IMG/VR virus record: IMGVR_UViG_3300037466_003379
Span: 1 to 64,000 of that record
Strand: one strand, 5' to 3'
Origin: a virus
Length of the DNA: 64,000 nt
The notes below the pieces were generated by a model. That model was not told where the DNA came from, searched no databases, and was given only the letters and a program-made list of their open reading frames with translations. How positions within the stretch are numbered: the stretch's first letter is position 1; every line of letters begins with the position of its first letter. The position numbers and the translations under genes are program-made. Shown piece by piece: positions 1 through 64,000 of this stretch.

Positions 1-66
1 AAGGGCAACAATGGCACGGCTGGCTCCGGCACCACTGGCGGTAACGGTGCTGGCGGTGGCGGTCAT
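1..66 (-). CDS. 5' end of small protein (MTATASTVTASGAEPAVPLLP...), runs off window
   Basis: ATG at 66 preceded by GAGGAGCACCCG RBS and repeated promoter. Confidence 0.6.
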   Translation of the reverse strand, partial: MTATASTVTASGAGASRAIVAL

Positions 67-109
67 CGGGTGCTCCTCGGGGTTCGGGGGCGGGGGTGTC
101 GCCCCATCA

Positions 110-158
110 GGTACCGCTAAAGCGTACCGCGCCCAGCACTGGGGCGCAATACTGAAAA
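110..158 (-). promoter_or_regulatory. Repeated promoter/operator copy 1
   Basis: Minus strand: TTTTCAGTATTGCGC-N17-TACGCTTTAGCGGTACC. Confidence 0.8.
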
Positions 159-638
159 TCAGACGCGCTCCTGCCGCGTCTCCAGCGCGTGCAGCGCACC
201 GAGGAGCGCGAACTCCTGGTGCTCCCAGAACGTCCCCGGCTCCGGCTTCAACGCGCCCCGGGCGTAGCCGACCTCCCGCAGGTGCTGCACGGAGCGCTCC
301 GCCGCCGCGACCCGAGCCCTCAGCCCGTCCTCCTCGAGCGCCAGCTCGTGCAGGCGCGCCGTCGACCACGGCAGCGAGTCACCGGGCCCCATCATCTTCT
401 TCGACTGCCCAGCGGCAGCCTGAGCCGCATTCCAGCCGGCCACCCACAGCTCGCGCTGCTCCGGGGTCATGGCGTCGGCCTGCAGGCGGCGAGCCTCGGT
501 GTCGTCGCTGCGGTAGACCTCGGCGACCTCGGCGAGGCGCCGGGCGCGCTGCTCGGCGCGGCGCGGGGCCTGCTCGCGGCGCAGCTGGGCGGCCATGGCG
601 GCGGGGCGGTAGTCGCCGGACAGGACAGACGTGCTCAT
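159..638 (-). CDS. Hypothetical protein
   Basis: ATG after GGAGCACCCG RBS (MSTSVLSGDY). Confidence 0.75.
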   Translation of the reverse strand: MSTSVLSGDYRPAAMAAQLRREQAPRRAEQRARRLAEVAEVYRSDDTEARRLQADAMTPEQRELWVAGWNAAQAAAGQSKKMMGPGDSLPWSTARLHELALEEDGLRARVAAAERSVQHLREVGYARGALKPEPGTFWEHQEFALLGALHALETRQERV

Positions 639-737
639 CGGGTGCTCCTTCGGGCTGGTGCCGGGGGTGGTCGGCACGCGGTTGAGTGTCGGGGATCGAG
701 CTGGCCCCCGGTGGTCGGGGGCCAGCTCGCGGCGGGC

Positions 738-1013
738 TCAGGCGGCGAGCTTCGGGGCGAAGACCTTCCAGGCGTCCTTGGCGGCCTTGATCGCGGCGTC
801 CTCGTCGTCCCAGCCGGCGGAGTCCACGGCCATCGGGGTGTTCAGCAGGAAGGGCAGCGTCATGACGATCTTGCGCTGCTTGCCGGAGTAGTGGATCCAG
901 CCCCGGGTGACCCCGTCGGCGTCGATCAGGCCGGTGGCGGACTTGCGGGTGAAGCGGACGCTCTCGACGGTCAGGTCGGTGGCGGCGGCGGTGGCGGTGA
1001 TCTTGGCGAGCAT
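738..1013 (-). CDS. Hypothetical protein
   Basis: GAGGAG RBS and own promoter copy. Confidence 0.8.
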   Translation of the reverse strand: MLAKITATAAATDLTVESVRFTRKSATGLIDADGVTRGWIHYSGKQRKIVMTLPFLLNTPMAVDSAGWDDEDAAIKAAKDAWKVFAPKLAA

Positions 1014-1044
1014 GTCGGGCTCCTCGGTGGGGGTCGCTCTCTCG

Positions 1045-1110
1045 GGTACCTCTAAAACGTACCCAGGGGCCGGGGTCTGATCAACACCTCAGCCAAGATT
1101 TTTCAGTATT
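1045..1110 (-). promoter_or_regulatory. Repeated promoter/operator copy 2
   Basis: AATACTGAAAA...TTGATC-N17-TACGTTTTAGAGGTACC. Confidence 0.8.
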
Positions 1111-1137
1111 TCTTATCGGCGCTGGTCAGCGCCCACC

Positions 1138-1275
1138 TCAGTGGGCTCCGTGGCCGGTGAGGATCAGCGCGAGCAGGACCAGCGAGGCGAGGGCGCAGAC
1201 GGCGGCTCCGACGAGCGGGAACCAGTGGGCGACGCGGTCGCGGGTCGTCGTCGTCTCGGCAGGGGTGACGGTCAT
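1138..1275 (-). CDS. 45-aa single-TM membrane peptide (MTVTPAETTTTRDRVAHWFPLVGAAVCALASLVLLALILTGHGAH), not in ORF track
   Basis: Translated by hand; GAGGAGCACCCGATG start, TGA at 1138-1140. Confidence 0.7.
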   Translation of the reverse strand: MTVTPAETTTTRDRVAHWFPLVGAAVCALASLVLLALILTGHGAH

Positions 1276-1348
1276 CGGGTGCTCCTCGAGCTGGGGTGTG
1301 CGGGGGGCGGAGGCCGGGCCCCGGGGGTGGTCGGGGCCCGGCCGTCGG

Positions 1349-1636
1349 TCACAGCTCGTCGTCGGCCAGCTCGTCCAGGTTGACCTCGCGCTCGGCCGGC
1401 TCGTAGGAGTCCCAGGGGCGGTTCCGGTACGGGGCGAGCGCGCGCTTCGGGTTGTAGGCGGCGGCCTTGAACATCAGGTTCGGGTAGGTGGCGGCGCAGT
1501 CGGCGACGCGCTCGTCGATCCACTCCTTGGGGCCGGCGGAGGAGTCGGCGCACAGCCAGCTCTTGTCGGTGGGGGCCTTCACGACCAGCATCCAGCGGGT
1601 GTCGGCGGGGGCGGTGGTGGTGTCGGTGGTGGCCAT
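1349..1636 (-). CDS. Hypothetical protein
   Basis: GAGGAGCACACGATG start (MATTDTTTAP). Confidence 0.8.
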   Translation of the reverse strand: MATTDTTTAPADTRWMLVVKAPTDKSWLCADSSAGPKEWIDERVADCAATYPNLMFKAAAYNPKRALAPYRNRPWDSYEPAEREVNLDELADDEL

Positions 1637-1667
1637 CGTGTGCTCCTCGGTGGGGGTCTCGCTCTTG

Positions 1668-1733
1668 GGTACCTCTAAAACGTACCCCCGGTCAGAGGTC
1701 TGATCAACACCCTGACCAAACTTTTTCAGTATT
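1668..1733 (-). promoter_or_regulatory. Repeated promoter/operator copy 3
   Basis: AATACTGAAAA...TTGATC-N17-TACGTTTTAGAGGTACC; closely matches copy 2. Confidence 0.8.
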
Positions 1734-1870
1734 TCTTGTTTCCGCTGGTCAGCCGCGACTTCTGCCGAGAATCGCCTCCAGCTGCCCCCAGTCTCGTCGG
1801 CCGACACGCAGAGCCCAGCACACGCCACTCCCCCAGCTGACCCGCTCGGGGCCAGCTGGGGGCGCGCCGG

Positions 1871-2095
1871 TCAGGTCTCGATGACCCTCGGCGCGGCCGG
1901 CGCCGCCACCGTCGGGATCGGCAGGGGCGCGGTCGTCGTGACCGCCGGGTCGAGCTGCCCGGGCCGGTACGTCTGGTGCGGCGTCGTCAGGCCCGCCTTG
2001 TCGGCCAGGGCGAGGATGGCGATCAGGAAGGCCAGGGCCACGAGCGCGATCACGGCGAACGCGGGCAGGCTGCGGAGACGGCGGGACAGGGACAT
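1871..2095 (-). CDS. Small membrane protein
   Basis: RBS motif; hydrophobic FAVIALVALAFLIAILALA. Confidence 0.7.
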   Translation of the reverse strand: MSLSRRLRSLPAFAVIALVALAFLIAILALADKAGLTTPHQTYRPGQLDPAVTTTAPLPIPTVAAPAAPRVIET

Positions 2096-2191
2096 CGGGT
2101 GCTCCTCGAGCGATCGGGCGGGGCGAGCCCGGCGGCGGGGGTGGTCGCCGCCGGGATCGCACGTGCAGGGTTCAGGCAACCAGGTGGCAGG

Positions 2192-2527
2192 TCAGGCGCC
2201 GCACTGGGTGTCGGTCCAGCCCGTCGGGCAGAACACCCACTGGTGGTCGGAGGCGATCCAGGTCGCGACACCCTCGGGCGTGCGGACCTGCTCGCCGTCC
2301 TGGGCGGTGGCCGGCGCGGGGAAGGTCGCAGCGGGGGCGGGGGTCGGGGTGCTCGTGCCGGTGGCGAGGGCGAGCAGGACCATCGCGAGGAGGAAGCCCA
2401 GCGGGGCGAGGACGCAGATCCGGATCGTGCGGTGGCGGCGGCGGTGCTGGGCGTCGCTGGTGACGCCAGCCTGGATGGTGGGGAAGGTGGTGGTGGCGAG
2501 GTGGTCGGTGGCGTTGTGGGTGGTCAT
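2192..2527 (-). CDS. Small membrane-anchored protein
   Basis: RBS motif; TM segment; C-terminal Cys pair. Confidence 0.7.
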   Translation of the reverse strand: MTTHNATDHLATTTFPTIQAGVTSDAQHRRRHRTIRICVLAPLGFLLAMVLLALATGTSTPTPAPAATFPAPATAQDGEQVRTPEGVATWIASDHQWVFCPTGWTDTQCGA

Positions 2528-2552
2528 CGGGTGCTCCCTTGCTCGGTGGGTT

Positions 2553-2618
2553 GGTACCGGTAAACCGTACCTCGCTCCCGAGGGCTGGTGAAGCCCTGCA
2601 GCCAACTTTTTCAGTATT
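2553..2618 (-). promoter_or_regulatory. Repeated promoter/operator copy 4
   Basis: AATACTGAAAA...TTCACC-N17-TACGGTTTACCGGTACC. Confidence 0.8.
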
Positions 2619-2829
2619 GGATCTCAGGGCCTCTGACGGGTCGGACGTCGAGCTGGAGCCCAGCACCCTCGGGCACCCAGCTCGACGTCCCCAGCGCCCA
2701 CCCAGCGCCTCCCGCCCGGGACCAGACGAGGCCAGCTGCCCACCGGCTTGTCGGCCGGCAACTGGCTCGTCAGCCTGAGCCCCGAGGAGGCTCCGCAGCG
2801 AGTGCGGAGCCTCCACCGGGCTCAGGCGG

Positions 2830-3300
2830 TCAGGCCATGAAGTCCAGCGCGAACGCGGCGGCGTCGGCGAAGACCTCGGGGACGGTGCCGGTCTCGAACT
2901 CCTCGGCGTCCTCGGTCACGGCCACGACCCAGCTTCCGACCAGGACCCCAGCGACCGACTCCTCCTCGGCGATCAGCACGTCACCCTCCTCGACCTCGTC
3001 GCGGTCCACGGCGGCCAGCGCCTGGGCGGTGGTGTCGAAGTAGTGCACGGCGTAGCGGGCGACGGGCAGCTCCTCCACGACCAGCGGGGCGGGCTCGACC
3101 GGGGCGTCGGCGGCGGGACCGAAGTCCAGGGGCAGGGCCCACTCGTCGGTGGGGACGACCACGTCGGTGGTCTTCACGACGGGGGCGGCGAAGAGGGCGC
3201 CCTCGGCGGCGAGGACGAGCGGGTTGTCGGCGCGGAGGGGCGTTCCGAAGATGCCGGTGATCGGGGCGGTGCGGCGGGTGCGGCGGGCGGTGGTGGCCAT
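2830..3300 (-). CDS. Hypothetical acidic protein
   Basis: AGGAG RBS, own promoter copy. Confidence 0.75.
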   Translation of the reverse strand: MATTARRTRRTAPITGIFGTPLRADNPLVLAAEGALFAAPVVKTTDVVVPTDEWALPLDFGPAADAPVEPAPLVVEELPVARYAVHYFDTTAQALAAVDRDEVEEGDVLIAEEESVAGVLVGSWVVAVTEDAEEFETGTVPEVFADAAAFALDFMA

Positions 3301-3325
3301 TTCGGTTCTCCTTGCTCGGTGGGTT

Positions 3326-3391
3326 GGTACCTCTAAAACGTACCCCCCGCTGGGGAGCTGGTGAAGCCCCCAGCGAACTTTTTTCAGTATT
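3326..3391 (-). promoter_or_regulatory. Repeated promoter/operator copy 5
   Basis: AATACTGAAAA...TTCACC-N17-TACGTTTTAGAGGTACC. Confidence 0.8.
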
Positions 3392-3417
3392 TCTCGTCGG
3401 CGCTGGTCAGCAGGCGG

Positions 3418-3840
3418 TCAGCTGGTCGCGAGCAGCTCGCCGAGCCGCTCCAGCGCGATCTCAGCGACCGCCCGCCGGGGCACCGTCCAGTAGCGGTTCC
3501 CGTCGCCGCCCAGGCGCACCACCTTGACGTCGCCGATGCCGGTCGAGCCCAGGACGACGTGCGGCAGGTCGGCCGGGATCTTCGCGTTGCCGGTGACCAG
3601 GACGGCGGCGCCGACCACGAGCGGCGGCAGCAGCTCCTGGACGGGTGCCTCGCCCTCGTGGGCGACCAGCGCCGCGCCCGGGCCCTTCAAGCGCTCGCCG
3701 GTCTCGACGTCCTCGATGAGGTACGTCTTGCGGCGGCCGCCGGGGGTGTCGACGACGCGGTACACGCGGCCCGGCTTCGTCGGGGTCGTGACGAGCTGGT
3801 CGTGGCGGAAGTACACGGTGGGCGTGGCGGTGCCAGGCAT
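3418..3840 (-). CDS. Hypothetical protein (possible tandem SH3-like folds)
   Basis: GAGGAG RBS, MPGTATPTVYF start. Confidence 0.7.
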   Translation of the reverse strand: MPGTATPTVYFRHDQLVTTPTKPGRVYRVVDTPGGRRKTYLIEDVETGERLKGPGAALVAHEGEAPVQELLPPLVVGAAVLVTGNAKIPADLPHVVLGSTGIGDVKVVRLGGDGNRYWTVPRRAVAEIALERLGELLATS

Positions 3841-3878
3841 GGCAGTTCTCCTCAGATTCGTCGCTGACGGGTCAGTGG

Positions 3879-4394
3879 TCAGCGCAGGATGTCGGCGGTG
3901 CGGCGGGCAGCCTCGGCGGCCGCGCGCTGGTCGCTGGGGCGGCCCAGCATCTCCGCCTTGTACTCGATCCAGGTCTGGCGGCCGTTCGCGCGCCACCAGT
4001 CCATCAGCTCCTCCGACGCGTACCGGGCGGCGGCACGGGCGGGCCCGTGGAACAGGGTGTAGGGGTCGATGCCGGCGGCCTCGCCAGCGTCGTTGAGGAG
4101 GTGGCCGCGGCACTCGTCCTCGGCCTGGTGGTAGCGGATCAGGGTCTGGGCCCCGTACATGCGGTCCACGGTCTGGTCCAGGCTCTCGCCCTCGCGGCGC
4201 TCCTGGCGGACCAGGTCGCGGCGGCGCTCCTCCTCGGTGACCTCGGGCTCGTCGACCTCGGCGTCGCGGCGGTCGATCTCGGCGAGGACGGCGTCGAGCT
4301 CGGTGTCGGTGGTGGCGGTGGCGACCATCGCGACCAGCGCGTCGTCATCGACCAGCGTCAGGTCGGTGGCGGGGGCGGTGGTCGTGGTGGTCAT
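3879..4394 (-). CDS. Actinophage-type hypothetical protein (GIDP..LF.GP....YASEEL..WW motif)
   Basis: Own promoter copy; motif resembles one recurrent in actinomycete prophage proteins. Confidence 0.75.
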   Translation of the reverse strand: MTTTTTAPATDLTLVDDDALVAMVATATTDTELDAVLAEIDRRDAEVDEPEVTEEERRRDLVRQERREGESLDQTVDRMYGAQTLIRYHQAEDECRGHLLNDAGEAAGIDPYTLFHGPARAAARYASEELMDWWRANGRQTWIEYKAEMLGRPSDQRAAAEAARRTADILR

Positions 4395-4419
4395 CCTCGT
4401 TCCTCTCTCTCGGTCGGTT

Positions 4420-4485
4420 GGTACCGGTAAAACGTACCCCGCGGGAGAGGACTGGTGAAGCCCCTGACCAAACTTTTTCAGTATT
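4420..4485 (-). promoter_or_regulatory. Repeated promoter/operator copy 6
   Basis: AATACTGAAAA...TTCACC-N17-TACGTTTTACCGGTACC. Confidence 0.8.
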
Positions 4486-4916
4486 TCTTCCGTGCCACGG
4501 CCTGACCAGCCAAAACGCCGCAACGAGTGCCCAACCGCCACCGGCCGGAGACCAGCCCAACCGCGCCCGACACGCAGCTCGACGAGCAGCAGCCGCCCGC
4601 TCGACACCGGCCGACGACGTTCGCGGCCAGGTGAGTTCGCGCGACGTCGACACGCAGGGCCCCCGCGCACTCCCCATCTGGGGGTATGGCCGTCGTGTCC
4701 ACTGTGGGCGGTCGGGTCGGCTGCTCTGCTGGTCGCGGGCTCGGGGAGGCCCTGGGGAGGCTCCTGCGCTGCGGTGCGGGGTCGGCTGGCCGGTTGGGGT
4801 CGGTTCGGGGTCGGTAGGCGGCCGATGGCCAGCTGGTTGCGGCTCGTGGCCCCCTGTTGCTCGCTGGAGGGGCCAGCGTGCCTCCCGGGGAGCGGGAGGC
4901 ACGCTCGCCCGTCTGG

Positions 4917-5177
4917 CTACGCCAGGGCGGCCAGAACGGCTCCTGCGACGGCGCTCACGGGGGTGGCGCTGCCGTCCAGGCGGACCTCCCACGGGTCCCC
5001 GTCGACGGCGAGGCGGTCCACGAACACGCGCCAGCCCCACGGGTTCTGGCTCCGCTCGACGGTCACGCGGCCGGTGGGGTGGGTGAAGCGCTCGGTGCTG
5101 CCGGACTTCACGGGCTCGGAGAAGTCCAGGCCGGTGAGGAGGGCGTACAGGGCGGCGAAGTTGGCGATCGTGGCCAT
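4917..5177 (-). CDS. Hypothetical protein
   Basis: GGAGCACCCGATG start (MATIANFAAL). Confidence 0.75.
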   Translation of the reverse strand: MATIANFAALYALLTGLDFSEPVKSGSTERFTHPTGRVTVERSQNPWGWRVFVDRLAVDGDPWEVRLDGSATPVSAVAGAVLAALA

Positions 5178-5221
5178 CGGGTGCTCCTTCTCTCGTGGGG
5201 GGCGGGGTGCCTCCCCCATCG

Positions 5222-5337
5222 GGTACCGCTAAAGCGTATCCCCTCCCACCAGCCTGATCAATATTTTTCAGTATTAGCCACGTCACATGATCAGGTGTAG
5301 ACCAGTGATCCCCATACGGGTACGTTTTAGAGGTACC
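5222..5337. promoter_or_regulatory. Divergent pair of repeated promoters (copies 7 and 8) sharing one TTTTCAGTATT box (5265-5275)
   Basis: Minus TTGATC-N17-TACGCT; plus TAGACC-N17-TACGTTTTAGAGGTACC. Confidence 0.75.
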
Positions 5338-5378
5338 CCACAGGGGGGTGCACGAGACAGGAAGGAAGGTGAGCGCCC

Positions 5379-5633
5379 GTGACACCGTTGGGACACGCGC
5401 TGCTGACCGCCCTCGCGGAACAGGGCTGGACCTTGATCCGAGGGCGCGTGTCGGTGGTCGTGATCTCGCCGAGGACGGGGCAGGACTTCGTGATCCTCCA
5501 GCGCGAGCTGGAGGACGAAGTGGAGTTCGAGCTGCGTCTCATGGTGCTGCGCCTCGTGGTCCACGGCCTGGTGTGGCCGTGGCCGCCCGAGCACGACGGC
5601 ATCCACGGTGAGATCCCGCGCTTCATCCGGTAG
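5379..5633 (+). CDS. Hypothetical protein
   Basis: Downstream of promoter copy 8, followed by hairpin. Confidence 0.65.
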   Translation: MTPLGHALLTALAEQGWTLIRGRVSVVVISPRTGQDFVILQRELEDEVEFELRLMVLRLVVHGLVWPWPPEHDGIHGEIPRFIR

Positions 5634-5640
5634 CGCGCAC

Positions 5641-5683
5641 GAGCCCCCTCCCTCCCCGCTGGCACCGGGGAGGGAGGGGGCTC
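5641..5683 (+). terminator. GC hairpin terminator
   Basis: gagccccctccctcccc-9nt-ggggagggagggggctc, 17-bp stem. Confidence 0.7.
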
Positions 5684-5750
5684 CGCCCAACGATGACACG
5701 CAGCTCCGGCATCGACCAGCAGTCTGGACTTTGAGTCTAAGATTCTGGGC

Positions 5751-6326
5751 GTGACACCACCCCTGAGCCTGACCATCAGCATCGAGCTGGCCCAACCGCT
5801 CCCCGACCAGCCGGCCACCGACCAGCCCGACCCCAGCGAGACCATCACCGCCCACCGCATCGGCCACGACGTCGCCCGCCACCTCGGCCGCGACGCGCGG
5901 CTCGTCCTCACCAGCGCCGACCCCGACCGGCGCCGCATCAGCTGGACCATCGCCCTCGACAGCGTCGCCCCCGTCAGCGCCGAGCTGACCCAGCTGGAAG
6001 ACGCCGTCGACATCGCGCTGTACGCACACCTCAAAGACCGGCCCGCGCTCGAGCACCGCGTCACCGAACTCCAGGCCCTGACCATGGACGAGGTCGACCG
6101 GCGCCTCGCCCAGTCCACCGTCCCCGAGGTCGTCGGCATCGACGAAGTCGCCGAGCTCCTGGGCGTCAGCCGGGCCACCCTCTTCAACCGGCGCGACACC
6201 GACCCCGCGTTCCCGCCGCCCATCGCCCGCGGCGTCTGGCTGCGCTCGACCATCGAGGTGTACGCCCGGGCCCACGAGGCTCCGCGGCGCGGCCGACCCG
6301 CGAAGCCTCGCCCCGAGAGCGACTGA
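5751..6326 (+). CDS. AlpA/excisionase-like HTH DNA-binding protein
   Basis: VVGIDEVAELLGVSRATLFNRR..DPAFPPPIARGVWLRSTIE; TAAGAT 7 nt upstream suggests leaderless start. Confidence 0.75.
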   Translation: MTPPLSLTISIELAQPLPDQPATDQPDPSETITAHRIGHDVARHLGRDARLVLTSADPDRRRISWTIALDSVAPVSAELTQLEDAVDIALYAHLKDRPALEHRVTELQALTMDEVDRRLAQSTVPEVVGIDEVAELLGVSRATLFNRRDTDPAFPPPIARGVWLRSTIEVYARAHEAPRRGRPAKPRPESD

Positions 6327-6340
6327 CCCCGAGCACGACG

Positions 6341-6376
6341 AAGGCCCGCCACCGTGTGTCTGGTGGCGGGCCTTTC
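6341..6376. terminator. Terminator hairpin between convergent genes
   Basis: aaggcccgccacc...ggtggcgggcctt. Confidence 0.75.
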
Positions 6377-6525
6377 GCCGGCGCGGGCGGGGCGAGCGCA
6401 CCGGGATGGCTTCCCGAGGGGTGGGTGAACGCTCGGTGAACACTTCACCACCCGGAAGATCCCCACGTCACCCGTGCCGAAGGTCCCAACCCGGACACCT
6501 ACTTTCGGTAACCGAGTGGTTTGGA

Positions 6526-6891
6526 TCACTCCCCCGGGCGGTACCAGCGGCGAGCAGCCCGCTTCGACAGCCACGCCAGCACCCCGTACGCAGTGCCGGC
6601 GAACCGCACACCCCGAGCGCGAGCCCGATACGCGTACACGAGCGCGTCGCCGAGCTCCTCCAGCAGATCCTGGGCCGGATCCCTGGCCGGGTCCTCCACC
6701 TGCAGCGGCTGCCCGTACTTCCGCAGGCCGAACGCGCGCCGCTCCGCGAGCATCTCCCCCAGCGGCGTCCCCACCGCCCGCAGCTCCGCGATCACCAGGC
6801 TGTGCACAGACTCCCCACCCGGCACGAACACCGGCGGAGGCTGCGCCGTGCTGGGCCTGTCGTCGCGGTCGAAGTCCGGACGAGCGCTCAC
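6526..6891 (-). CDS. Phage protein, possible MazG-like NTP pyrophosphatase fold
   Basis: GLRKYGQPLQ...DLLEELGDALVY; GTGA coupling. Confidence 0.55.
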   Translation of the reverse strand: MSARPDFDRDDRPSTAQPPPVFVPGGESVHSLVIAELRAVGTPLGEMLAERRAFGLRKYGQPLQVEDPARDPAQDLLEELGDALVYAYRARARGVRFAGTAYGVLAWLSKRAARRWYRPGE

Positions 6892-7265
6892 CGCCGAGCC
6901 CTCCGTCCGTCCAGCCGCCGCGGCGCCGGCCCGGCCCCCCGAGCTCGCCGAGCCGCCAGCGCCGCCTCCCGCTCCACGCCGTCGACCGGCCAGCGGGTCA
7001 CATCGGCCTGCGTCAGCGTCGGGCCGAAGACATCGCGCACGATGTCCGCCCACGCCCGAGCGACCTGGAGCACCACCTCCACGAGCGGCCGAAACGCCTC
7101 CCGCACGGCGTCGAGCATCGGCCCCGACCGCTCCACGAGCTGCGACGTCCGCAACCGGCACGCCGCGAGCTGCTCGTCGGTCGACGCCGTCGACCACGCG
7201 ACCTGCAGCGCCGCGACGTCCGCAGCCCAGTTCCCCGTCTGCCGGGGCAGCCTCCAGCCGGTCAC
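6888..7265 (-). CDS. Hypothetical protein
   Basis: 4-nt overlaps on both sides. Confidence 0.6.
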   Translation of the reverse strand: MTGWRLPRQTGNWAADVAALQVAWSTASTDEQLAACRLRTSQLVERSGPMLDAVREAFRPLVEVVLQVARAWADIVRDVFGPTLTQADVTRWPVDGVEREAALAARRARGAGPAPRRLDGRRARR

Positions 7266-7504
7266 GACTGCTCCTCAGCGAGCGGGGAAGCTGTGATCGT
7301 CGCCGACGCGACCTGCGGCGGAGAGCCGTCTTCCCCGGTGAACATCACCAGGTGGACGCTCTCGACCCGGTAGTAGCCCGAGACCTCGCCGGCGCGGGGC
7401 CGGAGCTCGAATGTCCAGCCCTTCACCGGGAGCTGCGGCCAGCAGCCCGACCACACCTGCTCGTCCCCATCCTCGGTGGGCACGTCGATCGTCACCTGGA
7501 TCAC
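7262..7504 (-). CDS. Hypothetical protein
   Basis: 4-nt overlaps. Confidence 0.65.
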   Translation of the reverse strand: MIQVTIDVPTEDGDEQVWSGCWPQLPVKGWTFELRPRAGEVSGYYRVESVHLVMFTGEDGSPPQVASATITASPLAEEQS

Positions 7505-7791
7505 GGCAGCGGCTCCCCGTCCTTGCCGCCGAGGAGCGCCTCGGCGAGCTCGTATGAATGCTTCGTCCCCAGCGGCGACAGACGGCCTGCCGCGGCGTCA
7601 CGCATCAGCCCAGCGACCTTGAGGAACGTCCACGCCAGGTCCGGGCCCTGCGCCTGGTCCGCGATCCGGGCCGCGCGGTGCAGGCGCTCCGCGGCCAGCT
7701 TCATCCGCTCCCCGTTCCGGTTCGACATCGCCGGGTGCAGCGCGATGCGGAGCGGGATGCCGAGCGCCGGGGTCGGCGTCGGCGCGTTCAC
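7501..7791 (-). CDS. Hypothetical protein
   Basis: GTGA-coupled start (VNAPTPTP). Confidence 0.6.
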   Translation of the reverse strand: MNAPTPTPALGIPLRIALHPAMSNRNGERMKLAAERLHRAARIADQAQGPDLAWTFLKVAGLMRDAAAGRLSPLGTKHSYELAEALLGGKDGEPLP

Positions 7792-8159
7792 GCTGCGGCG
7801 CCCTGATCGGCCTGGACGCCGATGATGTTGGGGAACCACGATGCGAGCGACCAGCGGACACCGGCGACGTGGAGCTGGTAGACGTGTCCGGGCTGCAGCT
7901 GCCCCCACACGTCGGCGCTGTTCGTCTTCCCGTACCAGATCGGGGAGTCTTCGTCGGCGAGGACGCCGCACTCGCGGGTGTAGACGCGGTAGTTCGAGGA
8001 CCCGTCGGAGGTCGCGCCGCGGTCCATGTTCTGGACGGTGCAGGTGGCGACGTGGTCGTTCGCGGTGACGACCTGGTGGTCGACGACGAGCCCGGCAGCG
8101 CCGAGTAGGACCATCGCGGCCAGCGCGAGGCGGCCGAGGTGGTCAACGATCCAGTCCAT
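7788..8159 (-). CDS. Secreted/membrane phage protein (DUF1523-like)
   Basis: N-terminal TM; YRVYT..CGV...DS....GK.NSAD....L..G..Y...V.G.R.....FPNII pattern. Confidence 0.65.
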   Translation of the reverse strand: MDWIVDHLGRLALAAMVLLGAAGLVVDHQVVTANDHVATCTVQNMDRGATSDGSSNYRVYTRECGVLADEDSPIWYGKTNSADVWGQLQPGHVYQLHVAGVRWSLASWFPNIIGVQADQGAAA

Positions 8160-8161
8160 GG

Positions 8162-8914
8162 TCAGGGGTTCTCCCGTCGGGGGTGGCTGAACGAGGTGAA
8201 GCCGCGCCAGGAGCGGCTGGGGGTCGGTCCGCGCTGGCCCTGGTAGTGCGATCCGGCCGCGGTGGAGCCGTAGAGGTGCAGGACCGGGGACGACAGGCCG
8301 AACACGGCGAGCTGCCCGATCCGCATGCCCGGCCACAGCAGGATCGGCAGGGTCGCCACGTTCGAGAGCTCGAGGGTGACGTGGCCGCGGAAGCCGGGGT
8401 CAATGAACCCGGCCGTGGAGTGGGTGAGGAGTCCGAGCCGGCCGAGGCTCGACTTCCCTTCGAGCCGGGCGGCGACCTGGTTGCCGAGGCCGACCTCCTC
8501 GTACGTCGAGCCGAGGACGAACTGGCCGGGGTGCAGGACGAACGGCTCACCGGGTGCCGGGGTGACCGGGTCGGTCAGCTCCTGTTCCTGGGCGGGGTCG
8601 ATGACCTGCGTGGAGGCGTGCGACCGGAACGCGCGGAAGTCGTAGTCGAGCCGCACGTCGATGGAGGAGGGCTGCAGCTGGGCGGGTTCCATCGGGTCGA
8701 CGGAGACCTGCTTTGCGACCAGCGCGGCGATGAGGTCGCGGTCCGAGAGGAGACCGGTCGGTCCGTGCCACGGGGTGACCTGGGGTTTCACGTTCGTGGG
8801 GTGCGGGTCGTCCACCGACCGGAGACCGGCGCCTGTCGCGTCCTGGGCGGTCTGGGGTTCGCGCTCGTCGGCTCGGCGGTGCGCCTGCTCGATCAGCTCG
8901 CGCATCGTGCTCAC
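8162..8914 (-). CDS. dcd: dCTP deaminase with ~60-aa N-terminal extension
   Basis: [65 protein letters not shown]. Confidence 0.93.
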
Positions 8915-9135
8915 CGCTCCAGGAGCCTCTCGGCGCGCTCCCAGCCCCACACGGCTGGCCACAGGATCGCCAGCACGACGTGCAGCAGTACCGCCGGGAG
9001 CTGCCGGGCCTGCAGCGGCCCGCGACCACGCAGCGCCGCTGAGATCGCCACCAGCGACGCAGCGAGGCCACCGAGGTAGAACGACGCCACAAGCGCCAGC
9101 CCGGCCAGCGTGAGGACGTCCTGGGCGGTGCTCAC
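8911..9135 (-). CDS. Small membrane protein
   Basis: Two hydrophobic segments, coupled. Confidence 0.6.
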
Positions 9136-9566
9136 TGGACCTTCCGGAGGTCGCCGAGGAGGTCGAGCGGGTCGGCCACGGCAGGCGGCTGCAGGAAGTC
9201 CAGGGCCTGCGCCGCGTACTCCAGCATCGCCCGCCGGTCGGTGGCGGTCAGTGGCTCCGGGTAGCAGGACCGGGCGTGCGCGAGCGCGGCCTGCGGGTTC
9301 GAGGTGCCCAGCTGGTCGAGCAGGTCAGCGCGGATCTTGTTCAGCGACAGCAGCATGTCCCGCTCGCCGTGGTCCGGGGCCAGCGCGCCGCCGTCGACCC
9401 AGCGGGACGCCGCGCGGGACACGAAGCACAGGTCGCAGAGGAGCACGTTCCGCGGCTCCTGCCCGCGGGCCTGCCAGTCCTCCCGCTCGACGGGGTGGCG
9501 CGGATCGTCCGCCCTGAGGTCCCAGCCGCAGAAGTCGCAGCTCACGTCGAGGTCAGGGGTCGTCAT
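9132..9566 (-). CDS. Zn-finger protein
   Basis: CDFC...CDLC; ATGA coupling. Confidence 0.6.
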
Positions 9567-9778
9567 TCGAAGTCCTCCGGCATGTAGAGGGTGGCGTACT
9601 TGAACATGCGGCGCGCGTACTGCGACCAGTCGCCGCCGGTGTGCTTGCGGGCCCGGGTCAGCACGAACCGGTAGCCGGCCCAGCTGATCCGGAACGTCGT
9701 GTGCCGGCGGCCGCCGCCCGACCACATCGCCTCGACCGTGGCCTGGTCGAGGTCGCGAGGATCGGCGGCGGCCCTCAC
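9563..9778 (-). CDS. Hypothetical protein
   Basis: GTGA coupling. Confidence 0.55.
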   Translation of the reverse strand: MRAAADPRDLDQATVEAMWSGGGRRHTTFRISWAGYRFVLTRARKHTGGDWSQYARRMFKYATLYMPEDFE

Positions 9779-10227
9779 CGGCGGGCCCCGTAGCGCCGCT
9801 GGGAGGCGCCGATCTTCCACTTGAAGTCCCCGAGGGTGCGGGTCTCCGGGCTCGTCCTGGGGCCGGGGACCTCCCCGTACGGGTTCGGCTCTCCGTGGGC
9901 CAGGCACAGCGACACTGGGCACCAGGTGTCCGGCTTCGCGGCCTTGTCCAGGAACGCGCGGGCCGGGTGGTAGCCGTCCTCCAGGAAGACGACGGCCAGG
10001 TCGGGCGGGTCCTCGTCGAGGACCTGCAGCGCTGCCGAGACGCGGCGGGTCCTCCCGCCGGCGAGGGTCCACACGCGGGCGGCGTCCGACTCCAGCTTCC
10101 CGCCGGAGTGCAGCAGGGTCGCCACACCCCAGCCGCCCTCGTACAGGCGCTTGATCTCCGCGGTGACGCGGAGCTGGTCACGCCACAGCGCGGAGCCGAC
10201 GACCAGGAGGCGGAGCTCGGCGCTCAC
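9775..10227 (-). CDS. SLOG/YspA-like (DUF2493-like) protein
   Basis: RLLVVGSALWRD...LLHSGG..ESDAARVW...PDLAVVF. Confidence 0.5.
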   Translation of the reverse strand: MSAELRLLVVGSALWRDQLRVTAEIKRLYEGGWGVATLLHSGGKLESDAARVWTLAGGRTRRVSAALQVLDEDPPDLAVVFLEDGYHPARAFLDKAAKPDTWCPVSLCLAHGEPNPYGEVPGPRTSPETRTLGDFKWKIGASQRRYGARR

Positions 10228-10592
10228 GCCGCGGCCCGCCGGTACTCGCGGCCGGGCGCCGGGATCCAGCGGCCCGACGATGCGGCGCCCTCCGCGAGGA
10301 GCTGCTCGACGGCGCCGTGGAGCGCGAGCGCGGCGGCCGCGACCTCGGACGTCGGCGGGAGCTGCTCGACCACCCGGCCGCGGCCGTCCTGCACGGTGAC
10401 CCACCAGAGGTCGTCGTGGAGGTAGCCGACGACCCACCGGTCCTCGAGCTGCCGGTCCCACCAGGCGCGCAGCGAGCCGTGCCGCTGGCCTTCGACCTGC
10501 TGGGTCAGGCCGCGGAGCACCCACACCTGCTTCACGTGGCGGGCCCCAGCGGGCGGGCCCGCCACCGCGGGGATCACCGCGAGCTCAGCCAT
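10224..10592 (-). CDS. Hypothetical protein
   Basis: Coupled, GGAG RBS. Confidence 0.6.
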   Translation of the reverse strand: MAELAVIPAVAGPPAGARHVKQVWVLRGLTQQVEGQRHGSLRAWWDRQLEDRWVVGYLHDDLWWVTVQDGRGRVVEQLPPTSEVAAAALALHGAVEQLLAEGAASSGRWIPAPGREYRRAAA

Positions 10593-11346
10593 CCTCGCCC
10601 CCGAACGCCGCGGCCCGGGCCCCGGAGAGCCGGGCGCGGAGACGCCGGTTCTCCTGCCCGCACTCGCGGAGTGCCTGCCGCATCAGGTCGCGCGGCTGGG
10701 CGACGTCGAGGTCGGACAGCCGGGACAGCTCGTCGAGGAGCGCCGGGATGCCGAGGGCGTCGAGGACCTCGTCGATCAGGTACCGGTAGAACTCCGACGA
10801 CCGGCGAGGCGCGACGTCGCCGTCGCCGTTCAGGGCGGTCGACACGGCGCTCGTGGCGGCCTGCCAGCGCTCGCGCGGGATGCGGTCCTGCGGGAACAGC
10901 ACCGGGTTCGGCCGGGCCGGCGCGTCCGAGGACAGCGGCGAGACGTCGCGGTGTGGGCAGGTGTCCCAGTGGACGCCGTCGATGGTGTACGTCGCGCAGC
11001 CGCGGCAGCTCCCGTCCTCGTCCAGTCCGCCCGGCAGCGTGCGCGAGCACTGGCGGCAGCCCGGCGAGCCGTGCGCTGGGCACCGCGCCTGGGACCGAGA
11101 GGAGGGCGTGGCGGCGGACCCCGGCTTTCCGTTCGGCTCCGGCACACCCGAGGTGGTCAGCCCCCGACCCTCCGTGTCCCCGTGGACTCCACTCCGCTCT
11201 CCGCCCTCCCCCCGGAGCTCGATGTCGGCCAGGCGCAGCACCTGGTCGACGATGACCGCGCCCAGCTGCTGGTCAGGCCCGATGGTCGGCTGCCAGTCGA
11301 TGCTCCGTGCGATGCCCACACGGTCGAGACCTTCGAGGCCGCTCAC
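10585..11346 (-). CDS. Cys/His-rich hypothetical protein
   Basis: GTGA-coupled; CPAH..GCRQC...CRGC...HWDTC. Confidence 0.55.
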   Translation of the reverse strand: MSGLEGLDRVGIARSIDWQPTIGPDQQLGAVIVDQVLRLADIELRGEGGERSGVHGDTEGRGLTTSGVPEPNGKPGSAATPSSRSQARCPAHGSPGCRQCSRTLPGGLDEDGSCRGCATYTIDGVHWDTCPHRDVSPLSSDAPARPNPVLFPQDRIPRERWQAATSAVSTALNGDGDVAPRRSSEFYRYLIDEVLDALGIPALLDELSRLSDLDVAQPRDLMRQALRECGQENRRLRARLSGARAAAFGGEDG

Positions 11347-11837
11347 CGGGTCTTCCTCGAGGGAGCGACGAGCGCGGGCAGCTCGACCTTCGCGGGCTCC
11401 CACCCAGGGGCGTCGACGATGTCGTCCCGGTCGGTGTGCGAGCGGGTGCAGGGCCCGGCGCCGCGCGGGTTCGACCCGAAGATGTGCCAGCCGCGCCGGT
11501 CCGGGACACGGAGGGCGAGGCGCCAGTACCCGCCGTCGGTGCCCCACAGCGGCCGCCGGTAGGTGCGCAGCTCGACCTCCCCGATGGGGGCCATGTCGAT
11601 GCCGCCGCGGAGCGGCTGGGTCGGGAGCCCGGCCGTGACGCTGGGGCGGCGGAGGAGGCGCTCGACGATCTTCGCCTGCCAGGTCTTCTGTCCGAGGCCG
11701 ATCTCGATCGCGACGATCCGCAGCGCCCCGGCCAGCTGCGATTGGCCGGCGGACTCCAGGATCGCGGCGACGTCGTCGAGCTGGTCCGCGGCGAGGGCGG
11801 CGCGGGCGCGGGCACCGGCCGCGGCGGACGCGGTCAC
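11343..11837 (-). CDS. Hypothetical protein
   Basis: Coupled ORF. Confidence 0.6.
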   Translation of the reverse strand: MTASAAAGARARAALAADQLDDVAAILESAGQSQLAGALRIVAIEIGLGQKTWQAKIVERLLRRPSVTAGLPTQPLRGGIDMAPIGEVELRTYRRPLWGTDGGYWRLALRVPDRRGWHIFGSNPRGAGPCTRSHTDRDDIVDAPGWEPAKVELPALVAPSRKTR

Positions 11838-12097
11838 GCCGCGGCCCCGCGGAGAGCAGCGACAGCGGCGGTGATGGCGGTGAGGAAGTCAGCGATGCGG
11901 CCGTGCTCGAACGCGTGGAGCACATCGAGCTGCTCGACCTGCGGGACGTCGGCCCAGCAGGGGGCGCAGAAGAACGACCGCACCGGGGTCTGCGACTTGC
12001 AGCCCGGGCACGCCCACATCGCGACCGGCACCGCCGGGGGTAGGGGCGGGACCTTCGAGGGCTTCTTCTTCGGGCGGTACGGGGCAGCGGCGGGCAC
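11834..12097 (-). CDS. Small Zn-finger protein
   Basis: CPGC...CAPC; GAGGAGCAC RBS. Confidence 0.65.
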   Translation of the reverse strand: MPAAAPYRPKKKPSKVPPLPPAVPVAMWACPGCKSQTPVRSFFCAPCWADVPQVEQLDVLHAFEHGRIADFLTAITAAVAALRGAAA

Positions 12098-12163
12098 GGG
12101 CGTGCTCCTCGGGTGCAGGCGCCGGGGGTGGTCGGCGCGGATCGGGTAGAGCGGGTGGAGCGG

Positions 12164-12946
12164 TCAGGCAGCGCGAGCGGCCGCCCGGATGGCGGCGATC
12201 GTGCGGCGCGGGATGCCGAGCATCGCGGCGAGCTCGGCATTGGTGAGGTCGAAGGCGTCCCCGGACTGGATGTAGGCGATGACCTCAGGCGGGTACTTGC
12301 TCCGCCGGCCACCCGACGACAGGCGGGCCCGTTTGATGTCGTCGCGGGTGCAGCGCAGCCGGGTGGCGATCTGGTCGTCGTCCAGGCCCTGCTCCTGCAG
12401 CTCGCGGACGTCGTCGATGTGCGGGCCGCTCTGCTCGTCGCGCTCGTAGACCTCGGGCTGGGCGAGCGGGGAGTCGATGGTGTCCTCGTCCCACGCCCAG
12501 GGGTCAGGCCAGCCGGCCTTCTCCGCCCACGTCTTCGACCGCAGCGACGGGCCGGGCTTCTCGGACAGCTCGGCGTACATCGCGGCCACGGCGCGTTGCC
12601 GCTCCGCCGGGACCACGGTCATCGCGGTCAGCCTCTTGAGCTGCTCCTGGCGAGCGTAGCCGAGGCGCTCGGCCTGCCACGACAGCGACCAGCCGGCCCG
12701 GGCGAGCGCCTTCACGCGGCGGCTGGTGCCGACGCCGAGGACGTTGGTCTGCGCCGGGTGAGGCCGGTAGTCGACGGCGAGGATCGCAGCCTCGTACTCG
12801 CGGGAGACGAGGCTGCTCACGCCGTTGAGGTGGCGCTGCAGGCCGAAGCGGGCGATCCCGGCGGCCTCCGCAATCGAGGAGAGCGGTAGACCGAACACGT
12901 TGACGAGAAGGTCCAGGTGAGTGCGGACCCGATCGGACGGGACCAT
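12164..12946 (-). CDS. Multi-HTH DNA-binding phage protein (start uncertain)
   Basis: VRTHL..L...GL....IAEAAGI; RRVKALARAGWS; AEKAGW.DP.AWDE; C-terminal HTHs. Confidence 0.7.
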   Translation of the reverse strand: MVPSDRVRTHLDLLVNVFGLPLSSIAEAAGIARFGLQRHLNGVSSLVSREYEAAILAVDYRPHPAQTNVLGVGTSRRVKALARAGWSLSWQAERLGYARQEQLKRLTAMTVVPAERQRAVAAMYAELSEKPGPSLRSKTWAEKAGWPDPWAWDEDTIDSPLAQPEVYERDEQSGPHIDDVRELQEQGLDDDQIATRLRCTRDDIKRARLSSGGRRSKYPPEVIAYIQSGDAFDLTNAELAAMLGIPRRTIAAIRAAARAA

Positions 12947-13038
12947 CGGGGACGGCTCGCCGCGGGACTTCCGCAGCGCGTACCGGGTGTGCGAGTCGTT
13001 CGGGAGCGGGCCGCGGAGCTTCCAGCCCTGCCAGCCGG

Positions 13039-13287
13039 CTACGTCAGCTCGAGGTCCGGCAGCAGCCTCCGGTGCACGGCGAGCACGGCAGCGTGTGTCC
13101 GGTCCTTCGCTCCCAGGGCGACGAGGATGCGCTCGATGTGCGTCTTCACCGCGTCCGCGGAGACTCCCAGCTTGGCGCCGATCTCCTTGTTTGTGTGCCC
13201 GATCGCGGCGAGCGTCAGGACCTGCTGCTGCCGCAACGTGAGCGGGCGTCCCGGGGTGCCGGGCCTGGTGGAGGTCACCGCGGTCAC
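13039..13287 (-). CDS. Stand-alone LuxR-type HTH regulator
   Basis: LTLRQQQVLTLAAIGHTNKEIGAKLGVSADAVKTHIERILVALGAKDRTHAA. Confidence 0.88.
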   Translation of the reverse strand: MTAVTSTRPGTPGRPLTLRQQQVLTLAAIGHTNKEIGAKLGVSADAVKTHIERILVALGAKDRTHAAVLAVHRRLLPDLELT

Positions 13288-13652
13288 GCACCGAGCCCAC
13301 CGGCGGTGCGAGGCCGGTAGGTGGTGTGGGCGCCGGAGGTCTCGACGGCGCGGTGGCGACCGGACGGTGACTCCGGGCGGGCGTGGCGGCCCGGGTTCGG
13401 GGACGGGGCTCCGACGGGCTGGAGGCGGCGGCCCTGGCGTTCGTCGTGGCGCGGCAGGCGTGCCTGCTGTGCGGGGATCACGGTCGTCTGCTCGATCAGC
13501 GGCATCGGCTGCAGGCGCGGCAGCGGCTGCGGGCGGGCCGGCATCAGCGGGGCTGGCTCCCACCGGTTCCCGGACGGGGTCGGCGGGGCGAGGTCGACGA
13601 CGTCGGGCCGCGGCCGGAGCCGCGCGGTGAGGCGTCGCAGGACTCGTGTCAT
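13284..13652 (-). CDS. Pro/Arg-rich hypothetical protein
   Basis: GGAGCACCCGATG start. Confidence 0.55.
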   Translation of the reverse strand: MTRVLRRLTARLRPRPDVVDLAPPTPSGNRWEPAPLMPARPQPLPRLQPMPLIEQTTVIPAQQARLPRHDERQGRRLQPVGAPSPNPGRHARPESPSGRHRAVETSGAHTTYRPRTAGGLGA

Positions 13653-13707
13653 CGGGTGCTCCTGATCGGGGTTGGTCCGCCGGGGGTGGTCGGCGGGGTG
13701 GTCGGGG

Positions 13708-14145
13708 TCAGGTGGGTGGTTGCTTCCGGGCGTTGGAGGCGGCGAGCCCGACGGGCTTGCAGCCGGGGGCGGTCTGGCGGCGTTCCCGGCGGCCGGTGAG
13801 GAGCCGCTTGTGGTCGTCGACGTCCAGGCAGTTGCAGCCGAAGTTGGTGTAGCCGGGCTCGGTGCCGTGCTTGCAGCGGGGGTCCAGCGACACCCTCTCG
13901 CCGGTCATCGGGTCGAGGACGCGCTTCTCGCGCTTCTCGGCTCGCTGGCGGGACCGTGCGGCGTTGCGGCGGAGGCGGCGGCGGGCGCGGGCGTCGGGTT
14001 CGTCGTCGCCGGGGCCGGTCACCACCTGCTGCGCGGTCGGCCTGGCCGGTGCGCAGCGCTGGAGTCGGCGGCGTTTCCGCAGTTGCGAGCGGGCGGCGGA
14101 GAGCACGGGGTCGTCATCTGGGCTCCCGGATCGGGTGGCGATCAC
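13708..14145 (-). CDS. Actinophage HGT..GY.N.GC.C motif protein
   Basis: KHGTEPGYTNFGCNC; start estimated. Confidence 0.55.
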   Translation of the reverse strand: MIATRSGSPDDDPVLSAARSQLRKRRRLQRCAPARPTAQQVVTGPGDDEPDARARRRLRRNAARSRQRAEKREKRVLDPMTGERVSLDPRCKHGTEPGYTNFGCNCLDVDDHKRLLTGRRERRQTAPGCKPVGLAASNARKQPPT

Positions 14146-14216
14146 GGGGGCCTCGGGGGTGGTCGCGGCTCCCGTGAGCGGGACCCCACCAGGATACACC
14201 ACCCCAAAGGGATGCC

Positions 14217-14558
14217 TCAGGCAGAGGGTCCGGGGGCTTCGCCCCGCTCCTCGTGCAACAGGCCAGACACTGATCCCGAACGGCCCCTGCGACACCAGCT
14301 CAGGGGGCCCGCTCCGCACCGGCGGCAGCCAGACGAGAGCCGCCAGGAGGACCGCGACCGCGGCCGCCCGGAAGCCTCGCGTTCGCGCTCGATGACCCGC
14401 GACGTCGCCGGCGGGCCCGACGGCTCGTCCCGCTCCCGCAGGAAAGCCGCGCGCTTCGCGGCCCGCTCCTGGGCGCGCCGAAGCTCCGCCGCCTCCCGCT
14501 CCTCCTCGGAGGGAAGCCACGGAAGCCCCAGGTCCGTGGGGTCTCGCTCCGTGTCCAT
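14217..14558 (-). CDS. Hypothetical protein
   Basis: GAGG RBS directly downstream of rep. Confidence 0.45.
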   Translation of the reverse strand: MDTERDPTDLGLPWLPSEEEREAAELRRAQERAAKRAAFLRERDEPSGPPATSRVIEREREASGRPRSRSSWRLSSGCRRCGAGPLSWCRRGRSGSVSGLLHEERGEAPGPSA

Positions 14559-14574
14559 ACCTCACGAGATACAC

Positions 14575-15714
14575 CTAACGGGCGACAGTCTGTGCTACGT
14601 CGCTGGGCGCGCCGCTGTTTTTCAGTGTTTGCCAGCCGGTGCGGAGCGCAGCCCGGTGATCCGGAGTCGACCTGGGCCCGTGCTCCGGCATCGCCAGGTT
14701 GAGATCCTCGGCTTCATCCTCGGCGGCACGGAGCTCGGCGGCGATGAGGACCGGGTCCCGGTCGTGCTCGCATCGGATCTGCGGCTGCAGGCGCATGCCT
14801 GGCCGCTCGAGCACGTAGCCCTCGCGGTCGCACCACCCGCGGGCGCGGCAGGACCGGGCGATCTCCTCCTCGGCACGGCGCGCGGCGGCCTCGGCCTCGG
14901 CGCGGCGCCGGTTGCGGTCGTCGAGCTGGCGCTGCGCTGCGCGGCGGACGCCGCCGCACGGGCCGCACGGAGGCCGGTACTCGCCGAGCGGGATCGGGTT
15001 CTTCGCGTGCTTCCGGCACAGCCATGTGTCGGGGTCGTCGAGGTCGAAGGTGACCACCGGAGGCGGGGGCGAAGCCGGATCAGGAGGAGGAGGCGGAGCG
15101 AACTCAGGCGCCTGGGGGGCGGACGACTGCCTGCTCTCCGGGCCCCCTCCTCCCTCTGATGGTTCACCTGACGGTTCAAGGGGTCCCAGAGCGGGACCAT
15201 GAATAACGTCCCGCTCTGGGACGGGGGTAGTCCCGCTGTGGGACCTTGCAGGCACATGGTCCCGCTCCGGGACCATGTGCTCGACCTGCGGATCTTCGGC
15301 CCCATCCTCAGCAAGGTCCCGCTCTGGGACCATGTCCTCGACCTGCGGATCCGCGTCGTCCTCGGCCGGCTCGTCGTCGTCGAACAGAGCCTCCAGCTCG
15401 TCCTCTTCGGCCTGCGAGACCTCCCGCTTCCGGGCGGCCAGCGCCTCGAGGTTGAGTCGGTAGGCGTTCGACCGCCGAGACCCGTTCTTCCGGCGACGCT
15501 CGCGCCGCTCCAAGAGCCCGTCCTCTTCCTCCAGCTCCTTCAACAGGCGGAAGACAGTCGAGCGCGGGATCTGCGTCTTCCCCATCAGGTGCTCGACGCC
15601 TGGCTTGCACAGGCCCTTCGCGTTCGCGTTGTCGGCGATGCCGAGCAGCAGCATCCGCTTGTTGACGGGCCGGACGTCGGACTCCAGCACGAGGGACATC
15701 GCCTTGACGCTCAC
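14575..15714 (-). CDS. Replication initiator (N-terminal winged HTH, lambda O-like organisation)
   Basis: MSVKAMSLVL..KRMLLLGIADNAN..G.C.PG...L...RSTVFRLLKELEE.DGLLER..R....GSRRSNAYRL; Cys-rich C-terminus; internal repeats. Confidence 0.8.
   Translation of the reverse strand: MSVKAMSLVLESDVRPVNKRMLLLGIADNANAKGLCKPGVEHLMGKTQIPRSTVFRLLKELEEEDGLLERRERRRKNGSRRSNAYRLNLEALAARKREVSQAEEDELEALFDDDEPAEDDADPQVEDMVPERDLAEDGAEDPQVEHMVPERDHVPARSHSGTTPVPERDVIHGPALGPLEPSGEPSEGGGGPESRQSSAPQAPEFAPPPPPDPASPPPPVVTFDLDDPDTWLCRKHAKNPIPLGEYRPPCGPCGGVRRAAQRQLDDRNRRRAEAEAAARRAEEEIARSCRARGWCDREGYVLERPGMRLQPQIRCEHDRDPVLIAAELRAAEDEAEDLNLAMPEHGPRSTPDHRAALRTGWQTLKNSGAPSDVAQTVAR
15182..15331. repeat. Five GTCCC-N5-GGGAC palindromes inside rep (candidate origin iterons)
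   Basis: Copies at ~15183, 15208, 15230, 15259, 15316. Confidence 0.8.
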
Positions 15715-16584
15715 CAGGCGCCTCCGGTCGGACGGCGGCGCGGGAAGGCGACCCGCTCAGGATCAGGGGTGGCTTGCGCAGGCGCGGCGTCGCCGTCCTG
15801 CGCACGTGACTCGGTCACGTGCGGACTCCTCGGGTGCTCGGCCGTAACGCTGGAGGGGGTGGTCTCCGCCGTTACGGGTGTGGACTTCTCATGCGTTGGG
15901 GTGTCTCGGCATTGTGGCCTATGGATCTCCGTTCCGCCGCGCAGGGACGCTGCGTTGCGCAGCGTGATGCATGCGCAGTGCGACGACCTGGGGTTTCGGT
16001 CCGGAACGGTTGACCGTACAAGTTTCAATGACTCTGCGTTATCGCGGGGGTCGGGGCGACAGGCGCGATCCGGCGTGTCATGATGGCGCTTGCCACCCCA
16101 GGAGAGAACCTCACAGCAGAGACCAGCCTCATCCCTCAAACCCAGGGGGCTGAGGAGGACTTCTCGTCCGAACCGGAACCAGGCATCAGGGGTGGTGCCC
16201 CGGACGGCGAGGAGCGGAGCTGCGACGGCGCACCCGCGGTCCTCGGACCGCGCTGGAGCTGCCCAGCTCTGGAAGCGCGTCGGTCGGGTGATGGACACAT
16301 ATCGGGTGCTCTCACCCGGCCGACGCGCCCCAATTCCGAGCAGGGATTTTTGCCTGTCTTTTAAGCAATAGGCGTGCCCCTGCGCGATCTCCGGGAGCAG
16401 GTCCTCAGGCTTGTGGCCTGCGGGGTGTAGGCCCTGCCCTTCCGTCGATGCCTGCATTTTCTACCACCCGTCTGCGTTTAGAGCGCAACCCTGGGGGGCA
16501 CACGGTCGTTAACGGACCGTTCACCGCAGGAATTGCGAAGAAATGGTGCGAAAAGGGGGGTTGCTCCCCCGTGGGCGAAATGTG

Positions 16585-16890
16585 CTAATCGAAGGCGATC
16601 GTAAGCAACGACAACGGTTGCGGGAGGTAACGATTCCTGCCGCCGCGCGTTTCCTCGACCCTGAGAAGTCCTTCGGCCAAAAGGGCCACCGTTGCCCGCT
16701 GAATGGTCCGATCAGATAAGCCGAGAGTGTCCGCCAGCTCCGCGACAGTGACGGCCGTCTCCCCGCCGCTCTCCTCCGAGCGCTTCACCAGCTCGCGCCA
16801 CAGCGGTGCGGCCGCGGTGCGGCCGAGTCTTCCGGGGAGCGGCGTGTCGGGTTGAGGGCGTGCTTCACCCGCAGCTATGGTCATCGCCAA
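16585..16890 (-). CDS. Winged-HTH DNA-binding protein
   Basis: VTVAELADTLGLSDRTIQRATVALLAEGLLRVEETRGGRNRY. Confidence 0.75.
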   Translation of the reverse strand: MAMTIAAGEARPQPDTPLPGRLGRTAAAPLWRELVKRSEESGGETAVTVAELADTLGLSDRTIQRATVALLAEGLLRVEETRGGRNRYLPQPLSLLTIAFD

Positions 16891-17148
16891 CGCCTTTCTG
16901 CGTCGTACGTCTTCCTCGCGAATCCGCCAAGATCAACCGAGGGAGACGTCTGTCCCTAGCCAGCGGGACAGTGGGGCCTACGTCGTGGCGCGGAACCTAC
17001 CGGTAAACCGGCTTGAGTCGGTGGAGGCGCGCGCTCGTGGGCGTGTCACCCCCGACGCCTCGCGCGCCCGACGCGCCGCCTCTACCCCGAACACCATCCC
17101 TGTGGGATACGTTGAGGGTCCCCATCATCCAGAGTCAGGACGTCAGTC

Positions 17149-17550
17149 ATGCCCAGGAAGAACCGCACCCAGCTGCGGCTCCCCGCCCCGCTGATGGATG
17201 CGTGCGGCGCACTGGCCGACGCGACAGAGACCGAGCTCGTGCTCACCGACTTCATCCACCACGCTGTCATCACCGCCACGAAGGCGGCCGAGCGCGGCGA
17301 TCACCACCTCCTGCCCCGGCGGCAGCCGCGCAATCAGCCGGCGCCCGAGGGCGGCAAGCGGATCTCCCAGTTCGTGGCGTCGAAGCGCGAGGCCGCGAGG
17401 TGCGCGGCTGCGCTGGAGGCTGCGGGCTCGTCGGTCCACGTCTGCGTGATCCGTGCCCTCGAAGCGCTCCGGGACGCCAAGGGTGTCTGGCTGGACACGG
17501 TCGTGCCGGGTGAAGCTGGCTGGTCAGAGCCTGCTGGACTTTCCGTCTAG
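17149..17550 (+). CDS. Putative tandem ribbon-helix-helix regulator
   Basis: RTQLRLPAPLMD...LTDFIHHAV and a second similar unit. Confidence 0.55.
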   Translation: MPRKNRTQLRLPAPLMDACGALADATETELVLTDFIHHAVITATKAAERGDHHLLPRRQPRNQPAPEGGKRISQFVASKREAARCAAALEAAGSSVHVCVIRALEALRDAKGVWLDTVVPGEAGWSEPAGLSV

Positions 17551-17557
17551 CTTTCGA

Positions 17558-17587
17558 TTGACCACCCCATAGGGGTGGGAGTAGGCT
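17558..17587 (+). promoter_or_regulatory. Candidate promoter TTGACC-N18-TAGGCT with ACCCCATAGGGGT palindrome in spacer
   Basis: Sequence upstream of AAA ATPase operon. Confidence 0.55.
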
Positions 17588-17731
17588 CTCCGTCGTGACG
17601 GGAACTGACGTCCCCGCCATGTAGAACCCTCCCGACGGGGACACCAGCTCCACCCCCCTGGCTGCGCACCTCGTCGGACCGTCCACCGCTCGACCACCCC
17701 CGAGCGGCCGCACCCGAGAGGCGACCCCCGC

Positions 17732-19108
17732 ATGCCCGCATTCGCTCCCCCCGTCCGCCGCGTGGCCCCGAAGAACCACGAGCCGTCTGGCAAGCCGCCG
17801 TGGACGCGCCTGCTGCTCTCCGGCGTCCAGGGCTCCCGCAAGTCCGGCACCGCAGCCTGGTTCACCACCGACACCCGCCTCGGTGGCACGTTCTGGCTGG
17901 AGATCGGCGTCGAAGAGCGCACCGCCGAGGAGTACGGCATCATCCCCGGCGCCAACTACAAGATCATCGACCACGACGGCACGTTCGTCGACATCATCGA
18001 GCAGCTCGAAGCCCACTGGTGGCTCGCGAAGGACGCCGAGGACGCCGGCCTGCCGCCGATCGCGCTGACCGTCGACTCCATGGGCGGCCTGAACGAGATG
18101 ATCATGGACATGGGCGACGCCCGTGCCCGAGCCAAGCGCGTCAAGGCCGTGGTCGAGAAGTACGGCGAGGACGCCCGCGAGCGCGCCACCGCCACCTACT
18201 GGTCAGCCGACTACGACGCCACCATCAGCTACGAGCTGCGCGCGCTGATCAAGAAGCGGCACAACCAGTTCATGCGGCTCGTCCACTCCTGGCCCGGCCC
18301 GGTCACCCTGCTCACCCGCGAGCGCATGGCCGCCATCTGGGAGAACGGCGCCCCGACCGACAAGAAGGACTGGTCGGTCGACTGCCGGAAGGAACTGCCC
18401 GGCCACGTCGACGCGCACGTGCGCCTGCACCTGGGCGGCAAGGCCGAGGTCCTCAAGCTGCGCTCCGGGAAGGAGATGATCGCCGAGAACCCGCGGGTCT
18501 GCCCGTGGCCCGCGAACGACTTCTCCATCGCGAAGCTGATCTTCGACTGGGTCGGCTGCGACCCGGCTGAGTCCCGCGCCCCGCTCGTGCGCGACTACGA
18601 CGCCGACCAGGACATGCCCGACGAGATCACCCCGGACAACGCCGCCCAGCGCGCCGCGGAGCAGCAGGCCGAGCGCGACGCCCAGCAGCGCGAGCGCGTC
18701 GCGCAGCAGGCCCGCGAGCTGATCCGCTGGCTCCTCACCGTCGAGAACGTCGACCAGGCCGCGGTCAAGCACGGCAAGGCCGAGAAGCACAAGGCCGCCC
18801 AGTCCAACACGCTGCCGTTCCTCGACGAGGACGTGAGGGAGCGGCTCGGCATCGCCCCCGACGTCGAGCGGTTCACGCTCGTCGAGCTGGGCGCGCGGCA
18901 CGTCGAGTACGTCGGGAAGCACAAGCGGTCCGCCCTGCACCCCCTCGACGACGCCCCCGCTGAGGAGCCGCCGCCGGCCCGGAAGGCGCTCGAGGAGCAC
19001 GCGGACGAGATGCTCACCGCCCACAACGGCGACCAGGCCACCCGGCGCGAGCTGGAGGACATGGCGCGCGACTTCAACCCGCACCGCATGGCGCAGGAGG
19101 AGGGGTGA
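17732..19108 (+). CDS. AAA_24/Sak4-like phage ATPase
   Basis: LLLSGVQGSRKS Walker A variant; LTVDSM Walker B. Confidence 0.7.
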   Translation: MPAFAPPVRRVAPKNHEPSGKPPWTRLLLSGVQGSRKSGTAAWFTTDTRLGGTFWLEIGVEERTAEEYGIIPGANYKIIDHDGTFVDIIEQLEAHWWLAKDAEDAGLPPIALTVDSMGGLNEMIMDMGDARARAKRVKAVVEKYGEDARERATATYWSADYDATISYELRALIKKRHNQFMRLVHSWPGPVTLLTRERMAAIWENGAPTDKKDWSVDCRKELPGHVDAHVRLHLGGKAEVLKLRSGKEMIAENPRVCPWPANDFSIAKLIFDWVGCDPAESRAPLVRDYDADQDMPDEITPDNAAQRAAEQQAERDAQQRERVAQQARELIRWLLTVENVDQAAVKHGKAEKHKAAQSNTLPFLDEDVRERLGIAPDVERFTLVELGARHVEYVGKHKRSALHPLDDAPAEEPPPARKALEEHADEMLTAHNGDQATRRELEDMARDFNPHRMAQEEG

Positions 19109-19614
19109 GCACCGCGACCCGAGCCGAGGTGCTCCGGGAGATCGCCTCCACCGTGCTGTCGGCGGCCGAGCTGCTCGCCGCCTGGTCCGGGAAGGAGGCC
19201 CCGACCGAGGAGCCGCGCGGCCGGTCCGGGCTGCTCGTCGGCGACGAGCACTACCTGGTGCGCGGCGACATCGTGGACATCCGGTGGCGTGGCGTGGCCG
19301 AGGTGGTGCCGCTGGCCGAGCTGCTGACGGTGGCAGCCGAGGCCGGCGACCAGCGCAAGGCCGACCGGCTCGCCGCCGCAGTCAAGGACCAGCCGCGGGC
19401 GATGCGAGACGCGGAGCGGTACATCCGGGCGCACGGCGACGGCGGGATGGTCCTGATCGAGGGCACCGCGGCGTGGCGCGCCCCGGAGTGGGCCGAGCTG
19501 CGCCGCCGACTGCGCGCGGTGCACGCCGAGACCGCGGCGTGGTGGAGCTCGGCCGAGCCCGAGCCTGAGCCGGGCGAGCAGCTCGACCTGTTCGACCTGG
19601 CGGGTGCCCGGTGA
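19105..19614 (+). CDS. Hypothetical protein (C-terminal QLDLF clamp-binding-like motif)
   Basis: Coupled; ends GEQLDLFDLAGAR. Confidence 0.6.
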   Translation: MSTATRAEVLREIASTVLSAAELLAAWSGKEAPTEEPRGRSGLLVGDEHYLVRGDIVDIRWRGVAEVVPLAELLTVAAEAGDQRKADRLAAAVKDQPRAMRDAERYIRAHGDGGMVLIEGTAAWRAPEWAELRRRLRAVHAETAAWWSSAEPEPEPGEQLDLFDLAGAR

Positions 19615-19883
19615 GCGCCGGACGCGCCCGCGGCGCCTGCACCCGCTACCCGGCGTCGAAGATCCGGTACCGGTCGAAGGTCCAGGCCCGCTCCGGACTG
19701 GACCGGGCCCGCCAGATCATGGCCGCCGAGGGCATCCCCGCCGAGCTCCAGCCCGTCCACATCGAACGGTGCCCCGCCTGCCGGGGCTGGCACACCCACC
19801 AGGACCGCGACGCGGTCGCCCGCTTCCGGGAGGAGGTCACCACGCTGCCCGCCGGCCTGGCGGAGCAGCTCGACGCAGCCTGA
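19611..19883 (+). CDS. Small Zn-binding protein
   Basis: ERCPACRGWH. Confidence 0.6.
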   Translation: MSAGRARGACTRYPASKIRYRSKVQARSGLDRARQIMAAEGIPAELQPVHIERCPACRGWHTHQDRDAVARFREEVTTLPAGLAEQLDAA

Positions 19884-19972
19884 GCCGCGAGGCCGGGCCC
19901 GGCACGCCGCAACCACCCCTGCGGCCCCGGGCCTGGCCTCTCGGCGTCCCTCCCCCACACGAGGAGCACCCG

Positions 19973-20419
19973 ATGGACACCACCAGCGACACCACGCCCG
20001 AGAGCGCCCTGCGCGCTCTCCTGATCGACGACGACGCCCCCGACTGGTCCGCCGCTCTCTGCGCGCAGACCGATCCGGAGGTCTTCTTCCCGGAGAAGGG
20101 CGGCTCGACCCGCGAGGCCAAGCGGATCTGCGCCGGGTGCCCGATCCGGCCCGCATGTCTGCGCTACGCGCTCGAGACCGGGGACCGGTTCGGCGTGTGG
20201 GGCGGGCTGAGCGAGCGGGAGCGCCGCAGGCTCGCGACCGCGAAGGGCGACTCGAAGCCGCCCACCGCAGCCGGGCAGAAGGCAGAGGCCCGCCGCCGGG
20301 TCGTCGCCCAGCTCGTCCACTCCGGCGCGACCAACGCGCAGATCGCCTCGAAGGTCGGCGTCTCCCAGCGCTTGGTCGAGCGCGACCGCCAGGTGCTGCG
20401 CGAGCAGGACGCGGCATGA
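19973..20419 (+). CDS. whiB: WhiB-family regulator with C-terminal HTH
   Basis: ALCAQTDPEVFFPEKGGSTREAKRICAGCPIRPACLRYAL...FGVWGGLSERERR. Confidence 0.92.
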   Translation: MDTTSDTTPESALRALLIDDDAPDWSAALCAQTDPEVFFPEKGGSTREAKRICAGCPIRPACLRYALETGDRFGVWGGLSERERRRLATAKGDSKPPTAAGQKAEARRRVVAQLVHSGATNAQIASKVGVSQRLVERDRQVLREQDAA

Positions 20420-20802
20420 CGCCGGCGGAGGTGGCGGCCGAGGTCGCCGAGGTCATCCGCTGGACGTCGTACGGCCGCGAGTCCCGCGCGACGGCGAAGG
20501 GGCTCGCGGCCGCGGTACTGGGCGGGCTGCGCCGCCACTACTTCGACCGGGACCTGCCCGTGACGGTGATCTGGCAGGGCCCGCCGATCCTGGTCGACCA
20601 CGAAGCCGAGGCCCGCGTCGCGGTCACGGTCACGACCGCCCCAGCTGGTCGAGCCGACGTGCTGCGCCGACTGCTCGAGCACCGGGCCGCGTCGAACGCC
20701 ATCGACGCCCAGCTCGTCGTGTTCACCGGCGGTGCCGGGGTCGGGCTGCCCGCGATGCTCGGCGGGCTGCCGCTGTACGCGCTCCCGCTCGTCGGCCGGT
20801 GA
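20416..20802 (+). CDS. Hypothetical protein
   Basis: ATGA coupling. Confidence 0.6.
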   Translation: MTPAEVAAEVAEVIRWTSYGRESRATAKGLAAAVLGGLRRHYFDRDLPVTVIWQGPPILVDHEAEARVAVTVTTAPAGRADVLRRLLEHRAASNAIDAQLVVFTGGAGVGLPAMLGGLPLYALPLVGR

Positions 20803-21335
20803 AGCGCGGAGGACCCCTCAAACGGACGCCGATGCCGCCCCGCTCGAAGCCTCTCCCGCAAGGGAAGGGCATCGAGCGGGGCTCTGGCATGTCCGGGGGC
20901 GGAGAGCTGCGCAGGACGGCGCCGCTGCGCTCGTCGAGCCCGACCGCGCGGGCGAAGGTGTCCCCGCCGGCGAAGTCTGCGTCGAAGCTGGAGCGCGAGG
21001 CCGCGGACCGGGCGGCGGAGCGCGAGGCGAAGCGGCTGGTCCGCGCCAGGAGCGGCGGACGGTGCGAGGTCTGCGGGATCGCGGCCGCGACGAACTTCTC
21101 CCACCGGAAGGGCGCCGGTCAGGGGGGCGAGTGGTCGGCCGCGAACGGCCTTGACGCGTGCGGCTGGGGGAACACCTTGGGCTGCCACGGCCGCATCCAC
21201 CAGAGGCCGGAGGAGGCGCGCGAGCACGGCTGGATGCTGCGCCGGAATCAGGTGCCGGAGGAGGAGCCCGTCGACCACGCGTGGCTCGGGCGGGTGCTGC
21301 TGACCAGCGACGGGATGGTCATCCCTGCCGACTAA
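20799..21335 (+). CDS. HNH endonuclease-like protein
   Basis: RSGGRCEVC...SHRK...N....C.....GCHGRIH. Confidence 0.75.
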   Translation: MKRGGPLKRTPMPPRSKPLPQGKGIERGSGMSGGGELRRTAPLRSSSPTARAKVSPPAKSASKLEREAADRAAEREAKRLVRARSGGRCEVCGIAAATNFSHRKGAGQGGEWSAANGLDACGWGNTLGCHGRIHQRPEEAREHGWMLRRNQVPEEEPVDHAWLGRVLLTSDGMVIPAD

Positions 21336-21384
21336 TTTTCAGTATTGACACCTCTCCCCTGCAGGGCTACGGTTTACCGGTACC
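21336..21384 (+). promoter_or_regulatory. Repeated promoter/operator copy 9
   Basis: TTTTCAGTATTGACA-N17-TACGGTTTACCGGTACC. Confidence 0.85.
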
Positions 21385-21403
21385 CACCAATAAGGAGGAC
21401 ACC

Positions 21404-21706
21404 ATGACCGCTCCCGCCGCTCCCGCGCTGCTCCCCCTCGCCGCCCTCATGGCCTGGTACCGCGCCATCCGCGCCGTCACCATGACCGGCCCCGACCAGC
21501 TCGTCCTCATCGACGGGGTCGGCGTGTTCACCTCCGCCGAGATCCGCGCCGCGCTCCGCGCCGCCCGTGGCGCCTACGCCGAGGGCGACCGCTACTCCGC
21601 CGTGTGCGCCATCGAGCGCGCCATCACCCCCACCGGCGAGACGCTCACCAGCACCACCTGGGCCTGGGCGAACAAGGTGCTGACCACCGTCGAGAACGCC
21701 GCCTGA
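21404..21706 (+). CDS. Hypothetical protein
   Basis: AAGGAGG RBS (MTAPAAPALLP). Confidence 0.75.
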   Translation: MTAPAAPALLPLAALMAWYRAIRAVTMTGPDQLVLIDGVGVFTSAEIRAALRAARGAYAEGDRYSAVCAIERAITPTGETLTSTTWAWANKVLTTVENAA

Positions 21707-21787
21707 GCCGCCCGCTCCCGGGTCGGACACACCCCACCGGCCCGGGAGCCCCTCCCCCCCTCGCTCGACCCCGCTGAGGAGCACCCG

Positions 21788-23623
21788 ATGACCACCTTCG
21801 CCCCCACCCCGCAACAGAGGGCCGCCGAGGACGCGCTGCGCCGCCGCGAGGACGTCCTGATCGCCGCTGGCGCTGGCGCCGGCAAGACCAGCACCCTCGT
21901 CCACCTCGCCCGCGTCTGCCGCGAGCTGGGCCTGTACGGCGCCTACATCTGCTTCAACGGCTCCACCGCGCAGGAGGCCCGGGGCAGGTTCCCCAGCAAC
22001 TTCACCTGCGGCACCGCGCACTCGTTCGCCACGCAGGCCAGCCGCGTGAACGGCGGCCGCCCGTTCTGGCACCACCGCCTGCGCTCGAAGCAGAACAAGC
22101 GCGGCTTCCAGAACGCGCGCGTCGTCGCCGACATCCTCGGCATCACCGACGACCTCGAGGTCGCCGGGGAGCACCTCGAACCGACGGAGGTCGCCACCCT
22201 CGCCGTGCGCACCGTCCAGGCGTTCTGCGGGACCGCTGACGAGTCGATGACCGCCGAGCACGTCCCGCTCCCCGACTACCTCGAGGAGAACGTCCGCGGC
22301 CCGCTGGCGGCCGCCCTGCTCCCCCACGCCCAGCGGGCCTGGCGGGACATGGAGCTGCGCGACGGGCTCGCAGGCCGCGAGCACGGGACGCCGGCCTCTG
22401 CCGACTCCTGCCTGAACGTCGACCACGCGTTCTACCTCAAGCGCTGGCAGCTCTCCGGCCTGCCGATCATGGTCAAGGGTCCCGGCGGGGTCGAGCAGCC
22501 CGCCGACGTCGTGTTCTTCGACGAGTGCCAGGACGCCTCGCCCGTCATGGCGGCGATCTTCGAGCGCATGCGGACCCAGTACGGGAAGCAGCTGGTCCTG
22601 GTCGGCGACCAGTGCCAGGCCATCAACGGCTTTGCCGGCGCGATCGACATCATGCCGAGGTTCGCCTACGCGACCCGCGTCGAGCTGACCAAGTCCTTCC
22701 GGTTCGGCCCGGCCGTCGCCGACGAGGCCAACGTGTGGCTGTCCCTGCTCGACGCGGACCTGCGCATCACCGGACACGACCCGGTGGAGTCCGTCGTCGC
22801 CCCGCTCGGTCCGGACGAGGTGCCCGACGCGATCCTCTGCCGCACCTCCGCCGGGGCGATGCGCGCCGTCCTGGAGCAGCACGCCGCCGAGCGGAAGGTG
22901 CACCTGGTCGGCGACGGCGACGACATCAAGCGCCTCGCCCAGGCCGCGATCGACCTCGACGAGAAGGGCTGGACCGGACACCCGGACCTGCGCGGCAAGT
23001 TCCGCAGCTGGCAGCAGGTCGTCGACTACTGCGAGAGCGGCGAGCTCGGCTCCGAGGACCTGGAGACCGGCGTCCGGCTGATCAAGGACTTCACCCCTGA
23101 GGGCGTCATCGAGGCGATCGAGAAGCTGGTCAGCGCGAACGCCGCCGAGGTCACCGTCTCGACCGCGCACGTGTCGAAGGGCCTGGAGTGGGACGTCGTG
23201 AAGATCGGCGACGACTTCCGCGGCCCGAAGCTCGACAAGAACGGCGTGGAGGTCCTGCCGGAGCGGGACGAGCTGATGCTCGCCTACGTCGCGGTGACGA
23301 GGGCGAAGCTGCGCCTGGACGTGGGGTCGCTGTCCTGGGGCCGGGCCTACGCCGGGGCACCTGCTCCGCGGCCCGCGCCGGAGCCGGTCCGGGAGCGGGT
23401 CGAGCTGCCCGCTGCCGCGCCAGCTCCGGAGCCCGAGGGTGCTGCCCCCGCGACGGGGGTCGGCCGGGGTGCAGCGGTGCTGAGGGCGTGGCTGGAGTCC
23501 GAGGAGGACGGTGCGCCGCTGACCGCAGAGGTGCTGGAGGGCGTCGTGCGGGACGTGGTCGCCGCGTACCTGGACCAGGGGGTGCGGCGGCCGGAGCTGC
23601 GCGTGGTCGCGTCCGCTGGGTGA
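21788..23623 (+). CDS. UvrD/Rep-like SF1 helicase
   Basis: AGAGAGKT, FFDECQD, VGDQCQAI, LTKSFRFG, STAHVSKGLEW, YVAVTRA. Confidence 0.92.
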   Translation: MTTFAPTPQQRAAEDALRRREDVLIAAGAGAGKTSTLVHLARVCRELGLYGAYICFNGSTAQEARGRFPSNFTCGTAHSFATQASRVNGGRPFWHHRLRSKQNKRGFQNARVVADILGITDDLEVAGEHLEPTEVATLAVRTVQAFCGTADESMTAEHVPLPDYLEENVRGPLAAALLPHAQRAWRDMELRDGLAGREHGTPASADSCLNVDHAFYLKRWQLSGLPIMVKGPGGVEQPADVVFFDECQDASPVMAAIFERMRTQYGKQLVLVGDQCQAINGFAGAIDIMPRFAYATRVELTKSFRFGPAVADEANVWLSLLDADLRITGHDPVESVVAPLGPDEVPDAILCRTSAGAMRAVLEQHAAERKVHLVGDGDDIKRLAQAAIDLDEKGWTGHPDLRGKFRSWQQVVDYCESGELGSEDLETGVRLIKDFTPEGVIEAIEKLVSANAAEVTVSTAHVSKGLEWDVVKIGDDFRGPKLDKNGVEVLPERDELMLAYVAVTRAKLRLDVGSLSWGRAYAGAPAPRPAPEPVRERVELPAAAPAPEPEGAAPATGVGRGAAVLRAWLESEEDGAPLTAEVLEGVVRDVVAAYLDQGVRRPELRVVASAG

Positions 23624-23657
23624 GGCGGGTTTCCGCAGGTAGAGGGGTCGGGCTGGC

Positions 23658-23697
23658 TTGATCAGCCCTCCCCACCTAGGTACGGTTTACCGGTACC
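23658..23697 (+). promoter_or_regulatory. Repeated promoter copy 10 (lacks TTTTCAGTATT box)
   Basis: TTGATC-N17-TACGGTTTACCGGTACC. Confidence 0.8.
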
Positions 23698-23720
23698 ACC
23701 TCACCGAGCAGGAGGCCCCG

Positions 23721-24020
23721 ATGGACACGCTCCCCCCGCCGCCCGACCAGCTCCCCCACCACGTCGCCTTCCACGCCCGCGAGACCGGCGCCGCCGTCAT
23801 GGTCCGCGGCCACGACACCTACCCCGAGCTGCCGCCCGGCGGCCGCCTGTGGCGCTACGTCTACCCCGACGAGTCGACCGCCTACGCCGCCACCGCCACC
23901 AGTCACGGCCACGAGCTCGGCGGCGCGCCGTGCCCGACCCGCGACGAGGCGCTCCGCAACCTCCGGGCGCTGCGCCGCTCGGCGATGTTCCGGGGCTGGG
24001 CCGCCCGGGAGGAGCTGTGA
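23721..24020 (+). CDS. Hypothetical protein
   Basis: GGAGG RBS (MDTLPPPP). Confidence 0.7.
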   Translation: MDTLPPPPDQLPHHVAFHARETGAAVMVRGHDTYPELPPGGRLWRYVYPDESTAYAATATSHGHELGGAPCPTRDEALRNLRALRRSAMFRGWAAREEL

Positions 24021-24862
24021 CCTTCTACCTCGGCTGCCCCGAGCCGTCCTGGCTCCGCCGCACCACCGTCCCGCTGTTCATCTCCCGCAACCGCCTCGTC
24101 CGCGTCCGCCAGCTCCCCGCCGCACGCGGGCCGTGGGCGCTCGACAGCGGCGGATTCTCCGAGCTGCAGCTCCACGGACGCTGGACGATCACCCCGCAGC
24201 AGTACGTCGACGAGGTCCGCGGCTACATCGCCCAGCTCGGCGAACCGGACTTCGCGGCGCCGCAGGACTGGATGTGCGAGGACGACCAGCTCGCCCGCAC
24301 CGGGAAGACGGTCGAGGAGCACCAGGTGCTCACCGCCGTCAACTACGCCGTCCTGCGCCAGCTCGCCCCCGAGGTCCCCTGGATCCCAGTGCTGCAGGGC
24401 GCCACGATCGCCCACTACCTGCGCCACGCCGGCATGTACGCGGCGATGGGGGTCGACCTCGCCGCGCACCCGCGCGTGGGCGTCGGCTCCGTCTGCCGCC
24501 GCCAGGCCACGGTGGGCGCCGCGCTCCTGTTCGACCGCCTGGTGGACGAGCTGGGCCTGCGAAACCTCCACGGCTTCGGCCTCAAGGCCGACGGCGTCGA
24601 GCTGTTCGGCGAGCGCCTCGCCTCCGCCGACTCGATGGCCTGGTCGTACGCGGCCAGACGGGACGCAGACGACCCGGACCGGGCGCCGTGCCCGGACGGC
24701 CGCCGAGACTGCCGGAACTGCCTGCATGCGGCGCTGGCCTGGCGCCAGGTTGTGCTGGCCCGGTGGGAGCGCGCTCGTGCCGCTGCGTGGGCGGTGCCGG
24801 TCGAGGTGCCCCAGCTGCGCGAGCGCCGCGCGCCAGCCCAGGCCGAGCTGTTCCCCGTCTGA
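24017..24862 (+). CDS. DpdA-like (TGT-fold) DNA-guanine transglycosylase
   Basis: WALDSGGFSEL, APQDWMCE, IPVLQG, GVGSVCRRQ, LHGFGLK, SADSMAWS, C-terminal C....C..C. Confidence 0.8.
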   Translation: MTFYLGCPEPSWLRRTTVPLFISRNRLVRVRQLPAARGPWALDSGGFSELQLHGRWTITPQQYVDEVRGYIAQLGEPDFAAPQDWMCEDDQLARTGKTVEEHQVLTAVNYAVLRQLAPEVPWIPVLQGATIAHYLRHAGMYAAMGVDLAAHPRVGVGSVCRRQATVGAALLFDRLVDELGLRNLHGFGLKADGVELFGERLASADSMAWSYAARRDADDPDRAPCPDGRRDCRNCLHAALAWRQVVLARWERARAAAWAVPVEVPQLRERRAPAQAELFPV

Positions 24863-24884
24863 CCAGGCGACACGCCCGACCAGA

Positions 24885-24934
24885 TTTTCAGTATTGACAC
24901 CTCTCCGCCCTGCGGGGTACGCTTTACCGGTACC
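24885..24934 (+). promoter_or_regulatory. Repeated promoter/operator copy 11
   Basis: TTTTCAGTATTGACA-N18-TACGCTTTACCGGTACC (18-bp spacer, 24900-24917). Confidence 0.8.
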
Positions 24935-24966
24935 AATCAAGCACGACCCCCACCGAGGAGCACCCG

Positions 24967-25269
24967 ATGAGCGCACCGACCGCCACCACCGCCAACCTGG
25001 TCCGCGCCTACCGCGACGCCGTTGACTTCGCCGTCCTCGCCATCGAAGAGGACGACCAGGAGGCCGCCGAGGTCGCCGCTGCCGACCGCCGCCGGATCGC
25101 CCACACGCTCACCGAGCAGGGCCAGGGCTGGGTCTCCAAGCTCCTGATCGCCGAGGGTCGCGCCCGCGTCGCCTTCGCGACCACCCCCGCCGCCGACCAG
25201 CCCCGCTTCGCCGGCACCATCGCCGCCCGCACCGAGGCCGTGGACCGCGTCCTCGCCCGCTGCGCCTGA
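24967..25269 (+). CDS. Hypothetical protein
   Basis: GAGGAGCACCCGATG start. Confidence 0.75.
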   Translation: MSAPTATTANLVRAYRDAVDFAVLAIEEDDQEAAEVAAADRRRIAHTLTEQGQGWVSKLLIAEGRARVAFATTPAADQPRFAGTIAARTEAVDRVLARCA

Positions 25270-25335
25270 CCTGACACCCTCGGGGCGAGCGGTGACCACC
25301 CCCGCCGCTCGCCCCCTTCCCTCGAGGAGCACCCG

Positions 25336-25782
25336 ATGAGCACCATCGACCAGACCGCCCCTGCCGCCGAGCCCCGCAAGGGCCTGATCGTGGGCATCCT
25401 CCGCCCCGCCGACCACGGCGACTGCTCGCTGAACGGCGTGAGCAACCGCTACCGCCGCGGCGTGGTCGTCGGAGTCCACCGGAAGCCCGGCAGCACCTCC
25501 CTGGCCGAGCACGAGGCCGTCCTCCGCGGCGAGCACGTCCTCCCCCGGATCTTCACCGGCAGCGACGACGTCTGCGAGCTGGAGCTCGTGGTCCGCAACC
25601 TGTTCGGCGGGATCTACGTGAGCGCCGAGCCCGTCGAGGGACAGGGGCGCTGGGCGATGGCCGGTGGCTGCTACATCGAGACCACGGACAGCCGGTGGAA
25701 CGAGACCCTGCGGGCGATCTACGACGCCGACCACACCATGCAGGTCGGCCCGATCCCGCTGCACGACCGGTACGAGAGCTGA
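25336..25782 (+). CDS. Phage hypothetical protein
   Basis: RBS motif; DCSLNGVS...MAGGCYIETTDSRW...PIPLHDRYE. Confidence 0.8.
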   Translation: MSTIDQTAPAAEPRKGLIVGILRPADHGDCSLNGVSNRYRRGVVVGVHRKPGSTSLAEHEAVLRGEHVLPRIFTGSDDVCELELVVRNLFGGIYVSAEPVEGQGRWAMAGGCYIETTDSRWNETLRAIYDADHTMQVGPIPLHDRYES

Positions 25783-26021
25783 CCGTGCCCGACACCGACC
25801 CCGCGCTCGCCGCCGAGCGGGCGCGGGTCGTCCGCCACTTCCAGCGCTACACCGCCGAGCAGCGCACCACGCACGCCGCGTCCCACCGCCTCGGTCACCG
25901 ACAGCGCACCGCCATCGGCGAGCACTTCTACACCCACCCCGACGTACCCGGTCGCGCCTTCCCCCGGCGCGACCTCGCCGCCCGCGCCGGCCTGGCGGCG
26001 CAGCACCCCGAGGAGCACCCG

Positions 26022-27008
26022 ATGTCTCTGACCCTGTCCCACACTGCCGCCGAGGGCACCTTGCTCGACGGCACCAGCAAGGGCGACGGCTCCGCCGAGA
26101 TCCTCCACGCGAGCGCCCAGAACTGGCGCTGGTCGCGGAACCTGGGCTGCTGGTTCGTCCGCTACTCCCGCGAGAAGCCGCCCCGCCTCGCGGCGATCGA
26201 CAAGGACGCGGAGGCCCTCCGCGCCGCCGGGTTCGAGGTCGAGGTCGAGATCGACGGCCAGCCCCGCCGCTACGAGGAAGCCGAGGCCGACCGGGCGCAG
26301 CACTTCGGGGAGCGCGCCGAGCACCTGCACGGCAAGGCTGAGCGGCGCGCGGCCGCGAGCGAGGCCGCCTACCGGGGCGCGAAGCAGATCATGGACGGCA
26401 TCCCCTCTGGTCAGCCGATCCTGGTCGGCCACCACAGCGAGCGCCGGCACCGCCGCGACCTGGACAAGATCGACCGCGGCTTCCGGAAGTCCTTCGAGCT
26501 GAGTAAGGAAGCCGAGGACGCCCAGCGGCGCGCCGAGCTCGCCGAGAACCACATGCGGTACCGGGAGGACCCGTACGCGATGGCCCGCCGGTTGAAGGAC
26601 CGGACCGCGAAGCGGGCGAAGGCGCAGAGGAGCCTGGACGGGCACTCGCGGAACTTCCTCAACGGCCGCGGCGAGGTGATGTACGTCGAGGAGCACAAGC
26701 CGGCCACCGGGACCTGGCGGGAGCAGCTGCTCCTGGAGGTCGCGCACCTGGACGAGGAGATCCGCGGCCTGACCGATGCGCTCGAGGTGGCGAAGCAGGA
26801 GGGCCGCTACCTCGCGGTCACGAAGGACGACGTGAAGAAGGGCCAGCTGGTGAAGATCGACGGCCGCTGGTACCTCGTCGACAAGGTGAACCGCACGACC
26901 GTCTCCGTCACCTCGTTCGGCCTCAGCTTGAAGTACCCGCTCGACCAGATCCGGGGCGTCAAGGACGCGCCGCCGGAGGTCGCCGCCCTGGCGGGCACCG
27001 AGGTCTAG
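26022..27008 (+). CDS. DUF3560 domain protein (in-frame extension possible from GTG 25785)
   Basis: IPSGQPILVGHHSERRHRRD signature; RBS motif at 26022. Confidence 0.82.
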   Translation: MSLTLSHTAAEGTLLDGTSKGDGSAEILHASAQNWRWSRNLGCWFVRYSREKPPRLAAIDKDAEALRAAGFEVEVEIDGQPRRYEEAEADRAQHFGERAEHLHGKAERRAAASEAAYRGAKQIMDGIPSGQPILVGHHSERRHRRDLDKIDRGFRKSFELSKEAEDAQRRAELAENHMRYREDPYAMARRLKDRTAKRAKAQRSLDGHSRNFLNGRGEVMYVEEHKPATGTWREQLLLEVAHLDEEIRGLTDALEVAKQEGRYLAVTKDDVKKGQLVKIDGRWYLVDKVNRTTVSVTSFGLSLKYPLDQIRGVKDAPPEVAALAGTEV

Positions 27009-27057
27009 TTTTCAGTATTGACCCGTCGCCGCTCACGCGGTACGGTTTAGCGGTACC
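27009..27057 (+). promoter_or_regulatory. Repeated promoter/operator copy 12
   Basis: TTTTCAGTATTGACC-N17-TACGGTTTAGCGGTACC. Confidence 0.85.
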
Positions 27058-27101
27058 AACTGGCCGACCACCCCCGGCCACCGAGCACACAGGAGCACCC
27101 G

Positions 27102-27461
27102 ATGACCGAGCACACGATCCTGCTCGTCGGCAACGACCACGACGTCCGCGCACACCTCGCCTTCCTCGACACCGAGGTCATCCGCGTCGAGGACATCGAA
27201 CAGGCCGACGCCTTCCTCAACGCCCGCGACCACGACCACTACCTCGTGATCGTCGCCCCCGACGTCATGCGAGACCTCCGCGAGCGCCCCTTCCACGGCT
27301 GGGACTTCGCCGTCGCCGTCGGAGAGACCGTCTCCGGCGTCCCCGGCTGGCTCTGGACCGCCGCCCTCATCACCGGCGCCCGCTCCGTCCTCGAGCTGCC
27401 CACCGCGCTCCCCTGGCTGGCCGACACCGCCCGCCACGGCTGGCCCGCCCTCGCCGCATAG
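27102..27461 (+). CDS. Hypothetical protein (receiver-like alpha/beta pattern)
   Basis: RBS motif; ILLVGND...GARSVLELP..LPWL. Confidence 0.7.
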   Translation: MTEHTILLVGNDHDVRAHLAFLDTEVIRVEDIEQADAFLNARDHDHYLVIVAPDVMRDLRERPFHGWDFAVAVGETVSGVPGWLWTAALITGARSVLELPTALPWLADTARHGWPALAA

Positions 27462-27476
27462 CGGCACCTGATCTCG

Positions 27477-27512
27477 GGGCCCGGTGTCGCGGCGGAAGGA
27501 GACACCGGGCCC
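27477..27512 (+). terminator. Hairpin
   Basis: gggcccggtgtc-12nt-gacaccgggccc. Confidence 0.5.
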
Positions 27513-27568
27513 CGTCCTCATCCCTTCCGCACCGGCCGACCACCCCCGGCCCCGACCAGGAGCACCCG

Positions 27569-28207
27569 ATGACCGCCCTCCTCCCCGAGGTGGAGGTCTG
27601 GGGCCCGCCGCCACCCGCTGACGACGACCTCCCCGAGCCCCGCCCCCGCCCACACAAGATCCGCATCACCTGCCCGCACGGCTGCAACCAGCTCGTCGGC
27701 TGGATCAGCAACACCGGCCACGGCCTCGACTTCGACGACTACGGCCAGCCCTGGTCCGCCGAGGCACCCGAGCACATGCCGTTCCACGCTGAGATATTCG
27801 CCCGGCCCGGACCAGCGGCCCGCTGGGTGCTCGACCAGCACGACCAGGACGTCCACCACGCCGCGCGCCGCACCGACCCGCACAGCGTCCGCGTGGACGA
27901 GGTCGTCGCGGCATGCGAGCGCCTCGCTCTCGGCGACACGGAGCCGCTCGTCGGCACGGGGTTCTGCCTGCGCTGCGGCGCCGCGATGACGATGCGCGAC
28001 GGCGTCTGGTCCGACGACCACGACCGGACGGCCTGCCCCGAGCCAGTCGACCTCTGCCCGAACCTGTGCTCACCGAACAGCGACTACGGCCCCGAGGTGT
28101 CGACCTCCTGCCCGCACTGCCACGGTTCGGGCTCCCTCTTCGACGTACACCACCCCATACCCGACACTGCGGCGACAGGCGCCGTGCAGGATAGGAGCGC
28201 ACGATGA
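27569..28207 (+). CDS. Cys-rich Zn-binding hypothetical protein
   Basis: RBS motif; several CxxC. Confidence 0.7.
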   Translation: MTALLPEVEVWGPPPPADDDLPEPRPRPHKIRITCPHGCNQLVGWISNTGHGLDFDDYGQPWSAEAPEHMPFHAEIFARPGPAARWVLDQHDQDVHHAARRTDPHSVRVDEVVAACERLALGDTEPLVGTGFCLRCGAAMTMRDGVWSDDHDRTACPEPVDLCPNLCSPNSDYGPEVSTSCPHCHGSGSLFDVHHPIPDTAATGAVQDRSAR

Positions 28208-28617
28208 CCGCCCCCGCCGCCGTGGAGACGCCGACGATGCCCGAGCAGCCCGACCAGCAGCCGCCGAAGCGGCCCCGCGGCCGCCCCCGGATCGCCGCTG
28301 ACGCCGGCAAGTCGAAGCAGGCCACCTGGACCCCCGGACCGGACCAGAAGGACCGCATGGCGAAGCTCAAGGCGAAGATCGTCATGTCGCAGAACGCGAT
28401 GGTCCGGACCGCGCTCGACCGGCACCTCGCCGCCCGCGCGGACGGCGCCAGCTACAAGGACCGGGAGCAGATCCCGGCCGCCGCCAAGCAGGCCCAGTGG
28501 ATCCCGGACGCCGGCCAGGTCGACGCGCTCGCCGCCGCGGCCACCGAGGACGGGATCGCCCAGACCGAGGTCCTCCGCTTCGCAGTGGAGGACTTCCTGA
28601 CGAGCTGGGGAGCCTGA
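28204..28617 (+). CDS. AT-hook + tandem RHH-like DNA-binding protein
   Basis: PKRPRGRPR; duplicated KQA.W.P unit. Confidence 0.65.
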   Translation: MTAPAAVETPTMPEQPDQQPPKRPRGRPRIAADAGKSKQATWTPGPDQKDRMAKLKAKIVMSQNAMVRTALDRHLAARADGASYKDREQIPAAAKQAQWIPDAGQVDALAAAATEDGIAQTEVLRFAVEDFLTSWGA

Positions 28618-28982
28618 TGACCGAGGAGCAGCGCGAGCACCCGCTCGCCCCGGTCGTGCGCCGCGTCCGGCAGGTCCTTAACCACGGCGATCCGGGCGAC
28701 CTGGAGTACGCGGACGTCGACCGGCTGACGCGCGAGGCCGAGCGCACGGTCCGGGAGGAATCGACGACCCCGGCGCCGTTCGCCCGGGAGCTGGCGACCG
28801 GGTTGGTCGAGCCGGGCACGGACGACGCGAGGTGCATCCGGTGCGGCGCCCAGGCGATCCTCTACGCGCTCGACGTGGAGCAGTGGCAGTGGTTCACGTG
28901 CCTGGATCACCACGGCGTCGTGATCGCGGAGCTGCTGCGCGGGAAGCACGACGGGACGCGACCGCCCCTGCCGCCTCTCTGA
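28617..28982 (+). CDS. Hypothetical protein
   Basis: TGATG coupling; CIRC...CLDH. Confidence 0.6.
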   Translation: MTEEQREHPLAPVVRRVRQVLNHGDPGDLEYADVDRLTREAERTVREESTTPAPFARELATGLVEPGTDDARCIRCGAQAILYALDVEQWQWFTCLDHHGVVIAELLRGKHDGTRPPLPPL

Positions 28983-28983
28983 G

Positions 28984-29032
28984 TTTTCAGTATTGACGCC
29001 TCTCCGCCCACGCAGTACGGTTTAGCGGTACC
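28984..29032 (+). promoter_or_regulatory. Repeated promoter/operator copy 13
   Basis: TTTTCAGTATTGACG-N17-TACGGTTTAGCGGTACC. Confidence 0.85.
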
Positions 29033-29078
29033 AGGGAGCGACCACCCCCGCCCCCACCGCACACCCGAGGAGCACCCG

Positions 29079-29417
29079 ATGACCGCCACGCTCGCCGAGC
29101 CCACCACCGACCTCCCCGCCCTCGTCACCGCCTACCGCAGCGCCGACCTCGCCGCCTACAACGCCGAGAACGCCGAGCGCTGGAGCGAAGGCAGCAAGGC
29201 CGTCCTCCGCCGCCAGGACATCGCCGACCAGCTCCGCGCCACCGGCCACGACGAGCTGGCCCGCCTCCTCCGCCGCGAGCACCACGCCCGCCGGGGCCTC
29301 GTCAACACCCTCGCCACCGACCCCACCGACTACGACGAGGTCGAGCAGGAGCTGGACGAGCGCCTCGCCCACCTCGCCGCGACCCGCACCGCGATCCGCC
29401 GCTACCTCAAAGCCTGA
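29079..29417 (+). CDS. Hypothetical helical protein
   Basis: RBS motif. Confidence 0.75.
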   Translation: MTATLAEPTTDLPALVTAYRSADLAAYNAENAERWSEGSKAVLRRQDIADQLRATGHDELARLLRREHHARRGLVNTLATDPTDYDEVEQELDERLAHLAATRTAIRRYLKA

Positions 29418-29502
29418 CCCACCGGCCGCCCCGCACCCCGCGGGGCGGCCATTCTGTGTTCCGGCCCGACCACCCCCGGGCCCCAACCGAAGAGAGCACC
29501 CG

Positions 29503-29760
29503 ATGCCACAGCAGCTCGACCCTGGCGAGGTTCCGACCGTCGCCCTGACCGCGTTCGAGTTCCTCCGCGCCGCGACCGGCCACCCGATCCGCTGCCGAAC
29601 CCTCCACGGGCGTGACGTCCTGGTCCGCCTCTACACCCCAGACGAGTTCCTCCAGGCCGTCACCGAGGCCCGCGAAGGGGTCCCGGCGGACCAGTTGCCC
29701 CCGATGCCGACCCGCGAGGACGCCGAAGGGCTCTGCGCACCGCTGGCGGTGGAGGGATGA
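29503..29760 (+). CDS. Hypothetical protein
   Basis: GAGCACCCGATG start. Confidence 0.7.
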   Translation: MPQQLDPGEVPTVALTAFEFLRAATGHPIRCRTLHGRDVLVRLYTPDEFLQAVTEAREGVPADQLPPMPTREDAEGLCAPLAVEG

Positions 29761-30155
29761 CCAAGCCGATCGTCTGGGCAGACCCGACCGTCCGCGTCGG
29801 CGTCGTCCCGCCCGGAACCCACGACCGCGACGGCCGCCGCTCCGAAGGCTGGACGCTTGCCCTCAACAGCCCCACGGGCATCCTCATCCTCGACGCGAAG
29901 GACCGCGGCCGCGCCGCCCTGTTCACGCTCGTCGAGCGCATGTGGCGCGAGCTGGTCTCCGCGTGCATCGGTGAGCACGCCCAGGGCCTGCACACCAGCC
30001 CGGAGCCAGGCTGCCCGCGCTGCGAGGACGACCAGTGCGACCTCCCTGCCGAGCAGATCGCCCGCACCAGCCGGGTCCCGTACGCCGAGCTCGCCGCCCG
30101 CGCCGCCGCCGTCGGCCTGCCCGCCCCCGCGCCGGCGATCGGAGGTGGCCGCTGA
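29757..30155 (+). CDS. Hypothetical protein
   Basis: ATGA coupling. Confidence 0.65.
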   Translation: MTKPIVWADPTVRVGVVPPGTHDRDGRRSEGWTLALNSPTGILILDAKDRGRAALFTLVERMWRELVSACIGEHAQGLHTSPEPGCPRCEDDQCDLPAEQIARTSRVPYAELAARAAAVGLPAPAPAIGGGR

Positions 30156-30442
30156 TGCCGGTCGTCACCACCCCCGACGGGAGCGTGCTGACCTGCGACG
30201 GCTGCGACGCGCCCATCGAGCGGATCAACCACGACACGATGGTCTTCGACGTCGAGCCCGAGGTGCGGAAGCTGTTCCACGTCCCCGAGGGCGCCCAGCT
30301 CGCCTACGTCGTGTGCGAGCCCTTCCCCGGCCGCCCCTCCTGCCTGGAGAAGGCCCGCGTCCGCGCCGCCGAGCCGGTGGAAGCCGGACCGCACTGCCCG
30401 TGCAAGGCGTGCCGGGACCGCCGGAAGGGGCCCACCCAGTGA
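30155..30442 (+). CDS. Small Cys-rich protein
   Basis: TGATG coupling, GGAGG RBS. Confidence 0.6.
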   Translation: MPVVTTPDGSVLTCDGCDAPIERINHDTMVFDVEPEVRKLFHVPEGAQLAYVVCEPFPGRPSCLEKARVRAAEPVEAGPHCPCKACRDRRKGPTQ

Positions 30443-30693
30443 CCGCCGACCAGTTCGACCTGGCGATGGGCATCGTGTTCCGCCTCGCCCAGTACCTCGC
30501 CTGCGGCTTCCTCGTCGTGGCGCTGCTCCACGCACTGGGCGAGGCGAAGGCCCGACCCCTCGGCATGGGCCCGATCACCGTCGGCGGCCTCCTGGGGCGC
30601 GCCTGCCTGGTCGCGCTCTGGCCGGGCACGCTGATCTTCTGGTGGGTGATGTACGGCTGGGAGCTGCTGGAGATCGAGCGCCGCGACCAGTAG
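30439..30693 (+). CDS. Small membrane protein
   Basis: GTGA coupling; two TM segments, ALWP motif similar to 8911-9135. Confidence 0.6.
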   Translation: MTADQFDLAMGIVFRLAQYLACGFLVVALLHALGEAKARPLGMGPITVGGLLGRACLVALWPGTLIFWWVMYGWELLEIERRDQ

Positions 30694-30705
30694 CCCGGAC
30701 ACGAC

Positions 30706-30738
30706 GAAGGCCCCCGACCGATCCGGTCGGGGGCCTTC
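30706..30738. terminator. Bidirectional terminator
   Basis: gaaggcccccgaccg-atc-cggtcgggggccttc between convergent operons. Confidence 0.8.
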
Positions 30739-30751
30739 CTCATGCCCGGGG

Positions 30752-32443
30752 TCAGGCAGCCTCGCGCTGCTGCCCCGAACCCTTCACGTACGGCTTCCCG
30801 CGGCCGCCCGGCTGCGAGATCAAGCCGCCCTCTTCGAGCGCCCGCAGGTCGTTCTGGATCGTCTTCTGCGACGGCACCGGATCCCAGGTCGCGGACGCGG
30901 CGAGCACCGCGGCCAGCTTCGTCGGCCCGTCACCCACGACCTCGAGGATGAGGGCGCGCCGCCGCTCCACCGCGGACGGCTCCTCCACCACCGCAACCGG
31001 CGCAGACTGTCCGCCGTACTCCGCGGGCGTCTTCTTCGGCTCCGGATCGTCATCCGACACAGCGCCGTCCAGACGGTCCCGCCACATCGCCAGGTCGTAC
31101 CCTCCAGCCTCCGCGTCCGAGGGGTGCAGCGGCGAATCTGGGGCCGCCTGGGCGTAGCCGAACGGGTCCGCCACGACCCAGGTGCGGTGCATGGCCCGGC
31201 GCCCGTCCGGCCCGTACAGGTACGTCATGCCCTGCAGCGGGATCGTCTCCCCCGGGCGCGCCGGGTCGGGCTGAGTCTCGGGAAGCTCGTGCGGCTCGCA
31301 CCCGGCCATGCCGCCGGCGAAAGCCATGCCCTGCTCCGTGCTCGACCTCGTCTTGAAGGCGAGCACGTTGCCGGCGACCAGGCGGCGCAGGTCCGCGGAC
31401 CCCATCTCGTCCTGGCCGAGGTTCTGCCCGCACAGCACGAGCGCGACGCCGAGCGAGCGGCCGCCCTGCGCGATCTCGATGCCGAGCCGGATGGCCTCCT
31501 GCTTGAGCGCGACCCCGCCGGGCAGCTCGAGGAGCCGCTTGAGGAACTTCGGCCACTCGTCGACCACGCACCGCACGTAGCCGCGCCGCGCGAGCACCGG
31601 GTCGAAGTGCGAGATCCCGCGCCGCTGGCGGCCGCGGTCGTCGACCCACTCAAGGTTCGAGAGGTCGTACTCGCGGCGCCGCATGATCCGGACCGTGCTC
31701 CGGAGCATCCGCATGATGTTCCGCGGCGTCTCCGCGTAGTAGCCGAGAGCCTTGGACCGCTTCCACTCCGGGAAGCTGTTCCCGCCCTTCCCGTCACCGA
31801 GGAAGGTGTGGAACAGGGCGCGCTCGACACCGTCCGCGTCGACGAACCGCGGCCGCGACGTCTCGGACAGCATCGTCTGCAGGAACGCCGTCTTCCCCAT
31901 GCCCGGCGCCCCGGCGATCAGCCAGTTCACCGCGCCCGACCCCGGGATGTAGAGCTGCATGTGCGAGGTCATGCCGTCGACGTACCGGCCCGGCTTGTAG
32001 AGCCCCGTCGCCGGGTCGAACGTGAGGCCCGGCCACACCAGGTCCTCGAACAGCGGGTTCTCCTGCATCACCGTCACGACCGCGCGGGCGGCGTTCCGGT
32101 CGTGCGTCGGCCGGATGTCGACCGCATCGGCCGGCAGGAGCAGCGCGGCGGTGAGCTGCGGGGCGATGTTCATCGCCGAGCGCGTGGTCTGCCGTCCGCC
32201 TGGCGCGCACACGATCGTCGCCCGCCACCCGTCGGGGATCTGCTCGACGTCGACCAGCCGCGAGTTCGGCAGCAGCCCGTTCGGCCCCGACACGTGGGCC
32301 GCCCACTGGGCCTCCAGCCACGTCGCGTACTCGTCGAGCTCGGGCTCGAGCACGGGCGCCGGCGCGCGCAGCTCCCACCTCCGCCAGTACGGCCACGACG
32401 CCGCGGCCATGCCGAGGGCGCAGAGGGTGTCCGGATCAAGCAT
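30752..32443 (-). CDS. traB: TraB-like FtsK/SpoIIIE conjugative DNA translocase
   Basis: LIAGAPGMGKT, LGDGKGG, VVDEW, GRSLGVAL...Q, C-terminal wHTH. Confidence 0.82.
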   Translation of the reverse strand: MLDPDTLCALGMAAASWPYWRRWELRAPAPVLEPELDEYATWLEAQWAAHVSGPNGLLPNSRLVDVEQIPDGWRATIVCAPGGRQTTRSAMNIAPQLTAALLLPADAVDIRPTHDRNAARAVVTVMQENPLFEDLVWPGLTFDPATGLYKPGRYVDGMTSHMQLYIPGSGAVNWLIAGAPGMGKTAFLQTMLSETSRPRFVDADGVERALFHTFLGDGKGGNSFPEWKRSKALGYYAETPRNIMRMLRSTVRIMRRREYDLSNLEWVDDRGRQRRGISHFDPVLARRGYVRCVVDEWPKFLKRLLELPGGVALKQEAIRLGIEIAQGGRSLGVALVLCGQNLGQDEMGSADLRRLVAGNVLAFKTRSSTEQGMAFAGGMAGCEPHELPETQPDPARPGETIPLQGMTYLYGPDGRRAMHRTWVVADPFGYAQAAPDSPLHPSDAEAGGYDLAMWRDRLDGAVSDDDPEPKKTPAEYGGQSAPVAVVEEPSAVERRRALILEVVGDGPTKLAAVLAASATWDPVPSQKTIQNDLRALEEGGLISQPGGRGKPYVKGSGQQREAA

Positions 32444-32777
32444 CGGCAGCCACCCACAGAGCCCAGACCGCGGCGAAGCCGCCGAACAGAGCGGCCTCCC
32501 CGGGGTGGCGGCGCCGCATCCGGGCCTGCCCGACCAGGACGACGGCGGCGATCAGGACGAGCATCGCGACCGACCACGGCGACTGGCCGTGCCGGGCGGC
32601 GAGGCGCTCGACGAGCGTGCAGCCCCACACGAGGGCGATCCCGACGAGCGGAGCCAGGCCGCGGCGCGCACGGAACAGGCGCGACCGCAGCCGGGACATC
32701 GCGGACGGCTTCGGCTCCGGCATCTGCGGGACGACGTAGATCGGGGCGGCGGGCTTGGCCTTCGACCAGAGCGCCAC
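32436..32777 (-). CDS. Membrane protein, possibly the separated N-terminal TM part of TraB
   Basis: Three hydrophobic segments; 8-nt overlap with traB. Confidence 0.6.
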   Translation of the reverse strand: MALWSKAKPAAPIYVVPQMPEPKPSAMSRLRSRLFRARRGLAPLVGIALVWGCTLVERLAARHGQSPWSVAMLVLIAAVVLVGQARMRRRHPGEAALFGGFAAVWALWVAADA

Positions 32778-32866
32778 GGCTGCTCTCCTTCGTGCTGGTG
32801 GCCCGACCCGGCCCCGGGGAAGCGGGGTCGGGTCGGGCCGGTGGGGTGGTGCCCTGCGAACAGGTC

Positions 32867-33931
32867 TCAGGCGGACTGATCCAGGTAGGCGTCACGCTGT
32901 GCGGCGTGCTGCGCCTCCTGGTGCGCGGCGAGCAGGTTCCCGTGCCGCATGTGCACGTTCGTCTGCACCGTCGCGGCGTGCTCCTGCAGCTCGACGAACT
33001 CGGCCAGAGACGCCGGGTCCATGTCCTTCGCCGACAGGCCCTCACCCATCGCGGCGAGGTCGGCATTGAACTGGTTCACCAGCCGGTAGAAGGCGGGGAT
33101 CGACGCGGCGTCCCGGTCGACGTTCGCGTTGGTGTTGGTCGGTGCAGTCACGGGGGTGGTCCCTTCGGTGTCAGCCGCCGGGGCGGCCGGGGAGGTGGTC
33201 GGGTCGGTCGGTTGGGAGGCGCCGTCGCCGCCCTTCGGGGTCGGTGTCGGCTGCGGTGCAGCCGGGGTCGGATCGGCCGTACGGCCCAGATCGCGGGGGC
33301 CGCTGTTCGGAGGAGTGCCGTCCGGCGTGCGGGGCCGGTTCTGGACTCCGCATGCGCACTGGTCGCACTGGCAGCCCCGGGCCCCGTCGGTGTCGCGGTC
33401 GAGCGACAGGTGCCCGCACGCCGGGCAGGTGACGCGCCGGTCGCGCCGCCGGACCGCTGCGGATCGGTGGTCGGTGCCGGGCGGGAACCGGCGGCGGTCC
33501 CACTCGGCCTGCTGCAGCTCCCGCTGCCGCCGCCGCTTCGCCGCGGTAACCGCGTCAGAGCCGTAGTCGGCCACGTCCTCGACGCGGTCACGGAACCAGG
33601 CGAGCGGGCCGCGCTTCCCGCTGGACGAGCCGAACGGCTGAGCCTGGCGCATCCGGCGCCTGGACGACGCGGCCGGCCTGGACGACGTCCAGCCTCCAGC
33701 CGTCCCGCCTCCAGGGCTGGACGTCCAGCCGGAGCTGGACGGGCTGGACGTCCTGGACGATCCAGTCCCACGGGATCCAGCCGTCCCGCCCGCCCGGGTC
33801 CGACCGGAGCTGGACGAGCTGGACGACCCGTTCCCGGTGATCAGCCCTCCAGGCGTCCCGAGGGCGTCCAGGTGTCCAGTCGCCCGCATGATCCAGTAGG
33901 CGATCAGGACGCAGCCGAAGAACGGGTCCAT
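32867..33931 (-). CDS. Transfer-region protein (low complexity, Cys cluster)
   Basis: TGATG coupling; contains CTGGACG repeats. Confidence 0.65.
   Translation of the reverse strand: MDPFFGCVLIAYWIMRATGHLDALGTPGGLITGNGSSSSSSSGRTRAGGTAGSRGTGSSRTSSPSSSGWTSSPGGGTAGGWTSSRPAASSRRRMRQAQPFGSSSGKRGPLAWFRDRVEDVADYGSDAVTAAKRRRQRELQQAEWDRRRFPPGTDHRSAAVRRRDRRVTCPACGHLSLDRDTDGARGCQCDQCACGVQNRPRTPDGTPPNSGPRDLGRTADPTPAAPQPTPTPKGGDGASQPTDPTTSPAAPAADTEGTTPVTAPTNTNANVDRDAASIPAFYRLVNQFNADLAAMGEGLSAKDMDPASLAEFVELQEHAATVQTNVHMRHGNLLAAHQEAQHAAQRDAYLDQSA
33621..33871. repeat. CTGGACG heptamer cluster (~9 plus, ~3 minus)
   Basis: Counted by eye. Confidence 0.8.
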
Positions 33932-34341
33932 CAGCGCACCGCTCCGGACACGAGGTTGGACGCCCCGTTGGACAGGCTGTGCGACGCCGTCGAGACGATG
34001 CCCGGGATGGTGCCGCCGACGCTGGCCGCGACGATCGGCAGGAGCAGCGCGGCGACGGCGGTCATGCGGGTCGCGGCGCCCTTGTGCTTCGGCCACAGGT
34101 CGTGGACGACGACGAACAGCAGCACGATGAACAGCAGCACGCCGATCCCGGCGCCGATGATTGCGCCGGCGAGGCCGAGGAACATCGACAGCAGGCTCCC
34201 CAATCCGCCACCGGCGAATGCACCCCCTGCGGCGAACCACAGAAGCGCCGTGAATTTCGGCATCTTCCGCTTCCACATCAGAAGTGCGCCGAGGACCAGG
34301 AGCACGAGCCCGGTCAGCGAGAATCCGAGTGCCTGGAGCAT
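33931..34341 (-). CDS. 4-TM Spd-like membrane protein
   Basis: Hydrophobic, coupled within tra operon. Confidence 0.65.
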   Translation of the reverse strand: MLQALGFSLTGLVLLVLGALLMWKRKMPKFTALLWFAAGGAFAGGGLGSLLSMFLGLAGAIIGAGIGVLLFIVLLFVVVHDLWPKHKGAATRMTAVAALLLPIVAASVGGTIPGIVSTASHSLSNGASNLVSGAVR

Positions 34342-34841
34342 CAGCCGGTCACCCCTCCGACGGTCTTCACGATGAGCACGAGCGCGATCAGTGCGGCCGC
34401 GACTCCGGCGCGGGCCTTCCGCTCGAACAGGAACGCGGCGAAGTACAGGACGACGGTCGCGGGAACGGACCCGACCGCGAAGGGCAGGTCGAGGAGCGCG
34501 CACTCCCAGCGGCGGCCCGCCGCCCAGGACTCGCTGACGGCCTCGCAGTGGTAGCTGAGGACCTCCGCGGGGCTCGGGGGGCGCTGCTCCCAGAACGTGC
34601 CCGCCCGGCCGTCCTCGGGGGCGCTGGGGGCCTCCCCGGTGCCGCGGTGGCCGTCCCGGAACGGGCTGGAGAGCGCGCCCCAGACGGAGCGGCCTCGCGT
34701 ACGCGTGCGCGCGGGCGCGCGCGGCCCCGCGTTGGACCCCTCGGGGGTGGGGGCCTCCGGGTTGCCGTTGCCGTTGCCGTTGCCCCCCTCCCCCGCGGGG
34801 TAGGCGGGCTGCCAGGTCGACTCGTCGGCGGTCGTGGTCAT
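34341..34841 (-). CDS. Membrane protein of tra/spd operon
   Basis: FWEQRPPSPAEV; C-terminal TMs. Confidence 0.6.
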   Translation of the reverse strand: MTTTADESTWQPAYPAGEGGNGNGNGNPEAPTPEGSNAGPRAPARTRTRGRSVWGALSSPFRDGHRGTGEAPSAPEDGRAGTFWEQRPPSPAEVLSYHCEAVSESWAAGRRWECALLDLPFAVGSVPATVVLYFAAFLFERKARAGVAAALIALVLIVKTVGGVTG

Positions 34842-35089
34842 GCTGCCGATCCCTTCGTCTCGATCGCGGCGATGAGGCCGCCGATGGTCGTGAGCGCTTC
34901 CTCGGCGAGGGCCTGGACGAGCGCGGGCGGTGCGTGGCGGATGACGGCGGCGAGGTGCTCGCCGCGGACCCGGACGGCGGCGGCCGGGTCGGGGGCCTGG
35001 GCGACCCGCTCGTCGAAGAACGTGGTCCGGCGCGTGGCCGCGGCGACGGGGCCGAGGACCTTGCCGGTGATCTTGCGCCTTCCGGGCAT
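34838..35089 (-). CDS. Hypothetical protein
   Basis: GGAG RBS, coupled. Confidence 0.6.
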   Translation of the reverse strand: MPGRRKITGKVLGPVAAATRRTTFFDERVAQAPDPAAAVRVRGEHLAAVIRHAPPALVQALAEEALTTIGGLIAAIETKGSAA

Positions 35090-35103
35090 TTCTCCGCCTT
35101 TTC

Positions 35104-35331
35104 TTATTTACCCGAAACGTAATTGCCGATAACATTTCCGCGGGAATCGAGCAATTCAAGCTCGTATTCGCCGACCCGGCCGCGGCCATCCCGACCAGCC
35201 ACGTTCTCCAGCGCCCTCCGCAGAACCTCGTCCGAGTCGCCCTTCGCGAAATCGACGTGGATCATGATTTCGCCGCGCTCGATCATGTAGCCATTTCGGC
35301 GGACCCGGCATTTCACCAGCTCGGCCGCCAT
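35104..35331 (-). CDS. Hypothetical protein, lower GC
   Basis: TGATG coupling (MAAELVKCRV). Confidence 0.55.
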   Translation of the reverse strand: MAAELVKCRVRRNGYMIERGEIMIHVDFAKGDSDEVLRRALENVAGRDGRGRVGEYELELLDSRGNVIGNYVSGK

Positions 35332-36086
35332 CACACGGCCGCCTTCGTGAGGTGCTCGTCGGCGATCTTGATCAGCCGCTTCACCGGGCCCTCGCCGAGC
35401 CCGAGCTCCTGCATCAGCTTCGTCCGGCCGAGGCCCTCTCGGCGGAGCTTCACCGCCCGCTGGATCGTCACCCGGTCGAACTCGTCCGAGTCGCCCGGGA
35501 CGTCGTCCTGGACGTCGCCGGGACGTCCAGCGTCCAGCTCGTCCAGCTCGTCCCGTCCAGCGTCCAGCTCGTCGGGGGCGGAGCCGTCCAGCTCCTCCTG
35601 CTCGTCGCCGTCCAGCTCGTCCAGGTCCGGCCGTCCAGCGTCCAGGTCCTGGACGTCCAGCCGTCCAGCGTCCAGCCGTCCAGCGTCCTGGGCCTCCGGA
35701 CCGTCCATGTGCAGGACGGTCGCCAGGACGGGAGGCGGCAGGATCGCCAGCCCGACCGACGCGACCACCCAGGCGCCGCGTCCAGCGTCCACCGCGGCGG
35801 CGGCGTGCTCCAGCGCGTTGCCGACCATCGACACGAAGATCAGCGACAGCGACAGCCGACGGCCGACGGTCCGCTCGGTCGCAGTCGAGCTGCGCCGGCG
35901 CCAGGCGATCGTCCCGGCGAGCGCGCCCGCGTCGATCAGGACGGGCACGAGCCACGCGGAGTGCTCGGCGACACCGACGCGGACCGCGAGCGCCGCCAGG
36001 GCGTCGAAGCTCAGCCACGCACAGGCGACCGCCACGGCGAGCCGCGAGAGCGCCAGCGGGGCGCGGTCAGTGATCTTGCTCCACAC
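35331..36086 (-). CDS. DUF2637/Spd-like membrane protein with C-terminal HTH
   Basis: AWLSFDAL..LA...G.....AWLVPVLIDAG; SMVGNALEH; LGRTKLMQELGLG. Confidence 0.78.
   Translation of the reverse strand: MWSKITDRAPLALSRLAVAVACAWLSFDALAALAVRVGVAEHSAWLVPVLIDAGALAGTIAWRRRSSTATERTVGRRLSLSLIFVSMVGNALEHAAAAVDAGRGAWVVASVGLAILPPPVLATVLHMDGPEAQDAGRLDAGRLDVQDLDAGRPDLDELDGDEQEELDGSAPDELDAGRDELDELDAGRPGDVQDDVPGDSDEFDRVTIQRAVKLRREGLGRTKLMQELGLGEGPVKRLIKIADEHLTKAAV
35508..35785. repeat. CGTCCAG heptamer cluster (~15 copies; reverse complement of the 33.6-kb cluster motif)
   Basis: Copies at 35524, 35531, 35540, 35554, 35561, 35585, 35609, 35618, 35632, 35639, 35654, 35662, 35669, 35677, 35779. Confidence 0.85.
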
Positions 36087-36150
36087 GGTGGAACCTCTCG
36101 GGGTTGCGTGCGCGCGGTCGCGCACGGGCGCGTGCACGCGCGAGGACGGG

Positions 36151-36555
36151 TCAGGCAGCAGCACGCCGGCGACGGCGGACGCTGCGGATCGGAATGACGG
36201 GGGCGAGGCCCTGGGAGGCCGGAGGGGTCGGGCCGACGCGGAGCCACGCCCGCAGCTCCGGGCCGATGCGGTACCGCCAGACGACGAGGAACACCGCCGT
36301 CCCACCGGACGCCCACGCCCCGGCGGTCCCACCGAGGTGCGCCAGCTCGTACGTGGACGCGGCGATCCACAGCACGCACGCCGGGGCCGGGCTCATGCCG
36401 TCTCCGATCGGAGCGACCTTCGGGACGGGCCCGAACATCCGGACCAGCCGCCGCGCGGTGAGCCGCCGGGCCGACCGGCGGACCGCTCGCAGCTCGGGGC
36501 CGTCCGGCACGTCGGCCAGGCAGCGGCCGTCCTCGTCGCGCTCGCGCTCGATCAC
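36151..36555 (-). CDS. Membrane protein
   Basis: GTGA coupling. Confidence 0.5.
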   Translation of the reverse strand: MIERERDEDGRCLADVPDGPELRAVRRSARRLTARRLVRMFGPVPKVAPIGDGMSPAPACVLWIAASTYELAHLGGTAGAWASGGTAVFLVVWRYRIGPELRAWLRVGPTPPASQGLAPVIPIRSVRRRRRAAA

Positions 36556-36839
36556 AGCTTCGCCAGCTTCCAGGTGCCCAGCAGCGCGGCAGGAGCGAAC
36601 AGGGCGAACGGCGCGGCCAGCGCCACCGGCAGGCCGCCGGTCGCGGTCGCCACGTGGTCGCCGATCAGGCCGAAGAAGGCCAGGACCAGCGCCGCCATCA
36701 CCCACCGCACGACCGCGGCCTCCGGCAGCGGCGGCGCCGGGGCGCACGGGTCGAACGGCTCATCGTCATCGTCGACGGTCCAGGGGTTGAGGTCGTCGGG
36801 CTGGGGCTGGGGCTGGGCTTCGGGGTCCGTGCAGGTCAC
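36552..36839 (-). CDS. Membrane protein, first of tra/spd operon
   Basis: GGAGG RBS; two TMs. Confidence 0.6.
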   Translation of the reverse strand: MTCTDPEAQPQPQPDDLNPWTVDDDDEPFDPCAPAPPLPEAAVVRWVMAALVLAFFGLIGDHVATATGGLPVALAAPFALFAPAALLGTWKLAKL

Positions 36840-37082
36840 GGGTACCTCCGGGTTTCGCGTGCTCGGGTACGCGCACGGCGGCGTGCGCGCGTAAGGGATT
36901 CCGGCCGCTCCCGCCAGGGACCCGAGGGGGGACCCGGTCCGGCCAGCGGGAGCGGCCGATGAGCCGAGTATTCACACGACGACTGAATCACGCTAGGGTC
37001 ACCCCACAGATTCACTGGACGATTGACTCGATTGGAGCAGCGGGAGACACTGACCCGGCCAACACCGGGAAGGGGACCCCCG

Positions 37083-37469
37083 TTGAAGATCACGACCCTG
37101 CGCACCCTCGCAGGCACGCCAGGCTGCTCGGACTTTCCGACCTGCCCCGGCGTGCACGACCTCGACACGGACCCGGAGCACCGCTACGTGATCGCGAAGA
37201 CCATCACCGACCCGACCGAGCTGGCCGCCTTCGCGGGCGAGCTCGGCGACGGCGAGGTCCCCGGCTGGATGCCTGCAGGCTTCCTTCCCGCCGGCAACGA
37301 GGTCTTCACCCGCACCCGCCGCCTCTGGCAGTCGGGTATGCGCTCGGACCGCGACTACGTGATCACCACGCTGGTCACCGATGCCGCCGTGCTGCAGGAG
37401 TTCGCGCCGCTGATGGCCGCGGACGAGCACCTCGGTACGGTGCCCGTCCGCGCGCTGCTGGAGGTGTGA
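37083..37469 (+). CDS. Hypothetical protein with internal duplication
   Basis: C....TCPGV; YVI..T.TD...L..F unit twice; TTG start after GGAAGGGG. Confidence 0.65.
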   Translation: MKITTLRTLAGTPGCSDFPTCPGVHDLDTDPEHRYVIAKTITDPTELAAFAGELGDGEVPGWMPAGFLPAGNEVFTRTRRLWQSGMRSDRDYVITTLVTDAAVLQEFAPLMAADEHLGTVPVRALLEV

Positions 37470-37472
37470 CCG

Positions 37473-38036
37473 ATGGGTGAGCTGCTCGATGTGCAGGGCC
37501 TGGTCGACGTGCTGAACGAGGGCTCCAGCTCCTCCGGTGACGTGATCTTCCGGCTGGAGCAGATCCCTGAGTACACGGTCGAGTCCGACGGCGGCGACTT
37601 CCAGGCGTGGTCCCGCGGCGTCCGGGAGCCGAACTGGGACCGCAAGCGCGGCTACACGGACCTCCTGGAGGCCCGCACCGCAGCCGGGGTCACCTCGCAG
37701 CGCGTGCGCGTCTTCTCGCCGAACCTGACCGACTACGAGCGCTACGCCTGCGAGTGGGGCTACGCGATCAACGGCCAGTACGGCGAGGACATCCGCGTGC
37801 TGCACCGCGGCGAGCATCGCGTGCCGCCGCTCCTCGGCTTCGACTACTGGCTCCTCGGCCGCGAGACCGTGGTGCGCATGCACTACGACGAGGTCGGTCG
37901 CTTCTGCGGCGCCGAGCTGGCGCCCGAGCTGCTCCGCCAGGTCCTCCGCGAGCGCGACGCGCTGTGGCAGGTCGCGGAGCCGTTCGACACCTGGTACCAG
38001 CAGCACCCCGAGTTCAGACGGCGATTGGCGGCCTGA
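37473..38036 (+). CDS. DUF6879-like protein
   Basis: FRLE..PEY, RVRV...LTDYERY, GEDIR, DYWL...VVRMHYDE.GRF.G. Confidence 0.8.
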   Translation: MGELLDVQGLVDVLNEGSSSSGDVIFRLEQIPEYTVESDGGDFQAWSRGVREPNWDRKRGYTDLLEARTAAGVTSQRVRVFSPNLTDYERYACEWGYAINGQYGEDIRVLHRGEHRVPPLLGFDYWLLGRETVVRMHYDEVGRFCGAELAPELLRQVLRERDALWQVAEPFDTWYQQHPEFRRRLAA

Positions 38037-38042
38037 CCTGCG

Positions 38043-38894
38043 ATGACAGACAGCACTGCGGAGGAGCGGTCCGAGCGGAAGTTCGGGCCGCTCCTTCGTG
38101 CTGCACGGGAGGCGGCCGAGCTCCGCCAGCGGGACGTCGCGGACCGCAGCGGCATCCCGCAGACCCGGCTGTCCCGCATGGAGAAGGACCCGCCGCTGGC
38201 CATGCCCACGCCGGAGCAGGCTCGCACGCTGGCCGACCTCTACCAGCTCGACGACGATGACCGCGCGTTCATCCTCCAGGCCGCAGACGACCACGCAGGC
38301 CGGAAGGACCGCCGCTATCACGTCATGGCCGGGACGAACGTCCTCAGCACGCAGCGGCTGTTCACGCTCCTCGAGCGGGAGGCCAAGCGTCTCCGGGCCT
38401 TCTCTGCCGGCGTCGTCCCCGGATCCGCGCAGACACCCCGGTACGTCGCCGCGATCATGGGCGAGGACGACGAGGCCGGGCCCAGCACGCAGGCGCGGCT
38501 CCCCCGGCTGATCGGGCATCCGGCGAACGCCGGCAAGCAGTACGAGCTGGTCCTCACCGAGTCGGCCGCCGTCATCGCGCTCGCCGCGGACAACGTGATG
38601 GCCGAGCAGTTCGAGGAGCTGGTCCGTCTCTCGGAGCGCCCGAACGTCGACCTCCGGATCATCCGGCGCGGTACGCGGCTCACGCCCTGGACGGTCCCCG
38701 CCATCACCATCTACGACGACGGCCCGGTGGTCCTCGGCCAGCTCCTCGACGGGTACATCCGGTTCGACGAGGGCGAGGACCTCGCCACGAAGTACATCGC
38801 CGAGTTCGAGCGACTGCAGGCCGCGGCGGCAGGTGGCGACGAGGCACGCGAGGCACTCCGGGACATCGCAGCCTGGTATCGGTCGCGGGATTGA
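38043..38894 (+). CDS. XRE-HTH + DUF5753 regulator
   Basis: LRAAREAAELRQRDVA..SGI....LSRME; VPG..QT..Y; LSERPNVDLRII. Confidence 0.85.
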   Translation: MTDSTAEERSERKFGPLLRAAREAAELRQRDVADRSGIPQTRLSRMEKDPPLAMPTPEQARTLADLYQLDDDDRAFILQAADDHAGRKDRRYHVMAGTNVLSTQRLFTLLEREAKRLRAFSAGVVPGSAQTPRYVAAIMGEDDEAGPSTQARLPRLIGHPANAGKQYELVLTESAAVIALAADNVMAEQFEELVRLSERPNVDLRIIRRGTRLTPWTVPAITIYDDGPVVLGQLLDGYIRFDEGEDLATKYIAEFERLQAAAAGGDEAREALRDIAAWYRSRD

Positions 38895-38973
38895 TCCGGC
38901 GCGCCCTCTGGCCAGCGGGCTGAGGCTGGGTTACATTATACCGGTAAACCGGACCGCCGACTTAGGAGGGCTC

Positions 38974-39333
38974 ATGCCCAGGCCCCTGCCGCTGCCGACG
39001 CACGAGCCCGACGCCGAGGCCCGCGAGATCATCGACCGCATCTACGCCTACGCCCGCGACACCGACGACGACACCACCAGCGAGGAACGACTCCAGCGCC
39101 TGGCCTCCGCCATGCACATCTGGATCGCCGCCGAGGCCAGCTGGGAGCACGTCCTCGTCGAAGCCAAGAGCCAGGCCAACCCCGGCTGGCTCTCCTGGGA
39201 CCGCCTGGTCGAGAAGACGAAGATGCGGCTCTCCACGATGCAGGACCGCATCGGCAAGGGCCCGGCCCGGTACCGCGCCACCCAGGTCCACCACGAGCTG
39301 CCCTCCCCCCGGCGTAGCCGCGAGGTCGCGTAG
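38974..39333 (+). CDS. Small HTH-like protein
   Basis: AGGAGG RBS; LSWDRLVEKTKMRLSTMQDR. Confidence 0.6.
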   Translation: MPRPLPLPTHEPDAEAREIIDRIYAYARDTDDDTTSEERLQRLASAMHIWIAAEASWEHVLVEAKSQANPGWLSWDRLVEKTKMRLSTMQDRIGKGPARYRATQVHHELPSPRRSREVA

Positions 39334-39364
39334 CCCCTCCCCGCTCCGCTCCGGCGGTAGCGGT

Positions 39365-39640
39365 CTGACCTGCGTGTTGCACTGCAACATCGCGACATAG
39401 GAACACCCGCACACTGCGACGGCGTCACGGTGTGCGGGTGTTCTGCTGTTGCGGCGTTGCTCTGTCGCGTTGTGCCCCTGTCGCACCGCGACTCCGTTGC
39501 GGTGTTGCTGCGACACGCCGTTGCGCTGTGCGCCTGTCGCACCGTCACAGTGCTGCTACGTTGCCCAGCGACACTGCGACACCCGAACAGAGCAACGGTG
39601 TGCCACCCACACACCGTGTCGCTGTGCCACTGCAACACGA
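39365..39640. repeat. Degenerate ~8-bp-period TGTTGC/TGTCGC/GCAACA/GCGACA array (candidate parS-L)
   Basis: Dense repeats directly upstream of parA. Confidence 0.7.
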
Positions 39641-39674
39641 CCCCAACGCGCCCGACCCGACCCCGAGGTGATCA

Positions 39675-40463
39675 GTGCCTGCCGAGACGATCTGCATGGC
39701 GAACTTCAAGGGCGGGGTCGCGAAGTCGACGACGTCCGTCAACGTGGCCGCCACGCTCGCCCAGCGCGGCCATCGGACGCTCCTGGTCGACTGCGACCCG
39801 CAGGCCAACTCCAGCGAGATGTTCCTCGACGAGGACGCCATCGAGATGGACCTCCGCTCGATCATCGTCGAGAAGGAGGAGACCGAGAAGGTCATCCAGC
39901 AGACGCGGATCGGGAACCTCGACGTCCTGCCGGCCAGCTTCGACCTGGCGTTCCTGGACAAGGAACTCGTCGTGTCGCCGAACGGCGTGCAGCGCATCGA
40001 CCGCGCGCTCCGGCCCGTCCGCGAGCTGTACGACTACATCGTGATCGACACCGGCCCGAACCTGTCGCACCTGACGCTGGGCGCGCTCGCCGCGTCCCAG
40101 CACGTCGTCATCCCGGTCTCCGCGACCGTGTGGGCGTCGAAGGGGCTGCTCAAGTTCGTCCGGTGGATCGACGGCAACCGCGACGAGGAGGTGCTCGCCG
40201 CCGAGCTTCTCGGCCTCGTCGCGACGATCGTGCAGCCGAGCACCCGGATCGGGCGCGCCCTGCTCGAGGACCTGCCGCAGTCGGGCATGCCGAGCTTCCG
40301 CACCTTCATCCCGCGGCGGATCAAGGCTGAGGACGCCGTTATGGACCGGCTCGTCGTGGGGGAGCCTGGCGTCGACATCAGCCTCACCACGGCCTATCAG
40401 GATCTGACGACCGAGCTGGTCGAGCGGATCGCGAAGGCGAAGGGGCCACGCCATGCCCGGTAA
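39675..40463 (+). CDS. parA: ParA partition ATPase
   Basis: NFKGGVAKST, LLVDCDPQAN, YDYIVIDTGP. Confidence 0.93.
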   Translation: MPAETICMANFKGGVAKSTTSVNVAATLAQRGHRTLLVDCDPQANSSEMFLDEDAIEMDLRSIIVEKEETEKVIQQTRIGNLDVLPASFDLAFLDKELVVSPNGVQRIDRALRPVRELYDYIVIDTGPNLSHLTLGALAASQHVVIPVSATVWASKGLLKFVRWIDGNRDEEVLAAELLGLVATIVQPSTRIGRALLEDLPQSGMPSFRTFIPRRIKAEDAVMDRLVVGEPGVDISLTTAYQDLTTELVERIAKAKGPRHAR

Positions 40464-40839
40464 GAGCCGCGGCTTCGGCGGGAACCTCCTCGGCGGGACC
40501 GTCAGGCCGATCCCTGACGACGACGAGCCGACGCCCGCGCCCACGACCACCCCGGAGCCCGCTCCGGCCCCGCCAGCGCAAGCTGAGGCGACGCAGCAGG
40601 CCGCCCCGGCGCCGCGGCCCCGAGCAGTCCCCGATCCGGAGCCGGAGCCGACCCCGGTCTCTGAGTCCAGCCGCGCTCGGAAAGGGCCGCCCGCGACCAT
40701 CCGCCTGAACGGCACGGCGGGGGAGGCTCTGTGGCAGGCGTACCTCGAAGCCAAGGCGCGCGACCACTTCCTCAGCTATCGGCAGTTCGCCTCCGACGTC
40801 GTCATGGACGGACTCATCCGCCAGAAGCGGCGCCGCTGA
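40453..40839 (+). CDS. Small ParA partner / centromere-binding protein (type Ib-like)
   Basis: Overlaps parA; disordered N-terminus, RHH-like C-terminus. Confidence 0.65.
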   Translation: MPGKSRGFGGNLLGGTVRPIPDDDEPTPAPTTTPEPAPAPPAQAEATQQAAPAPRPRAVPDPEPEPTPVSESSRARKGPPATIRLNGTAGEALWQAYLEAKARDHFLSYRQFASDVVMDGLIRQKRRR

Positions 40840-40843
40840 GCCT

Positions 40844-40877
40844 CTGACCAGCATGTTGCACTGCAACACTGCAACAC
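40844..40877. repeat. Candidate parS-R
   Basis: CTGACC-agca-TGTTGCACTGCAACA-CTGCAACA matches 39365-39389. Confidence 0.65.
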
Positions 40878-40896
40878 GGAGCGGTATAATGGCCCA

Positions 40897-40992
40897 GCGT
40901 GACTAGCCCTAGCGCGGAACCCAGATCCGACCTTCTCGCGCAGTCACTCCAGGACCACTCGGCCCCGGCCTCTACGGAGGTCGGGGCCTTTT
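40897..40992 (+). ncRNA. Candidate ~95-nt small RNA or attenuator leader
   Basis: TATAAT at 40885-40890, GTGACT/AGTCAC stem, terminator ggccccggcctc-tacg-gaggtcggggcc-tttt (40961-40992). Confidence 0.45.
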
Positions 40993-41114
40993 CGTTAGCG
41001 GCCGTAACCAACCGCCCACAGCGGACGATCAACTACCCGAACGCCGCCCGAGCCGTTGACACCCCCAGCGGCCCGAAGCGTGCTCCCCGGCACCTGAAAG
41101 TGAGTTACCCCCCG

Positions 41115-42659
41115 ATGGCTCACCCTGCTCTGCCCATGCCCGAACGCGCCGAATCCCCGTCCGGCCGCCACCACCGCCCCGAGATCTCCATCCCGGCCCA
41201 GCGCGCCGCGGCCGAGGACATCACCCAGGCGATCCCGAAGGTCCGCGCCGACTGGCGCGAGGCGCCCACTACGCGCTTCCCAGCCGTCCAGCGGCTGGTC
41301 GAGGTGACCCGCGCGCTGCCGCGCGTCCCTCGCGGCGTCGCGCTGCGCCGGCCGAACCTGGAGACCGAGGTGACGGTCAAGGCGAACCCGTGGCTCGTCG
41401 CCTTCCTGTTCGCCGTCGTCGGCGCCGCCGCAGCCGCATGGTTCTCGTGGCGCGGAGCCCCGTCCTGGTCGATCTACGGCATCGCCGTCTCGGTCCTCCT
41501 CGGCGCGAAGCTGCTGCTGTCGCTGCTCCCGCCGCCCCGCTGGGAGCCCGCCCCCGAGGGGAAGCGGGTCTGCGTCGTCGTCCCGATCTTCAACGAGGAC
41601 CCCGAGATCCTCGCCCGCTGCCTCGCCTCGATCGACGCCCAGACTTACCAGCCGACCCACGTCCGGATCATCGACGACGGCTCCTCCGCCCCCGAGGCCC
41701 ACAACTACGCGATCCAGTGGGCGATGGACCGCGCCAACGCCCGCGTGATCTTCCAGCACAACGCCGGCAAGCGTGAGGCGATGGGGCAGGCGTTCCGCGA
41801 GCTCGGCGAGCAGGTCGACCTGTTCGTGTGCGTCGACTCCGACACGGTCCTCGAGCCCGAGGCCATCCGCGAGGGCCTCGCCCCGTTCTCGGACCCGCGC
41901 ACCGCCGCCGTCACCGGCACCGTCGTCGCCCTCAACCAGGACCGCGGCCTGCTGCCCGGCCTGCTCGACCTGCGGTACGTCAACGCCTTCCTCTACGAGC
42001 GGGCCGCCTACAGCCGCCTCGGCTCCGTCCTCTGCGTGTGCGGCTCCCTGGCGATCTGGCGGGCGGACATCGTCCGCGCCCACCTCGACGACTTCCTCGG
42101 CCAGCAGTTCCTGGGGGAGCCCTGCTCGTACGGCGACGACCGGCACTTGACGAACCTGTCGCTACTGCACGGCCGCGTCGTCCTCGCGCACAAGGCGATC
42201 GCGCGCACCGCCGTGCCAGAGAAGGGCGGGCACCTGATCCGCCAGCAGGTCCGGTGGGGCCGCTCCTTCTTCCGCGAGTCCCTGTGGGCGCTGCGGAACC
42301 TGGGGCCGAAGCGCGCCGCCTGGTGGCTGTCCGCCCTGGAGTCCGTGTCCTGGGCCGGGTTCACCGTCGGCATGATGTTGTCCCTGTTCGTCCTGCCGGC
42401 GATCAGCGGGCAGGCTCACTGGCTGGACTACCTGGGCTGGGTGTTCCTCGCCGGGTACGGCCGCTCGGTGCACGTCTTCTCGGTGCGGCGCACCAGCTGG
42501 GCGCGCTGGCGGCAGGCCGCGATCTTCCTCCTCGCCCCGGCCTACGGGATGATCCACGTCCTCGTGCTGCTGCCGCTGCGGCTCTACTCCCTCGCCACGC
42601 TCCGCGCGACGAGCTGGGGCACCCGCTCCGGCGGCGTCGAGGTCGCCGAGACGGCCTGA
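41115..42659 (+). CDS. GT2 processive glycosyltransferase, hyaluronan synthase/NodC-like
   Basis: VPIFNED, IIDDGS, NAGKREA, VDSDT, CGSL, YGDDRHLTN, QQVRW, SWGTR; TM helices; start chosen after GAAAGTGAG. Confidence 0.88.
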   Translation: MAHPALPMPERAESPSGRHHRPEISIPAQRAAAEDITQAIPKVRADWREAPTTRFPAVQRLVEVTRALPRVPRGVALRRPNLETEVTVKANPWLVAFLFAVVGAAAAAWFSWRGAPSWSIYGIAVSVLLGAKLLLSLLPPPRWEPAPEGKRVCVVVPIFNEDPEILARCLASIDAQTYQPTHVRIIDDGSSAPEAHNYAIQWAMDRANARVIFQHNAGKREAMGQAFRELGEQVDLFVCVDSDTVLEPEAIREGLAPFSDPRTAAVTGTVVALNQDRGLLPGLLDLRYVNAFLYERAAYSRLGSVLCVCGSLAIWRADIVRAHLDDFLGQQFLGEPCSYGDDRHLTNLSLLHGRVVLAHKAIARTAVPEKGGHLIRQQVRWGRSFFRESLWALRNLGPKRAAWWLSALESVSWAGFTVGMMLSLFVLPAISGQAHWLDYLGWVFLAGYGRSVHVFSVRRTSWARWRQAAIFLLAPAYGMIHVLVLLPLRLYSLATLRATSWGTRSGGVEVAETA

Positions 42660-42664
42660 GAACG

Positions 42665-42710
42665 ACGAAGAGGCCCCCGGCCGCCGTGTGGCGGCCGGGG
42701 GCCTCTTCGT
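42665..42710. terminator. Bidirectional terminator, 21-bp stem
   Basis: acgaagaggcccccggccgcc-gtgt-ggcggccgggggcctcttcgt. Confidence 0.85.
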
Positions 42711-43787
42711 TCAGCGCTCGTACTCGATGCCCAGGTGCAGGCCGCCCGGTGCCGCGTAGCGGGCCACGAGGAACGTGCACCAGCCCGGGAGCGGCTGCGC
42801 GGGCAGCGACAGGTTCCCGATCAGCGGAGCGTTCACCACCAGGTTCTTCACCTGCGGCGTCCGGTAGGTGATGTCGGTGAAGTAGAAGACCCGCAGGTAC
42901 TCCAGGAACCCGGACGGCTTGAGACGACCCGTCGAGTCCACGGCTTCCTGGCCACCGGCCCATCCGCACGTGATGCTCGAGACCGAGCCGTTCCCGCGCC
43001 AGCCTCCGCCGCCTGGCACCGCCGGGACGAGCGCGCTGTGGACCTCGCCGGAGCGCGGCCACTGGGCGGGGTCGAGGTCCTGCCACCGGCCACCGGCCGG
43101 GTCGGCCGGGTAGTCGGTGGCGGGGAAGCTGATGAGCGCCACGGCGTCCTCCGAGCTGCGGCCCGCCGGACCGGCGGGCGATGGTTGTGGGGGAGCGAAG
43201 GCCGGGTACTGGCCGTAGTTGTCGGCCCGGATCTGGTCGACGTCGCACTGGACGCCGCCCACGTTCGTTGTGCCGACCTGCTGGTAGAGCTGGGAGCGGT
43301 CGTCGATGTGCCCGTACTGCCATCCGGCGGCGGACCAGCCGAAGGTGGCGTAGCCGCGGTCCAGGGCGTCGGAGATGACGGAGCGGCCGCCGTAGACGCC
43401 GAGCTTCGCGACGCCGACGACGGAGCCACAGCCGTCCGCGTAGGCGCGGGCCAGCGGGAGATCCTTCGTGACGACGTCCTCGTCGAAGGCGAAGTACACG
43501 CAGCCGACCCGCCCCCAGTCGAGCCCGAGGTCGGCGAGGTGCGCCTTCACTGCCTGGGCGTCAGCGACCCCGCGAGCTCGGCCGCCGCGCCACGACCCGG
43601 TGGTGTCCTCGTAGACGAGGATCAGCTCCAGCCCGTTCGCGAGGTAGTCGGACACCTGCTCGGCGCTGGGCGCCTTCCGCCGGCCCGGGGTGCCCACGTA
43701 GAGCGCGATCGCCCGATAGCCCGCGGCGCGGACCTGGGCGCCGGTCGGATGGCCGACGCAGTCGATCGCGAGGCCGACGACGCTCAC
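42711..43787 (-). CDS. Endolysin, DUF1906/Rv2525c-like glycoside hydrolase
   Basis: GL.LILVYE, G.ADAQA, VYFAFDED, GVYGG, LYQQ....VGGVQCDVD; adjacent to holin. Confidence 0.8.
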   Translation of the reverse strand: MSVVGLAIDCVGHPTGAQVRAAGYRAIALYVGTPGRRKAPSAEQVSDYLANGLELILVYEDTTGSWRGGRARGVADAQAVKAHLADLGLDWGRVGCVYFAFDEDVVTKDLPLARAYADGCGSVVGVAKLGVYGGRSVISDALDRGYATFGWSAAGWQYGHIDDRSQLYQQVGTTNVGGVQCDVDQIRADNYGQYPAFAPPQPSPAGPAGRSSEDAVALISFPATDYPADPAGGRWQDLDPAQWPRSGEVHSALVPAVPGGGGWRGNGSVSSITCGWAGGQEAVDSTGRLKPSGFLEYLRVFYFTDITYRTPQVKNLVVNAPLIGNLSLPAQPLPGWCTFLVARYAAPGGLHLGIEYER

Positions 43788-44194
43788 CGATCACCGTCCT
43801 GGGTCGTGGCCGGCGGAGCGGCCGTCAGCTGCGGGCAGTAGTAGACGGCGCCGCTGTCGGTGGCGTAGCAGTCGCCGACCTTCACGCCGACGTGGATGTG
43901 CACGACCGGCGCCGGGACGGCGACGACCTCGTGCTGCACGACCGGGGCGACCTCGCCGACCGGGGTCGCGAGCCGCACGGTCGGGGCCGCGTCCGGGCGG
44001 CCCTGCCACAGCCCGAGGTCGGCGCCGAGGAAGGCGACGGACACGAGCGCCAGCAGCACCAGTCCAGCGGCGCCACCAGCGAGCAGATGAGGGGGCCGGA
44101 GGCTCCGCGACGCGAAACCCCGGCGGGAGTGCCTGGGGGACAACTGGGCCGCCTTCCGGAGGGGTTGGGGCCGTCGGGTCCGCGCCCTCTCCAC
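43784..44194 (-). CDS. Membrane protein of lysis cassette
   Basis: Single TM; coupled to endolysin. Confidence 0.5.
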   Translation of the reverse strand: MERARTRRPQPLRKAAQLSPRHSRRGFASRSLRPPHLLAGGAAGLVLLALVSVAFLGADLGLWQGRPDAAPTVRLATPVGEVAPVVQHEVVAVPAPVVHIHVGVKVGDCYATDSGAVYYCPQLTAAPPATTQDGDR

Positions 44195-44221
44195 ACGGAC
44201 CCGACGGCGATCATGGGACGC

Positions 44222-44602
44222 CTACTCGGCGGCGGCCGCGGCGGAGAGCACCGCGATCTGGGCTGCCGTCTGCCCGGAGGCGGGAACGGCGGGGAACTCG
44301 ACGGTCGCCGGACCGGACGGCGCCGCAGGTACGTTGCCGACGGCGACGTCCGCGGGGGCGACCACGGTCGGTGCGACCGGGGCCGCTGGTGGGGCCTGGG
44401 CGCCGGCCAGCGCGGAGATCCGCACCCCGGCGACCTTGAGCAGGCACAGCAACGCGGCCGTGCCGCCCCCGGCGAGCGCGGCCCGCCAGTCGAACGTGTG
44501 CAGCTCGACCGCTGTCCCTCCGGCGGTGATTGCGCCGGCGAGGGACTGCACGAACGTCCAGCCGACGCGCTCGGCCAGGTCGATCCACGGCTTGGTGGTC
44601 AT
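44222..44602 (-). CDS. Holin (r1t-like)
   Basis: W.DLAERVGWTFVQS...DWRAALAGG.TAALL.LLK. Confidence 0.78.
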   Translation of the reverse strand: MTTKPWIDLAERVGWTFVQSLAGAITAGGTAVELHTFDWRAALAGGGTAALLCLLKVAGVRISALAGAQAPPAAPVAPTVVAPADVAVGNVPAAPSGPATVEFPAVPASGQTAAQIAVLSAAAAAE

Positions 44603-45039
44603 GACGGGTCGGGCTCCTTCCGGGGTGCCGTCCGCCGCCTGCGAGGCTTCGGCGCGGCCGGGGGCTCTGGGGTGTCGAACAGGCCTTCGGGGATCACCCC
44701 GTCGGGCACGGACACGGCCGGGGCCGGGGGGACGTCGCCGCCGAGGCCGCGGATCCGGTCGATGAGGGTCCGCAGGTATTCCCGCAGCCAGGCGATCTCT
44801 GCGCGCAGCGCGTTCTCCCGGCGGGCGAACTTCGCGCGCTCGGTCTCGACCAGCCCGGACCAGTAGGCGACTTCCTCCCGCAGCACGGGCAGTAGGGAGA
44901 CGGCGGTCTTCACGGCGTCGGCGTCGGACTTCGACCGGGCCGCGCGGCGCTTCGCTCCGATGGTGAACAGGGCCGAGATCCCGGCCGCGCCACCGAGTGC
45001 ACCGAACACCTGGCTGGCCTGGTCGGCGATTCCGCTCAC
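44599..45039 (-). CDS. TM + coiled-coil lysis-region protein
   Basis: N-terminal TM, coiled coil, PP.P tail. Confidence 0.65.
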   Translation of the reverse strand: MSGIADQASQVFGALGGAAGISALFTIGAKRRAARSKSDADAVKTAVSLLPVLREEVAYWSGLVETERAKFARRENALRAEIAWLREYLRTLIDRIRGLGGDVPPAPAVSVPDGVIPEGLFDTPEPPAAPKPRRRRTAPRKEPDPS

Positions 45040-45497
45040 GGGCTTTCTCCGAGCTCAGGTGGAGGGCGCAGCTTCTCCACCCGGTAGTCGAGCGAGTGCG
45101 AGATGTGCAGCACGGCGACGGCGAAGTAGACGATCGGCCCGGTCAGGGCTGCGTGCGGGTCGTGCCGGACGGCCTCGATGAGCGCGATTGACCACAGCAG
45201 GTACAGGACGCCGCCGAAGGTGAACGCCCAGCGCAGCGGCCGGAGCCCGGCACCACGCCCGGCGAGCATCGACGCCGCGAGCGCCCCGAACACCAGCCCC
45301 CAGGTCGTGGCGCCGCCGTACTGGCGGATCACCGCGAAGGACGGGCCTGCGACGCGGAGCGGGTCCCCGGCGAGCAGCACCCACGCCATTCCCGTCGCGG
45401 CGGCGCCGAGCGCGAGCCAGCCGCGGCGCAGGACGTCCTTCTCGTCCCACACGGCATCCACGTCCGGGGCGACGTCGAGCACCCGGGGGAGCTTCAC
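45036..45497 (-). CDS. 4-TM membrane protein
   Basis: Hydrophobic, coupled. Confidence 0.65.
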   Translation of the reverse strand: MKLPRVLDVAPDVDAVWDEKDVLRRGWLALGAAATGMAWVLLAGDPLRVAGPSFAVIRQYGGATTWGLVFGALAASMLAGRGAGLRPLRWAFTFGGVLYLLWSIALIEAVRHDPHAALTGPIVYFAVAVLHISHSLDYRVEKLRPPPELGESP

Positions 45498-45970
45498 TGG
45501 GTGGCCACCGGGGTGACGGGCGGCCGCGGGGCCGGAACGACCGTGGCGACCTGCCAGTCGTAGTCACCCCGCAGGCAGCTCCGGCTGTCCGGATGCCGGT
45601 TCGGCCAGGCGATCTCGACGACCCGGTAGTGGGTGCCGCCGAGCTCGATCTCCTGGCCCTCGATCAGCGGCGCCGGTAGCGCTGTCTCGGCGAGCCGGGC
45701 GCCCGTCTCGTCGACGACCCGCACCTTCGCGGGCGGGGTGCCGTCGACGAGACGGATCCCCTCGACCGCCGTCGCGACCTCCGGTTCGGACTCCACGACC
45801 AGCTCAGCGGAGGCGCCGTCCTCGGCGACGACGACGTCGAGCAGCGTGTGCTGCCAGGTCGGGTCGAGGCCGGGCAGGGTGATCCGGGTGCGGAGCAGCC
45901 CGTCGAACGAGTCGGGATTGAACAGGCCGGGGCCGTCCGCGTAGACGGTCACGCGCGTCGTGAGGGTCAT
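45494..45970 (-). CDS. Hypothetical protein
   Basis: Coupled. Confidence 0.65.
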   Translation of the reverse strand: MTLTTRVTVYADGPGLFNPDSFDGLLRTRITLPGLDPTWQHTLLDVVVAEDGASAELVVESEPEVATAVEGIRLVDGTPPAKVRVVDETGARLAETALPAPLIEGQEIELGGTHYRVVEIAWPNRHPDSRSCLRGDYDWQVATVVPAPRPPVTPVATQ

Positions 45971-45983
45971 CTCGGGGGGCCTT

Positions 45984-46562
45984 TCAGGAGTACGGGGCGT
46001 CCCAGGCGACGACCATCCAGGTCCCGCCGAGCGCGGTGTCCGACGACAGGGAGGCGCCGGTGTTCTGCAGCGCGCCGCCGCGGATCACGGTCCCGGCGGT
46101 GAACCGCTCGTAGAGGTGGGCCTCGACGTACACGTGCCCCGAGGCGGCCATGACCTCGTCGCCCATCGCGGCGATGTTCCCGGGGTTCGACGTGCCGTTG
46201 ACCATGATCGCGGCGCAGCGGATCCCGGAGGAGCCGGACACGAAGCCGACGTGCAAGCAGATCTCGTACCAGCCCGCCGTCTGGATCGTGACCGTCGTGC
46301 CGCCGGCGGTCGCCATGCTGTCGGTGTCGAGGACCTCGTTGTCCCACGTGATCGTGTTCGGGGTCGATGTGATCGAGCCCGTCGCGAAGTTGTGCGCGTT
46401 GCTGGTCAGGTAGCACATCGGCTTCGTGGACGCCCCCGAGGCGAGGGTGCGGCCCAGCGTGTTCTGCGCCAGCGTGTCGACGTTCGTGCGCAGGTTCGAC
46501 AGGTCCGTCGCGGTGACGAGGACGCCGTCGGTGAAGGTCGGGGGAGCGGACAGCGCCGACAT
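45984..46562 (-). CDS. Minor tail/fibre protein, paralog 3
   Basis: Shared PxF.xG, I.TxGWY, W.APY motifs. Confidence 0.75.
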   Translation of the reverse strand: MSALSAPPTFTDGVLVTATDLSNLRTNVDTLAQNTLGRTLASGASTKPMCYLTSNAHNFATGSITSTPNTITWDNEVLDTDSMATAGGTTVTIQTAGWYEICLHVGFVSGSSGIRCAAIMVNGTSNPGNIAAMGDEVMAASGHVYVEAHLYERFTAGTVIRGGALQNTGASLSSDTALGGTWMVVAWDAPYS

Positions 46563-46575
46563 CGGGGCTCCTCGG

Positions 46576-47166
46576 TCAGTAGGGGGCGTGCCAGGCGCAC
46601 GTCCACCACGTGCCCCAGGAGCCGACGGAGTTGTTCGTGGTGAGGTTCAGCGACGCCCCGGAGTTCTGAAAGACGCCGACGTAGAGCGACGCCCCGGCCT
46701 GCAGGTGCTCGTAGGCCACGACCTGGTGGTGGTAGGCGCTGGTGGAGCCCAGGTTCTGCGTCGTCGTCGCGACGACGTTCAGCGGGTCCGCGATGCCGTT
46801 GATGAGGATCTGCACGACCCGCTCGGACGCGGCCGCGGACGCCCACCACGCCTGGGCCATGATCCGGTACCAGCCAGGCGTCTGGATCACCATGTGATCG
46901 GCGGGGGAGCCCGGCCACATGCCGTCGTTGTCGAAGACGACGTTATTCCAGGTGACGATCTGGTTCGTGCCGCCCGCCCCGGTCGGGACGGAGAAGTTGC
47001 TGGTCAGGTTGACCTTGCAGATCGGCTTCGTGGAGTAGCCCGCCGAGGCGGGCTTGCCCAGCAGGTTCTGCGACAGCGCGTCGAGGTTGAAGGACAGCCG
47101 GTTCAAGTCGGCCTGTCCGACGAGCGTGCCGTCGACGAACGTCGGGTTGGCGATGGTGGCGGGCAC
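46576..47166 (-). CDS. Minor tail/fibre protein, paralog 2
   Basis: Same motifs. Confidence 0.75.
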   Translation of the reverse strand: MPATIANPTFVDGTLVGQADLNRLSFNLDALSQNLLGKPASAGYSTKPICKVNLTSNFSVPTGAGGTNQIVTWNNVVFDNDGMWPGSPADHMVIQTPGWYRIMAQAWWASAAASERVVQILINGIADPLNVVATTTQNLGSTSAYHHQVVAYEHLQAGASLYVGVFQNSGASLNLTTNNSVGSWGTWWTCAWHAPY

Positions 47167-47184
47167 GCCGGCCTCCGCTCTCGA

Positions 47185-47793
47185 TCAGTAGGGGGCTTCG
47201 TAGGTGACCGACATCCATGTCCCCCACGCGGAGGAGGAGGCGGCCGCGGTCGCCTGGGGGAGCAGGTTCAGCGCAGCGCCCGATGCCTGGTAGGTGCGGC
47301 CGAGGATGTTCGTGTTGAAGGCGGCGTGCACCCACGCCGAGACCTGCAGCCGCTGGTTGTTGTTGATCCGCATCAGGGTGTTGTGGGTGGCGACGACGTT
47401 GGCGTTCGCGGTGCCGTTGACGCAGATCGAGATGGCGCGCTCGGACGGGGCGAGAGCGCCCGGGTCCGACTGGAAGTCGTATGCCACCTGGAGCTCGACG
47501 CGGTACCAGCCGGGGGTGAGGATCAGGAACGTCGTCCCGACGTTGATCGAGAAGTGGTGGTCGGAGTCCACCTCTTCGAGGTCCCAGTTGATCACCGTGT
47601 CTGTGGCGTTCAAGATCGACTGAGTGTTCAGGAGCCGCGCCTTCGTCGCGGGCCTCTGGGTCGCCCCATCGGACAGCGGGTGCGCCGTCCCGAGCTGGGC
47701 GATCGTGTCGAGGTTCGTCGCGATCGTCTGCAGGTTCGCCGCCGTGGGCACCGTGCCGTTTGTGAAGCTCGGGATGCTGCTCAGCGACGGCAC
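47185..47793 (-). CDS. Minor tail/fibre protein, paralog 1
   Basis: Same motifs. Confidence 0.75.
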   Translation of the reverse strand: MPSLSSIPSFTNGTVPTAANLQTIATNLDTIAQLGTAHPLSDGATQRPATKARLLNTQSILNATDTVINWDLEEVDSDHHFSINVGTTFLILTPGWYRVELQVAYDFQSDPGALAPSERAISICVNGTANANVVATHNTLMRINNNQRLQVSAWVHAAFNTNILGRTYQASGAALNLLPQATAAASSSAWGTWMSVTYEAPY

Positions 47794-47808
47794 GGTGCCC
47801 CTCCAGGC

Positions 47809-50688
47809 TCAATAGACAGGGGTCGTCGACGTCCCGAGGACCCCAAGCGTGGAGTCCCCGAGGACCCACGCGGACGGCACGAACACCGGGGAGAGCTGCA
47901 GGTCGACGGTCCAGTCGCCCGTCTCCCCGTCGACGCGATGGTCGATCTTCTCGATGTAATACTCGCGCGACGTCGTCAGCGACATCGAGCGCCTGTTGAC
48001 CCGGACCCGCTGGGAGATCTCCAGCGACAGCACGACCGGCCACAGCGCCGGGTTCGCCGACGGCTTCAAGGTCAACTTCGTGACCCGCGTCTTCGGCGAC
48101 CCGTACCGAGCGAGGTAGTGCACACCGGCCTGCTCGACGTCGAAGTCCGTCGTCACCTGCAGCGTCTGCGTCAAGATCCGCTGCCCGTACGTCGCCTCCG
48201 CCGCCGAGTTGACCATCGGGGCGATCGCACTGTTGTCCGGCCGCGACAGGTTGGCCTGGGAGAACACGTACGTCGGGTCGTGGTCCGTCGTGAGGTCCTG
48301 GTACGGGTACTCCGTCGGCGACGCCCCGGCCGGGTTCTCCCCGAACGTCCACAGCGCCGTCTGGTTCGCGTACCTCGAGCGCCGCGACTCGACCCGAGCG
48401 TTGCCCTCCTTCGTCATGTAGACGAGGCCGCGCTCCGTCTCCGCCACCTCCTGGAGGACGTCCAGCAACGTCCGCCCGTCATAGGAGAAGTCAGCGGCCA
48501 GCTTCACCGTCCCGGCGTCGACCCATATCGAGCCGCCCCACCACTGGTTCAGCAGGCGGATCGCCCGCGCCCCGGAGTCCTCGACGCCGGAGTAGCCGAT
48601 CCCGCGCCAGTACAGGGCCGCCTGCTCGGTGAGCGTGAGCAGCCGGTTGAAGACGGCGAACCGGCCCGTCGACATCTGCGACTGCGGGTAGCCGAAGCCG
48701 GTCGACGCCGAGAAGAACCCGGCGACGTTGAAGCCGATCTGCGCAGGCTGCGAGCCCACGGCGATGGATGAGCCGCGGAGGTTGTCCGTCCCCCGCATCC
48801 ATCCACCCGTCGCGTCGAACCCGAGCAGGTGCATGTGCCACTGGTTGTCCTGCCACAGCCGCCCGCCGCCCGCGATGGCGGTGGTGATCGACGCGCCGCC
48901 CTCGACCGGCCGGTAGCGGTAGTAGACCTCCTCCGTGGTTCCGTCACCGGCCCGGATCGCCAGCTGGACGTGCGTGGAGTCCGTCGGGAAGTTCGACGCC
49001 CCCGGGGCCACGTACAGCCCCGGCGCCTGCCACGCCCCGATCGCCGGCCGGATCCAGATCACGAAGCACGACCCGGTCGTCGACATGGAGATGCGGCCGC
49101 CGATCGGCTCCATGTAGGTGTCGTTCAGCGAGCCGCTCCGCGACGGTGGGTTCTCCGGGTTCTGCTGCGTGAACGTCACCGCCGGGTGCCCGTCGGGGTG
49201 GCTGTCGCCCGCCCAGTTGATCTGCGACGACTGCGGCACGTAGTAGACCGGTGTCGCACCCGTCCCGGTCCCGAGCTGGCCTTGCCCCGCTGGCGCGGAG
49301 GCGTTGTCGAGCGGCATCGACGCGATCGGGCCCAGCCCAGACAGGACGGACTCGTAGTCCTGCTTCACCGTCGCCCGCGACATGATCGCGAGCCCGTCGA
49401 CCAACGTCATGGGCTTCTGCGCGCGGACACCGCCCATGTCCCACGACGTGGGGAACCGTTCCGCGTAGCCCGTGATGATCGGGTAGAGCGACGGCCCGGT
49501 CGCCTGCCACGCCGTGAGCGTGGACCCGAACTCCAGCTGCTGCTCGTCGACGTAGAACGTCGGCGTGGTCGCCCCCGACCCGTAGACGTAGACGTCCTCG
49601 AGCGTGTCGACGGGATTCCAGGCGACATAGATCCTGGTCCAAGCGTTCACTGCCGTGGTGGCGGTGCCCTGGTGCCAGTTCCCGGCGGCGTCCATGATCC
49701 CGCAGGTCACGGTGCCGTTGGTCGGGTACACCCAGACGGAGAAGGTGTAGGTGACGTCGGGGGCGGTGCGGAACCCGTTCACCACGCCGAAGGACGCTCC
49801 GGCGGCGCCCTGGGTGACCAGCATCGACTTCGCGCCCGAGTGCTTCTGCACCGTCGACAGGGCGGCCGTGGTGCCCACGTCGACCGGCACCCACCCGGAC
49901 GTCGTCCCCTCAAACCCGGGGTCGTAGCCGGACCAGACGGTCGGGTTGATGATGTTCCCCGAGCCCGGCTGGTTCGGCCACATCGCCCAGATCCACGCGG
50001 CCCGGTACGGGGTGACCCTGGCGTTCGAGGTCGTCGTGGTGCCCGCCAGCGGGAAGGTGTCGCCGCCCGGGTACACGCCAGACCCGGGGGACGTGCCCCC
50101 GGTCGTCGTCGCCCCGTTGAAGGGCGAGTTCCCGTTGTCCGGGTTGAGCAGCTCCAGCGGGTCCGGCAGGTCGAGCTCAGCGGTACCGGCCTGCACCTGG
50201 TCCAGCTCGTACTGGCGGCCGCGGGACGTCGACCAGCGGCGCACGAACAGCCGCTTCGCCACCGCGTTGATCGAGTTCCGGGCGCCTGTCGGCCTGCCGG
50301 GCGGCCCGGAGGTGAAGTCGACCTCGAAGCCGACGAGCGGCCAGTTCGGGTTCGCCAGGGTCGCAGGCTGCCCCGCCCCGACGAGGACCTGACTCGTCAG
50401 GTCGACGCCGCCGACGCTCTCGGACAGGGACCGCGGATAGGTGACCAGCCGAGAGGTGCCGTCCGCTCCGCCGACCGCCTCGGTGGTGGACCGCGGCCAG
50501 TACCAGGAGGTGCTGTCCGCCCCGCCAGCCGTCTCGCTGATGGACCGCCCGTAGGCGACGGCCCGGGTGGTGCTGTCAGATCCGGCGACGGTCTCGGCAG
50601 TGGAGCGGGGCCCGCCTGGCGTGGTGCCTGCGTCGAGCGCGTGCCGGATGACCGGGCGGAGCGGGAAGGAACGCCCGAAGCGTGCCAC
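47809..50688 (-). CDS. Large minor tail protein with carbohydrate-binding and LamG-like regions
   Basis: RGRQYELDQVQAG; PGFEG...W CBM-like segment; ends WVLGDSTLGVLG.ST...Y. Confidence 0.8.
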   Translation of the reverse strand: MARFGRSFPLRPVIRHALDAGTTPGGPRSTAETVAGSDSTTRAVAYGRSISETAGGADSTSWYWPRSTTEAVGGADGTSRLVTYPRSLSESVGGVDLTSQVLVGAGQPATLANPNWPLVGFEVDFTSGPPGRPTGARNSINAVAKRLFVRRWSTSRGRQYELDQVQAGTAELDLPDPLELLNPDNGNSPFNGATTTGGTSPGSGVYPGGDTFPLAGTTTTSNARVTPYRAAWIWAMWPNQPGSGNIINPTVWSGYDPGFEGTTSGWVPVDVGTTAALSTVQKHSGAKSMLVTQGAAGASFGVVNGFRTAPDVTYTFSVWVYPTNGTVTCGIMDAAGNWHQGTATTAVNAWTRIYVAWNPVDTLEDVYVYGSGATTPTFYVDEQQLEFGSTLTAWQATGPSLYPIITGYAERFPTSWDMGGVRAQKPMTLVDGLAIMSRATVKQDYESVLSGLGPIASMPLDNASAPAGQGQLGTGTGATPVYYVPQSSQINWAGDSHPDGHPAVTFTQQNPENPPSRSGSLNDTYMEPIGGRISMSTTGSCFVIWIRPAIGAWQAPGLYVAPGASNFPTDSTHVQLAIRAGDGTTEEVYYRYRPVEGGASITTAIAGGGRLWQDNQWHMHLLGFDATGGWMRGTDNLRGSSIAVGSQPAQIGFNVAGFFSASTGFGYPQSQMSTGRFAVFNRLLTLTEQAALYWRGIGYSGVEDSGARAIRLLNQWWGGSIWVDAGTVKLAADFSYDGRTLLDVLQEVAETERGLVYMTKEGNARVESRRSRYANQTALWTFGENPAGASPTEYPYQDLTTDHDPTYVFSQANLSRPDNSAIAPMVNSAAEATYGQRILTQTLQVTTDFDVEQAGVHYLARYGSPKTRVTKLTLKPSANPALWPVVLSLEISQRVRVNRRSMSLTTSREYYIEKIDHRVDGETGDWTVDLQLSPVFVPSAWVLGDSTLGVLGTSTTPVY

Positions 50689-50712
50689 GGCTCAAGCCCC
50701 CGATCTGTTCGG

Positions 50713-51324
50713 CTACTGGGACACGGTGGTGGTCACGACCATGACGTCACCGGAGGCCGCGAAGTTCGCGGTCGCGATCGTGGCCTCGAACGCCATCCGC
50801 CCCGACACCATTGACGCGAAGGTCCCGACCTTGGCCACGGCCACCGGCAGCGCGTCCGCACCGTTCGCTGTGAACGTGCCGGTGAGCGTGTAGGAGGAGG
50901 ACCCCGTGGTGTGCGCGAAGGCAGCCAGGCGCCGCACCAGGCCGCCGCCGCTGGTGGTGATCTCCCCGGCGAGCGTCGTGTCGGTGGCGACGGGACTCGA
51001 GGTGTTCGCGGACAGCGCCATGCAGGCCGCGGGTGCACCGCCGGGGGTGATGACGTAGCCGCCGACCCCTGGGGTCGACGCGGTCCCGCCACCCATCGAG
51101 GACGCGATGTACCAGCGGTCGATGGTGAGCGCGGTGCTCGTGTTCGAGACGACGATGCCGTAGGTCGTGCCCGTCGCCACGATGTGCCCGACCCACTGGT
51201 TCGTCGTCCAGGTCTTCCCCGTGTCGGTGAGGGTGGTGCCGGTGACCGCCGTGGACGTCCCGGAATCACCGCTGGGGTCGCCCAGGCTGAGGGCCTGCCA
51301 GTCCTGCCCGGCGTTCGTCTTCAC
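50713..51324 (-). CDS. Virion structural protein
   Basis: ATDTTLAGE; tail cluster. Confidence 0.7.
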   Translation of the reverse strand: MKTNAGQDWQALSLGDPSGDSGTSTAVTGTTLTDTGKTWTTNQWVGHIVATGTTYGIVVSNTSTALTIDRWYIASSMGGGTASTPGVGGYVITPGGAPAACMALSANTSSPVATDTTLAGEITTSGGGLVRRLAAFAHTTGSSSYTLTGTFTANGADALPVAVAKVGTFASMVSGRMAFEATIATANFAASGDVMVVTTTVSQ

Positions 51325-51599
51325 GCGGTCTCCCAGTCGTCAGGGCGGCCGATCGGGCAGCCGTAGTGGTCGGCGAGCGCCCGGGCGAGCTCAGGGGAGT
51401 CGGACTCCACCCACGCCGGCGCAGCCGCGGTGGAGTGGACGCGCCACAGCCCGAGGAGCGGGCCGCCGCTGTCGTGGGCGACGGTCTGGACCTGCTCGGT
51501 CAGCGTGTAGCTGTCGGGGATGTGCGCGACCGTGACCTGCTTGCCGAGCGGCTGACCGCGGTCGACGGCGGCCGGGTTGCCGAGGTGAACGGTGGGCAT
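51321..51599 (-). CDS. Hypothetical protein
   Basis: Coupled; PAWVESD. Confidence 0.65.
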   Translation of the reverse strand: MPTVHLGNPAAVDRGQPLGKQVTVAHIPDSYTLTEQVQTVAHDSGGPLLGLWRVHSTAAAPAWVESDSPELARALADHYGCPIGRPDDWETA

Positions 51600-51651
51600 G
51601 CGTCGGGTCCTTTCCCGGGCGGAGAGGGGCTGGAGCAGGGGACCGCCGGGG

Positions 51652-53163
51652 TCACTGCACCGTGAGGGTCAGGTCGTCCGAGCCGGCGCCCGTGGCGGTG
51701 TACCGGAGGACGAAGGTGCCGATCTGGGAGTCCGAGGGCGGGCTGGGCCGGGTCGACATCGTGTAGCTGTCGCCGTAGACCGACCAGGAGAACGGGGTCA
51801 GCAGGCTGAACTTCCCGGCGCTGATCAGGCTCCTGTAGATGGTCGAGCGCCCGTCGCTCTGGTAGTCGCCCCAGGACTGCAGGACGGCGTCGCGGAGATC
51901 GCAGATCTTCGTGAGGTAGGCGCTCTCGGTGCCACCGGCGGATGGCGGCTTCGACGTGCTGGCGCGGGCGGCTGCGATGATGCCGCCGTAGCTCTCGGAG
52001 TCGGTACCGGGGCCGTGATTAACCAAAACGTCGTAATGCAATGCGAGGCCGAGTGGGCTAACCCCGTCCTGCAGCGCGTTCTTGAGCGCGTCGTCCCAGT
52101 AGATGCTCTTCCGCAGCTCTCGCTGCGCCTGCCGGAACAGCGGGTCGGTATTCGCCGCGCTCGCCCAGGCCGTCTGAAAGGCCGTGCCGAGGTTGGACGC
52201 AGCAGCGCTGGAGGCGCCCGAGCCGTAGCCGACGTTCGCGCAGTTCTGCAGGCCCGTGAGGTACGACGACAGCGGGTTGCTCGTCGGCTTGAGCTGCACA
52301 TACCGCTGCACCAGCTGCAGCATGTCCCCGGTCGCACTGGTGAAGCCGATCAGCCCGCCGGTATAGCCGCGCTGGTCCCCGATGTCCTGAATGTAGTTGT
52401 AGGTCGTCGTCCAGTCCTTCGTGGAGTTCTCCGCGGTCTGGACGATCTCGAAACACATCTCCTGAATAACCGGCTGTCGCAGGTCCGTGGTCCCGGACGG
52501 GGACGACCCGATCGGCCACGACAGCGCCGCCGCCGTCCCGATCGTCGTGCCCTCCCCGAGCGGCCCGGACACGATCGTCCAGGCGCGGCTGGTGATCGTG
52601 ACGCCGGTCGGCTCCGTCGCGGTCCGCGTGAACGTCGACCCGGGAGCGGCAGTCGCGTCCGCGCCAGCGAACAGCGCCCCGGAGGAGGTGGAGCCGCCAC
52701 CCGCCGCGTTGCTGGTGATCGTGACGTCGGTCAGCACCCACGCCCCGGCGAGCGCGCTGTACTCGGCGGAGGCGAGGAGCACCTGGTTCTGCGGCACCGA
52801 GTAGGTCAGGGTCGTGACGCGCGTCGACAGCAGGAAGCCCGACGCGAACGTGCACGTCCGGGCGGCCCCGGACGCCAGCGCGAGCACCTCGTAAAGCTCG
52901 CCATCGGTGACCGCACCCACCGGGACGGGGATCGTCGTGTCGGCGGTCATCGTGAAGTCGGAGATCATGGCATCGTTCGTGCCGGTGTTCCCGGCCCCAC
53001 CGGTGCCGCCGCCCAGACCCTCAAGGGAACTGACCCGGCCCTCGACGGCGTCCAGCCGGAGCGACGCCTCCTTGATCCCGGCCTCCTGGTGGTTCAGGCG
53101 GCCGGCGCTGAGCGGGGTCCCTCCGTTGGGCCCGTCGACCCACGTCTGCTGGTCGTAGGACAT
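51652..53163 (-). CDS. Tail-cluster protein with GH46 chitosanase domain
   Basis: TAENST.DW...Y.YIQDIGDQRGYTGGLIGFTSATGDML, YD..V.HGPG, WSVYGDSY; N-terminal WVDG...GTPLSA.RLN..EAGI fibre-like motif. Confidence 0.88.
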   Translation of the reverse strand: MSYDQQTWVDGPNGGTPLSAGRLNHQEAGIKEASLRLDAVEGRVSSLEGLGGGTGGAGNTGTNDAMISDFTMTADTTIPVPVGAVTDGELYEVLALASGAARTCTFASGFLLSTRVTTLTYSVPQNQVLLASAEYSALAGAWVLTDVTITSNAAGGGSTSSGALFAGADATAAPGSTFTRTATEPTGVTITSRAWTIVSGPLGEGTTIGTAAALSWPIGSSPSGTTDLRQPVIQEMCFEIVQTAENSTKDWTTTYNYIQDIGDQRGYTGGLIGFTSATGDMLQLVQRYVQLKPTSNPLSSYLTGLQNCANVGYGSGASSAAASNLGTAFQTAWASAANTDPLFRQAQRELRKSIYWDDALKNALQDGVSPLGLALHYDVLVNHGPGTDSESYGGIIAAARASTSKPPSAGGTESAYLTKICDLRDAVLQSWGDYQSDGRSTIYRSLISAGKFSLLTPFSWSVYGDSYTMSTRPSPPSDSQIGTFVLRYTATGAGSDDLTLTVQ

Positions 53164-53206
53164 GCTGCCTCGCTTACTTTCTTGCAGGTGCAGGAGGGGG
53201 CGCGCG

Positions 53207-53668
53207 TCACTCCTCGAAGGCGAGCCACGCCTTCGCGTTCGGGGTGACTGAGGCCGGAGTGGTCACGCGCAGCCCGATGCGCTGCGTCGAGGTGCCGGAC
53301 ATCTGTGGCTCGCGGCCCAGCGGGAACTGCAGGACGACCAAGCCGCCGTAGGGCTGGACGTAGAAGGACCGGAGGATCTCGACGGCGGTCGGCTCGGTCG
53401 TCAGCGCGACGAGCGACGAGGTGTTCGACGCGGCCGAGTCGGCGGACCCGTTCTCCTTCACGACCGTGGCCGCGGTGCCAGCCGGGCTGCCGATCGTCGT
53501 CGACCGGTAGAGGTCGACGGTCACGGCCGCCGAGCTCGCGGACGAGTCGAAGCTGATCCCCAGCTCGGTGATGACGTACGACGTCGTCGGGTTGATGAGG
53601 ATGAGCGACTTCGTCGCCGACGCGGAGAGCGCGACGGCGCCGGAGTTGATCGTGTAGGTGCGCGCCAC
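53207..53668 (-). CDS. Structural protein
   Basis: GAAGGAGG RBS, beta-rich. Confidence 0.65.
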   Translation of the reverse strand: MARTYTINSGAVALSASATKSLILINPTTSYVITELGISFDSSASSAAVTVDLYRSTTIGSPAGTAATVVKENGSADSAASNTSSLVALTTEPTAVEILRSFYVQPYGGLVVLQFPLGREPQMSGTSTQRIGLRVTTPASVTPNAKAWLAFEE

Positions 53669-53684
53669 GGCGCCCTCCTTCGGT

Positions 53685-54416
53685 TCAGCGGGAGGCCGCG
53701 CGAGCCGCGGCCTGGGGGACGATGAGCCGCCGAGGCGGGGGAGCTGCGGGCGCAGCGGCGGCCTTGAAAGTCGCGATCGAGCATGCCCACGTCGTGCTGG
53801 ACGGGCTGGCGGTGAACGTGCCGGTCTGCGCCCCGGTGGCCGAGACGATCTGGTCTTCGAATGCGGTGTCATAGATGCCGCCCGACCCCGTGAGGACCAG
53901 CTGCTGCTGGACGAGGTTCCCGAACCCCGAGCCGACGCTGTAGGTGTTCGAGCCGTCGTCGGTGATGCCCAGACAGACGACCAGCTCGTCGGCCTGCGTC
54001 GTCGCGGAGCTGGCACCCGATGACAGCGCGAGTCCTGTGCCCTTCGCTGTCTTCGCCTGGTCGAGCGGGGAGGCGGTGAGCAGCCCGCTGTACTCCCGGA
54101 TCCACGCGTTGAACAGGTGCGAGCCGGAGAAGCTGAACGTGAGAGTGATCGTGCCGCCGGTGGTGATCGGCGCGTACCAGAGGTCGAGGCATGCGGCGCC
54201 ACTGGACGAGAAGTTGCTCGCCGCGGTGACGCGGCTCCAGCTGTTGCCGGCGTTGTCCGTGGTGGTGATCGCGTTCGTCACGCCGAGGCCGGAGACGCTT
54301 GCGCCGACGATGAGCGTGTTTCCGGCGGCGCAGGTGACCGACTGGGTCTGCGCAGCGCCGGACGCTGTCGCGTTGTTGACCAGCTTCTGCGTGGTGTTGA
54401 CCAGGGCGACCGCCAC
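53685..54416 (-). CDS. Ser/Thr-rich structural protein
   Basis: GGGAGG RBS; TDNAGNSW, EYSG repeats. Confidence 0.65.
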   Translation of the reverse strand: MAVALVNTTQKLVNNATASGAAQTQSVTCAAGNTLIVGASVSGLGVTNAITTTDNAGNSWSRVTAASNFSSSGAACLDLWYAPITTGGTITLTFSFSGSHLFNAWIREYSGLLTASPLDQAKTAKGTGLALSSGASSATTQADELVVCLGITDDGSNTYSVGSGFGNLVQQQLVLTGSGGIYDTAFEDQIVSATGAQTGTFTASPSSTTWACSIATFKAAAAPAAPPPRRLIVPQAAARAASR

Positions 54417-54475
54417 GGCCCACACCTCCCTTCGTGCTCGAGGTGGGGGCCGTGGCGGTCAGCCACAGGCTGAGG

Positions 54476-54859
54476 TCAGTCGGAGACGATCAGCTGGTTG
54501 ACCTCGACGTCCTGGCCGGTCCAGAAGACGCAGTAGCGGACCGGGATGGCGGCGGAGGCGTACGAGGTGTAGGTCAGTCGCACGCTGGGATTCCCCGAGT
54601 CCTGGCCGTGCCCGAAGCCCGTCAGCGCGAAGCTGGCGTTGTCGGCGGGGTTCACCGGGCGCGCCCAGCTGAGGTAGAGGTCCGGGGTCTCGTCGTACGG
54701 GTAGGCGTCCTGGTCGGCCAGGGGGATGAGGATCTCCCGGGTGGCACCGGTGGGAGCCGGGTCGAGGTTGAGGACGCCGTGCAGGATCCGGCGGATGCCG
54801 AAGGTGCCGCTTGTCTCGTTGTCGATCGAGGCGTTGAAGCTGAGCGGGTAGGACGGCAT
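54476..54859 (-). CDS. Hypothetical tail protein
   Basis: Directly downstream of tape measure. Confidence 0.6.
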   Translation of the reverse strand: MPSYPLSFNASIDNETSGTFGIRRILHGVLNLDPAPTGATREILIPLADQDAYPYDETPDLYLSWARPVNPADNASFALTGFGHGQDSGNPSVRLTYTSYASAAIPVRYCVFWTGQDVEVNQLIVSD

Positions 54860-54878
54860 GGGTCGCTCCGATCTCCGG

Positions 54879-57800
54879 TCAGCCGAGGCCGAATCCGGTG
54901 TAGTTGGTGCCGTTCTGCGTGTTCCGGATGCCGTGCCGCACCAGCTCCTGCTGCAGCTCGGTGACCAGGTCCTTTGTGGTCCACACGTTCCCCTGGACAG
55001 TGGGGTTGAGGTGGACGACGGTCACGTTCGTTGCGCCCTGGGAGAGGCCAGGCAGGACCGCCGGGGAGGCGGCCTGGAGGGCGCCGGGTCGGACCGTGAC
55101 CGGCATGGCCGCCCCGTCGGTACCGAGCGCGGCGGCCGTCTGGCCGAGGGCCTGGAGGTTCCGGTTCGTGCTCTGCGTCGCCGACACGACCCGATCGGCT
55201 ACCGACTGGGCGGCGGTGACCGCCAGGTCGGCATGGTCGTCGATGCCGTTCGCGAGGCCCTTCATCAGCCACATGCCGGACTCGTGGGCAATGGTGGACG
55301 GGGAGGCGATGCCGAGCGCGGACTTCACGCCACCCCAGAGCGATGACGCCCAGCCGGTGAGCTTGTCCCACACCCACGACGTCATCGAGGTGATGCCGTT
55401 CCACAGGCCGACGAGCAGGTCGTGACCGGCGGAGACGAGCCAGTTCGCGGCCCCGGAGAACAGGTTGATCACGGTCTGCGGCAGCCCGGATGCCCAGCCC
55501 CAGAACGAGTTCCACATATTCTTGAGCCCATTCCAGAGGCCCTCGATTATGTAGCCACCGATTTCCGAGAAGACGGTCGAGGGCGACTGGATGCCGAAGC
55601 CGCTCTTGAATCCGTCGATGAATCCCTTAATGAAATCGGTGATCCCGTTCCAGATATTCGACACCCAATCCGTGAAGCCTTTCCACAGACCGGTGAGAAT
55701 ATTCTTTCCGTGCTCGTAGAGCCACTGCGGCGCCTCGGTGAAAAACGCCTTGATCTTGCCTGGCAGGTCCTTGAACCACTGGACCGTGACCTCCCACTCC
55801 AGCTTGAGGCCGGTAGTGAAGTTGTCCCAGAGTTCCTTCGCCTTGTCGACCAGCCAATTCTTCGCGTCAACGAAGAAATCCTTGATCTTGCCGGGCAGCG
55901 CCTTGAACCAGGCGACCGTTTCATTCCAGGCGTTTGTGACCCCGGTCGTGAAGCCGTGCCACAGCTCCTTCGCCTTATCGGCGATCCAGTTCCCCGCGCC
56001 GACGAAGAAATCCTTGATCCGGCCCGGCAGCGCCTTGAACCAGGCGACCGTTTCATTCCAGGCGTTTGTGACCCCGGTCGTGAAGCCGTGCCACATTTCC
56101 TTGGCCTTGTCGACCAGGGTGCGGGCCAGCTCGCCGAGCTTCTCGCCGATGATGTGGCCCCACTCGCCGGGGCTCTTCGACATGATCGTCTTGACCAGCT
56201 CCGCGCCCTTGCGGAACGGCGTCGTTAGCCAGTCCCACACGTTCGCGAGGGCCCGCTGGATCATCCCGCCGAGGCTCGACAGGCCCTGCCCGATCTTCTC
56301 CGGGATCGACTTGACAAACCCGACCAGGTCACTGATCCGGTCCCCGCACCAGTTGACCGCGGTCGTGAAGGCGCTCTTGACCTTGTCCCAGAGCCCGGAG
56401 AAGAAGTCGGCGACGCCCTGCCAGTGCTGGATCAGCTCGTAGATCCCGAAGGCCAGCAGCGCGACCGCGGCGATGATCGCCAGGATCGGCCAGGTCGCCG
56501 CGATCACCCCGATGGCAGCCTGCGCGGCCGCGATGCCGAGGGCGACGAACGCGGCCACCAGGACCACGCCGATGATCCCGGCGACGATGATCGCGACCGT
56601 CTGGTGCTCGGTCATCCACTTCGTCGCGTCGGCGAAGACGCCGACGATCTTCGACGCGACCGGGAGGAGCTTCTCGCCGATCGAGATCGCCAGCGCCCCG
56701 AGGCCGTCCTTTGCCTGCGAGAGCTTCGTGTTGAACTCCGACTGGATCTCGGCCCAGCCCTTGACGTGGCCGCCGGCCTCGGACGTCGCGCCGGAGATGT
56801 TCTTGATCGCGTCGTTGGTGTAGTCGGCGTTCTCGCCGGTCGTCATCAGCGCGACCTTGAGCCCGGTGGCGTCGCCCATGGCCTTCTGCATGGCCTGGCC
56901 GTAGGTCTGCATGACCTGCTCGCCGGACATGTGGGCCTGGCCGAGCTGGTGGGTCTGCCCGGCCAGCGTCGCGAACGACGTCGCCTGCTTCGCGGAGATC
57001 GGGTCGAGTTCCTTGGCCTGCTTCGTGAACGCGGCCATCGAGATCGACCCGTCCATCACCTTCTGCGCGAGGCCCTGGACGGCGGGTGTGCTCTGCGAGA
57101 CGGCGTTCTTGAGGTCGAGGAAGACCTTCTCCGAGCCGGGCGGCATCGACTTCGAGATCGCCTGCTGCAGCATCTGCATCGTGCCGGCGAGACCGCGCTC
57201 GCCGAGCTTCGCCGCCACGTCGGAGGCGTCGATGCCGAGCGTGGCCATCTCCTGCCGCATCCCGGCCGTGGGCGACTGGAGGTGGCGGATGGCGTCCGCC
57301 ATGTTCTGCGTGGCCTGCTGGGCGGAGATGCCGTGGCTGGTCATCGACGCCAACGTGCCGAGCATGTCGTCGAGGGAGATGTGCGCGGCGGAGGCGAGCG
57401 GGGCGACCGAGCTGAGCGACCCGGACAGCTCCTCGAACGTCATCTTGCCGCTGGCGGTGGCCTGCACCATCTTCGACGTCACCGTCGCGGCGTCGTCCGC
57501 CTTGAGGTGGTAGTCGATCAGCGCAGTGGTGACCGCGTCGGCGACGGTGGTGAGGTCCGCGTTCTCCGTCTTCGCGCCCTCGGCCGCCGCCTTGAGCACC
57601 TTGAGGCCGTCCGCGCCGTGCTGGCCGCCGGACTCCACCTTGTACATGGCGGTGGCCAGTTCGTCGGCGCTGTAGCCGACCTGGCCCGCCATCTCGAGCA
57701 TCCCCTGGCGGACCATGTCCAGGTTCTGCCGCGACTCGTTCGCCGAGGTGACGAGCCGCATCGTGGCCTGGTCGTAGTCGCCGGCCATCTTCACGGCGAT

Positions 57801-58544
57801 GCCACCCGCGGCCGCGGCCGCGAGGCCCATCATCGCGAACTGGCCGCTCGTCAGGCCGACCACCGCGGCGCTGTCGGCGAAGCTGGCCTTGAAGGTCCCA
57901 GCCGCCACGGACAGGGTGCCCATGCTCGCGGCAGTCCCGGCCATCGTCGTTCCGACGAGGGCGTTCGCTTCGGCGGCGCGAGCCTCGGCCGCCTCCATCG
58001 CGGCCAGGTCCCCGACGACCTTGTCTCGCATCAGGCCGTAGGCGGCTGCGGTCTCCTCGGCGGCCGTGGTCGACTTCGCCGCGAAGGCCTCGGCGCTGGT
58101 CGCGGCCTCGCTGTTCGCGGCGACGAACCGGCCGTTGGCGTCCCGCATCCGGCCGGACGCGTCGACCCACGTCCCGGCCGCGGCCTCCGCTCCGGCGGCG
58201 ATCCCGGCCCCGGCGGCGGCGGTGGCCTCCGCGAGTCCGAGCTCCGCGGCGACGGCGGCCTCGATCTCGGCCTGGATCGCCGCCATCGCGGCCCCGGCCT
58301 CACCGGCGGACGCGGTCATCTCCGCACAGGCGGCAGCCCAGGTGCCAGCGGCGGCCTCCGCGGAGGTGCCGAGCATGGCGTTCTGCTCGGCGACGCGGGT
58401 GACCTCCGCGGAGACGCCCTGGAGCGACCCGGCGACCTGAGTGGCCATCCGCTCGCCGGCGGCACCGGCCTCGGTGAAGCCCGCGGTCATCGGGGCGGAC
58501 TCGGCGCGGAGAGTTACGTACAGATCGGCGACCTCATCGGACAC
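54879..58544 (-). CDS. Tape measure protein
   Basis: ~1220 aa Ala-rich, TP901-like core, periodic W/F repeats, GIASPS motifs. Confidence 0.92.
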   Translation of the reverse strand: MSDEVADLYVTLRAESAPMTAGFTEAGAAGERMATQVAGSLQGVSAEVTRVAEQNAMLGTSAEAAAGTWAAACAEMTASAGEAGAAMAAIQAEIEAAVAAELGLAEATAAAGAGIAAGAEAAAGTWVDASGRMRDANGRFVAANSEAATSAEAFAAKSTTAAEETAAAYGLMRDKVVGDLAAMEAAEARAAEANALVGTTMAGTAASMGTLSVAAGTFKASFADSAAVVGLTSGQFAMMGLAAAAAGGIAVKMAGDYDQATMRLVTSANESRQNLDMVRQGMLEMAGQVGYSADELATAMYKVESGGQHGADGLKVLKAAAEGAKTENADLTTVADAVTTALIDYHLKADDAATVTSKMVQATASGKMTFEELSGSLSSVAPLASAAHISLDDMLGTLASMTSHGISAQQATQNMADAIRHLQSPTAGMRQEMATLGIDASDVAAKLGERGLAGTMQMLQQAISKSMPPGSEKVFLDLKNAVSQSTPAVQGLAQKVMDGSISMAAFTKQAKELDPISAKQATSFATLAGQTHQLGQAHMSGEQVMQTYGQAMQKAMGDATGLKVALMTTGENADYTNDAIKNISGATSEAGGHVKGWAEIQSEFNTKLSQAKDGLGALAISIGEKLLPVASKIVGVFADATKWMTEHQTVAIIVAGIIGVVLVAAFVALGIAAAQAAIGVIAATWPILAIIAAVALLAFGIYELIQHWQGVADFFSGLWDKVKSAFTTAVNWCGDRISDLVGFVKSIPEKIGQGLSSLGGMIQRALANVWDWLTTPFRKGAELVKTIMSKSPGEWGHIIGEKLGELARTLVDKAKEMWHGFTTGVTNAWNETVAWFKALPGRIKDFFVGAGNWIADKAKELWHGFTTGVTNAWNETVAWFKALPGKIKDFFVDAKNWLVDKAKELWDNFTTGLKLEWEVTVQWFKDLPGKIKAFFTEAPQWLYEHGKNILTGLWKGFTDWVSNIWNGITDFIKGFIDGFKSGFGIQSPSTVFSEIGGYIIEGLWNGLKNMWNSFWGWASGLPQTVINLFSGAANWLVSAGHDLLVGLWNGITSMTSWVWDKLTGWASSLWGGVKSALGIASPSTIAHESGMWLMKGLANGIDDHADLAVTAAQSVADRVVSATQSTNRNLQALGQTAAALGTDGAAMPVTVRPGALQAASPAVLPGLSQGATNVTVVHLNPTVQGNVWTTKDLVTELQQELVRHGIRNTQNGTNYTGFGLG
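55860..56115 (-). repeat. 132-bp (44-aa) tandem duplication in tape measure
   Basis: WHGFTTGVTNAWNETVAWFKALPG.IKDFFV twice; aagaaatccttgatc at 55873 and 56005. Confidence 0.85.
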
Positions 58545-58583
58545 CGGGCGCACCCCCTCTGAAATGGGACGGAGGTGCTGGCA

Positions 58584-58597
58584 CGAACAGGTGTTCG
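58584..58597. promoter_or_regulatory. LexA (SOS/Cheo) box
   Basis: CGAACAGGTGTTCG = CGAAC-RNRY-GTTCG in intergenic gap. Confidence 0.65.
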
Positions 58598-58624
58598 GAG
58601 AGGGAGGCCGAGCACCATGAGCAG

Positions 58625-59023
58625 ATGGAGCTGATCGCCAAGGGGCGACTGGGCGCGTCCGTCAGGTTCGACGGGCAGACCGTGACCGTCGCGAAGTCCA
58701 ACCGGCTGATGCAGGGCTACGGGGAGCGCTCAGCGCACATCTCGCAGATCGCCGGCGTGCGCTGGCAGAAGCCGGGCCTGATCACCAGGGAGGGCTACAT
58801 CGGGTTCACGGTCGCCGGGGTCGTCGCGCCGCGCGCCCGGATCGGATCGCAGATCAACGCCGCCCGCGGCGACGACTGGCACGTCACGTTCTTCCGCGGC
58901 CGCCTGGCCGAGTTCGAGGCCATCAGGGACGCCGTGCAGGCCGCGGTGAGCGCCCTACACCAGGGGCCGACCGCTGGGCCGCTGGGCGGCAACTGGGGGC
59001 CGCCTGGAGAGGCTCGGCGCTAG
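58625..59023 (+). CDS. DUF4429-like protein, antisense within tail operon
   Basis: VRFDGQTVT...I..I.GV.W.KPGL...GYI.F...V.F......F. Confidence 0.72.
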   Translation: MELIAKGRLGASVRFDGQTVTVAKSNRLMQGYGERSAHISQIAGVRWQKPGLITREGYIGFTVAGVVAPRARIGSQINAARGDDWHVTFFRGRLAEFEAIRDAVQAAVSALHQGPTAGPLGGNWGPPGEARR

Positions 59024-59487
59024 CCGACACCCCACGCGGCGCCCATGATCTCCTTGTAGATCGTGTAGACGGACACCCGGCCGACCATCCGCAGCGCCGG
59101 CACGAGGAACGGGAACCGCTTCCGGCTCTTCCCGACCCCGGTCACCTCGAGGTAGTAGGCGTACATCGACGACGAGGTGCGGCGGTCGTAATAGGGGTAC
59201 AGGCCCGGGGCCATGCCGACCTTGACCGCCCAGCCGATCGCGGTGCGCTCCACCCCGGAGTGCGTGATCGACCGCACCAGCGACCCGGAGATCCGCGCGG
59301 GACCTTCCGGGTCGCCGGGCGACGGCGTGGGCGTCCGGTAGGGGTGCTCCCCGTTCGACGCGTTGATCTTCGCCTGCCGCTCGACGGCGAGCGCGACCGC
59401 GGTCAGCCCCACGGACGCTTTGAGCTCACCCTCGGCAGCGAGCCGAGCCATGACCTCCGACATCACCCCGGGCAGCAGCTCAGGCAC
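59020..59487 (-). CDS. HK97 gp10-like tail completion protein
   Basis: PARISGSLVRSI...YAYYLE.....RFPFL.PA. Confidence 0.7.
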   Translation of the reverse strand: MPELLPGVMSEVMARLAAEGELKASVGLTAVALAVERQAKINASNGEHPYRTPTPSPGDPEGPARISGSLVRSITHSGVERTAIGWAVKVGMAPGLYPYYDRRTSSSMYAYYLEVTGVGKSRKRFPFLVPALRMVGRVSVYTIYKEIMGAAWGVG

Positions 59488-59752
59488 GTCCCGCCTCCGC
59501 TTCTCGTTTCGCCTGCTCGTGGGCGTCGGCCTCGGCCTGGCGGCGCAGCTGGATGAAGTCCCAGCAGTACCGGCGCACGTAGGCCGGGGTCCGTTGCAGG
59601 GCCTCGAACGACCAGCCCATCTCGCGCATCAGCTCGAAGTCGATGAACTCGGCCGGGGGAGCACCGGAGCCCCAGGTGCCGTCGTAGATGGACTCGACGG
59701 CCAGGTAGACGTCCTCGAAGTAGGGCTCGCCAGGCCCTACTGAGGGTTTACC
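59480..59752 (-). CDS. Tail assembly chaperone, -1 frame extension
   Basis: Frame after G GTA AAC: KPSVG...LMREMGWSFEALQRTPAYVRRYCWD. Confidence 0.7.
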   Translation of the reverse strand, partial: GKPSVGPGEPYFEDVYLAVESIYDGTWGSGAPPAEFIDFELMREMGWSFEALQRTPAYVRRYCWDFIQLRRQAEADAHEQAKREAEAGRA

Positions 59753-60132
59753 GCCTCCGTCATGCGCTTCCCGATGGTGTTGACGATCTCCATCGGCAGC
59801 TTCCGCACCATCTCCACGGTGGCCGGGTGAGTCTGGTCGACCTTCGGCAGCAGCGGCTGGTCGAGCTGCTCGCCGGTGTCGTAGTCGATGGCCGGCGCGG
59901 TGGCGTCGTAGACGTGCCACGCCACGACCAGCCCGGCGATGGTCTCGTACATCGCCTCCACGGCCTCGGCGGCGTCGGCCGGTCGCCCGTTCTCGTCGAG
60001 CTTGAGCGGCCGCGGCTGCACCTTGTCCGGGGGCTGCTGCTTCGGGTTGAGGATCGCGACCCAGACCTTGTCGTCGTCCTCGGCCAGGTCCGGGAAGTCG
60101 AGGTGAATGATGCGGTTGGCGTAGCCAGCCAT
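59737..60132 (-). CDS. Tail assembly chaperone
   Basis: AAGGAG RBS, MAGYANR; follows major tail gene. Confidence 0.75.
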   Translation of the reverse strand: MAGYANRIIHLDFPDLAEDDDKVWVAILNPKQQPPDKVQPRPLKLDENGRPADAAEAVEAMYETIAGLVVAWHVYDATAPAIDYDTGEQLDQPLLPKVDQTHPATVEMVRKLPMEIVNTIGKRMTEAVNPQ

Positions 60133-60288
60133 GAGGGGTGACTCCTTGCAGGTGAGAGGGGGGTGGAGCAGGTCGGAGAGGGCCGATGCGAGCGCCATGC
60201 CGAGCCACAGCCCAGCGAGGACGTGCACCGGTGCGCTCCCGGCCGCCAGGAGCCCGGCGGCCAGGAGCGCGACGGTCAAGCGCAACGC

Positions 60289-61446
60289 TCAGAACGCGGT
60301 CGTGCGGAAGTTCTTCAGCACCGCCGAGACGGAGCCGCCGTCGGTGGTGTTGTAGATGCCGGACAGCGAGAAGGACGCCTGCACGTAGCTGCCGCCGATC
60401 TCGCGCTTGCCCTTCACCCAGCCGGACTTGCTCATGGTGAGCACCAGGGACTGGCCGCCGACGGCGGTCGGCTGCTGCAGCGTCGCCGTCGCCGGGAGCT
60501 GCGTGTACTGGGTGTAGAGGTTCAGGTCGGTCTGGTTCTCGAAGATCGCCTTGTACGAGCCGTCCACGGTGATCGGGCCCTGGAAGTTCTCCCGGGCCGC
60601 CTGCGTGCCGTCGCTCGAGTGGATCGGGTCGACCGTCCGCTTGAGGTTCAGGTCGTACGACAGGCCGCGGGTGGAGGCGCCACCGGCGTTCGTCATCGTC
60701 CACTGCCAGCCCAGTACCGGGGCCGTCGAGGTGAAGGTCGGGGTCATCGCCGAGGCGGCGATACCGGGCAGCGTGGTGAACTTCGCCGAGCTCGTCACCG
60801 CGCCCTTCGGGTCGATCTTGAGGCTCAGGTCGGAGATCGCCGCGTAGGAGTACGACAGGGTCTGCAGGGTGTCGAACACGGTGATCGACAGCGTCGGGTT
60901 CGGCGCCGCGGGGTTCTGCTTGAAGGTGTGCGTGGTCTGCGAGACGACCGTGGCGCCGGAGGTGTGGGCCTTCGTCAGGCCGACGGCGGCGGAGTCGCTG
61001 GTCGTGACCGTCAGCGTGTACGGCCCGGAGCCAGTCACGGCGGTGACCTTCGCGTACTCCAGGTTGTTGCCGGTGTCGATCGTGATCCACGAGTTGGCCG
61101 CGATCGTCGCCGCCGTGCTGATCGTCGTCGCGCTCGCCGACGACGACGACGACAGCGTCGTCGAGACACCCGGCGTGATCGTGTCCGGGCCGATCATGCT
61201 CGCGAGGAAGTGCCCGACCAGGTCCGGGTAGGCGAGCATGTCGATCGACCAGTGCGCCACCACGGGCCCCTGGTAGACGCCCTGCAGGACGGAGTCGTTC
61301 GCCCGGATCGACTCGTCCTTGATCTCCGAGTACTGGTCCTCGAAGTCGGCCTTCGTGAACGGGATGTAGGACGTCGGCACGACATACGTGCCGGGCGTGG
61401 ACTCCTTCGCGATGCCCAGAACTGCGAGCCGAGAGAGCTGCGTCAT
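60289..61446 (-). CDS. Major tail tube protein
   Basis: LGIAKESTPGT; position; S/T-rich insert. Confidence 0.82.
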   Translation of the reverse strand: MTQLSRLAVLGIAKESTPGTYVVPTSYIPFTKADFEDQYSEIKDESIRANDSVLQGVYQGPVVAHWSIDMLAYPDLVGHFLASMIGPDTITPGVSTTLSSSSSASATTISTAATIAANSWITIDTGNNLEYAKVTAVTGSGPYTLTVTTSDSAAVGLTKAHTSGATVVSQTTHTFKQNPAAPNPTLSITVFDTLQTLSYSYAAISDLSLKIDPKGAVTSSAKFTTLPGIAASAMTPTFTSTAPVLGWQWTMTNAGGASTRGLSYDLNLKRTVDPIHSSDGTQAARENFQGPITVDGSYKAIFENQTDLNLYTQYTQLPATATLQQPTAVGGQSLVLTMSKSGWVKGKREIGGSYVQASFSLSGIYNTTDGGSVSAVLKNFRTTAF

Positions 61447-61727
61447 CGGGAACCACCCTTCCGGGTCGTCGTGGACTTGCGGGTCACCGCGGGCGCGTCG
61501 GCGGCCTCGTGCTCGCCGTGGCCGTCACCGGCGGTCTGCTCGGGCTCGACGGGCACCGGCACGTGGTCGCCGGTCGCCTCACCGTCGGTCTCCTGCTGGT
61601 CGGCCCCGACGGGCATGAACCCGGCGAGGAGCTGGTCGTGGTCGATCTCGCCGCCTGCCGGCACAGTGACCGGTGGGTCGAGCGTCGGAAGGTCGAGCGG
61701 GTAGCCGCTCGTGTTGCGCTGGCGCAT
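61443..61727 (-). CDS. Small virion-cluster protein
   Basis: GGAGG RBS (MRQRNTSG). Confidence 0.6.
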   Translation of the reverse strand: MRQRNTSGYPLDLPTLDPPVTVPAGGEIDHDQLLAGFMPVGADQQETDGEATGDHVPVPVEPEQTAGDGHGEHEAADAPAVTRKSTTTRKGGSR

Positions 61728-61758
61728 GGGGTTGGTCGGGTCCTCCCGGTCCGGGGCG

Positions 61759-62259
61759 TCAGGCCGTGAAATCGCGGTCGTCTGCCAAGTAGGTGATGTC
61801 CGCCCTGAGTGCGGCCGGAGAGGAGCCGGAGTGCTGCTCGGGGTCTGAAAAGGACACGTTGATGCGGCTGCCGTCGGGGGCTTCCGCGACGGACAGGAAC
61901 CGGCCGCCGTGGGTGTGGTCCATGAGGGTTCCGCGCACGCGCTCGAGTACGAGGTCGACGGCCTCGTCGAACGCCTGCTGCTCGTCCTCCCACAGCCCGG
62001 ACTGCGTCGTGGTGGCACCGATCGGCCACAGGCACTTGAGCCGGAAGGTGTGGGTCTGGAGCTTCCGCTGGTTGGACAGCCGGGTCTCGGCGAACTGCGG
62101 ACGCAGCACGTAGATCGCCGTCTTGTGTCGGGGTGGCGTGCGCGGCCAGTACGCCTGCACGACGTCCCAGGGGCCGCCGTCGGCCTTGAGTAGCGACGGG
62201 AGCCCGTCGCCCATGCTGGTCGTGCAGAGCCACTCCGCTTCGCGCTGCTGCGGGGTCAC
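61759..62259 (-). CDS. Tail terminator-like protein
   Basis: WDVVQAYWPR...DHTHGGRFLSVAE; position. Confidence 0.65.
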   Translation of the reverse strand: MTPQQREAEWLCTTSMGDGLPSLLKADGGPWDVVQAYWPRTPPRHKTAIYVLRPQFAETRLSNQRKLQTHTFRLKCLWPIGATTTQSGLWEDEQQAFDEAVDLVLERVRGTLMDHTHGGRFLSVAEAPDGSRINVSFSDPEQHSGSSPAALRADITYLADDRDFTA

Positions 62260-62261
62260 GG

Positions 62262-62771
62262 TCACCTCCTCCTGCGGGCCCACACGCGGTGGGCGCGGGT
62301 GCGCTGGACGTGGCGGAGGCGGCCGCGGCCCTTCCGGACCCGCGCGGGGCGGAGGCGGCCGACGTAGGAGTGGTGGTAGCCGGCCCCAGTCGAGATCAGG
62401 GCGAACGCGTTCTTGTGGTTCCCGTGGCCGTGGTGTCCGGAGATCATGCGGCCCCCGCCGGGCGCCCTGACGATGTCCGAGCGGCGCGCACCGCCCCGCA
62501 GGTTCTTCCGGGTCGCGGCGACCTGCGCGCGGCTCCTGGGGGCGGTCTGGGCGGCACGACGCCGCGGCGACGAGGCGCGCTCCCGCCGGGACTTCGGCTC
62601 CGCCTGCGAGCGGTGCGAGGTGGCCGCGTACCGGGCCCGCAGCGCGGCTGCGATCTTCGCCCGGGTCTCGTCGGACATCGCGTGCCCGCGGTGCGGGTGC
62701 CGCTTCCCCTTGAGCGCCGCGCTGATCTTCGCCCGGGCCGCCGCCGACATCGGGCCGCGCGCGACCGCCAC
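62262..62771 (-). CDS. Very basic protein with two NUMOD3-like motifs
   Basis: MSAAARAKISAALKG; MSDETRAKIAAAL; Arg/His-rich. Confidence 0.6.
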   Translation of the reverse strand: MAVARGPMSAAARAKISAALKGKRHPHRGHAMSDETRAKIAAALRARYAATSHRSQAEPKSRRERASSPRRRAAQTAPRSRAQVAATRKNLRGGARRSDIVRAPGGGRMISGHHGHGNHKNAFALISTGAGYHHSYVGRLRPARVRKGRGRLRHVQRTRAHRVWARRRR

Positions 62772-62774
62772 CGG

Positions 62775-63449
62775 CTACACCCCGTTCCGCGTGTAGGGCA
62801 CCAGCCATGACACGGCGAGGGCCTCGAGCGATCCGGGGTCGTGCTGCCCGGACCGCTCCGGGTCCAGCTCCCGGCACAGGATCGCGGCCGCCATGTACTT
62901 GCAGGCGCGCCGCAGGTCCGCCGGGATCGTCTGGTAGCCGCCGCTGTAGGTGACCTCCACGATCGAGCCGATCGGGAGGAACGTGCCGATGTTGAACCAC
63001 AGGAGCCCGGTGTCCGGGTAGGGCCCGGCCATCGGGCTGATCTGGTTCTGGGAGCCGCCGTAGGCGTCCCGGATCACGATGTGCACGTTCGAGTAGGTCC
63101 ACATCTCCGGGAAGTGCGCGGCGTGTTCCCGCAGCCACAGCTTCCGGACCATGCCGCCGACGGAGGCGCCGAGGGCGTTGGCGTAGCTGGTGCCGAGCGC
63201 GGCCTGCAGGTCGAGCTGCAGGCCCGTCCCGGTGGCGCTGAGCTCGTCGGGGTCGACACCCTCGGCGCGGTGGGACTCGGTGGCCGTGAACGGGACCAGC
63301 CGGCGGCCGGTCTCGGTCTCGCACGCCCTGGTCGCCTCGACGAGGATCTCGCCGAGCGCCTCGGGTTCGAAGTTGCGGGTCAGGTCGGCGAAGGCGCCGG
63401 TCTGCAGCTCCGCGGAGGTGCACAGCGGCGTCGGGTTGTCCACGGCCAC
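62775..63449 (-). CDS. Head-to-tail adaptor
   Basis: ATRACETETGRRL..F; VTYSGGYQTIPADLRRAC. Confidence 0.78.
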   Translation of the reverse strand: MAVDNPTPLCTSAELQTGAFADLTRNFEPEALGEILVEATRACETETGRRLVPFTATESHRAEGVDPDELSATGTGLQLDLQAALGTSYANALGASVGGMVRKLWLREHAAHFPEMWTYSNVHIVIRDAYGGSQNQISPMAGPYPDTGLLWFNIGTFLPIGSIVEVTYSGGYQTIPADLRRACKYMAAAILCRELDPERSGQHDPGSLEALAVSWLVPYTRNGV

Positions 63450-63456
63450 CGCGGGC

Positions 63457-63789
63457 TCAGTCCTTCGCGGGTGCGCGGCGGGCGCGCGGCTTCGGGGTCG
63501 GCTTCCGCTCGACGGGCTCGTCGGCGACGTCGTCCTCGGCCGGGCCGTTGGGCTCCTCGTCCGGGTCGCCGTCCTGCGGGTCGTCGCCCTCGCCAGGCTC
63601 CTGGCCGCCGTCGTCGTCGCCGTCCGGCTCCTCGACGGGCTCTGGCGCGTCGACCACGCTGATGCGGGCGTCGGTGATCTCGACGAGCGAGGCGACCAGA
63701 TCGTCGGCGACCTCGATGACGGACCCGTCCTCCGGCCACACGTGGCCGAACGAGTCACCGCCCGCCTTCTCCTTACGCAGCCATGCCAC
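63457..63789 (-). CDS. Small acidic post-capsid protein
   Basis: GAGGAG RBS; position. Confidence 0.65.
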   Translation of the reverse strand: MAWLRKEKAGGDSFGHVWPEDGSVIEVADDLVASLVEITDARISVVDAPEPVEEPDGDDDGGQEPGEGDDPQDGDPDEEPNGPAEDDVADEPVERKPTPKPRARRAPAKD

Positions 63790-63820
63790 TGCGGTTCTCC
63801 TCTCAGGGGTCCCCGGACGC

Positions 63821-63859
63821 CCCGCGCCTGGCCCAGCACGAAGCTGGGCCGGGCGCGGG
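63821..63859 (-). terminator. Hairpin after capsid gene
   Basis: cccgcgcctggcccagc-acgaa-gctgggccgggcgcggg. Confidence 0.55.
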
Positions 63860-63872
63860 ACTGGGGAGCGGA

Positions 63873-64000
63873 TCAGACGAGGTGGGTGTCCACGTTGTAG
63901 AGACCGCCGATGTAGCGCGGCGCCCGGAGGGCGACCACGGTGTCGGTCTGCAGCGCGAACGGCAGCGTGTCGGGAGCCGCCACGGTGGTGGCGACGTTGA
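63873..64000 (-). CDS. C-terminus of probable major capsid protein (partial)
   Basis: NVATTVAAPDTLPFALQTDTVVALRAPRYIGGLYNVDTHLV*; position upstream of adaptor. Confidence 0.6.
   Translation of the reverse strand, partial: NVATTVAAPDTLPFALQTDTVVALRAPRYIGGLYNVDTHLV

Follow-up and report, generated by a model that had tools for sequence, protein, structure and literature searches.

What does it mean that one promoter unit recurs, almost unchanged, ahead of many small gene arrays in a single viral element? In the window, i.e., the whole stretch of 64,000 nucleotides analysed here, the original prediction placed thirteen copies of a promoter-operator unit, and all are exactly where it put them: the core TACGNTTTANNGGTACC occurs 13 times with 0 mismatches each against a chance expectation of 0.02, and no further site is found in the window at <=2 mismatches (Table 1). 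The plus-strand coordinates given earlier (5298, 21345 etc.) are the -35 starts of the units. The full 104-kb IMG/VR virus record holds 16 copies, with a 17th, degenerate copy before the late operon. Every copy is intergenic and co-oriented with its downstream gene.

The repeated unit and its cassette

Each copy is the core of a cassette of ~110-150 nt, whose -35 resembles TTGACN and is separated by 17 nt from a -10 of TANNNT type. The sequence supports a sigma-70/HrdB-type promoter, TTGACN-17-TANNNT, that would be recognized by the host housekeeping sigma, and TTGAcc-17-TACGNT of the unit agrees with the Streptomyces consensus of -35 NTGACC and -10 TANNNT (PMC4895711). As had been noted, the spacer is variable in sequence and nearly fixed in length: the -35/-10 spacing is 17 nt in 12 of the 13 window copies, the exception at 24918 having 18 nt, and spacer and leader are free to vary, with 0.05-0.5 bits per position. 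The box, which spans the -10 to about +6 and is partly palindromic, is invariant at its defined positions in 17/17 non-redundant copies, and the GGTAC-N9-GTACC palindrome, earlier ascribed to most copies, is perfect in 10/13 copies of the window and 13/16 of the record (0.02 expected from simulation). Of the three 'N' positions in the -10, two are invariant as well, as are the downstream TTTA and GGTACC, while the -35 is degenerate across units (TTGACA, TTGATC, TTCACC, TTGCGC, TAGACC). Such constraint appears to exceed the needs of sigma, and supports the box as an extra, invariant element laid over the -10/start region.

The cassette carries other modules besides. An AT box, AATACTGAAAA, is placed in four different ways (across the -35; 2 nt or 23 nt upstream of it; or 14 nt upstream in opposite orientation); it abuts or overlaps the -35 in 10/18 units, as TTTTCAGTATTGAC, lies flush with the upstream stop codon in four, and is absent from unit 10. 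The leader between box and gene measures 25-52 nt. A ribosome-site 13-mer, GGAGCACCCGATG, is present in 22 copies, confined to the early (non-structural) regions and placed directly at ATG starts, including those of internal genes of cassettes; a leader motif, CCACCGAG, is conserved alongside it. The CACCCG part is not complementary to what we take to be the 16S rRNA end. Leaders share no common fold, hairpins being seen in some copies only; terminator-like hairpins occur in class B units and in unit 10, and a canonical terminator precedes units 1 and 98475. The AT box, the ribosome-site 13-mer, the stand-alone palindromes described below, the degenerate copy at 73944 and the three copies outside the window had escaped the original prediction.

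Table 1. Units, stand-alone palindromes and candidate regulators; unit cores are copies of TACGNTTTANNGGTACC
Feature	Position	Strand	Details
Unit 1, class A	110..158	-	core 110-126; -35 TTGCGC 144-149; AT box 148-158, directly following terminator hairpin; heads gene starting at 66, off contig end
Unit 2, class B	1045..1110	-	core 1045-1061; -35 TTGATC 1079-1084; AT box 1100-1110; heads 738-1013 and 159-638
Unit 3, class B	1668..1733	-	core 1668-1684; -35 TTGATC in hairpin loop (z = -3.5); heads 1349-1636 and 1138-1275
Unit 4, class B	2553..2618	-	core 2553-2569, best box variant, CGGTTTACCGGTA; -35 TTCACC; heads 2192-2527 and 1871-2095
Unit 5, class B	3326..3391	-	core 3326-3342; -35 TTCACC in loop of 11-bp hairpin (z = -3.5); heads 2830-3300
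Unit 6, class B	4420..4485	-	core 4420-4436; heads 3879-4394 (product resembles C-terminal domain ending phage head-morphogenesis, MuF-type, proteins) and 3418-3840
Unit 7	5222..5275	-	core 5222-5238; -35 TTGATC, 2 nt from AT box 5265-5275; heads 4917-5177; head of minus-strand array
Unit 8	5265..5337	+	core 5321-5337; weak -35 TAGACC; divergent from unit 7, AT box common to both; heads about 5379-5633 and 5751-6326 (excisionase/MerR-type HTH protein)
Unit 9, class A	21336..21384	+	core 21368-21384; -35 TTGACA; AT box flush with upstream stop codon; heads 21404-21706 and DNA helicase 21788-23623
Unit 10, AT box absent	23657..23697	+	core 23681-23697; hairpin around -35 TTGATC; heads 23721-24020 and DpdA 24017-24862
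Unit 11, class A, 18-nt spacer	24885..24934	+	core 24918-24934; heads 24967-25269, 25336-25782 and DUF3560 25785-27008
Unit 12, class A	27009..27057	+	core 27041-27057; AT box flush with upstream stop codon; heads four genes, 27102-28982
Unit 13, class A	28984..29032	+	core 29016-29032; heads five genes, 29079-30693
Additional unit copies outside window	97190, 98475, 104038
Degenerate copy	73944		before late operon
Stand-alone palindrome TACCGGTAAACCGG	16999..17012		between winged-HTH 16585-16890 (-) and RHH-like 17149-17550 (+)
Stand-alone palindrome TACCGGTAAACCGG	38940..38953		start site of gene 38974-39333
Third stand-alone TACCGGTWAACCGG palindrome	85859
Best candidate box-binding repressor	38974-39333	+	119 aa; HTH-like C-terminus; adjoins par locus
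Alternative candidate regulator	16585-16890	-	101-aa winged-HTH; divergent from RHH-like gene
WhiB-like protein, extra C-terminal HTH	19973-20419	+	Pfam Whib 1.1e-24

The whole cassette, leader and ribosome site included, is homologous between copies. Bases 51-177 are identical to 103979-104105 over 127 bp, the contig having broken at this unit, and thus copying of units does occur. The genes behind the units are mostly orphans and are not paralogues of one another, so that gene duplication does not account for the repeats. They had been described as short and mostly without homology, which largely holds, as 16 of 20 tested lack a PHROG or Pfam match, except for the larger products, a 611-aa helicase, a 281-aa DpdA and a 407-aa DUF3560 protein; a ParB_N protein and a methyltransferase are also recognizable. 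As for the proposed anti-defence cargo, DpdA and the methyltransferase alone would point to it, the helicase presumably serving replication. The proposed restriction of the regulon to early host-takeover genes does not stand, because a copy of the box precedes the terminase/structural operon. The suggested analogy to a plasmid leading region is loose, the units being ordinary double-strand promoters and not single-strand promoters.

The box away from the early promoters

Three stand-alone palindromes, TACCGGTWAACCGG, contain the box core, all of them intergenic and beside regulator-type genes. The 13-mer CGGTTTACCGGTA is found exactly at two further places in the window, which together with 85859 make up the three palindromes, and, with <=1 mismatch, at nine sites in total against 0 expected. 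The stand-alone core copies lie in both orientations and are without GGTACC. The palindrome at 38940-38953 covers about -4 to +8 of a TGGCCA-17-TACATT promoter and is inverted relative to the units, and that at 16999-17012 has no -10 in register with it. As one site is inverted and another lacks a promoter in register, a protein reading double-stranded DNA is favoured over a promoter-intrinsic or RNA signal. However, the two kinds of palindrome are half a base pair out of step, the axis lying between T6 and T7 in the inner one of the stand-alone sites and on T7 in the outer one of the units, and no covariation is seen at the variable positions (6/16 pairs complementary, about 5.4 expected); hence a single protein for both kinds of site is not a given. 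Upstream of the late operon the box is retained both here (73944) and in the relative L036, where it belongs to another type of promoter, with an extended -10 (TGnTACGNT) and neither -35 nor AT box.

The product of 38974-39333, with a palindrome over its own start site, is the best candidate for the repressor. The family it belongs to is small and actinobacterial, with a TG..L.T.Q.R motif conserved at the C-terminus, and the Protein Atlas yields only leads to HTH_23. An alternative candidate is the winged-HTH/RHH gene pair at 16.6-17.5 kb; Pfam matches at this locus (HTH_11, MarR, GntR) are all sub-threshold, and a search of 5.8 billion proteins gave no homologue of the 16585-16890 product. 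With the record 88% complete, a classical repressor gene could be in the missing part.

A proposed single repressor and the alternatives

From the anatomy and statistics of the units, their conservation in a relative and the family-wide pattern we infer protein binding, repression, its timing and the identity of the repressor. The best reading, to which we lean somewhat, is that the element encodes a single repressor and that the units are its operators, dispersed as one regulon. The regulon as originally predicted is partly supported, by the promoter type, the invariant box, its recurrence outside promoters and at the late operon, and the element being, as its gene content supports, a temperate phage-plasmid of a high-GC actinomycete that would need global silencing. 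ParA-like, tyrosine recombinase, FtsK/TraB-like, tape-measure and endolysin genes and a LexA-type box occur on one replicon, which fits a temperate element in need of a master repressor.

The units would be promoters for the host housekeeping sigma, each fused to an operator whose core, CG-N-TTTA-NN-GGTA, lies inside GGTAC-N9-GTACC from the -10 hexamer to about +6, such that a bound protein would block open-complex formation. In the plasmid-prophage state, one element-encoded DNA-binding protein would occupy all sites and so shut off the late operon along with no fewer than 16 early mini-operons. The variable positions N5, N10 and N11 may grade affinity, and the three perfect TACCGGTWAACCGG palindromes at regulatory genes may be high-affinity, autoregulatory sites. 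In a naive cell, entered by infection or transfer, all units would fire with host RNA polymerase alone because the repressor is absent there; in a lysogen, a small gene at about 86.0 kb that has a LexA box would probably bring about release. The AT box could be a second DNA-level site with a putative partner, and GGAGCACCCGATG would give all early genes the same translation-initiation region.

Among the alternatives, the one that survives best, unlikely in our view, is that the units are strong early promoters of one family that lack a dedicated repressor, the box being an optimised discriminator and initial transcribed sequence that recombination spread and RNA polymerase kinetics preserved. 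Lytic phages (T4, T5) have strongly conserved promoter families that work without a repressor, and the canonical -35/-10 geometry, the homology of whole cassettes and the identical pair would all be expected here. Relatives too have conserved boxes just after the -10; pAmyja1 and G002, fairly distant relatives, have one in common (TCAGCA...), for which a conserved role in promoter or leader is as good an explanation as a lineage-specific operator, or a better one. Against this stand the 13-14-nt core found three times away from units, the late operon that keeps the box on a -35-less promoter in two relatives, and the need of a temperate element (par, recombinase, LexA box) to silence about 17 host-type promoters.

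Positive control, in which the units are delayed-early ('middle') promoters that need an element activator, is improbable. Sigma region 4 would be the docking site of the WhiB-HTH fusion 19973-20419, which would also bind the AT box by the -35, as WhiB7 uses its AT-hook; residues 105-144 of the fusion give weak HTH_23, Sigma70_ECF and GerE matches. It is encoded in an operon without units (17732-21335), immediately ahead of the unit that opens the plus-strand array at 21-29 kb, the AT box is often close to the -35, and several -35 hexamers are poor (TTCACC, TTGCGC, TAGACC). However, an AT box that takes four geometries and is missing from one unit does not resemble a class II activator site, WhiB proteins are also encoded by pAmyja1 and pS1D4-14.2, whose units are without AT box, and the invariant box after the -10 is left unexplained. 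As a partner of the AT box, the WhiB-like protein is a speculative candidate.

The orientation of the stand-alone copies and their lack of GGTACC, conservation at untranscribed positions (C and G of the -10, with the GG that precedes them), and the diversity of leader folds make it very improbable that the box is an RNA signal, with early mRNAs starting GGUACC and a common leader/ribosome-site block read by an RNA-binding factor, from phage or host, or by a nuclease for co-ordinated stability or translation, even if GGTACC would fall at +1 to +6 for a start 6-7 nt after the -10 and the conserved CCACCGAG and GGAGCACCCGATG recall Cluster K SAS (PMC3203893). Least probable of all are recombination substrates, i.e., units or border AT boxes for cassette swaps with a secondary promoter role: L036 has two complete extra cassettes (unit and 1-2 genes) where this record has none, AT boxes abut stop codons and the contig broke at an identical unit, but recombination needs identity alone, leaving position-specific invariance, fixed 17-nt spacing and co-orientation unexplained, and a recombinase linked to the sites is absent.

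Known systems and related elements

A one-repressor operator regulon has precedents. In P1, the C1 repressor acts on many operators scattered over the genome, which overlap promoters of unrelated lytic and accessory genes, and an antirepressor route leads to induction; the operators are asymmetric 17-mers and the promoters are not known to be copies of one another. P1 is also a temperate phage-plasmid, but its operator sequences are unrelated to the box, and here the whole promoter-leader-RBS cassette is repeated; a C1 homologue was not found in this element. The Streptomyces phage phiC31 has near-identical early promoters and many copies of an inverted repeat bound by the c repressor, these promoters not being known to resemble the housekeeping consensus and the repeats being separate 17-bp elements, whereas here the promoter is TTGACN-17-TANNNT with the operator merged with the -10, and the sequences are dissimilar. 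A moron has a promoter to itself and is transcribed in the prophage state. The units with their 1-5 genes are likewise autonomous in transcription, and cassette content differs between relatives, but all cassettes here are under one promoter-operator type.

In Cluster A mycobacteriophages, about 20-30 copies of a 13-bp stoperator are read by the L5 gp71 immunity repressor; stoperator and repressor co-evolve into immunity groups, and the sites, mostly not at promoters, are oriented with transcription and stop elongation (PMC9283540, PMC6550527). The core common to units and stand-alone sites is also an asymmetric 13-mer; in contrast, all copies but three lie on a promoter -10/start and most form a dyad. 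The start-associated sequences (SAS/ESAS) of Cluster K (PMC3203893) resemble GGAGCACCCGATG as asymmetric 13-mers with a Shine-Dalgarno core and conserved bases not expected to pair with the 16S rRNA 3' end, but differ in sequence, and GGAGCACCCGATG is a module of a larger cassette and also precedes internal cassette genes. The Cluster O 17-bp dyad TGTTCGGNNNCCGAACA, with >30 invariant repeats around a variable centre in the non-structural arm of an actinophage, is not tied to predicted SigA promoters, a third of the repeats being inside genes (PMC4351075); both are dispersed dyad repeats, but the units here are intergenic and tied to promoters.

Six related elements have dispersed promoter repeats of their own that differ in sequence. 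pAmyja1 has 28 proteins in common with this element, and its orthologues of three early genes sit in cassettes headed by a unit of its own that differs from the one here; of the candidate regulators, not one is conserved in pAmyja1. Units and regulators thus appear to change in concert between the two, which argues for the operator reading. Nearly all early genes, and apparently the late operon too, stand behind copies of one promoter-box, a repetition that most likely serves the silencing of the whole lytic programme by one repressor. The kind of system is known; the version seen here and its spread through the phage family are new.

Architecture of the repeated promoter unit

The core 17-mer of the repeated unit, TACGNTTTANNGGTACC, is found exactly at all thirteen places predicted for it in the window (0.02 expected), and the full record holds 16 copies, the three extra ones extending the minus-strand array over the contig ends. 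The -35 to -10 spacing is likewise as predicted: of the 13 window copies, 12 have 17 nt and the one at 24918 has 18 nt, and over the whole record 14 copies have 17 nt and two have 18 nt. The GGTAC-N9-GTACC palindrome that had been described for most copies is perfect in 13 of the 16 record copies (0.02 expected). The -35 consensus is a degenerate TTGAcc, with single hexamers agreeing with TTGACA at 3-6 of 6 positions, and the -10 is TACGNT in 16/16 copies. The Streptomyces housekeeping promoter has the -35 NTGACC and the form TTGACN-17-TANNNT, in which the three inner -10 bases vary (PMC4895711). Judged by their hexamers and spacing, the units would qualify as housekeeping-sigma (sigma-70/HrdB-type) promoters. 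Upon alignment at the -10, the spacer sequence is free at a length of 17 nt and the block GG-TACG-N-TTTA-NN-GGTACC is invariant. Two of the three inner -10 bases and eleven bases past the hexamer never vary across the aligned copies, a constraint beyond any that RNA polymerase imposes.

The unit extends beyond the original prediction, as an AT box, a leader motif and a ribosome-site 13-mer also belong to it. The 11-nt AT box AATACTGAAAA goes with all but one of the 16 copies (the 10-nt core is exact in 13, and two have the variant TTTTCAGTGTT) and is present only once away from units in the record. It occurs in four geometries: overlapping the -35, where it reads TTTTCAGTATTGAC (class A units), 14 nt upstream in reversed orientation (class B units), 2 nt upstream, or as a single box common to the divergent pair 5222/5321. 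Two units lie directly 3' of canonical terminators, where the AT box is the terminator U-tract; as a general account, a mere U-tract is true for units 110/104038 and 98475 only, and leaves the invariant CAGTATT and the reversed copies unaccounted for. Hairpins with the -35 in the loop are significant only in class B units and in unit 10 at 23681 (z down to -3.5), with no significant hairpin in class A units (z = -1.2 to +1.4), and were rejected as a general feature. The leaders, of 25-52 nt, have the motif CCACCGAG in common.

The 13-mer GGAGCACCCGATG, made up of a Shine-Dalgarno (SD) core, other conserved bases and then ATG, occurs 22 times in the record, every copy being on the coding strand at a start codon. 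It is confined to two early regions and missing from the late and maintenance region at 30-93 kb. Its conserved non-SD bases presumably do not pair with rRNA. The start-associated sequences of Cluster K phages are conserved asymmetric ~13-mers with an SD core, located near start codons of non-structural genes only (PMC3203893); GGAGCACCCGATG shares these attributes and is alike in kind only, the sequences being unrelated.

The box as a putative operator

The 13-mer CGGTTTACCGGTA, the commonest variant of the core of the box (the invariant stretch from the -10 to about +6), is found exactly at two extra places in the window, and nine sites match it with at most one mismatch (0 expected). The two extra sites and a third at 85859 are TACCGGTWAACCGG palindromes, all three intergenic. 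The first separates two genes that point apart, one winged-HTH and one RHH-like; the second covers about -4 to +8 of a TGGCCA-17-TACATT promoter of a small HTH-like gene adjoining the par locus, inverted compared with the units; and the third lies between a recombinase gene and a leaderless small gene with a LexA-type box. A degenerate copy of the box precedes the first gene of the terminase/structural operon, and a near-perfect copy occupies the same place in the close relative contig L036, both on an extended -10 promoter, TGnTACGNT, with neither -35 nor AT box. Since the box occurs in both orientations, off promoters and on a second promoter type, it is best explained as an operator. The late operon is probably also within the regulon.

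On balance, we lean towards a dispersed operator regulon under one element-encoded repressor, in which the promoters would fire by default off the host RNA polymerase upon entry into a naive cell. Scattered repressor sites and early promoters of conserved sequence have precedents in P1, L5, phiC31 and phages of Clusters K and O. The likeness to regulons of the P1 C1, phiC31 c and L5 gp71 type lies in the many copies at lytic promoters (13 in the window and 16 in the record against 0.02 expected, with a further one at the late operon) and in conservation past the needs of RNA polymerase with off-promoter and inverted sites (three stand-alone palindromes, one inverted). Such regulons usually include a cognate repressor gene autoregulated through its own site; here the palindromes at the start of the HTH-like gene and at the winged-HTH/RHH-like pair make these genes candidates for that role. 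Cluster A stoperators, in contrast, are asymmetric, mostly off promoters and oriented along transcription, whereas all 16 full copies here are on promoters and 13 of 16 are dyads. Internally, the operator reading is weakest in two respects: the inner dyad is offset from the outer one, and the variable positions do not covary. N5 and N10 are complementary in 6 of the 16 copies, where about 5.4 would be expected (counted by hand), and an inner hairpin or strict inner palindrome in the units was therefore rejected.

A promoter family without a repressor would suit the housekeeping-type hexamers and spacing; given the boxes that lie off promoters, we regard it as unlikely. Dependence on an activator, with the WhiB-HTH protein working via the AT box, seems to us rather improbable. 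An RNA-level role and a role in recombination are each assigned only a slight probability. The original likeness to plasmid leading regions is a conjecture. Single-strand promoters of the Frpo/ssi type have a long imperfect hairpin that forms the -35/-10 in single-stranded DNA only; the units here differ from these, their hexamers and 17-nt spacing being readable on duplex DNA and the class A units having no significant hairpin.

If the operator reading is right, the HTH-like protein would be the best candidate binder, because a palindrome covers its own start site. It falls in a small family of actinobacterial proteins whose C-terminus bears a conserved helix-turn-helix-like motif; 13 remote homologues were found, and its Protein Atlas leads reach HTH_23 only. 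Its nearest homologue is absent from IMG/VR and PLSDB, and five IMG/VR relatives of the record have no homologue. For the winged-HTH protein, a search of 5.8 billion proteins found no homologue, and its model gave only weak winged-HTH matches; neither protein was assigned to a known repressor family. The WhiB-like protein has a C-terminal HTH of sigma region 4/LuxR type fused on; its operon has a promoter of its own in place of a unit, and just downstream of it come the plus-strand units of the array at 21-29 kb. Near the third palindrome, the LexA-type box abuts a TACGGT -10 with the ATG 6 nt on. The leaderless gene that follows encodes 98 aa, is divergent from the tyrosine recombinase, has the core palindrome (85859) and an AT box (85893) ~150 nt upstream, and may be an SOS-controlled antirepressor.

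Cassette genes and the replicon

The expectation that genes behind the units would mostly be without homology is borne out, with 16 of 20 cassette genes tested having no Pfam or PHROG match. Those in the window that do match are a DNA helicase, DpdA (7-deazaguanine DNA modification), a DUF3560 protein, a domain resembling the C-terminal part of MuF-type head-morphogenesis proteins, an HTH protein of excisionase type and one PHROG family whose function is unknown; cassettes outside the window encode a methyltransferase and a ParB_N protein. The cassette proteins are not mutual paralogues, and gene duplication was thus rejected as the source of the repeated promoters. Guanines in the DNA of the element are probably replaced by a 7-deazaguanine derivative. 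The MuF-like protein is free-standing, matches only the C-terminal ~100 residues of long PHROG members and has an orthologue in pAmyja1, a plasmid of Amycolatopsis japonica; in MuF-type proteins the C-terminal position holds variable cargo domains. The regulon includes replication functions and not host-takeover genes alone, and the proposed anti-defence role of the cassette genes is a conjecture.

Coordinates of features discussed in the text (record positions unless a contig is named)
Feature	Position	Strand	Remarks
DpdA	24017-24862	+	Pfam PF23859, 2.9e-74
Free-standing 171-aa protein	3879-4394	-	'head morphogenesis / maturation protease' PHROGs, 2.9e-16
HTH-like protein	38974-39333	+	candidate binder
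Winged-HTH protein	16585-16890	-	candidate binder
WhiB-HTH protein	19973-20419	+	putative activator
Promoter of WhiB-HTH operon	about 17558-17587		TTGACC-18-TAGGCT
LexA-type box	86020-86060 (L145:1915-1955)		TCGAAC-N4-GTTCGA
Early regions with GGAGCACCCGATG	64-29081; 93262-104004		
Segment almost devoid of coding signal	15715-17149		1.4 kb, lowered G+C (0.67)
Tail tube protein	60289-61446	-	>600 relatives at E <= 1e-20
Terminal repeat	51-177; 103979-104105		127 bases, identical
Two extra cassettes of L036	L036:297-1597		unit-headed
Corresponding place in the record	73970-74410		different short gene

The record (104,105 bp, the window being its first 64 kb; 72% G+C; 88% complete by CheckV estimate) encodes a siphovirus-type tape measure, an endolysin, minor tail proteins and a tail tube protein, along with FtsK/TraB-like and ParA-like proteins and a tyrosine recombinase, a gene set that makes it a temperate phage-plasmid, its host a high-GC actinomycete. 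Searches of GenBank phages and PLSDB plasmids found no near-identical DNA. By protein, the closest relative found is a contig from Pseudonocardia sp. T1-2H, 103,993 bp long, whose tail tube is 76% identical; it also encodes WP_341339721.1, which has 59% identity to the HTH-like candidate binder. pAmyja1 has 28 proteins in common with the record, among them its entire virion module. The host probably belongs to the Pseudonocardiales or is a comparable actinomycete. Many tail tube relatives are on 90-115-kb contigs of Streptomyces, Kitasatospora, Amycolatopsis, Embleya and Pseudonocardia, and they seem to make up a sizeable family of phages and phage-plasmids of actinobacteria that has been little described. 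The terminal repeat comprises promoter, leader and four codons, with differing flanks, and its presence at both ends suggests that the contig probably broke at a repeated unit; the true genome is larger, possibly with further units. The segment almost devoid of coding signal, which runs from the 6.5-15.7 kb minus-strand operon to the regulator genes, has no Rfam match and may contain an origin or a non-coding RNA; Rfam and tRNA scans of the 64-kb window gave no matches.

Turnover of units among relatives

L036 is 82% identical in DNA to the record over the late genes (terminase region) and has two perfect units, with AT box and ribosome-site block as here, heading cassettes absent from the record; cassette content thus turns over between close relatives. 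The late operon lies behind these two cassettes with respect to their direction of transcription. Dispersed promoter repeats, different in each case, were seen in all related elements of 87-115 kb that were examined; among these relatives, more distant than L036, pAmyja1, pS1D4-14.2 and G002 have 10-20 clear copies. The pAmyja1 unit (about 14 copies) has a palindrome TGTCAACACGCGTGTTGACA over the -35, then TAGNGT and TCAGCAACGC; that of pS1D4-14.2 (about 10 copies) is a hairpin with the -35 in the loop, followed by TGGTTTAATTAA; and that of G002 (about 20 copies) is AGGAGTTGACATCCC...TAGNGT...TGTCAGCAC. A conserved ribosome-site box of their own is found in pS1D4-14.2 (GACCAAGGAA, 35 copies) and in G001 and G004; in the latter two, that box and a recurring promoter-like motif were each seen on inspection of a few copies only. 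The box after the -10 is common to pAmyja1 and G002, and in that branch may serve a conserved promoter or leader function. In IMG/VR, the 17-mer gave nothing but single chance matches outside L036. Two composite patterns of the unit gave 0 and then 3 chance matches in GTDB species genomes (in non-actinobacterial MAGs), and JGI metagenomes likewise gave 0 and then 3 chance matches.

In pAmyja1, the orthologues of three early genes of this element are located in cassettes headed by the unit of pAmyja1, and no conserved counterpart of the candidate regulators was found there. By analogy with Cluster A stoperators, whose sites co-evolve with a trans-acting factor (PMC6550527), such a change in concert is what co-evolution would predict. 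A limited literature search found no earlier description of the motif, of the family-wide pattern or of a cassette that fuses AT box, promoter, operator and ribosome site. We tentatively propose that a 90-115-kb family of actinobacterial phages and phage-plasmids (>600 tail tube relatives) may possess lineage-own promoter/operator units and extended ribosome-site boxes ('private expression codes'), which would be replaced in concert over the entire early region with orthologous genes staying in place, and which would define immunity groups, with orphan cassettes plugging in and moving between relatives. Related elements with their own unit before orthologous genes provide a natural series for genome-wide replacement of operator/repressor specificity, and so of immunity groups. 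About 40 orphan genes are marked out by their promoters as one early, co-regulated set, an obvious pool to screen for host-takeover and anti-defence functions. The units, being compact and apparently strong high-GC promoters that come with a matching ribosome site and can probably be repressed, are useful parts for Streptomyces/Pseudonocardia engineering. Should the operator reading prove right, a single protein acting at one short DNA box would silence about 17 operons of a 104-kb phage/plasmid replicon, providing a compact, testable model for the choice between residence and lysis in phage-plasmids of antibiotic-producing actinomycetes.

Follow-up and report, generated by a model that had tools for sequence, protein, structure and literature searches.

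A self-closing actinomycete phage genome that encodes plasmid partition and a two-piece TraB-type DNA translocase

Does a single replicon of a high-GC actinomycete combine virion production, plasmid partition and TraB-type conjugation? The question is raised by the window analysed here, the first 64 kb of an IMG/VR virus contig of 104,105 bp. The first-pass annotation described tail and lysis genes contiguous with parA, its partner gene and a TraB/Spd-like operon, found no integrase in the window, and proposed a conjugative phage-plasmid lineage, probably in a filamentous actinomycete. Gene calling recovered all of these parts as intact, high-GC3 ORFs at the places given, and the window indeed lacks an integrase, with one tyrosine recombinase lying elsewhere on the contig.

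The ends of the contig were compared with each other by BLAST, and two features define the limits of the molecule:

1–50: chimeric assembly tip, foreign to the element (nt 1–62 match elsewhere)
51–177: closure point, with 127 nt of terminal identity

The terminal identity is 100% (51–177 = 103979–104105), reaches the exact contig end, and extends past a promoter–operator unit of ~110 nt into both flanking genes. Nt 1–62 exactly match a glycine-rich gene found on L084 and L085, two unrelated IMG/VR contigs, and diverge afterwards, the join crossing a 12-nt low-complexity stretch of GGCGGT type. After trimming of the 50-nt tip, the sequence closes into a cycle of 103,928 bp. The genome is thus complete and self-closing, and it is that of a tailed phage, with a high-GC actinomycete as its predicted host. 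Circularly permuted virion DNA would equally be expected to give a circular assembly.

It is very improbable that the juxtaposition of modules is artefactual, whether through misassembly or through a prophage lying beside a separate conjugative island (AICE). The tip does constitute one chimeric join, and IMG/VR gives the contig a linear topology and a completeness of 88%; against this stand the end overlap, the uniform GC and GC3 across modules, and the absence from the contig of host flanks and, between modules, of host genes, a second recombinase or an att-like boundary. Furthermore, the order TraB operon–regulators–ParA–tail–capsid–terminase–recombinase is repeated, with the split TraB described below, in a contig from two other metagenomes (G001/G002) at ~50% protein identity, which argues against misassembly. 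The two conditions that the first-pass annotation had regarded as fatal to its proposal, chromosomal integration with flanks and misassembly between modules, were tested, and neither was borne out by the self-closing contig and its recurrent gene order.

The virion and lysis module comprises a full, intact siphovirus set:

42711–43787 (−): endolysin with an Rv2525c-like glycoside hydrolase domain (Pfam PF08924, E 1e-15; PHROG endolysin, E 1.5e-21)
42711–45497 (−): lysis cassette of the endolysin and four small, holin-like membrane proteins (transmembrane segments)
45494–54859 (−): distal tail, fibre and baseplate genes (PHROG 5313, 20173 and minor tail)
54879–58553 (−): tape measure protein of 1224 aa (PHROG tape measure, E 1e-85; Pfam PhageMin_Tail)
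59020–63789 (−): tail assembly, tail tube and head–tail connector genes (pAmyja1 match; head–tail adaptor PHROG 442)
63873–64000 (−), continuing to 65261 past the window: major capsid gene, 3' part (PHROG major head, E 1e-29)

Genes for the protease, portal (PHROG, E 3e-42) and large terminase (TerL, E 4e-38) follow directly after the capsid gene, up to 73013. Among cultured relatives, the module is closest to a circular plasmid of Amycolatopsis japonica, pAmyja1, with which it is syntenic at 40–65% identity. The distal tail block, which includes a 959-aa CBM-bearing protein and a 503-aa minor tail protein, is syntenic with this plasmid at 30–41% identity, and the tail tube (60289–61446, −) is 60% identical to its "phage tail tube protein". 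A repeated early-gene promoter–operator box is missing from 29–85 kb, so that the tra and par block is under separate regulation.

Replication and partition functions were assigned to the following features:

14575–15714 (−): replication initiator with a lambda O-like/DnaD-like N-terminus (PHROG replication initiation O-like, E 1.8e-18)
39370–39640: centromere-like array of the hexamer TGTYGC/GCRACA (repeat families D7, I1 and I3)
39675–40463 (+): short, type Ib-like ParA partition ATPase (Pfam AAA_31, E 1e-45, CbiA and MipZ; NCBIfam ParA_partition and RepA)
40453–40839 (+): ParA partner of 128 aa (overlap with the parA stop; GC3 0.87; sequence read directly)

The initiator adjoins a low-GC strand-switch region at 15.7–17.7 kb, a candidate origin in which GC drops to 0.67 and a gap of 1.4 kb is free of genes. 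The best plasmid matches of ParA (42%) are in Mycobacterium plasmids. Its partner, which found no family match in domain and family profile searches, has a proline-rich N-terminus and a ribbon-helix-helix (RHH)-like C-terminal segment and is a candidate centromere-binding protein; an RHH-like ORF likewise follows ParA in G001. The hexamer occurs in 13 copies within 300 bp upstream of parA, whereas no other 300-bp stretch of the 104 kb contains more than three, and the array is a parC candidate. Three further copies lie at 40854–40876.

Upstream of the partition locus lie a regulator block and, divergent from it, a nine-gene operon (g60–g52) that ends with a TraB-type FtsK motor:

30694–30750: hairpin between the convergent g51 and traB-C (27-nt arms, 89% complementary, 3 nt apart)
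30752–32443 (−): TraB-C (g52), soluble FtsK-type dsDNA translocase (profile and model matches)
32436–32777 (−): TraB-N (g53), membrane ORF of 113 aa with an 8-nt overlap with the traB-C start
32867–36839 (−): seven genes upstream of traB-N, namely g54 (32867–33931), g55, g56, g57, g58, g59 and g60, whose stops and starts overlap or abut
37083–39333 (+): divergent regulator block of g61, a DUF6879 protein, an XRE-HTH/DUF5753 (WhiJ-like) regulator and g64 (Pfam)

TraB-C carries a Walker A motif (GAPGMGKT, 178–185), a Walker B motif around E296 and a C-terminal winged helix at about 490–555. Its matches to Pfam FtsK_SpoIIIE and NCBIfam plasmid_TraB are weak, and PHROG FtsK/SpoIIIE-like is reached with E 6.5e-11. 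Using hhalign, the TraB family profile was matched to pIJ101 Tra at 98.8% (E 4e-17) over 406 columns spanning the pre-ATPase, ATPase and winged-helix parts, with the homology running along the entire motor, and to pZL12.71c, from the Streptomyces plasmid-phage pZL12, at 96%; matches in the PDB were FtsK and EccC. An AF2 model of TraB-C (pLDDT 90.8) had the FtsK motor as its top Foldseek match (E 5e-15). Among 376 homologues, a single one was named by its source, as "S-DNA-T family DNA segregation ATPase FtsK/SpoIIIE", and PF01580 was matched by 24 of the 40 that were aligned. Those homologues that lie on plasmids come from Streptomyces and Kitasatospora, and one sits 3' of a GntR gene, as in pIJ101. 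Since tblastn returned no match among 50,697 phage records, TraB is of plasmid type and not an FtsK-like gene of lytic Streptomyces phages.

A new point is that, as read from the sequence, this TraB comes as two ORFs, one small and membrane-bound, the other a soluble ATPase with a winged helix. TraB-N and its G001 counterpart aligned with columns 42–123 of the family profile (88.8%, E 2.5e-6, hhalign), TraB-C occupies columns 130–644, and G001 has the identical 8-nt overlap between the halves; TraB-N corresponds to the membrane domain that one-piece TraB proteins have at their N-terminus. The hairpin beyond traB-C is probably a bidirectional terminator.

The eight small ORFs 5' of traB-C (32436–36839, −) are translationally coupled and mostly have hydrophobic segments. 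Of these, g58 matches DUF2637 (Pfam, E 3e-6), and g54–g57 are kept beside traB in G001/G002. The upstream proteins showed no similarity to pIJ101 SpdB and no detectable homology to known Spd proteins, so that the proposed TraB/Spd-like operon holds for TraB by profile homology and for Spd by position and membrane character only. The regulator block (DUF6879, E 1e-35; HTH_31 plus DUF5753, E 1e-26; both Pfam) is at the same position in G001/G002. No GntR regulator of the TraR/KorA type adjoins the operon, and no clt repeat could be named on the element, the sole clustered 8-mer falling in coding repeats.

These last two results, together with the proximity of the operon to the partition genes, would also fit a phage-plasmid whose TraB-like motor and membrane partner serve the prophage within one mycelium, without horizontal transfer, a reading that we consider unlikely. 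The pair might then move or clear plasmid copies across sporulation or vegetative septa into spores, as with SffA recruited by SmeA in Streptomyces, whose layout of a small membrane protein plus a soluble FtsK-like ATPase it recalls by analogy; alternatively, it might act in phage DNA handling or exclusion. FtsK-like genes of unassigned role also occur in lytic Streptomyces phages without conjugation (PMC11536984, PMC13587820). However, TraB groups with plasmid Tra/TraB proteins rather than with those phage genes and retains the C-terminal winged helix with which TraB proteins typically read sequence. Moreover, in Streptomyces the same TraB/Spd machinery serves intermycelial transfer as well as intramycelial spread, and the two roles are not exclusive.

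One further gene bears on how the prophage persists:

84635–85663 (−): Xer-like tyrosine recombinase, outside the window and the sole one on the whole contig

The recombinase could be an integrase. It is accordingly conceivable, though rather doubtful, that the element is an integrative temperate phage whose circular assembly stems from virion or replicative DNA, and for which ParA and TraB, taken up from plasmids, are cargo (morons) with little or no maintenance role. Consistent with this, three capsid relatives are classed as "provirus", one of which (G005) is bordered by a recombinase and carries a TraB-family gene internally, and several relatives lack ParA and TraB; the lack of both in pAmyja1 and in a complete 78.9-kb DTR relative indicates that the module is accessory. 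On the other hand, the recombinase is homologous to that of pZL12, no att candidate was found at a tRNA or tRNA-like sequence, and the par locus includes a complete centromere array. In addition, the virion genes are still accompanied by TraB, ParA and the recombinase at ~50% divergence, and the relative pAmyja1 exists in an isolate as a closed circular plasmid.

We assign a probability of roughly 55% to the reading that the element is a temperate siphovirus of a mycelial high-GC actinomycete, a circular, partitioned plasmid-prophage that encodes a Streptomyces-type dsDNA transfer system. Gene content points to Pseudonocardiales or Streptomycetaceae as the most likely hosts, to a prophage that probably persists as a circular plasmid under active partition, and to conjugation. 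A distant relative has the same arrangement, so a single element probably spreads in three ways: in particles, through inheritance and by pumping of DNA from cell to cell. The conjugative phage-plasmid lineage of the first-pass annotation is partly supported: closure, synteny, pAmyja1 and the homology with pIJ101 Tra speak for it, and it is weakened by the Xer-like recombinase outside the window, by the capsid relatives classed as proviruses and by the missing clt, GntR and Spd homology. During lysogeny, the plasmid would replicate from the 16–17-kb region, ParA and its partner would segregate it on the repeat array, and the recombinase would resolve multimers. The membrane subunit g53 would anchor the soluble hexameric motor g52, and this two-piece TraB may recognise a putative clt repeat via its winged helix and pump the unprocessed plasmid-prophage into neighbouring hyphae, with the upstream membrane proteins acting in a Spd-like manner to spread it across septa. 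Upon induction, the same DNA would be packaged and released by lysis.

Compared with known systems, the element shares with pIJ101 Tra, which is experimentally essential, and with TraB of pSVH1/pSG5 the order of pre-ATPase domain, FtsK-type motor (Walker A and B) and C-terminal winged helix, as well as an operon with small membrane proteins. It differs in the low identity (~20%), the N-terminal membrane part as an ORF of its own, the membrane-protein genes upstream instead of downstream of traB, the lack of identified clt/TRS repeats and GntR repressor, and the location of TraB on a phage genome. A possible analogue of the two-piece TraB (g53/g52) is SmeA/SffA of Streptomyces coelicolor, in which a small membrane protein encoded just 5' of a soluble FtsK-family translocase recruits the latter to septa; that pair is chromosomal and has a role in sporulation, not transfer. 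Lytic Streptomyces phages (for example Geonosis, Jaresh and AndoPrime; PHROG 1358) likewise encode an FtsK-type P-loop domain, whereas the protein described here has TraB-type flanking domains and a plasmid-type neighbourhood.

Classical phage-plasmids (P1, N15 and SSU5 groups) are also temperate tailed phages that replicate and partition as plasmids and have a tyrosine recombinase (Cre in P1); the element adds a conjugation-type motor to this set. Surveys of these phage-plasmids seek conjugation by relaxase and mating-pair profiles (CONJscan) and are blind to TraB-type transfer (Pfeifer et al. 2021, PMC7969092). The proposed precedent, pZL12/phage ZL12 (GQ919031; Zhong et al. 2010, J Bacteriol 192:3747), which has a relative in pSLE1 of S. 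leeuwenhoekii (PMC4487206), requires its FtsK-like Tra gene, together with two genes adjacent to it, for conjugal transfer (PMC3583192). It too combines a siphovirus virion module, ParA and a tyrosine recombinase on a circular replicon (~90 kb) of a mycelial actinomycete, and it follows the three-mode logic proposed for the element. The lineages are nonetheless separate: 4 of 146 proteins match, at 31–34% identity, the one-piece, 725-aa pZL12.71c is related to the element's two-ORF TraB at profile level only (15% identity), and pZL12 has ParA/ParB and a GntR regulator, whereas the element lacks GntR and pairs its ParA with a small RHH-like protein. Finally, pAmyja1 (NZ_CP008954, 92.5 kb, circular) is syntenic in the virion module from terminase to lysin and in a ParB–PAPS reductase–ParB block, both at 40–66% protein identity, but the TraB operon, the regulator block and ParA are missing from it, its tyrosine recombinase is a different one, and it carries other cargo (P450, radical SAM). 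Its existence in a filamentous actinomycete that has been cultured shows that plasmid residence is possible for the phage family.

The IMG/VR entry is a 104,105-bp contig that is labelled "linear" with a CheckV completeness of 88%, and the window is its first 64 kb. The GC content was 66–76% along the whole contig, and gene calling by third-position GC yielded 146 ORFs (g-numbers below). Nucleotides 51–177 were identical to the last 127 nt (103979–104105), at which the contig ends exactly. The 50 nt ahead of this overlap were foreign: nt 1–62 matched exactly a glycine-rich gene on two unrelated IMG/VR contigs, followed by divergence, and the chimeric join at the tip passed through a 12-nt GGCGGT-type stretch. 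Removal of the tip left a plain 127-nt end overlap, the mark that a cyclic path leaves in a k=127 assembly graph, and the cycle measures 103,928 bp. A population variant or a missing segment, considered for the 50-nt offset of the overlap, was dropped because the tip is foreign sequence. As the overlap reaches past a repeated promoter unit and enters both neighbouring genes, it represents one locus rather than two copies of the repeat. Chromosomal flanks, named by the first-pass annotation as a refuting observation, were not seen: host genes were present at neither contig end and the contig closes on itself once the tip is removed. The closed assembly is compatible alike with a plasmid and with circularly permuted virion DNA and cannot tell the two apart. 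The closed-circle junction pattern matched no other IMG/VR contig, 24 kb queried by megablast against phage and plasmid sequences gave no match, and a search for Rfam families found none.

The virion, packaging and lysis set was complete, with all frames open. Read leftwards along the minus strand from 73 kb, its order was as follows.

Virion, packaging and lysis genes of the element, in order
71439–73013, minus strand: large terminase, TerL (PHROG E 4e-38)
69727–71334, minus strand: portal (PHROG E 3e-42)
Between portal and major capsid, minus strand: two protease/morphogenesis-like proteins
63873–65261, minus strand: major capsid (PHROG E 1e-29)
After the major capsid, minus strand: head-tail adaptor and tail tube
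54879–58553, minus strand: tape measure
After the tape measure, minus strand: distal tail genes
Between the distal tail genes and the endolysin, minus strand: four small membrane proteins
42711–43787, minus strand: endolysin

Outside the window, a block encoding a methyltransferase, a ParB-like, a PAPS-reductase-like and a second ParB-like protein adjoins the terminase (contig 74441–77359, or 11441–14359 of sub-region L004). The block is conserved in pAmyja1, a plasmid of Amycolatopsis japonica (53–66% identity), and probably serves in DNA modification or in association with packaging rather than as the partner of ParA. Convergent with the lysis genes lies a membrane-bound family-2 glycosyltransferase of the chitin/hyaluronan-synthase-like type (41136–42659, plus strand); a perfect 21-nt hairpin at 42665–42710 is its own terminator. 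A DpdA-family protein (24017–24862, plus strand; PF23859, E 3e-74), whose pAmyja1 homologue is 39% identical, suggests 7-deazaguanine modification of the phage DNA. Genes for a dCTP deaminase-like protein (8162–8914, minus strand) and a UvrD-type helicase (21788–23623, plus strand), together with a gene at 19973–20419 (plus strand) whose best tblastn match lies in a pAmyja1 gene annotated as a WhiB family regulator, are ordinary actinophage cargo.

The partition locus is centred on a ParA gene (39675–40463) with a strong AAA_31/CbiA match. Its stop is overlapped by an ORF of 128 aa whose N-terminus is rich in proline and whose C-terminal segment looks ribbon-helix-helix (RHH)-like in sequence; this candidate partner matched no family. 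Thirteen copies of TGTYGC/GCRACA were counted in the 300 bp 5' of parA, compared with three at most in every other window of this size across the 104 kb, and three further copies lie 3' of the partner gene. Short ParA, iterated repeats and candidate RHH partner give the locus the predicted anatomy of type Ib. A lambda-O-like replication initiator (14575–15714) adjoins a low-GC strand-switch region. ParA, the candidate partner, the repeat array and the O-like initiator, plasmid replication and partition functions of the kind expected in a phage-plasmid, are all found on one self-closing contig. Also present, between the virion/modification genes and the recombinase region and outside the window, is a stretch of 2.4 kb without a called gene (contig 79421–81789; L004 16421–18789), which carries clustered GCGGTCGC and GCCGACGCG repeats and is a possible packaging site or origin.

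The window holds no integrase, as first annotated, and the only recombinase of the contig is a tyrosine enzyme outside it (84635–85663); no serine recombinase was found in the contig. Its best matches were Xer proteins, it is 31% identical to pZL12.36c from pZL12, a plasmid-phage found in Streptomyces, and a role in multimer resolution is favoured over integration. The proposal that the transfer genes belong to a separate actinomycete integrative and conjugative element (AICE) conflicts with the lack of host flanks, with a tRNA search that found none, with the position of the TraB operon inside the phage genome 52 kb from the sole recombinase, and with the conserved virion synteny described below.

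The motor gene of that operon, g52 (30752–32443, 563 aa), has a Walker A motif, GAPGMGKT, at residues 178–185 and the invariant acidic Walker B residue E296. Its family matched the FtsK and EccC profiles of the PDB (E 1e-14 to 5e-21), and an AlphaFold model (pLDDT 90.8) gave the FtsK motor as its best Foldseek match (E 5e-15, TM ~0.6 on target), with the conjugation coupling protein TcpA as a second fold match. A C-terminal winged helix is formed in the model by helices within 491–538 and a strand at 552–554; winged-helix chains were matched at family-profile positions 565–640, and the region aligns with the C-terminus of pIJ101 Tra, a protein experimentally essential for transfer. Alignment of the family profile with pIJ101 Tra in hhalign reached 98.8% (E 4.4e-17) over 406 columns, spanning the pre-ATPase domain through the winged helix, and that with pZL12.71c reached 96% (E 5e-9). 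The NCBIfam model plasmid_TraB matched only weakly, at 24.9 bits against a cut-off of 800, so that g52 is not an equivalog of that TraB. An exhaustive HMMER search with g52 returned 376 homologues; PF01580 was matched in 24 of 40 aligned ones and winged-helix families in several, and among ten looked up, one was named by its source, as "S-DNA-T family DNA segregation ATPase FtsK/SpoIIIE". By tblastn, g52 matched 88 plasmids, nearly all from Streptomyces or Kitasatospora, at ~29% identity, and none of 50,697 phage records. PGAP labels the plasmid homologues "helix-turn-helix domain-containing protein", as it does the pIJ101 tra gene, and on one Kitasatospora plasmid a GntR gene stands upstream of the homologue, an arrangement shared with pIJ101. 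On the motor and winged helix, the plasmid homologues, the pIJ101 Tra profile alignment and the FtsK fold match, g52 is a TraB-family dsDNA translocase.

Ahead of its Walker A motif, g52 has no hydrophobic segment, and the N-terminal membrane domain is thus absent from the same polypeptide. Typical homologues span 640–780 aa and have one to four hydrophobic segments ~130–170 residues before Walker A, whereas g52 and its five nearest clusters measure 545–584 aa and have none. The missing domain is supplied by a separate ORF, g53 (32436–32777, 113 aa), which has the R..LAP motif and the helices of long-form TraB; its stop and the start of g52 overlap by 8 nt. Aligned with its counterpart in the related contig G001, g53 matched profile columns 42–123 (88.8%, E 2.5e-6), and g52 spans columns 130–644. 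The split is conserved in G001 with an overlap of 8 nt as well, so a sequencing frameshift and a pseudogene are both ruled out as its explanation. A quick tree placed the short-form TraBs in one clade (SH-aLRT 93) with one long exception; a search for the genomic contexts of three other short forms (P0004, P0005 and P0007) found none.

Upstream of g53 lie seven more genes of the operon, g60 to g54, in which stops and starts overlap or abut. Most encode membrane segments, and g58 has a DUF2637 domain. The description of this operon as "Spd-like", after the spread proteins of actinomycete plasmids, held for position and membrane character but not for homology to SpdA, SpdB or SpdB2 by BLASTP, Pfam or NCBIfam: g58 against pIJ101 SpdB was not significant in BLASTP, and the upstream proteins had no NCBIfam match. 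As the known Spd proteins belong to no Pfam family, DUF2637 failed as an Spd marker. A divergent block flanks the operon and encodes a DUF6879 protein and a WhiJ-like XRE/DUF5753 regulator. No GntR gene of the TraR/KorA type was found next to it, the only match being sub-threshold and located at 16.6 kb. On a Streptomyces sp. NBC_01707 plasmid (NZ_CP109191.1), a DUF6879 gene (56412–56864) and the top plasmid homologue of the TraB-like motor gene (63018–64283) are ~6 kb apart, and this neighbourhood may therefore occur on ordinary plasmids too.

A k-mer cluster scan for clt, the short-repeat site recognised by TraB, yielded only GCTGGACG/CGTCCAGC clusters inside coding repeats of g58 and g54, and no clt could be named. 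CGTCCAGC occurs in 12 copies in g58 (35524–35684), where it encodes acidic LDxxx peptide repeats, and its complement in six copies in the Ser/Gly linker of g54 (33620–33826), 1.8 kb away in the same operon. They may be nothing but coding repeats or may conceal a DNA site, for example clt, within coding sequence. An apparent 278-nt gap with GCTGGACG repeats (33653–33930) was rejected as clt, because a longer g54 runs through it and these bases encode its Ser/Gly-rich linker. Elsewhere, a conserved intergenic unit of ~110 nt recurs in many copies at ~80% identity (window 56–163 and near 5162, 27036 and 28978; contig 103984–104091). The AT-rich 11-mer box of this promoter-operator unit occurs 13 times, at 148–28984, 85892 and 104076, and is absent from the 29–85 kb interval. 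This places the tra and par block outside the control of the early-gene operator, which would fit expression in the prophage state.

The linkage of the modules was assessed in relatives. A 56.7-kb IMG/VR contig, G001, encodes a 50%-identical TraB homologue, and a second contig, G002, recovered from another metagenome, shares 99.997% identity with G001. The gene order of G001 is that of the element: traB-C, traB-N, homologues of g54–g57, DUF6879, a WhiJ-like gene, a g64 homologue, ParA (27% identical, with an RHH-like partner), tail genes, and then capsid (57%), portal (55%), terminase (49%) and tyrosine recombinase (35%). Misassembly and chance neighbourhood are excluded by this shared order, found in two other metagenomes at ~50% protein identity, which shows that the three modules have been inherited together. 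The capsid protein alone found no match in IMG/VR locus searches, and an alignment of three capsid proteins as query retrieved 59 related loci. Among 20 longer contigs of these capsid relatives, three had other TraB-family genes (G003, weakly, G004 and G005); a complete 78.9-kb relative with terminal repeats had none, and three contigs were classed as provirus. ParA was found in one (G001) of the five relatives searched (G001, G003, G004, G005 and G011). TraB genes are thus recurrent but accessory in this capsid-related phage family. Of note, G004 (100.3 kb; TraB-family gene at 98726–100129) and G005 (an IMG/VR provirus of 70.3 kb with a recombinase at its edge; positions of note 38986–40878 and 69891–70202) have one-piece forms that differ from g52, and G005 suggests that integrated phages with TraB genes exist too.

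The host signals were mixed, with best matches of the capsid to an Amycolatopsis plasmid, of DUF6879 to Pseudonocardia plasmids (52%), of TraB to Streptomyces plasmids and of ParA to Mycobacterium plasmids; they point to a mycelial actinomycete as the likely host, perhaps a member of Pseudonocardiales. The coexistence of virion, partition and TraB-type genes on one replicon, proposed in the first-pass annotation, was confirmed by their presence on a single self-closing contig. Its interpretation stood in every part that can be tested on sequence; conjugative transfer, the plasmid state and the host are what we infer from it. Extrachromosomal maintenance in lysogens would be in keeping, indirectly, with the lack of host flanks and with the relative pAmyja1 as a circular plasmid. 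To that annotation, the present analysis adds a closed genome, a split TraB, conserved synteny and a plasmid relative.

In a bolder reading, to which we assign a probability of about 0.4, the ~60 IMG/VR capsid relatives would form an actinomycete phage family that recruited TraB-type dsDNA translocases more than once, and in one sub-lineage a TraB encoded by two genes, one for a membrane anchor and one for a soluble motor, would have become fixed along with a partition locus. Its prophage-plasmid would spread within mycelia and from one to another while the donor survives and keep particles for dispersal, as a conserved three-route element of an origin independent of pZL12. Phage-plasmid surveys score conjugation by relaxase and mating-pair profiles and are therefore blind to single-protein TraB transfer, and pZL12 is the sole worked example of a virion combined with TraB-type transfer. 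That virion, partition and TraB genes have stayed together over ~50% protein divergence in a second lineage, unrelated to pZL12, suggests selection for the combination in mycelial bacteria, a setting in which lysis and cell-to-cell spread reach different recipients. The element is a natural case in which phage mobility and conjugative mobility, combined on one replicon, can be compared for cost and benefit, and the conserved anchor/motor split is a handle on the membrane targeting of TraB.

The element belongs to a known kind, the pZL12-type plasmid-phage. pZL12 (GQ919031; described in PMC3583192 and PMC4487206) is circular, 90.4 kb long, and has ParA/ParB, a GntR gene and a one-piece FtsK-like Tra, which, according to PMC3583192, needs two adjacent genes for transfer. 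Only four of the 146 proteins of the element match pZL12, at 31–34% identity, and the two are separate lineages with the same logic. The closed circular 92.5-kb pAmyja1 has a virion module and a ParB-PAPS reductase-ParB block that are syntenic with those of the element at 40–66% identity, but lacks its TraB and ParA block; residing in a culturable strain, it provides an experimental entry to the virion family.

Follow-up and report, generated by a model that had tools for sequence, protein, structure and literature searches.

Two dense blocks of the word CTGGACG, inverted relative to each other and lying wholly within codons, are very probably docking sites for a protein in a 104-kb phage-plasmid of a high-GC actinomycete. 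The best explanation of these arrays is that they serve the TraB/Spd DNA-transfer module of the element as cis-acting docking sites, overprinted on two disordered linkers that tolerate almost any protein sequence; the candidate readers are the TraB pump and the neighbouring DUF2637 membrane protein. The window analysed was a 64,000-nt stretch of the whole record, which comprises 104,105 bp with a GC3 of ~0.93 and combines the tape measure gene of a tailed phage (54879-58661) with ParA and a tra gene, the gene content of a phage-plasmid.

Two inverted arrays of one word within coding sequence

An earlier note on this DNA had described two opposed CTGGACG clusters in coding sequence, with palindromes in both, and these observations were confirmed. 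The arrays and the genes that carry them are as follows.

32867..33931, minus strand: Ser-rich Spd-like ORF of 354 aa, host of array 1, delimited by GC3 frame analysis; no Pfam family
33621..33871, plus strand: array 1, with 9 CTGGACG on the plus strand and 3 inverted; palindrome CTGGACGTCCAG at 33717-33728; dense core 33621-33825
35331..36332, minus strand: DUF2637 membrane protein gene, host of array 2 (Pfam PF10935, 27.5 bits against a cut-off of 22.8)
35508..35785, minus strand: array 2, with 15 CTGGACG on the minus strand and 2 inverted; palindrome CTGGACGTCCAG at 35649-35660; dense core 35524-35683

CTGGACG was found 68 times in the 64,000-nt window, against 21.05 +/- 4.5 copies expected from dinucleotide shuffles (largest 36), and 29 of the 68 fall in these two blocks. 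As CGTCCAG, it is the top locally clustered 7-mer of the 104,105-bp record (16 copies within 250 bp); 12 copies fall in cluster 1 by itself and the best unrelated 7-mer of the record reaches 8, so that each array singly exceeds every other 7-mer cluster in 104 kb and both top clusters are formed by the same word. No third CTGGACG cluster was present in the record. The core word is the 8-mer GCTGGACG, its leading G (position -1) being found in 19 of the 24 major-orientation copies, and about 30 copies are spread over the two genes beside traB. Same-orientation repeats number 9 in 205 bp in array 1 and 15 in 160 bp in array 2, the latter with 13 perfect 8-mers against 6 with one mismatch and with perfect heptamers covering 64% of the 160-bp core. 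The spacers between copies differ while the heptamer core stays perfect. The arrays lie 1.2 kb (array 1) and 3.1 kb (array 2) upstream of the traB start, inside codons, and are separated by ~1.7-1.8 kb. Because the two host genes share the minus strand, the arrays are truly inverted relative to each other and the word is read in three registers. In the sense direction of the DUF2637 gene array 2 is read as L-D-x (n=9) and as A-G-R (n=6; GCT GGA CGx), while array 1 runs antisense to the Spd-like ORF, in its Ser/Gly/Thr-rich linker, and is read as x-S-S.

That selection acts on the DNA word and not on the peptides, as the earlier note had proposed, is supported by these three registers, by rare codons and by synonymous resampling. 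In each of the six A-G-R copies Ala is encoded by GCT and Gly by GGA, codons that account for ~5% of those for Ala and Gly in the record. Synonymous resampling (3000 runs each) yielded 1.15 copies for array 1 (maximum 5) against the 9 seen and 4.09 for array 2 (maximum 9) against the 15 seen; this shortfall supports a signal on the DNA itself.

Arrays of this kind could also have arisen with no cis function at all. A unit (GAGCTGGAC / CTGGACGCTGGACGG) would have started in one low-complexity linker, expanded by replication slippage, and entered a second permissive linker by ectopic recombination as an inverted copy, too recently to have decayed. Both arrays do lie in disordered, insertion-tolerant linkers, and repetitive linkers are general among DUF2637 proteins. 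TRF reported repeat units of 7, 9, 15, 45 and 54 bp, and the two arrays, which share the unit GAGCTGGAC, have inverted matches of 19 nt (perfect) and 25 nt (at 92%), as common descent would leave. The close relative described below lacks both arrays, which indicates that they are dispensable for the proteins. However, this history needs several coincidences, namely an inverted copy in frame, free of stops and within the same operon, followed by a second expansion. It also sits poorly with a perfect heptamer core between varied spacers, with AT-ending rare codons that persist at this GC3 and with one word forming both top clusters of 104 kb, and we consider it unlikely.

Several other identities for the arrays were rejected. 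A partition centromere was dismissed because a different array, of GCGACA/GTTGC words and devoid of GCTGGACG, sits at 39374-39640 directly upstream of parA (39672-40463) and is itself par centromere-like. Repressor operators of this record are 17-bp palindromes at 15.2 kb. KOPS-like guide words, an analogy drawn in the earlier note, could not be upheld, as word orientation shows no skew outside the clusters (10 plus/10 minus to the left, 11 plus/7 minus to the right). A phase-variable heptamer tract was set aside since at most two copies stand head to tail and the frame is always restored. A scan for promoters and terminators gave no useful result.

The transfer module and its candidate readers

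The remaining features of the module, from the 3' end of traB to the genes enclosed by the arrays, are listed below; L010 denotes the close relative.

30694..30750, no strand assigned: hairpin with 27-nt arms, directly after traB
30752..32443, minus strand: TraB-like dsDNA translocase of 563 aa, with a predicted FtsK motor followed by a C-terminal winged HTH
32436..32777, minus strand: small membrane ORF of 113 aa, overlapping the traB start; same arrangement in L010
33931..35334, minus strand: genes between the arrays, in an order kept in L010
33931 to about 34341, minus strand: membrane ORF
34341-34841, minus strand: orf167
34838-35089, minus strand: orf83
35107-35334, minus strand: orf75

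The translocase gave a Pfam FtsK_SpoIIIE match under the cut-off (22 against 24 bits), and its AF2 model (pLDDT 91) was matched by Foldseek to the FtsK motor 2ius (E 3.6e-15). Its winged HTH, modelled at residues 491-555 (encoded at ~30779-30973) with pLDDT >90, comprises helices 491-503, 510-517 and 526-538, the last being the recognition helix, and a beta wing at 542-554. TraB-like relatives numbered 376, with Streptomyces plasmid TraBs being 25-30% identical. The plasmid TraB matches align from about their own residue 150, and the 113-aa ORF probably supplies the membrane anchor found in the extra N-terminal ~150 residues of plasmid TraBs. The hairpin is probably the operon terminator. No repeat array was seen downstream of traB, and a clt directly after traB was rejected, with the hairpin alone there.

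The DUF2637 gene has a called product of 277 aa (start 36164) with helical membrane segments, an acidic repeat linker, which carries array 2 and is predicted to be disordered in the AF2 model, and a C-terminal three-helix HTH. The HTH fold is confidently predicted for residues 231-277 (pLDDT ~89; encoded at ~35334-35474), which resemble the HTH domains of sigma region 4, LuxR and recombinases (Z 4-5, rmsd ~2 A over 47 residues). Pfam searches with the C-terminal tails returned sub-threshold matches only. The Ser-rich ORF occupies the position of a 290-455-aa ORF in plasmid modules.

We rank first, tentatively and by a narrow margin, the reading in which the arrays are recognised by the DUF2637 HTH. 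This domain, joined by an acidic tether of ~70 residues to a polytopic membrane domain, would bind the word copies of array 2, in the gene that encodes it, and those of array 1 in the Spd-like gene. In this way it would hold the DNA of the transfer operon against the membrane, next to the TraB pore, and possibly loop the 1.7 kb between the arrays. We infer the binding, the tethering and any role in transfer or spreading from the confident model of an HTH on a disordered linker, from the linkage of DUF2637 genes with word arrays in relatives, and by analogy with two spread proteins. SpdA2 of pIJ101 binds a site within its own gene (PMC4170104), and SpdB2 of pSVH1 is described as an integral membrane DNA-binding protein that interacts with TraB (PMC4170104, PMC4447253). 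Against DUF2637 as reader, array 1 sits in another gene, closer to traB; TraB would be left without a visible clt in 104 kb; and the published precedent for arrays of 7-9-bp repeats is TraB/TraA rather than a DUF2637 protein.

Distribution of the arrays among related elements

TraB searches of genome, viral and metagenome contigs recovered a single close related element (L009-L012), with no TraB relatives in the genome contigs. A word-index search likewise gave one TraB relative, and none when the DUF2637 protein was used. In this relative (L009/L010/G001) TraB is 50% identical and the gene order orf75-orf83-orf167-membrane ORF-Spd-like-small membrane ORF-TraB is kept, without the DUF2637 gene, the Ser-rich insert or any strong array in the 56.7 kb examined; no comparable array was found near its traB in 8 kb upstream and 1.3 kb downstream. 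Its Spd-like homologue aligns on both sides of the array-1 insert in the same frame, the insert being missing, and the recognition helix region of its TraB winged HTH differs at several positions, a comparison drawn from this one close relative. Two weak clusters in the relative were not accepted as arrays: GGACGTC represents ordinary traB codons for E-D-V, and GTCGGCGAGC, downstream, was judged an ordinary codon word. The earlier note had named conservation of the peptides rather than the heptamer in relatives as a possible refutation; the single close relative conserves neither.

That TraB and the gene order persist in a relative lacking both the arrays and DUF2637 points to DUF2637 as the reader; with one close relative only, this co-absence is a single observation. 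The relative also bears on the suggestion that the word is read by some other DNA-binding protein, of host or element origin. An XRE-type regulator encoded with DUF6879 adjoins the transfer module (37470-38894), and such a pair is found beside the module in L010 and L013 too. L010, however, has the pair yet no arrays, and the regulator operators of the record are intergenic palindromes, not 15-copy direct arrays within codons. A variant of the same suggestion dispenses with a protein and has the inverted arrays pair with each other as a long-range duplex around the four enclosed genes, in the polycistronic mRNA or in DNA. The arrays are indeed complementary over 19-25 nt within one transcription unit, but an RNA duplex needs no single 8-mer in many copies. 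We regard another reader, or action at this other level, as very unlikely.

In seven plasmids the order from DUF2637 to TraB is found with DUF2637 heading the module. Five of the homologues are annotated DUF2637; those of L014 and L015 are annotated hypothetical protein and are 20-26% identical to the five. Among Streptomycetaceae plasmids that carry this module, arrays of CGTTTCG, phased at 21 bp, extend over the promoter and first codons of the DUF2637 gene. This array, together with an in-gene excess of the inverted word, is confined to one DUF2637 type, and it occurs with TraB type T1 or T2, which are 30% identical and differ in their wHTH helices. Plasmid pPZG101 is a mosaic with a breakpoint at the DUF2637 gene end. 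Sequence comparison suggests that, in Streptomyces plasmids with this module, a DUF2637 gene and the arrays it carries are exchanged as one cassette, regardless of the type of TraB. The tracking of one DUF2637 type by the CGTTTCG arrays, whichever TraB is present, favours DUF2637 as reader. In-gene arrays are inherited by plain linkage, and the cassette argument is therefore weaker than true covariation would be; two plasmid DUF2637 types, moreover, have no clear array. An intergenic array of four GCTGTGAC with a 12-bp period follows the TraB block (T2) in plasmids. Direct searches from our element returned no match for blastn of the region against plasmids, for tblastn of DUF2637 against plasmids and phages, or for TraB against phages, and no relative of more than 30% TraB identity was found in the phage or plasmid collections.

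The earlier note had taken the clusters for the clt locus of TraB. On that reading the 8-bp word would be a TRS to which the TraB winged HTH binds, and TraB hexamers would be loaded at the two inverted blocks to move double-stranded DNA from hypha to hypha. Its setting in a TraB/Spd-type transfer module, with the arrays within the traB operon, stood up, as did an FtsK motor fold with a C-terminal winged HTH, as modelled. Published clt loci offer an analogy in being arrays of 7-9-bp direct repeats bound by TraB/TraA, and the word here is 8 bp and densely packed. With the other arrays of the record explained (the 15.2-kb operators and the 39.4-kb par array), these are the only clt candidate in 104 kb. 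The assignment to TraB itself fared less well. No comparable array accompanies the 50% identical TraB of the relative; the arrays stand upstream of traB and not at its 3' end, where there is the hairpin alone; the in-gene DUF2637 arrays of plasmids ignore TraB type, travelling with the DUF2637 gene beside TraBs that are 30% identical, whereas it is the intergenic GCTGTGAC array that follows the TraB block; and the word lacks orientation skew beyond the clusters. We therefore place recognition by TraB second, as a possible but doubtful reading. A more elaborate, bipartite clt could be envisaged, in which TraB would be loaded on the inverted arrays in opposite orientation, as two hexamers or as one complex with the DUF2637 tether, and would pump dsDNA through the pore as a loop. 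With its sites hidden in linker codons the element would need no non-coding clt. This proposal appears quite improbable to us.

Implications and comparison with known systems

To our knowledge, double-strand DNA conjugation by TraB is understood for a few small plasmids only. If docking words routinely lie in the linker codons of transfer genes, searches of non-coding DNA alone will miss them, and such hidden words would explain the apparent absence of clt from many elements; a clt is still undescribed for AICEs such as pSAM2 (PMC9513070). The arrays provide a clean case of dual coding, with one 8-mer in three registers that can be recoded synonymously with the proteins unchanged. They also raise the question of whether the DNA for transfer is selected by a membrane-anchored DUF2637-HTH protein, acting in place of TraB or jointly with it. 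Because the element is both a tailed phage and equipped with a partition system, the answer has a bearing on whether such phages can spread without virions as well. The bipartite clt, if true, would for the first time allow the movement of an unprocessed replicon from hypha to hypha by a ring translocase to be approached at the level of sequence.

In gene content the element resembles Streptomyces plasmid-phages such as pZL12 (cited in PMC3583192), with tailed-phage genes, ParA and a tra gene; in sequence, no relative above 30% TraB identity was found in the phage and plasmid collections. Among clt loci of Streptomyces, that of pSVH1 has the 8-bp TRS, that of pJV1 nine 9-bp repeats plus inverted repeats, and that of pWTY27 7-bp repeats lying partly inside traA and reaching 16 bp into it; inverted elements are present in the clt of pJV1 and pIJ101 (PMC3583192, PMC4447253). 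Our arrays share with these the grouping of a 7-9-bp word in a transfer region, on an element whose TraB is FtsK-like and has a predicted C-terminal winged HTH. In contrast, the Streptomyces clt is mostly non-coding and at or near the traB 3' end, while here ~30 copies form two inverted, wholly coding blocks in three registers, 1.2-3.1 kb upstream of traB, and the TraB of the closest relative is not accompanied by such an array.

The sps site of pIJ101, which is not needed for the SpdA2 amino-acid sequence as such, offers an analogy in that the site of a spread-region protein lies inside its own coding sequence, as candidate array 2 would within the DUF2637-HTH gene. However, sps consists of one short palindrome, and SpdA2 is small, soluble and involved in stability (PMC4170104), whereas our element carries dozens of copies in direct orientation, a second array in another gene and a protein with a predicted HTH that is anchored in the membrane. 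SpdB2 of pSVH1 offers another analogy to the DUF2637 protein: belonging to the transfer/spread module, it is integral to the membrane and both binds dsDNA and interacts with TraB. Its binding is reported as non-specific, and its description includes no site array. For chromosomal motors, the FtsK gamma domain reads KOPS and SpoIIIE reads SRS. The likeness to our arrays lies in a polar 8-bp word and a winged HTH ending an FtsK-type motor; KOPS, however, occur throughout the replicon and with skewed orientation, while here the word is confined to two blocks.

The transfer operon and the nature of the element

GC3 frame analysis and ORF lists placed the genes from DUF2637 through to TraB in a single minus-strand operon, with the following members.

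36332/36164-35331, minus strand: DUF2637 gene
Between the DUF2637 gene and the Ser-rich ORF, minus strand: orf75, orf83, orf167 and a membrane ORF
35107-35334, minus strand: orf75 (75 aa), directly 3' of the DUF2637 gene
33931-32867, minus strand: Ser-rich Spd-like ORF
32436-32777, minus strand: membrane ORF of 113 aa, overlapping the start of traB by 8 nt
32443-30752, minus strand: TraB, followed by a hairpin

The DUF2637 protein has helical membrane segments and an acidic linker that is predicted to be disordered. Its C-terminus forms a three-helix HTH (pLDDT ~89), which superposes on the HTH domains of sigma region 4, LuxR and recombinases (Z 4-5). Pfam support for TraB was weak; its AF2 model was confident (pLDDT 91) and combines an FtsK motor (2ius, E 3.6e-15) with a winged HTH at the C-terminus (residues 491-555). 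Some 150 N-terminal residues present in plasmid TraBs are absent, and L010, part of the related element L009-L012, is arranged likewise with a separate overlapping membrane ORF. TraB may be split, with the 113-aa membrane ORF supplying its membrane anchor.

The element L009-L012, whose TraB is 50% identical, was the only close relative found. It keeps the gene order orf75, orf83, orf167, membrane ORF, Spd-like ORF, small membrane ORF and TraB, and both the DUF2637 gene and the Ser-rich insert are missing from it. A second insert missing from the L010 homologue is a Cys-rich stretch of the Ser-rich ORF (CPACGH...CQCDQCACG, 33280-33370, residues ~190-220), possibly a zinc ribbon. The GC content of orf75 is clearly lower, and it shares 47% identity with its L010 counterpart (5330-5545). 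A DUF6879 gene and an XRE/DUF5753 regulator pair (37470-38894) adjoin the transfer module, as is also seen in L010 and in the plasmid L013.

Genes for a tape-measure protein, a GH46 tail protein, ParA and a UvrD-like helicase are also present, which makes the record a phage-plasmid-like element of an actinomycete with 72% GC. Its tail/lysis region (40890-58661) encodes a GT2 glycosyltransferase, an Rv2525c-like hydrolase, a CBM-bearing 960-aa protein, a GH46 chitosanase domain protein and a 1260-aa tape-measure protein. Given this content, the element is both a tailed phage and a plasmid-like replicon.

Two CTGGACG arrays within coding sequence

The 64-kb window contains 68 copies of CTGGACG, where dinucleotide-preserving shuffles give 21 +/- 4.5. 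Of the 68 copies, 29 fall within two blocks, of opposed orientation as an earlier note had described.

33621-33871: array 1, nine CTGGACG copies on the plus strand and three on the minus strand
35508-35785: array 2, 15 CTGGACG copies on the minus strand and two on the plus strand

Each array holds one CTGGACGTCCAG palindrome. Across the full IMG/VR record of 104,105 bp, which begins with the 64-kb window, no other 7-mer came close to the local clustering of CGTCCAG (16 copies/250 bp); array 1 by itself, with 12 copies, exceeded any unrelated word (maximum 8), and no third cluster of the word was present. As G occupies position -1 in 19 of 24 aligned copies, the core is the 8-mer GCTGGACG. Perfect 8-mers outnumber one-mismatch copies in array 2 (13 versus six), and 64% of its 160-bp core consists of perfect heptamers.

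Since both host genes lie on the minus strand, the word is read in three ways.

CTG GAC Gxx: L-D-x, nine copies
GCT GGA CGx: A-G-R, six copies
Antisense xCG TCC AGx: x-S-S/R, nine copies

GCT and GGA each make up only ~5% of the Ala and Gly codons, respectively, in the record. When synonymous codons were redrawn with the proteins unchanged (3000 runs), array 1 yielded 1.15 copies (maximum 5) against nine observed, and array 2 yielded 4.09 (maximum 9) against 15. Moreover, the Ser-rich segment is an insert missing from the related element's homologue, which aligns in the same frame on either side. The three registers, the rare codons, the resampling and this missing insert together support a DNA-level reading, and with it the earlier proposal of selection on the DNA word rather than on the peptides. 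The arrays share inverted matches (19 nt perfect and 25 nt at 92%), which is consistent with recent slippage and inverted duplication devoid of function; we consider this origin unlikely. Summed over its possible readers, a cis-acting docking array is the probable role.

Arrays in Streptomycetaceae plasmids

The DUF2637-to-TraB module is present in seven Streptomycetaceae linear plasmids. Three of these carry seven to eight CGTTTCG copies, phased at 21 bp, that span the DUF2637 promoter and the initial codons of the gene (xVSx repeats), with inverted CGTTTCG in excess inside the DUF2637 gene itself.

L013 3739-4076; L016 1065-1256; L018 349-677: CGTTTCG array

These three share one DUF2637 type, whereas their TraBs form two groups, only 30% identical, with differing wHTH helices. 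The module of pPZG101 (L018, NZ_MZ502219; 315-9418) is a mosaic with a breakpoint at 2463-2650, where the DUF2637 gene ends: its DUF2637 cassette matches NZ_CP108855 at 82% identity, and the remainder up to TraB matches NZ_CP106800 at 76%. A separate array tracks the TraB block, comprising four intergenic GCTGTGAC copies with 4-bp spacers (12-bp period) and one further copy.

L017 3552-3588 (+3726); L018 3070-3106 (+3267); L019 3189-3226 (+3313): GCTGTGAC array, after a 90-aa ORF

The Streptomyces plasmids bearing it have one TraB type in common, and it is a candidate for a genuine clt. The plasmids show that arrays of the DUF2637 gene coexist with unrelated TraB tails, although physical linkage alone could account for part of this cassette pattern and so weakens it as evidence.

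Candidate readers of the word

The earlier note had proposed the arrays as a bipartite clt for TraB. TraB and TraA do bind clt loci made of arrays of 7-9-bp repeats, which mostly lie close to, or right at, the tra gene's 3' end (PMC3583192, PMC4447253, PMC4170104), and the GCTGGACG arrays are the only clt candidate in the record, since the remaining arrays are otherwise accounted for. At 15180-15340, between divergent ORFs, a 17-bp palindrome (GGTCCCGCTCTGGGACC and variants) is present five times and looks like a repressor operator array, and dense GCGACA/GTTGC-type words of alternating orientation at 39374-39640, directly upstream of parA (39672-40463), are a candidate partition centromere distinct from GCTGGACG. 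However, no strong word array was found in the 56.7 kb of L009-L012 analysed, the plasmid DUF2637-gene arrays coexist with divergent TraB groups, traB starts 1.2 and 3.1 kb downstream of the arrays, and CTGGACG shows no orientation skew outside them. The precedent and the sole candidacy stand in favour of a TraB clt, which we regard as possible but less likely than not.

Ranked first, tentatively, is the DUF2637 HTH as the proposed reader: it would bind the word copies and so would hold the element's DNA at the membrane next to the TraB pore. TraB as reader follows closely, then absence of function and, as a very improbable last, some other reading. The DUF2637 and TraB readings are compatible, because the spread proteins of pSVH1 interact with TraB (PMC4447253). 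The published clt of pWTY27 and the sps/SpdA2 site are precedents for placing sites in transfer genes, and thus the arrays would not be a wholly new kind of site.
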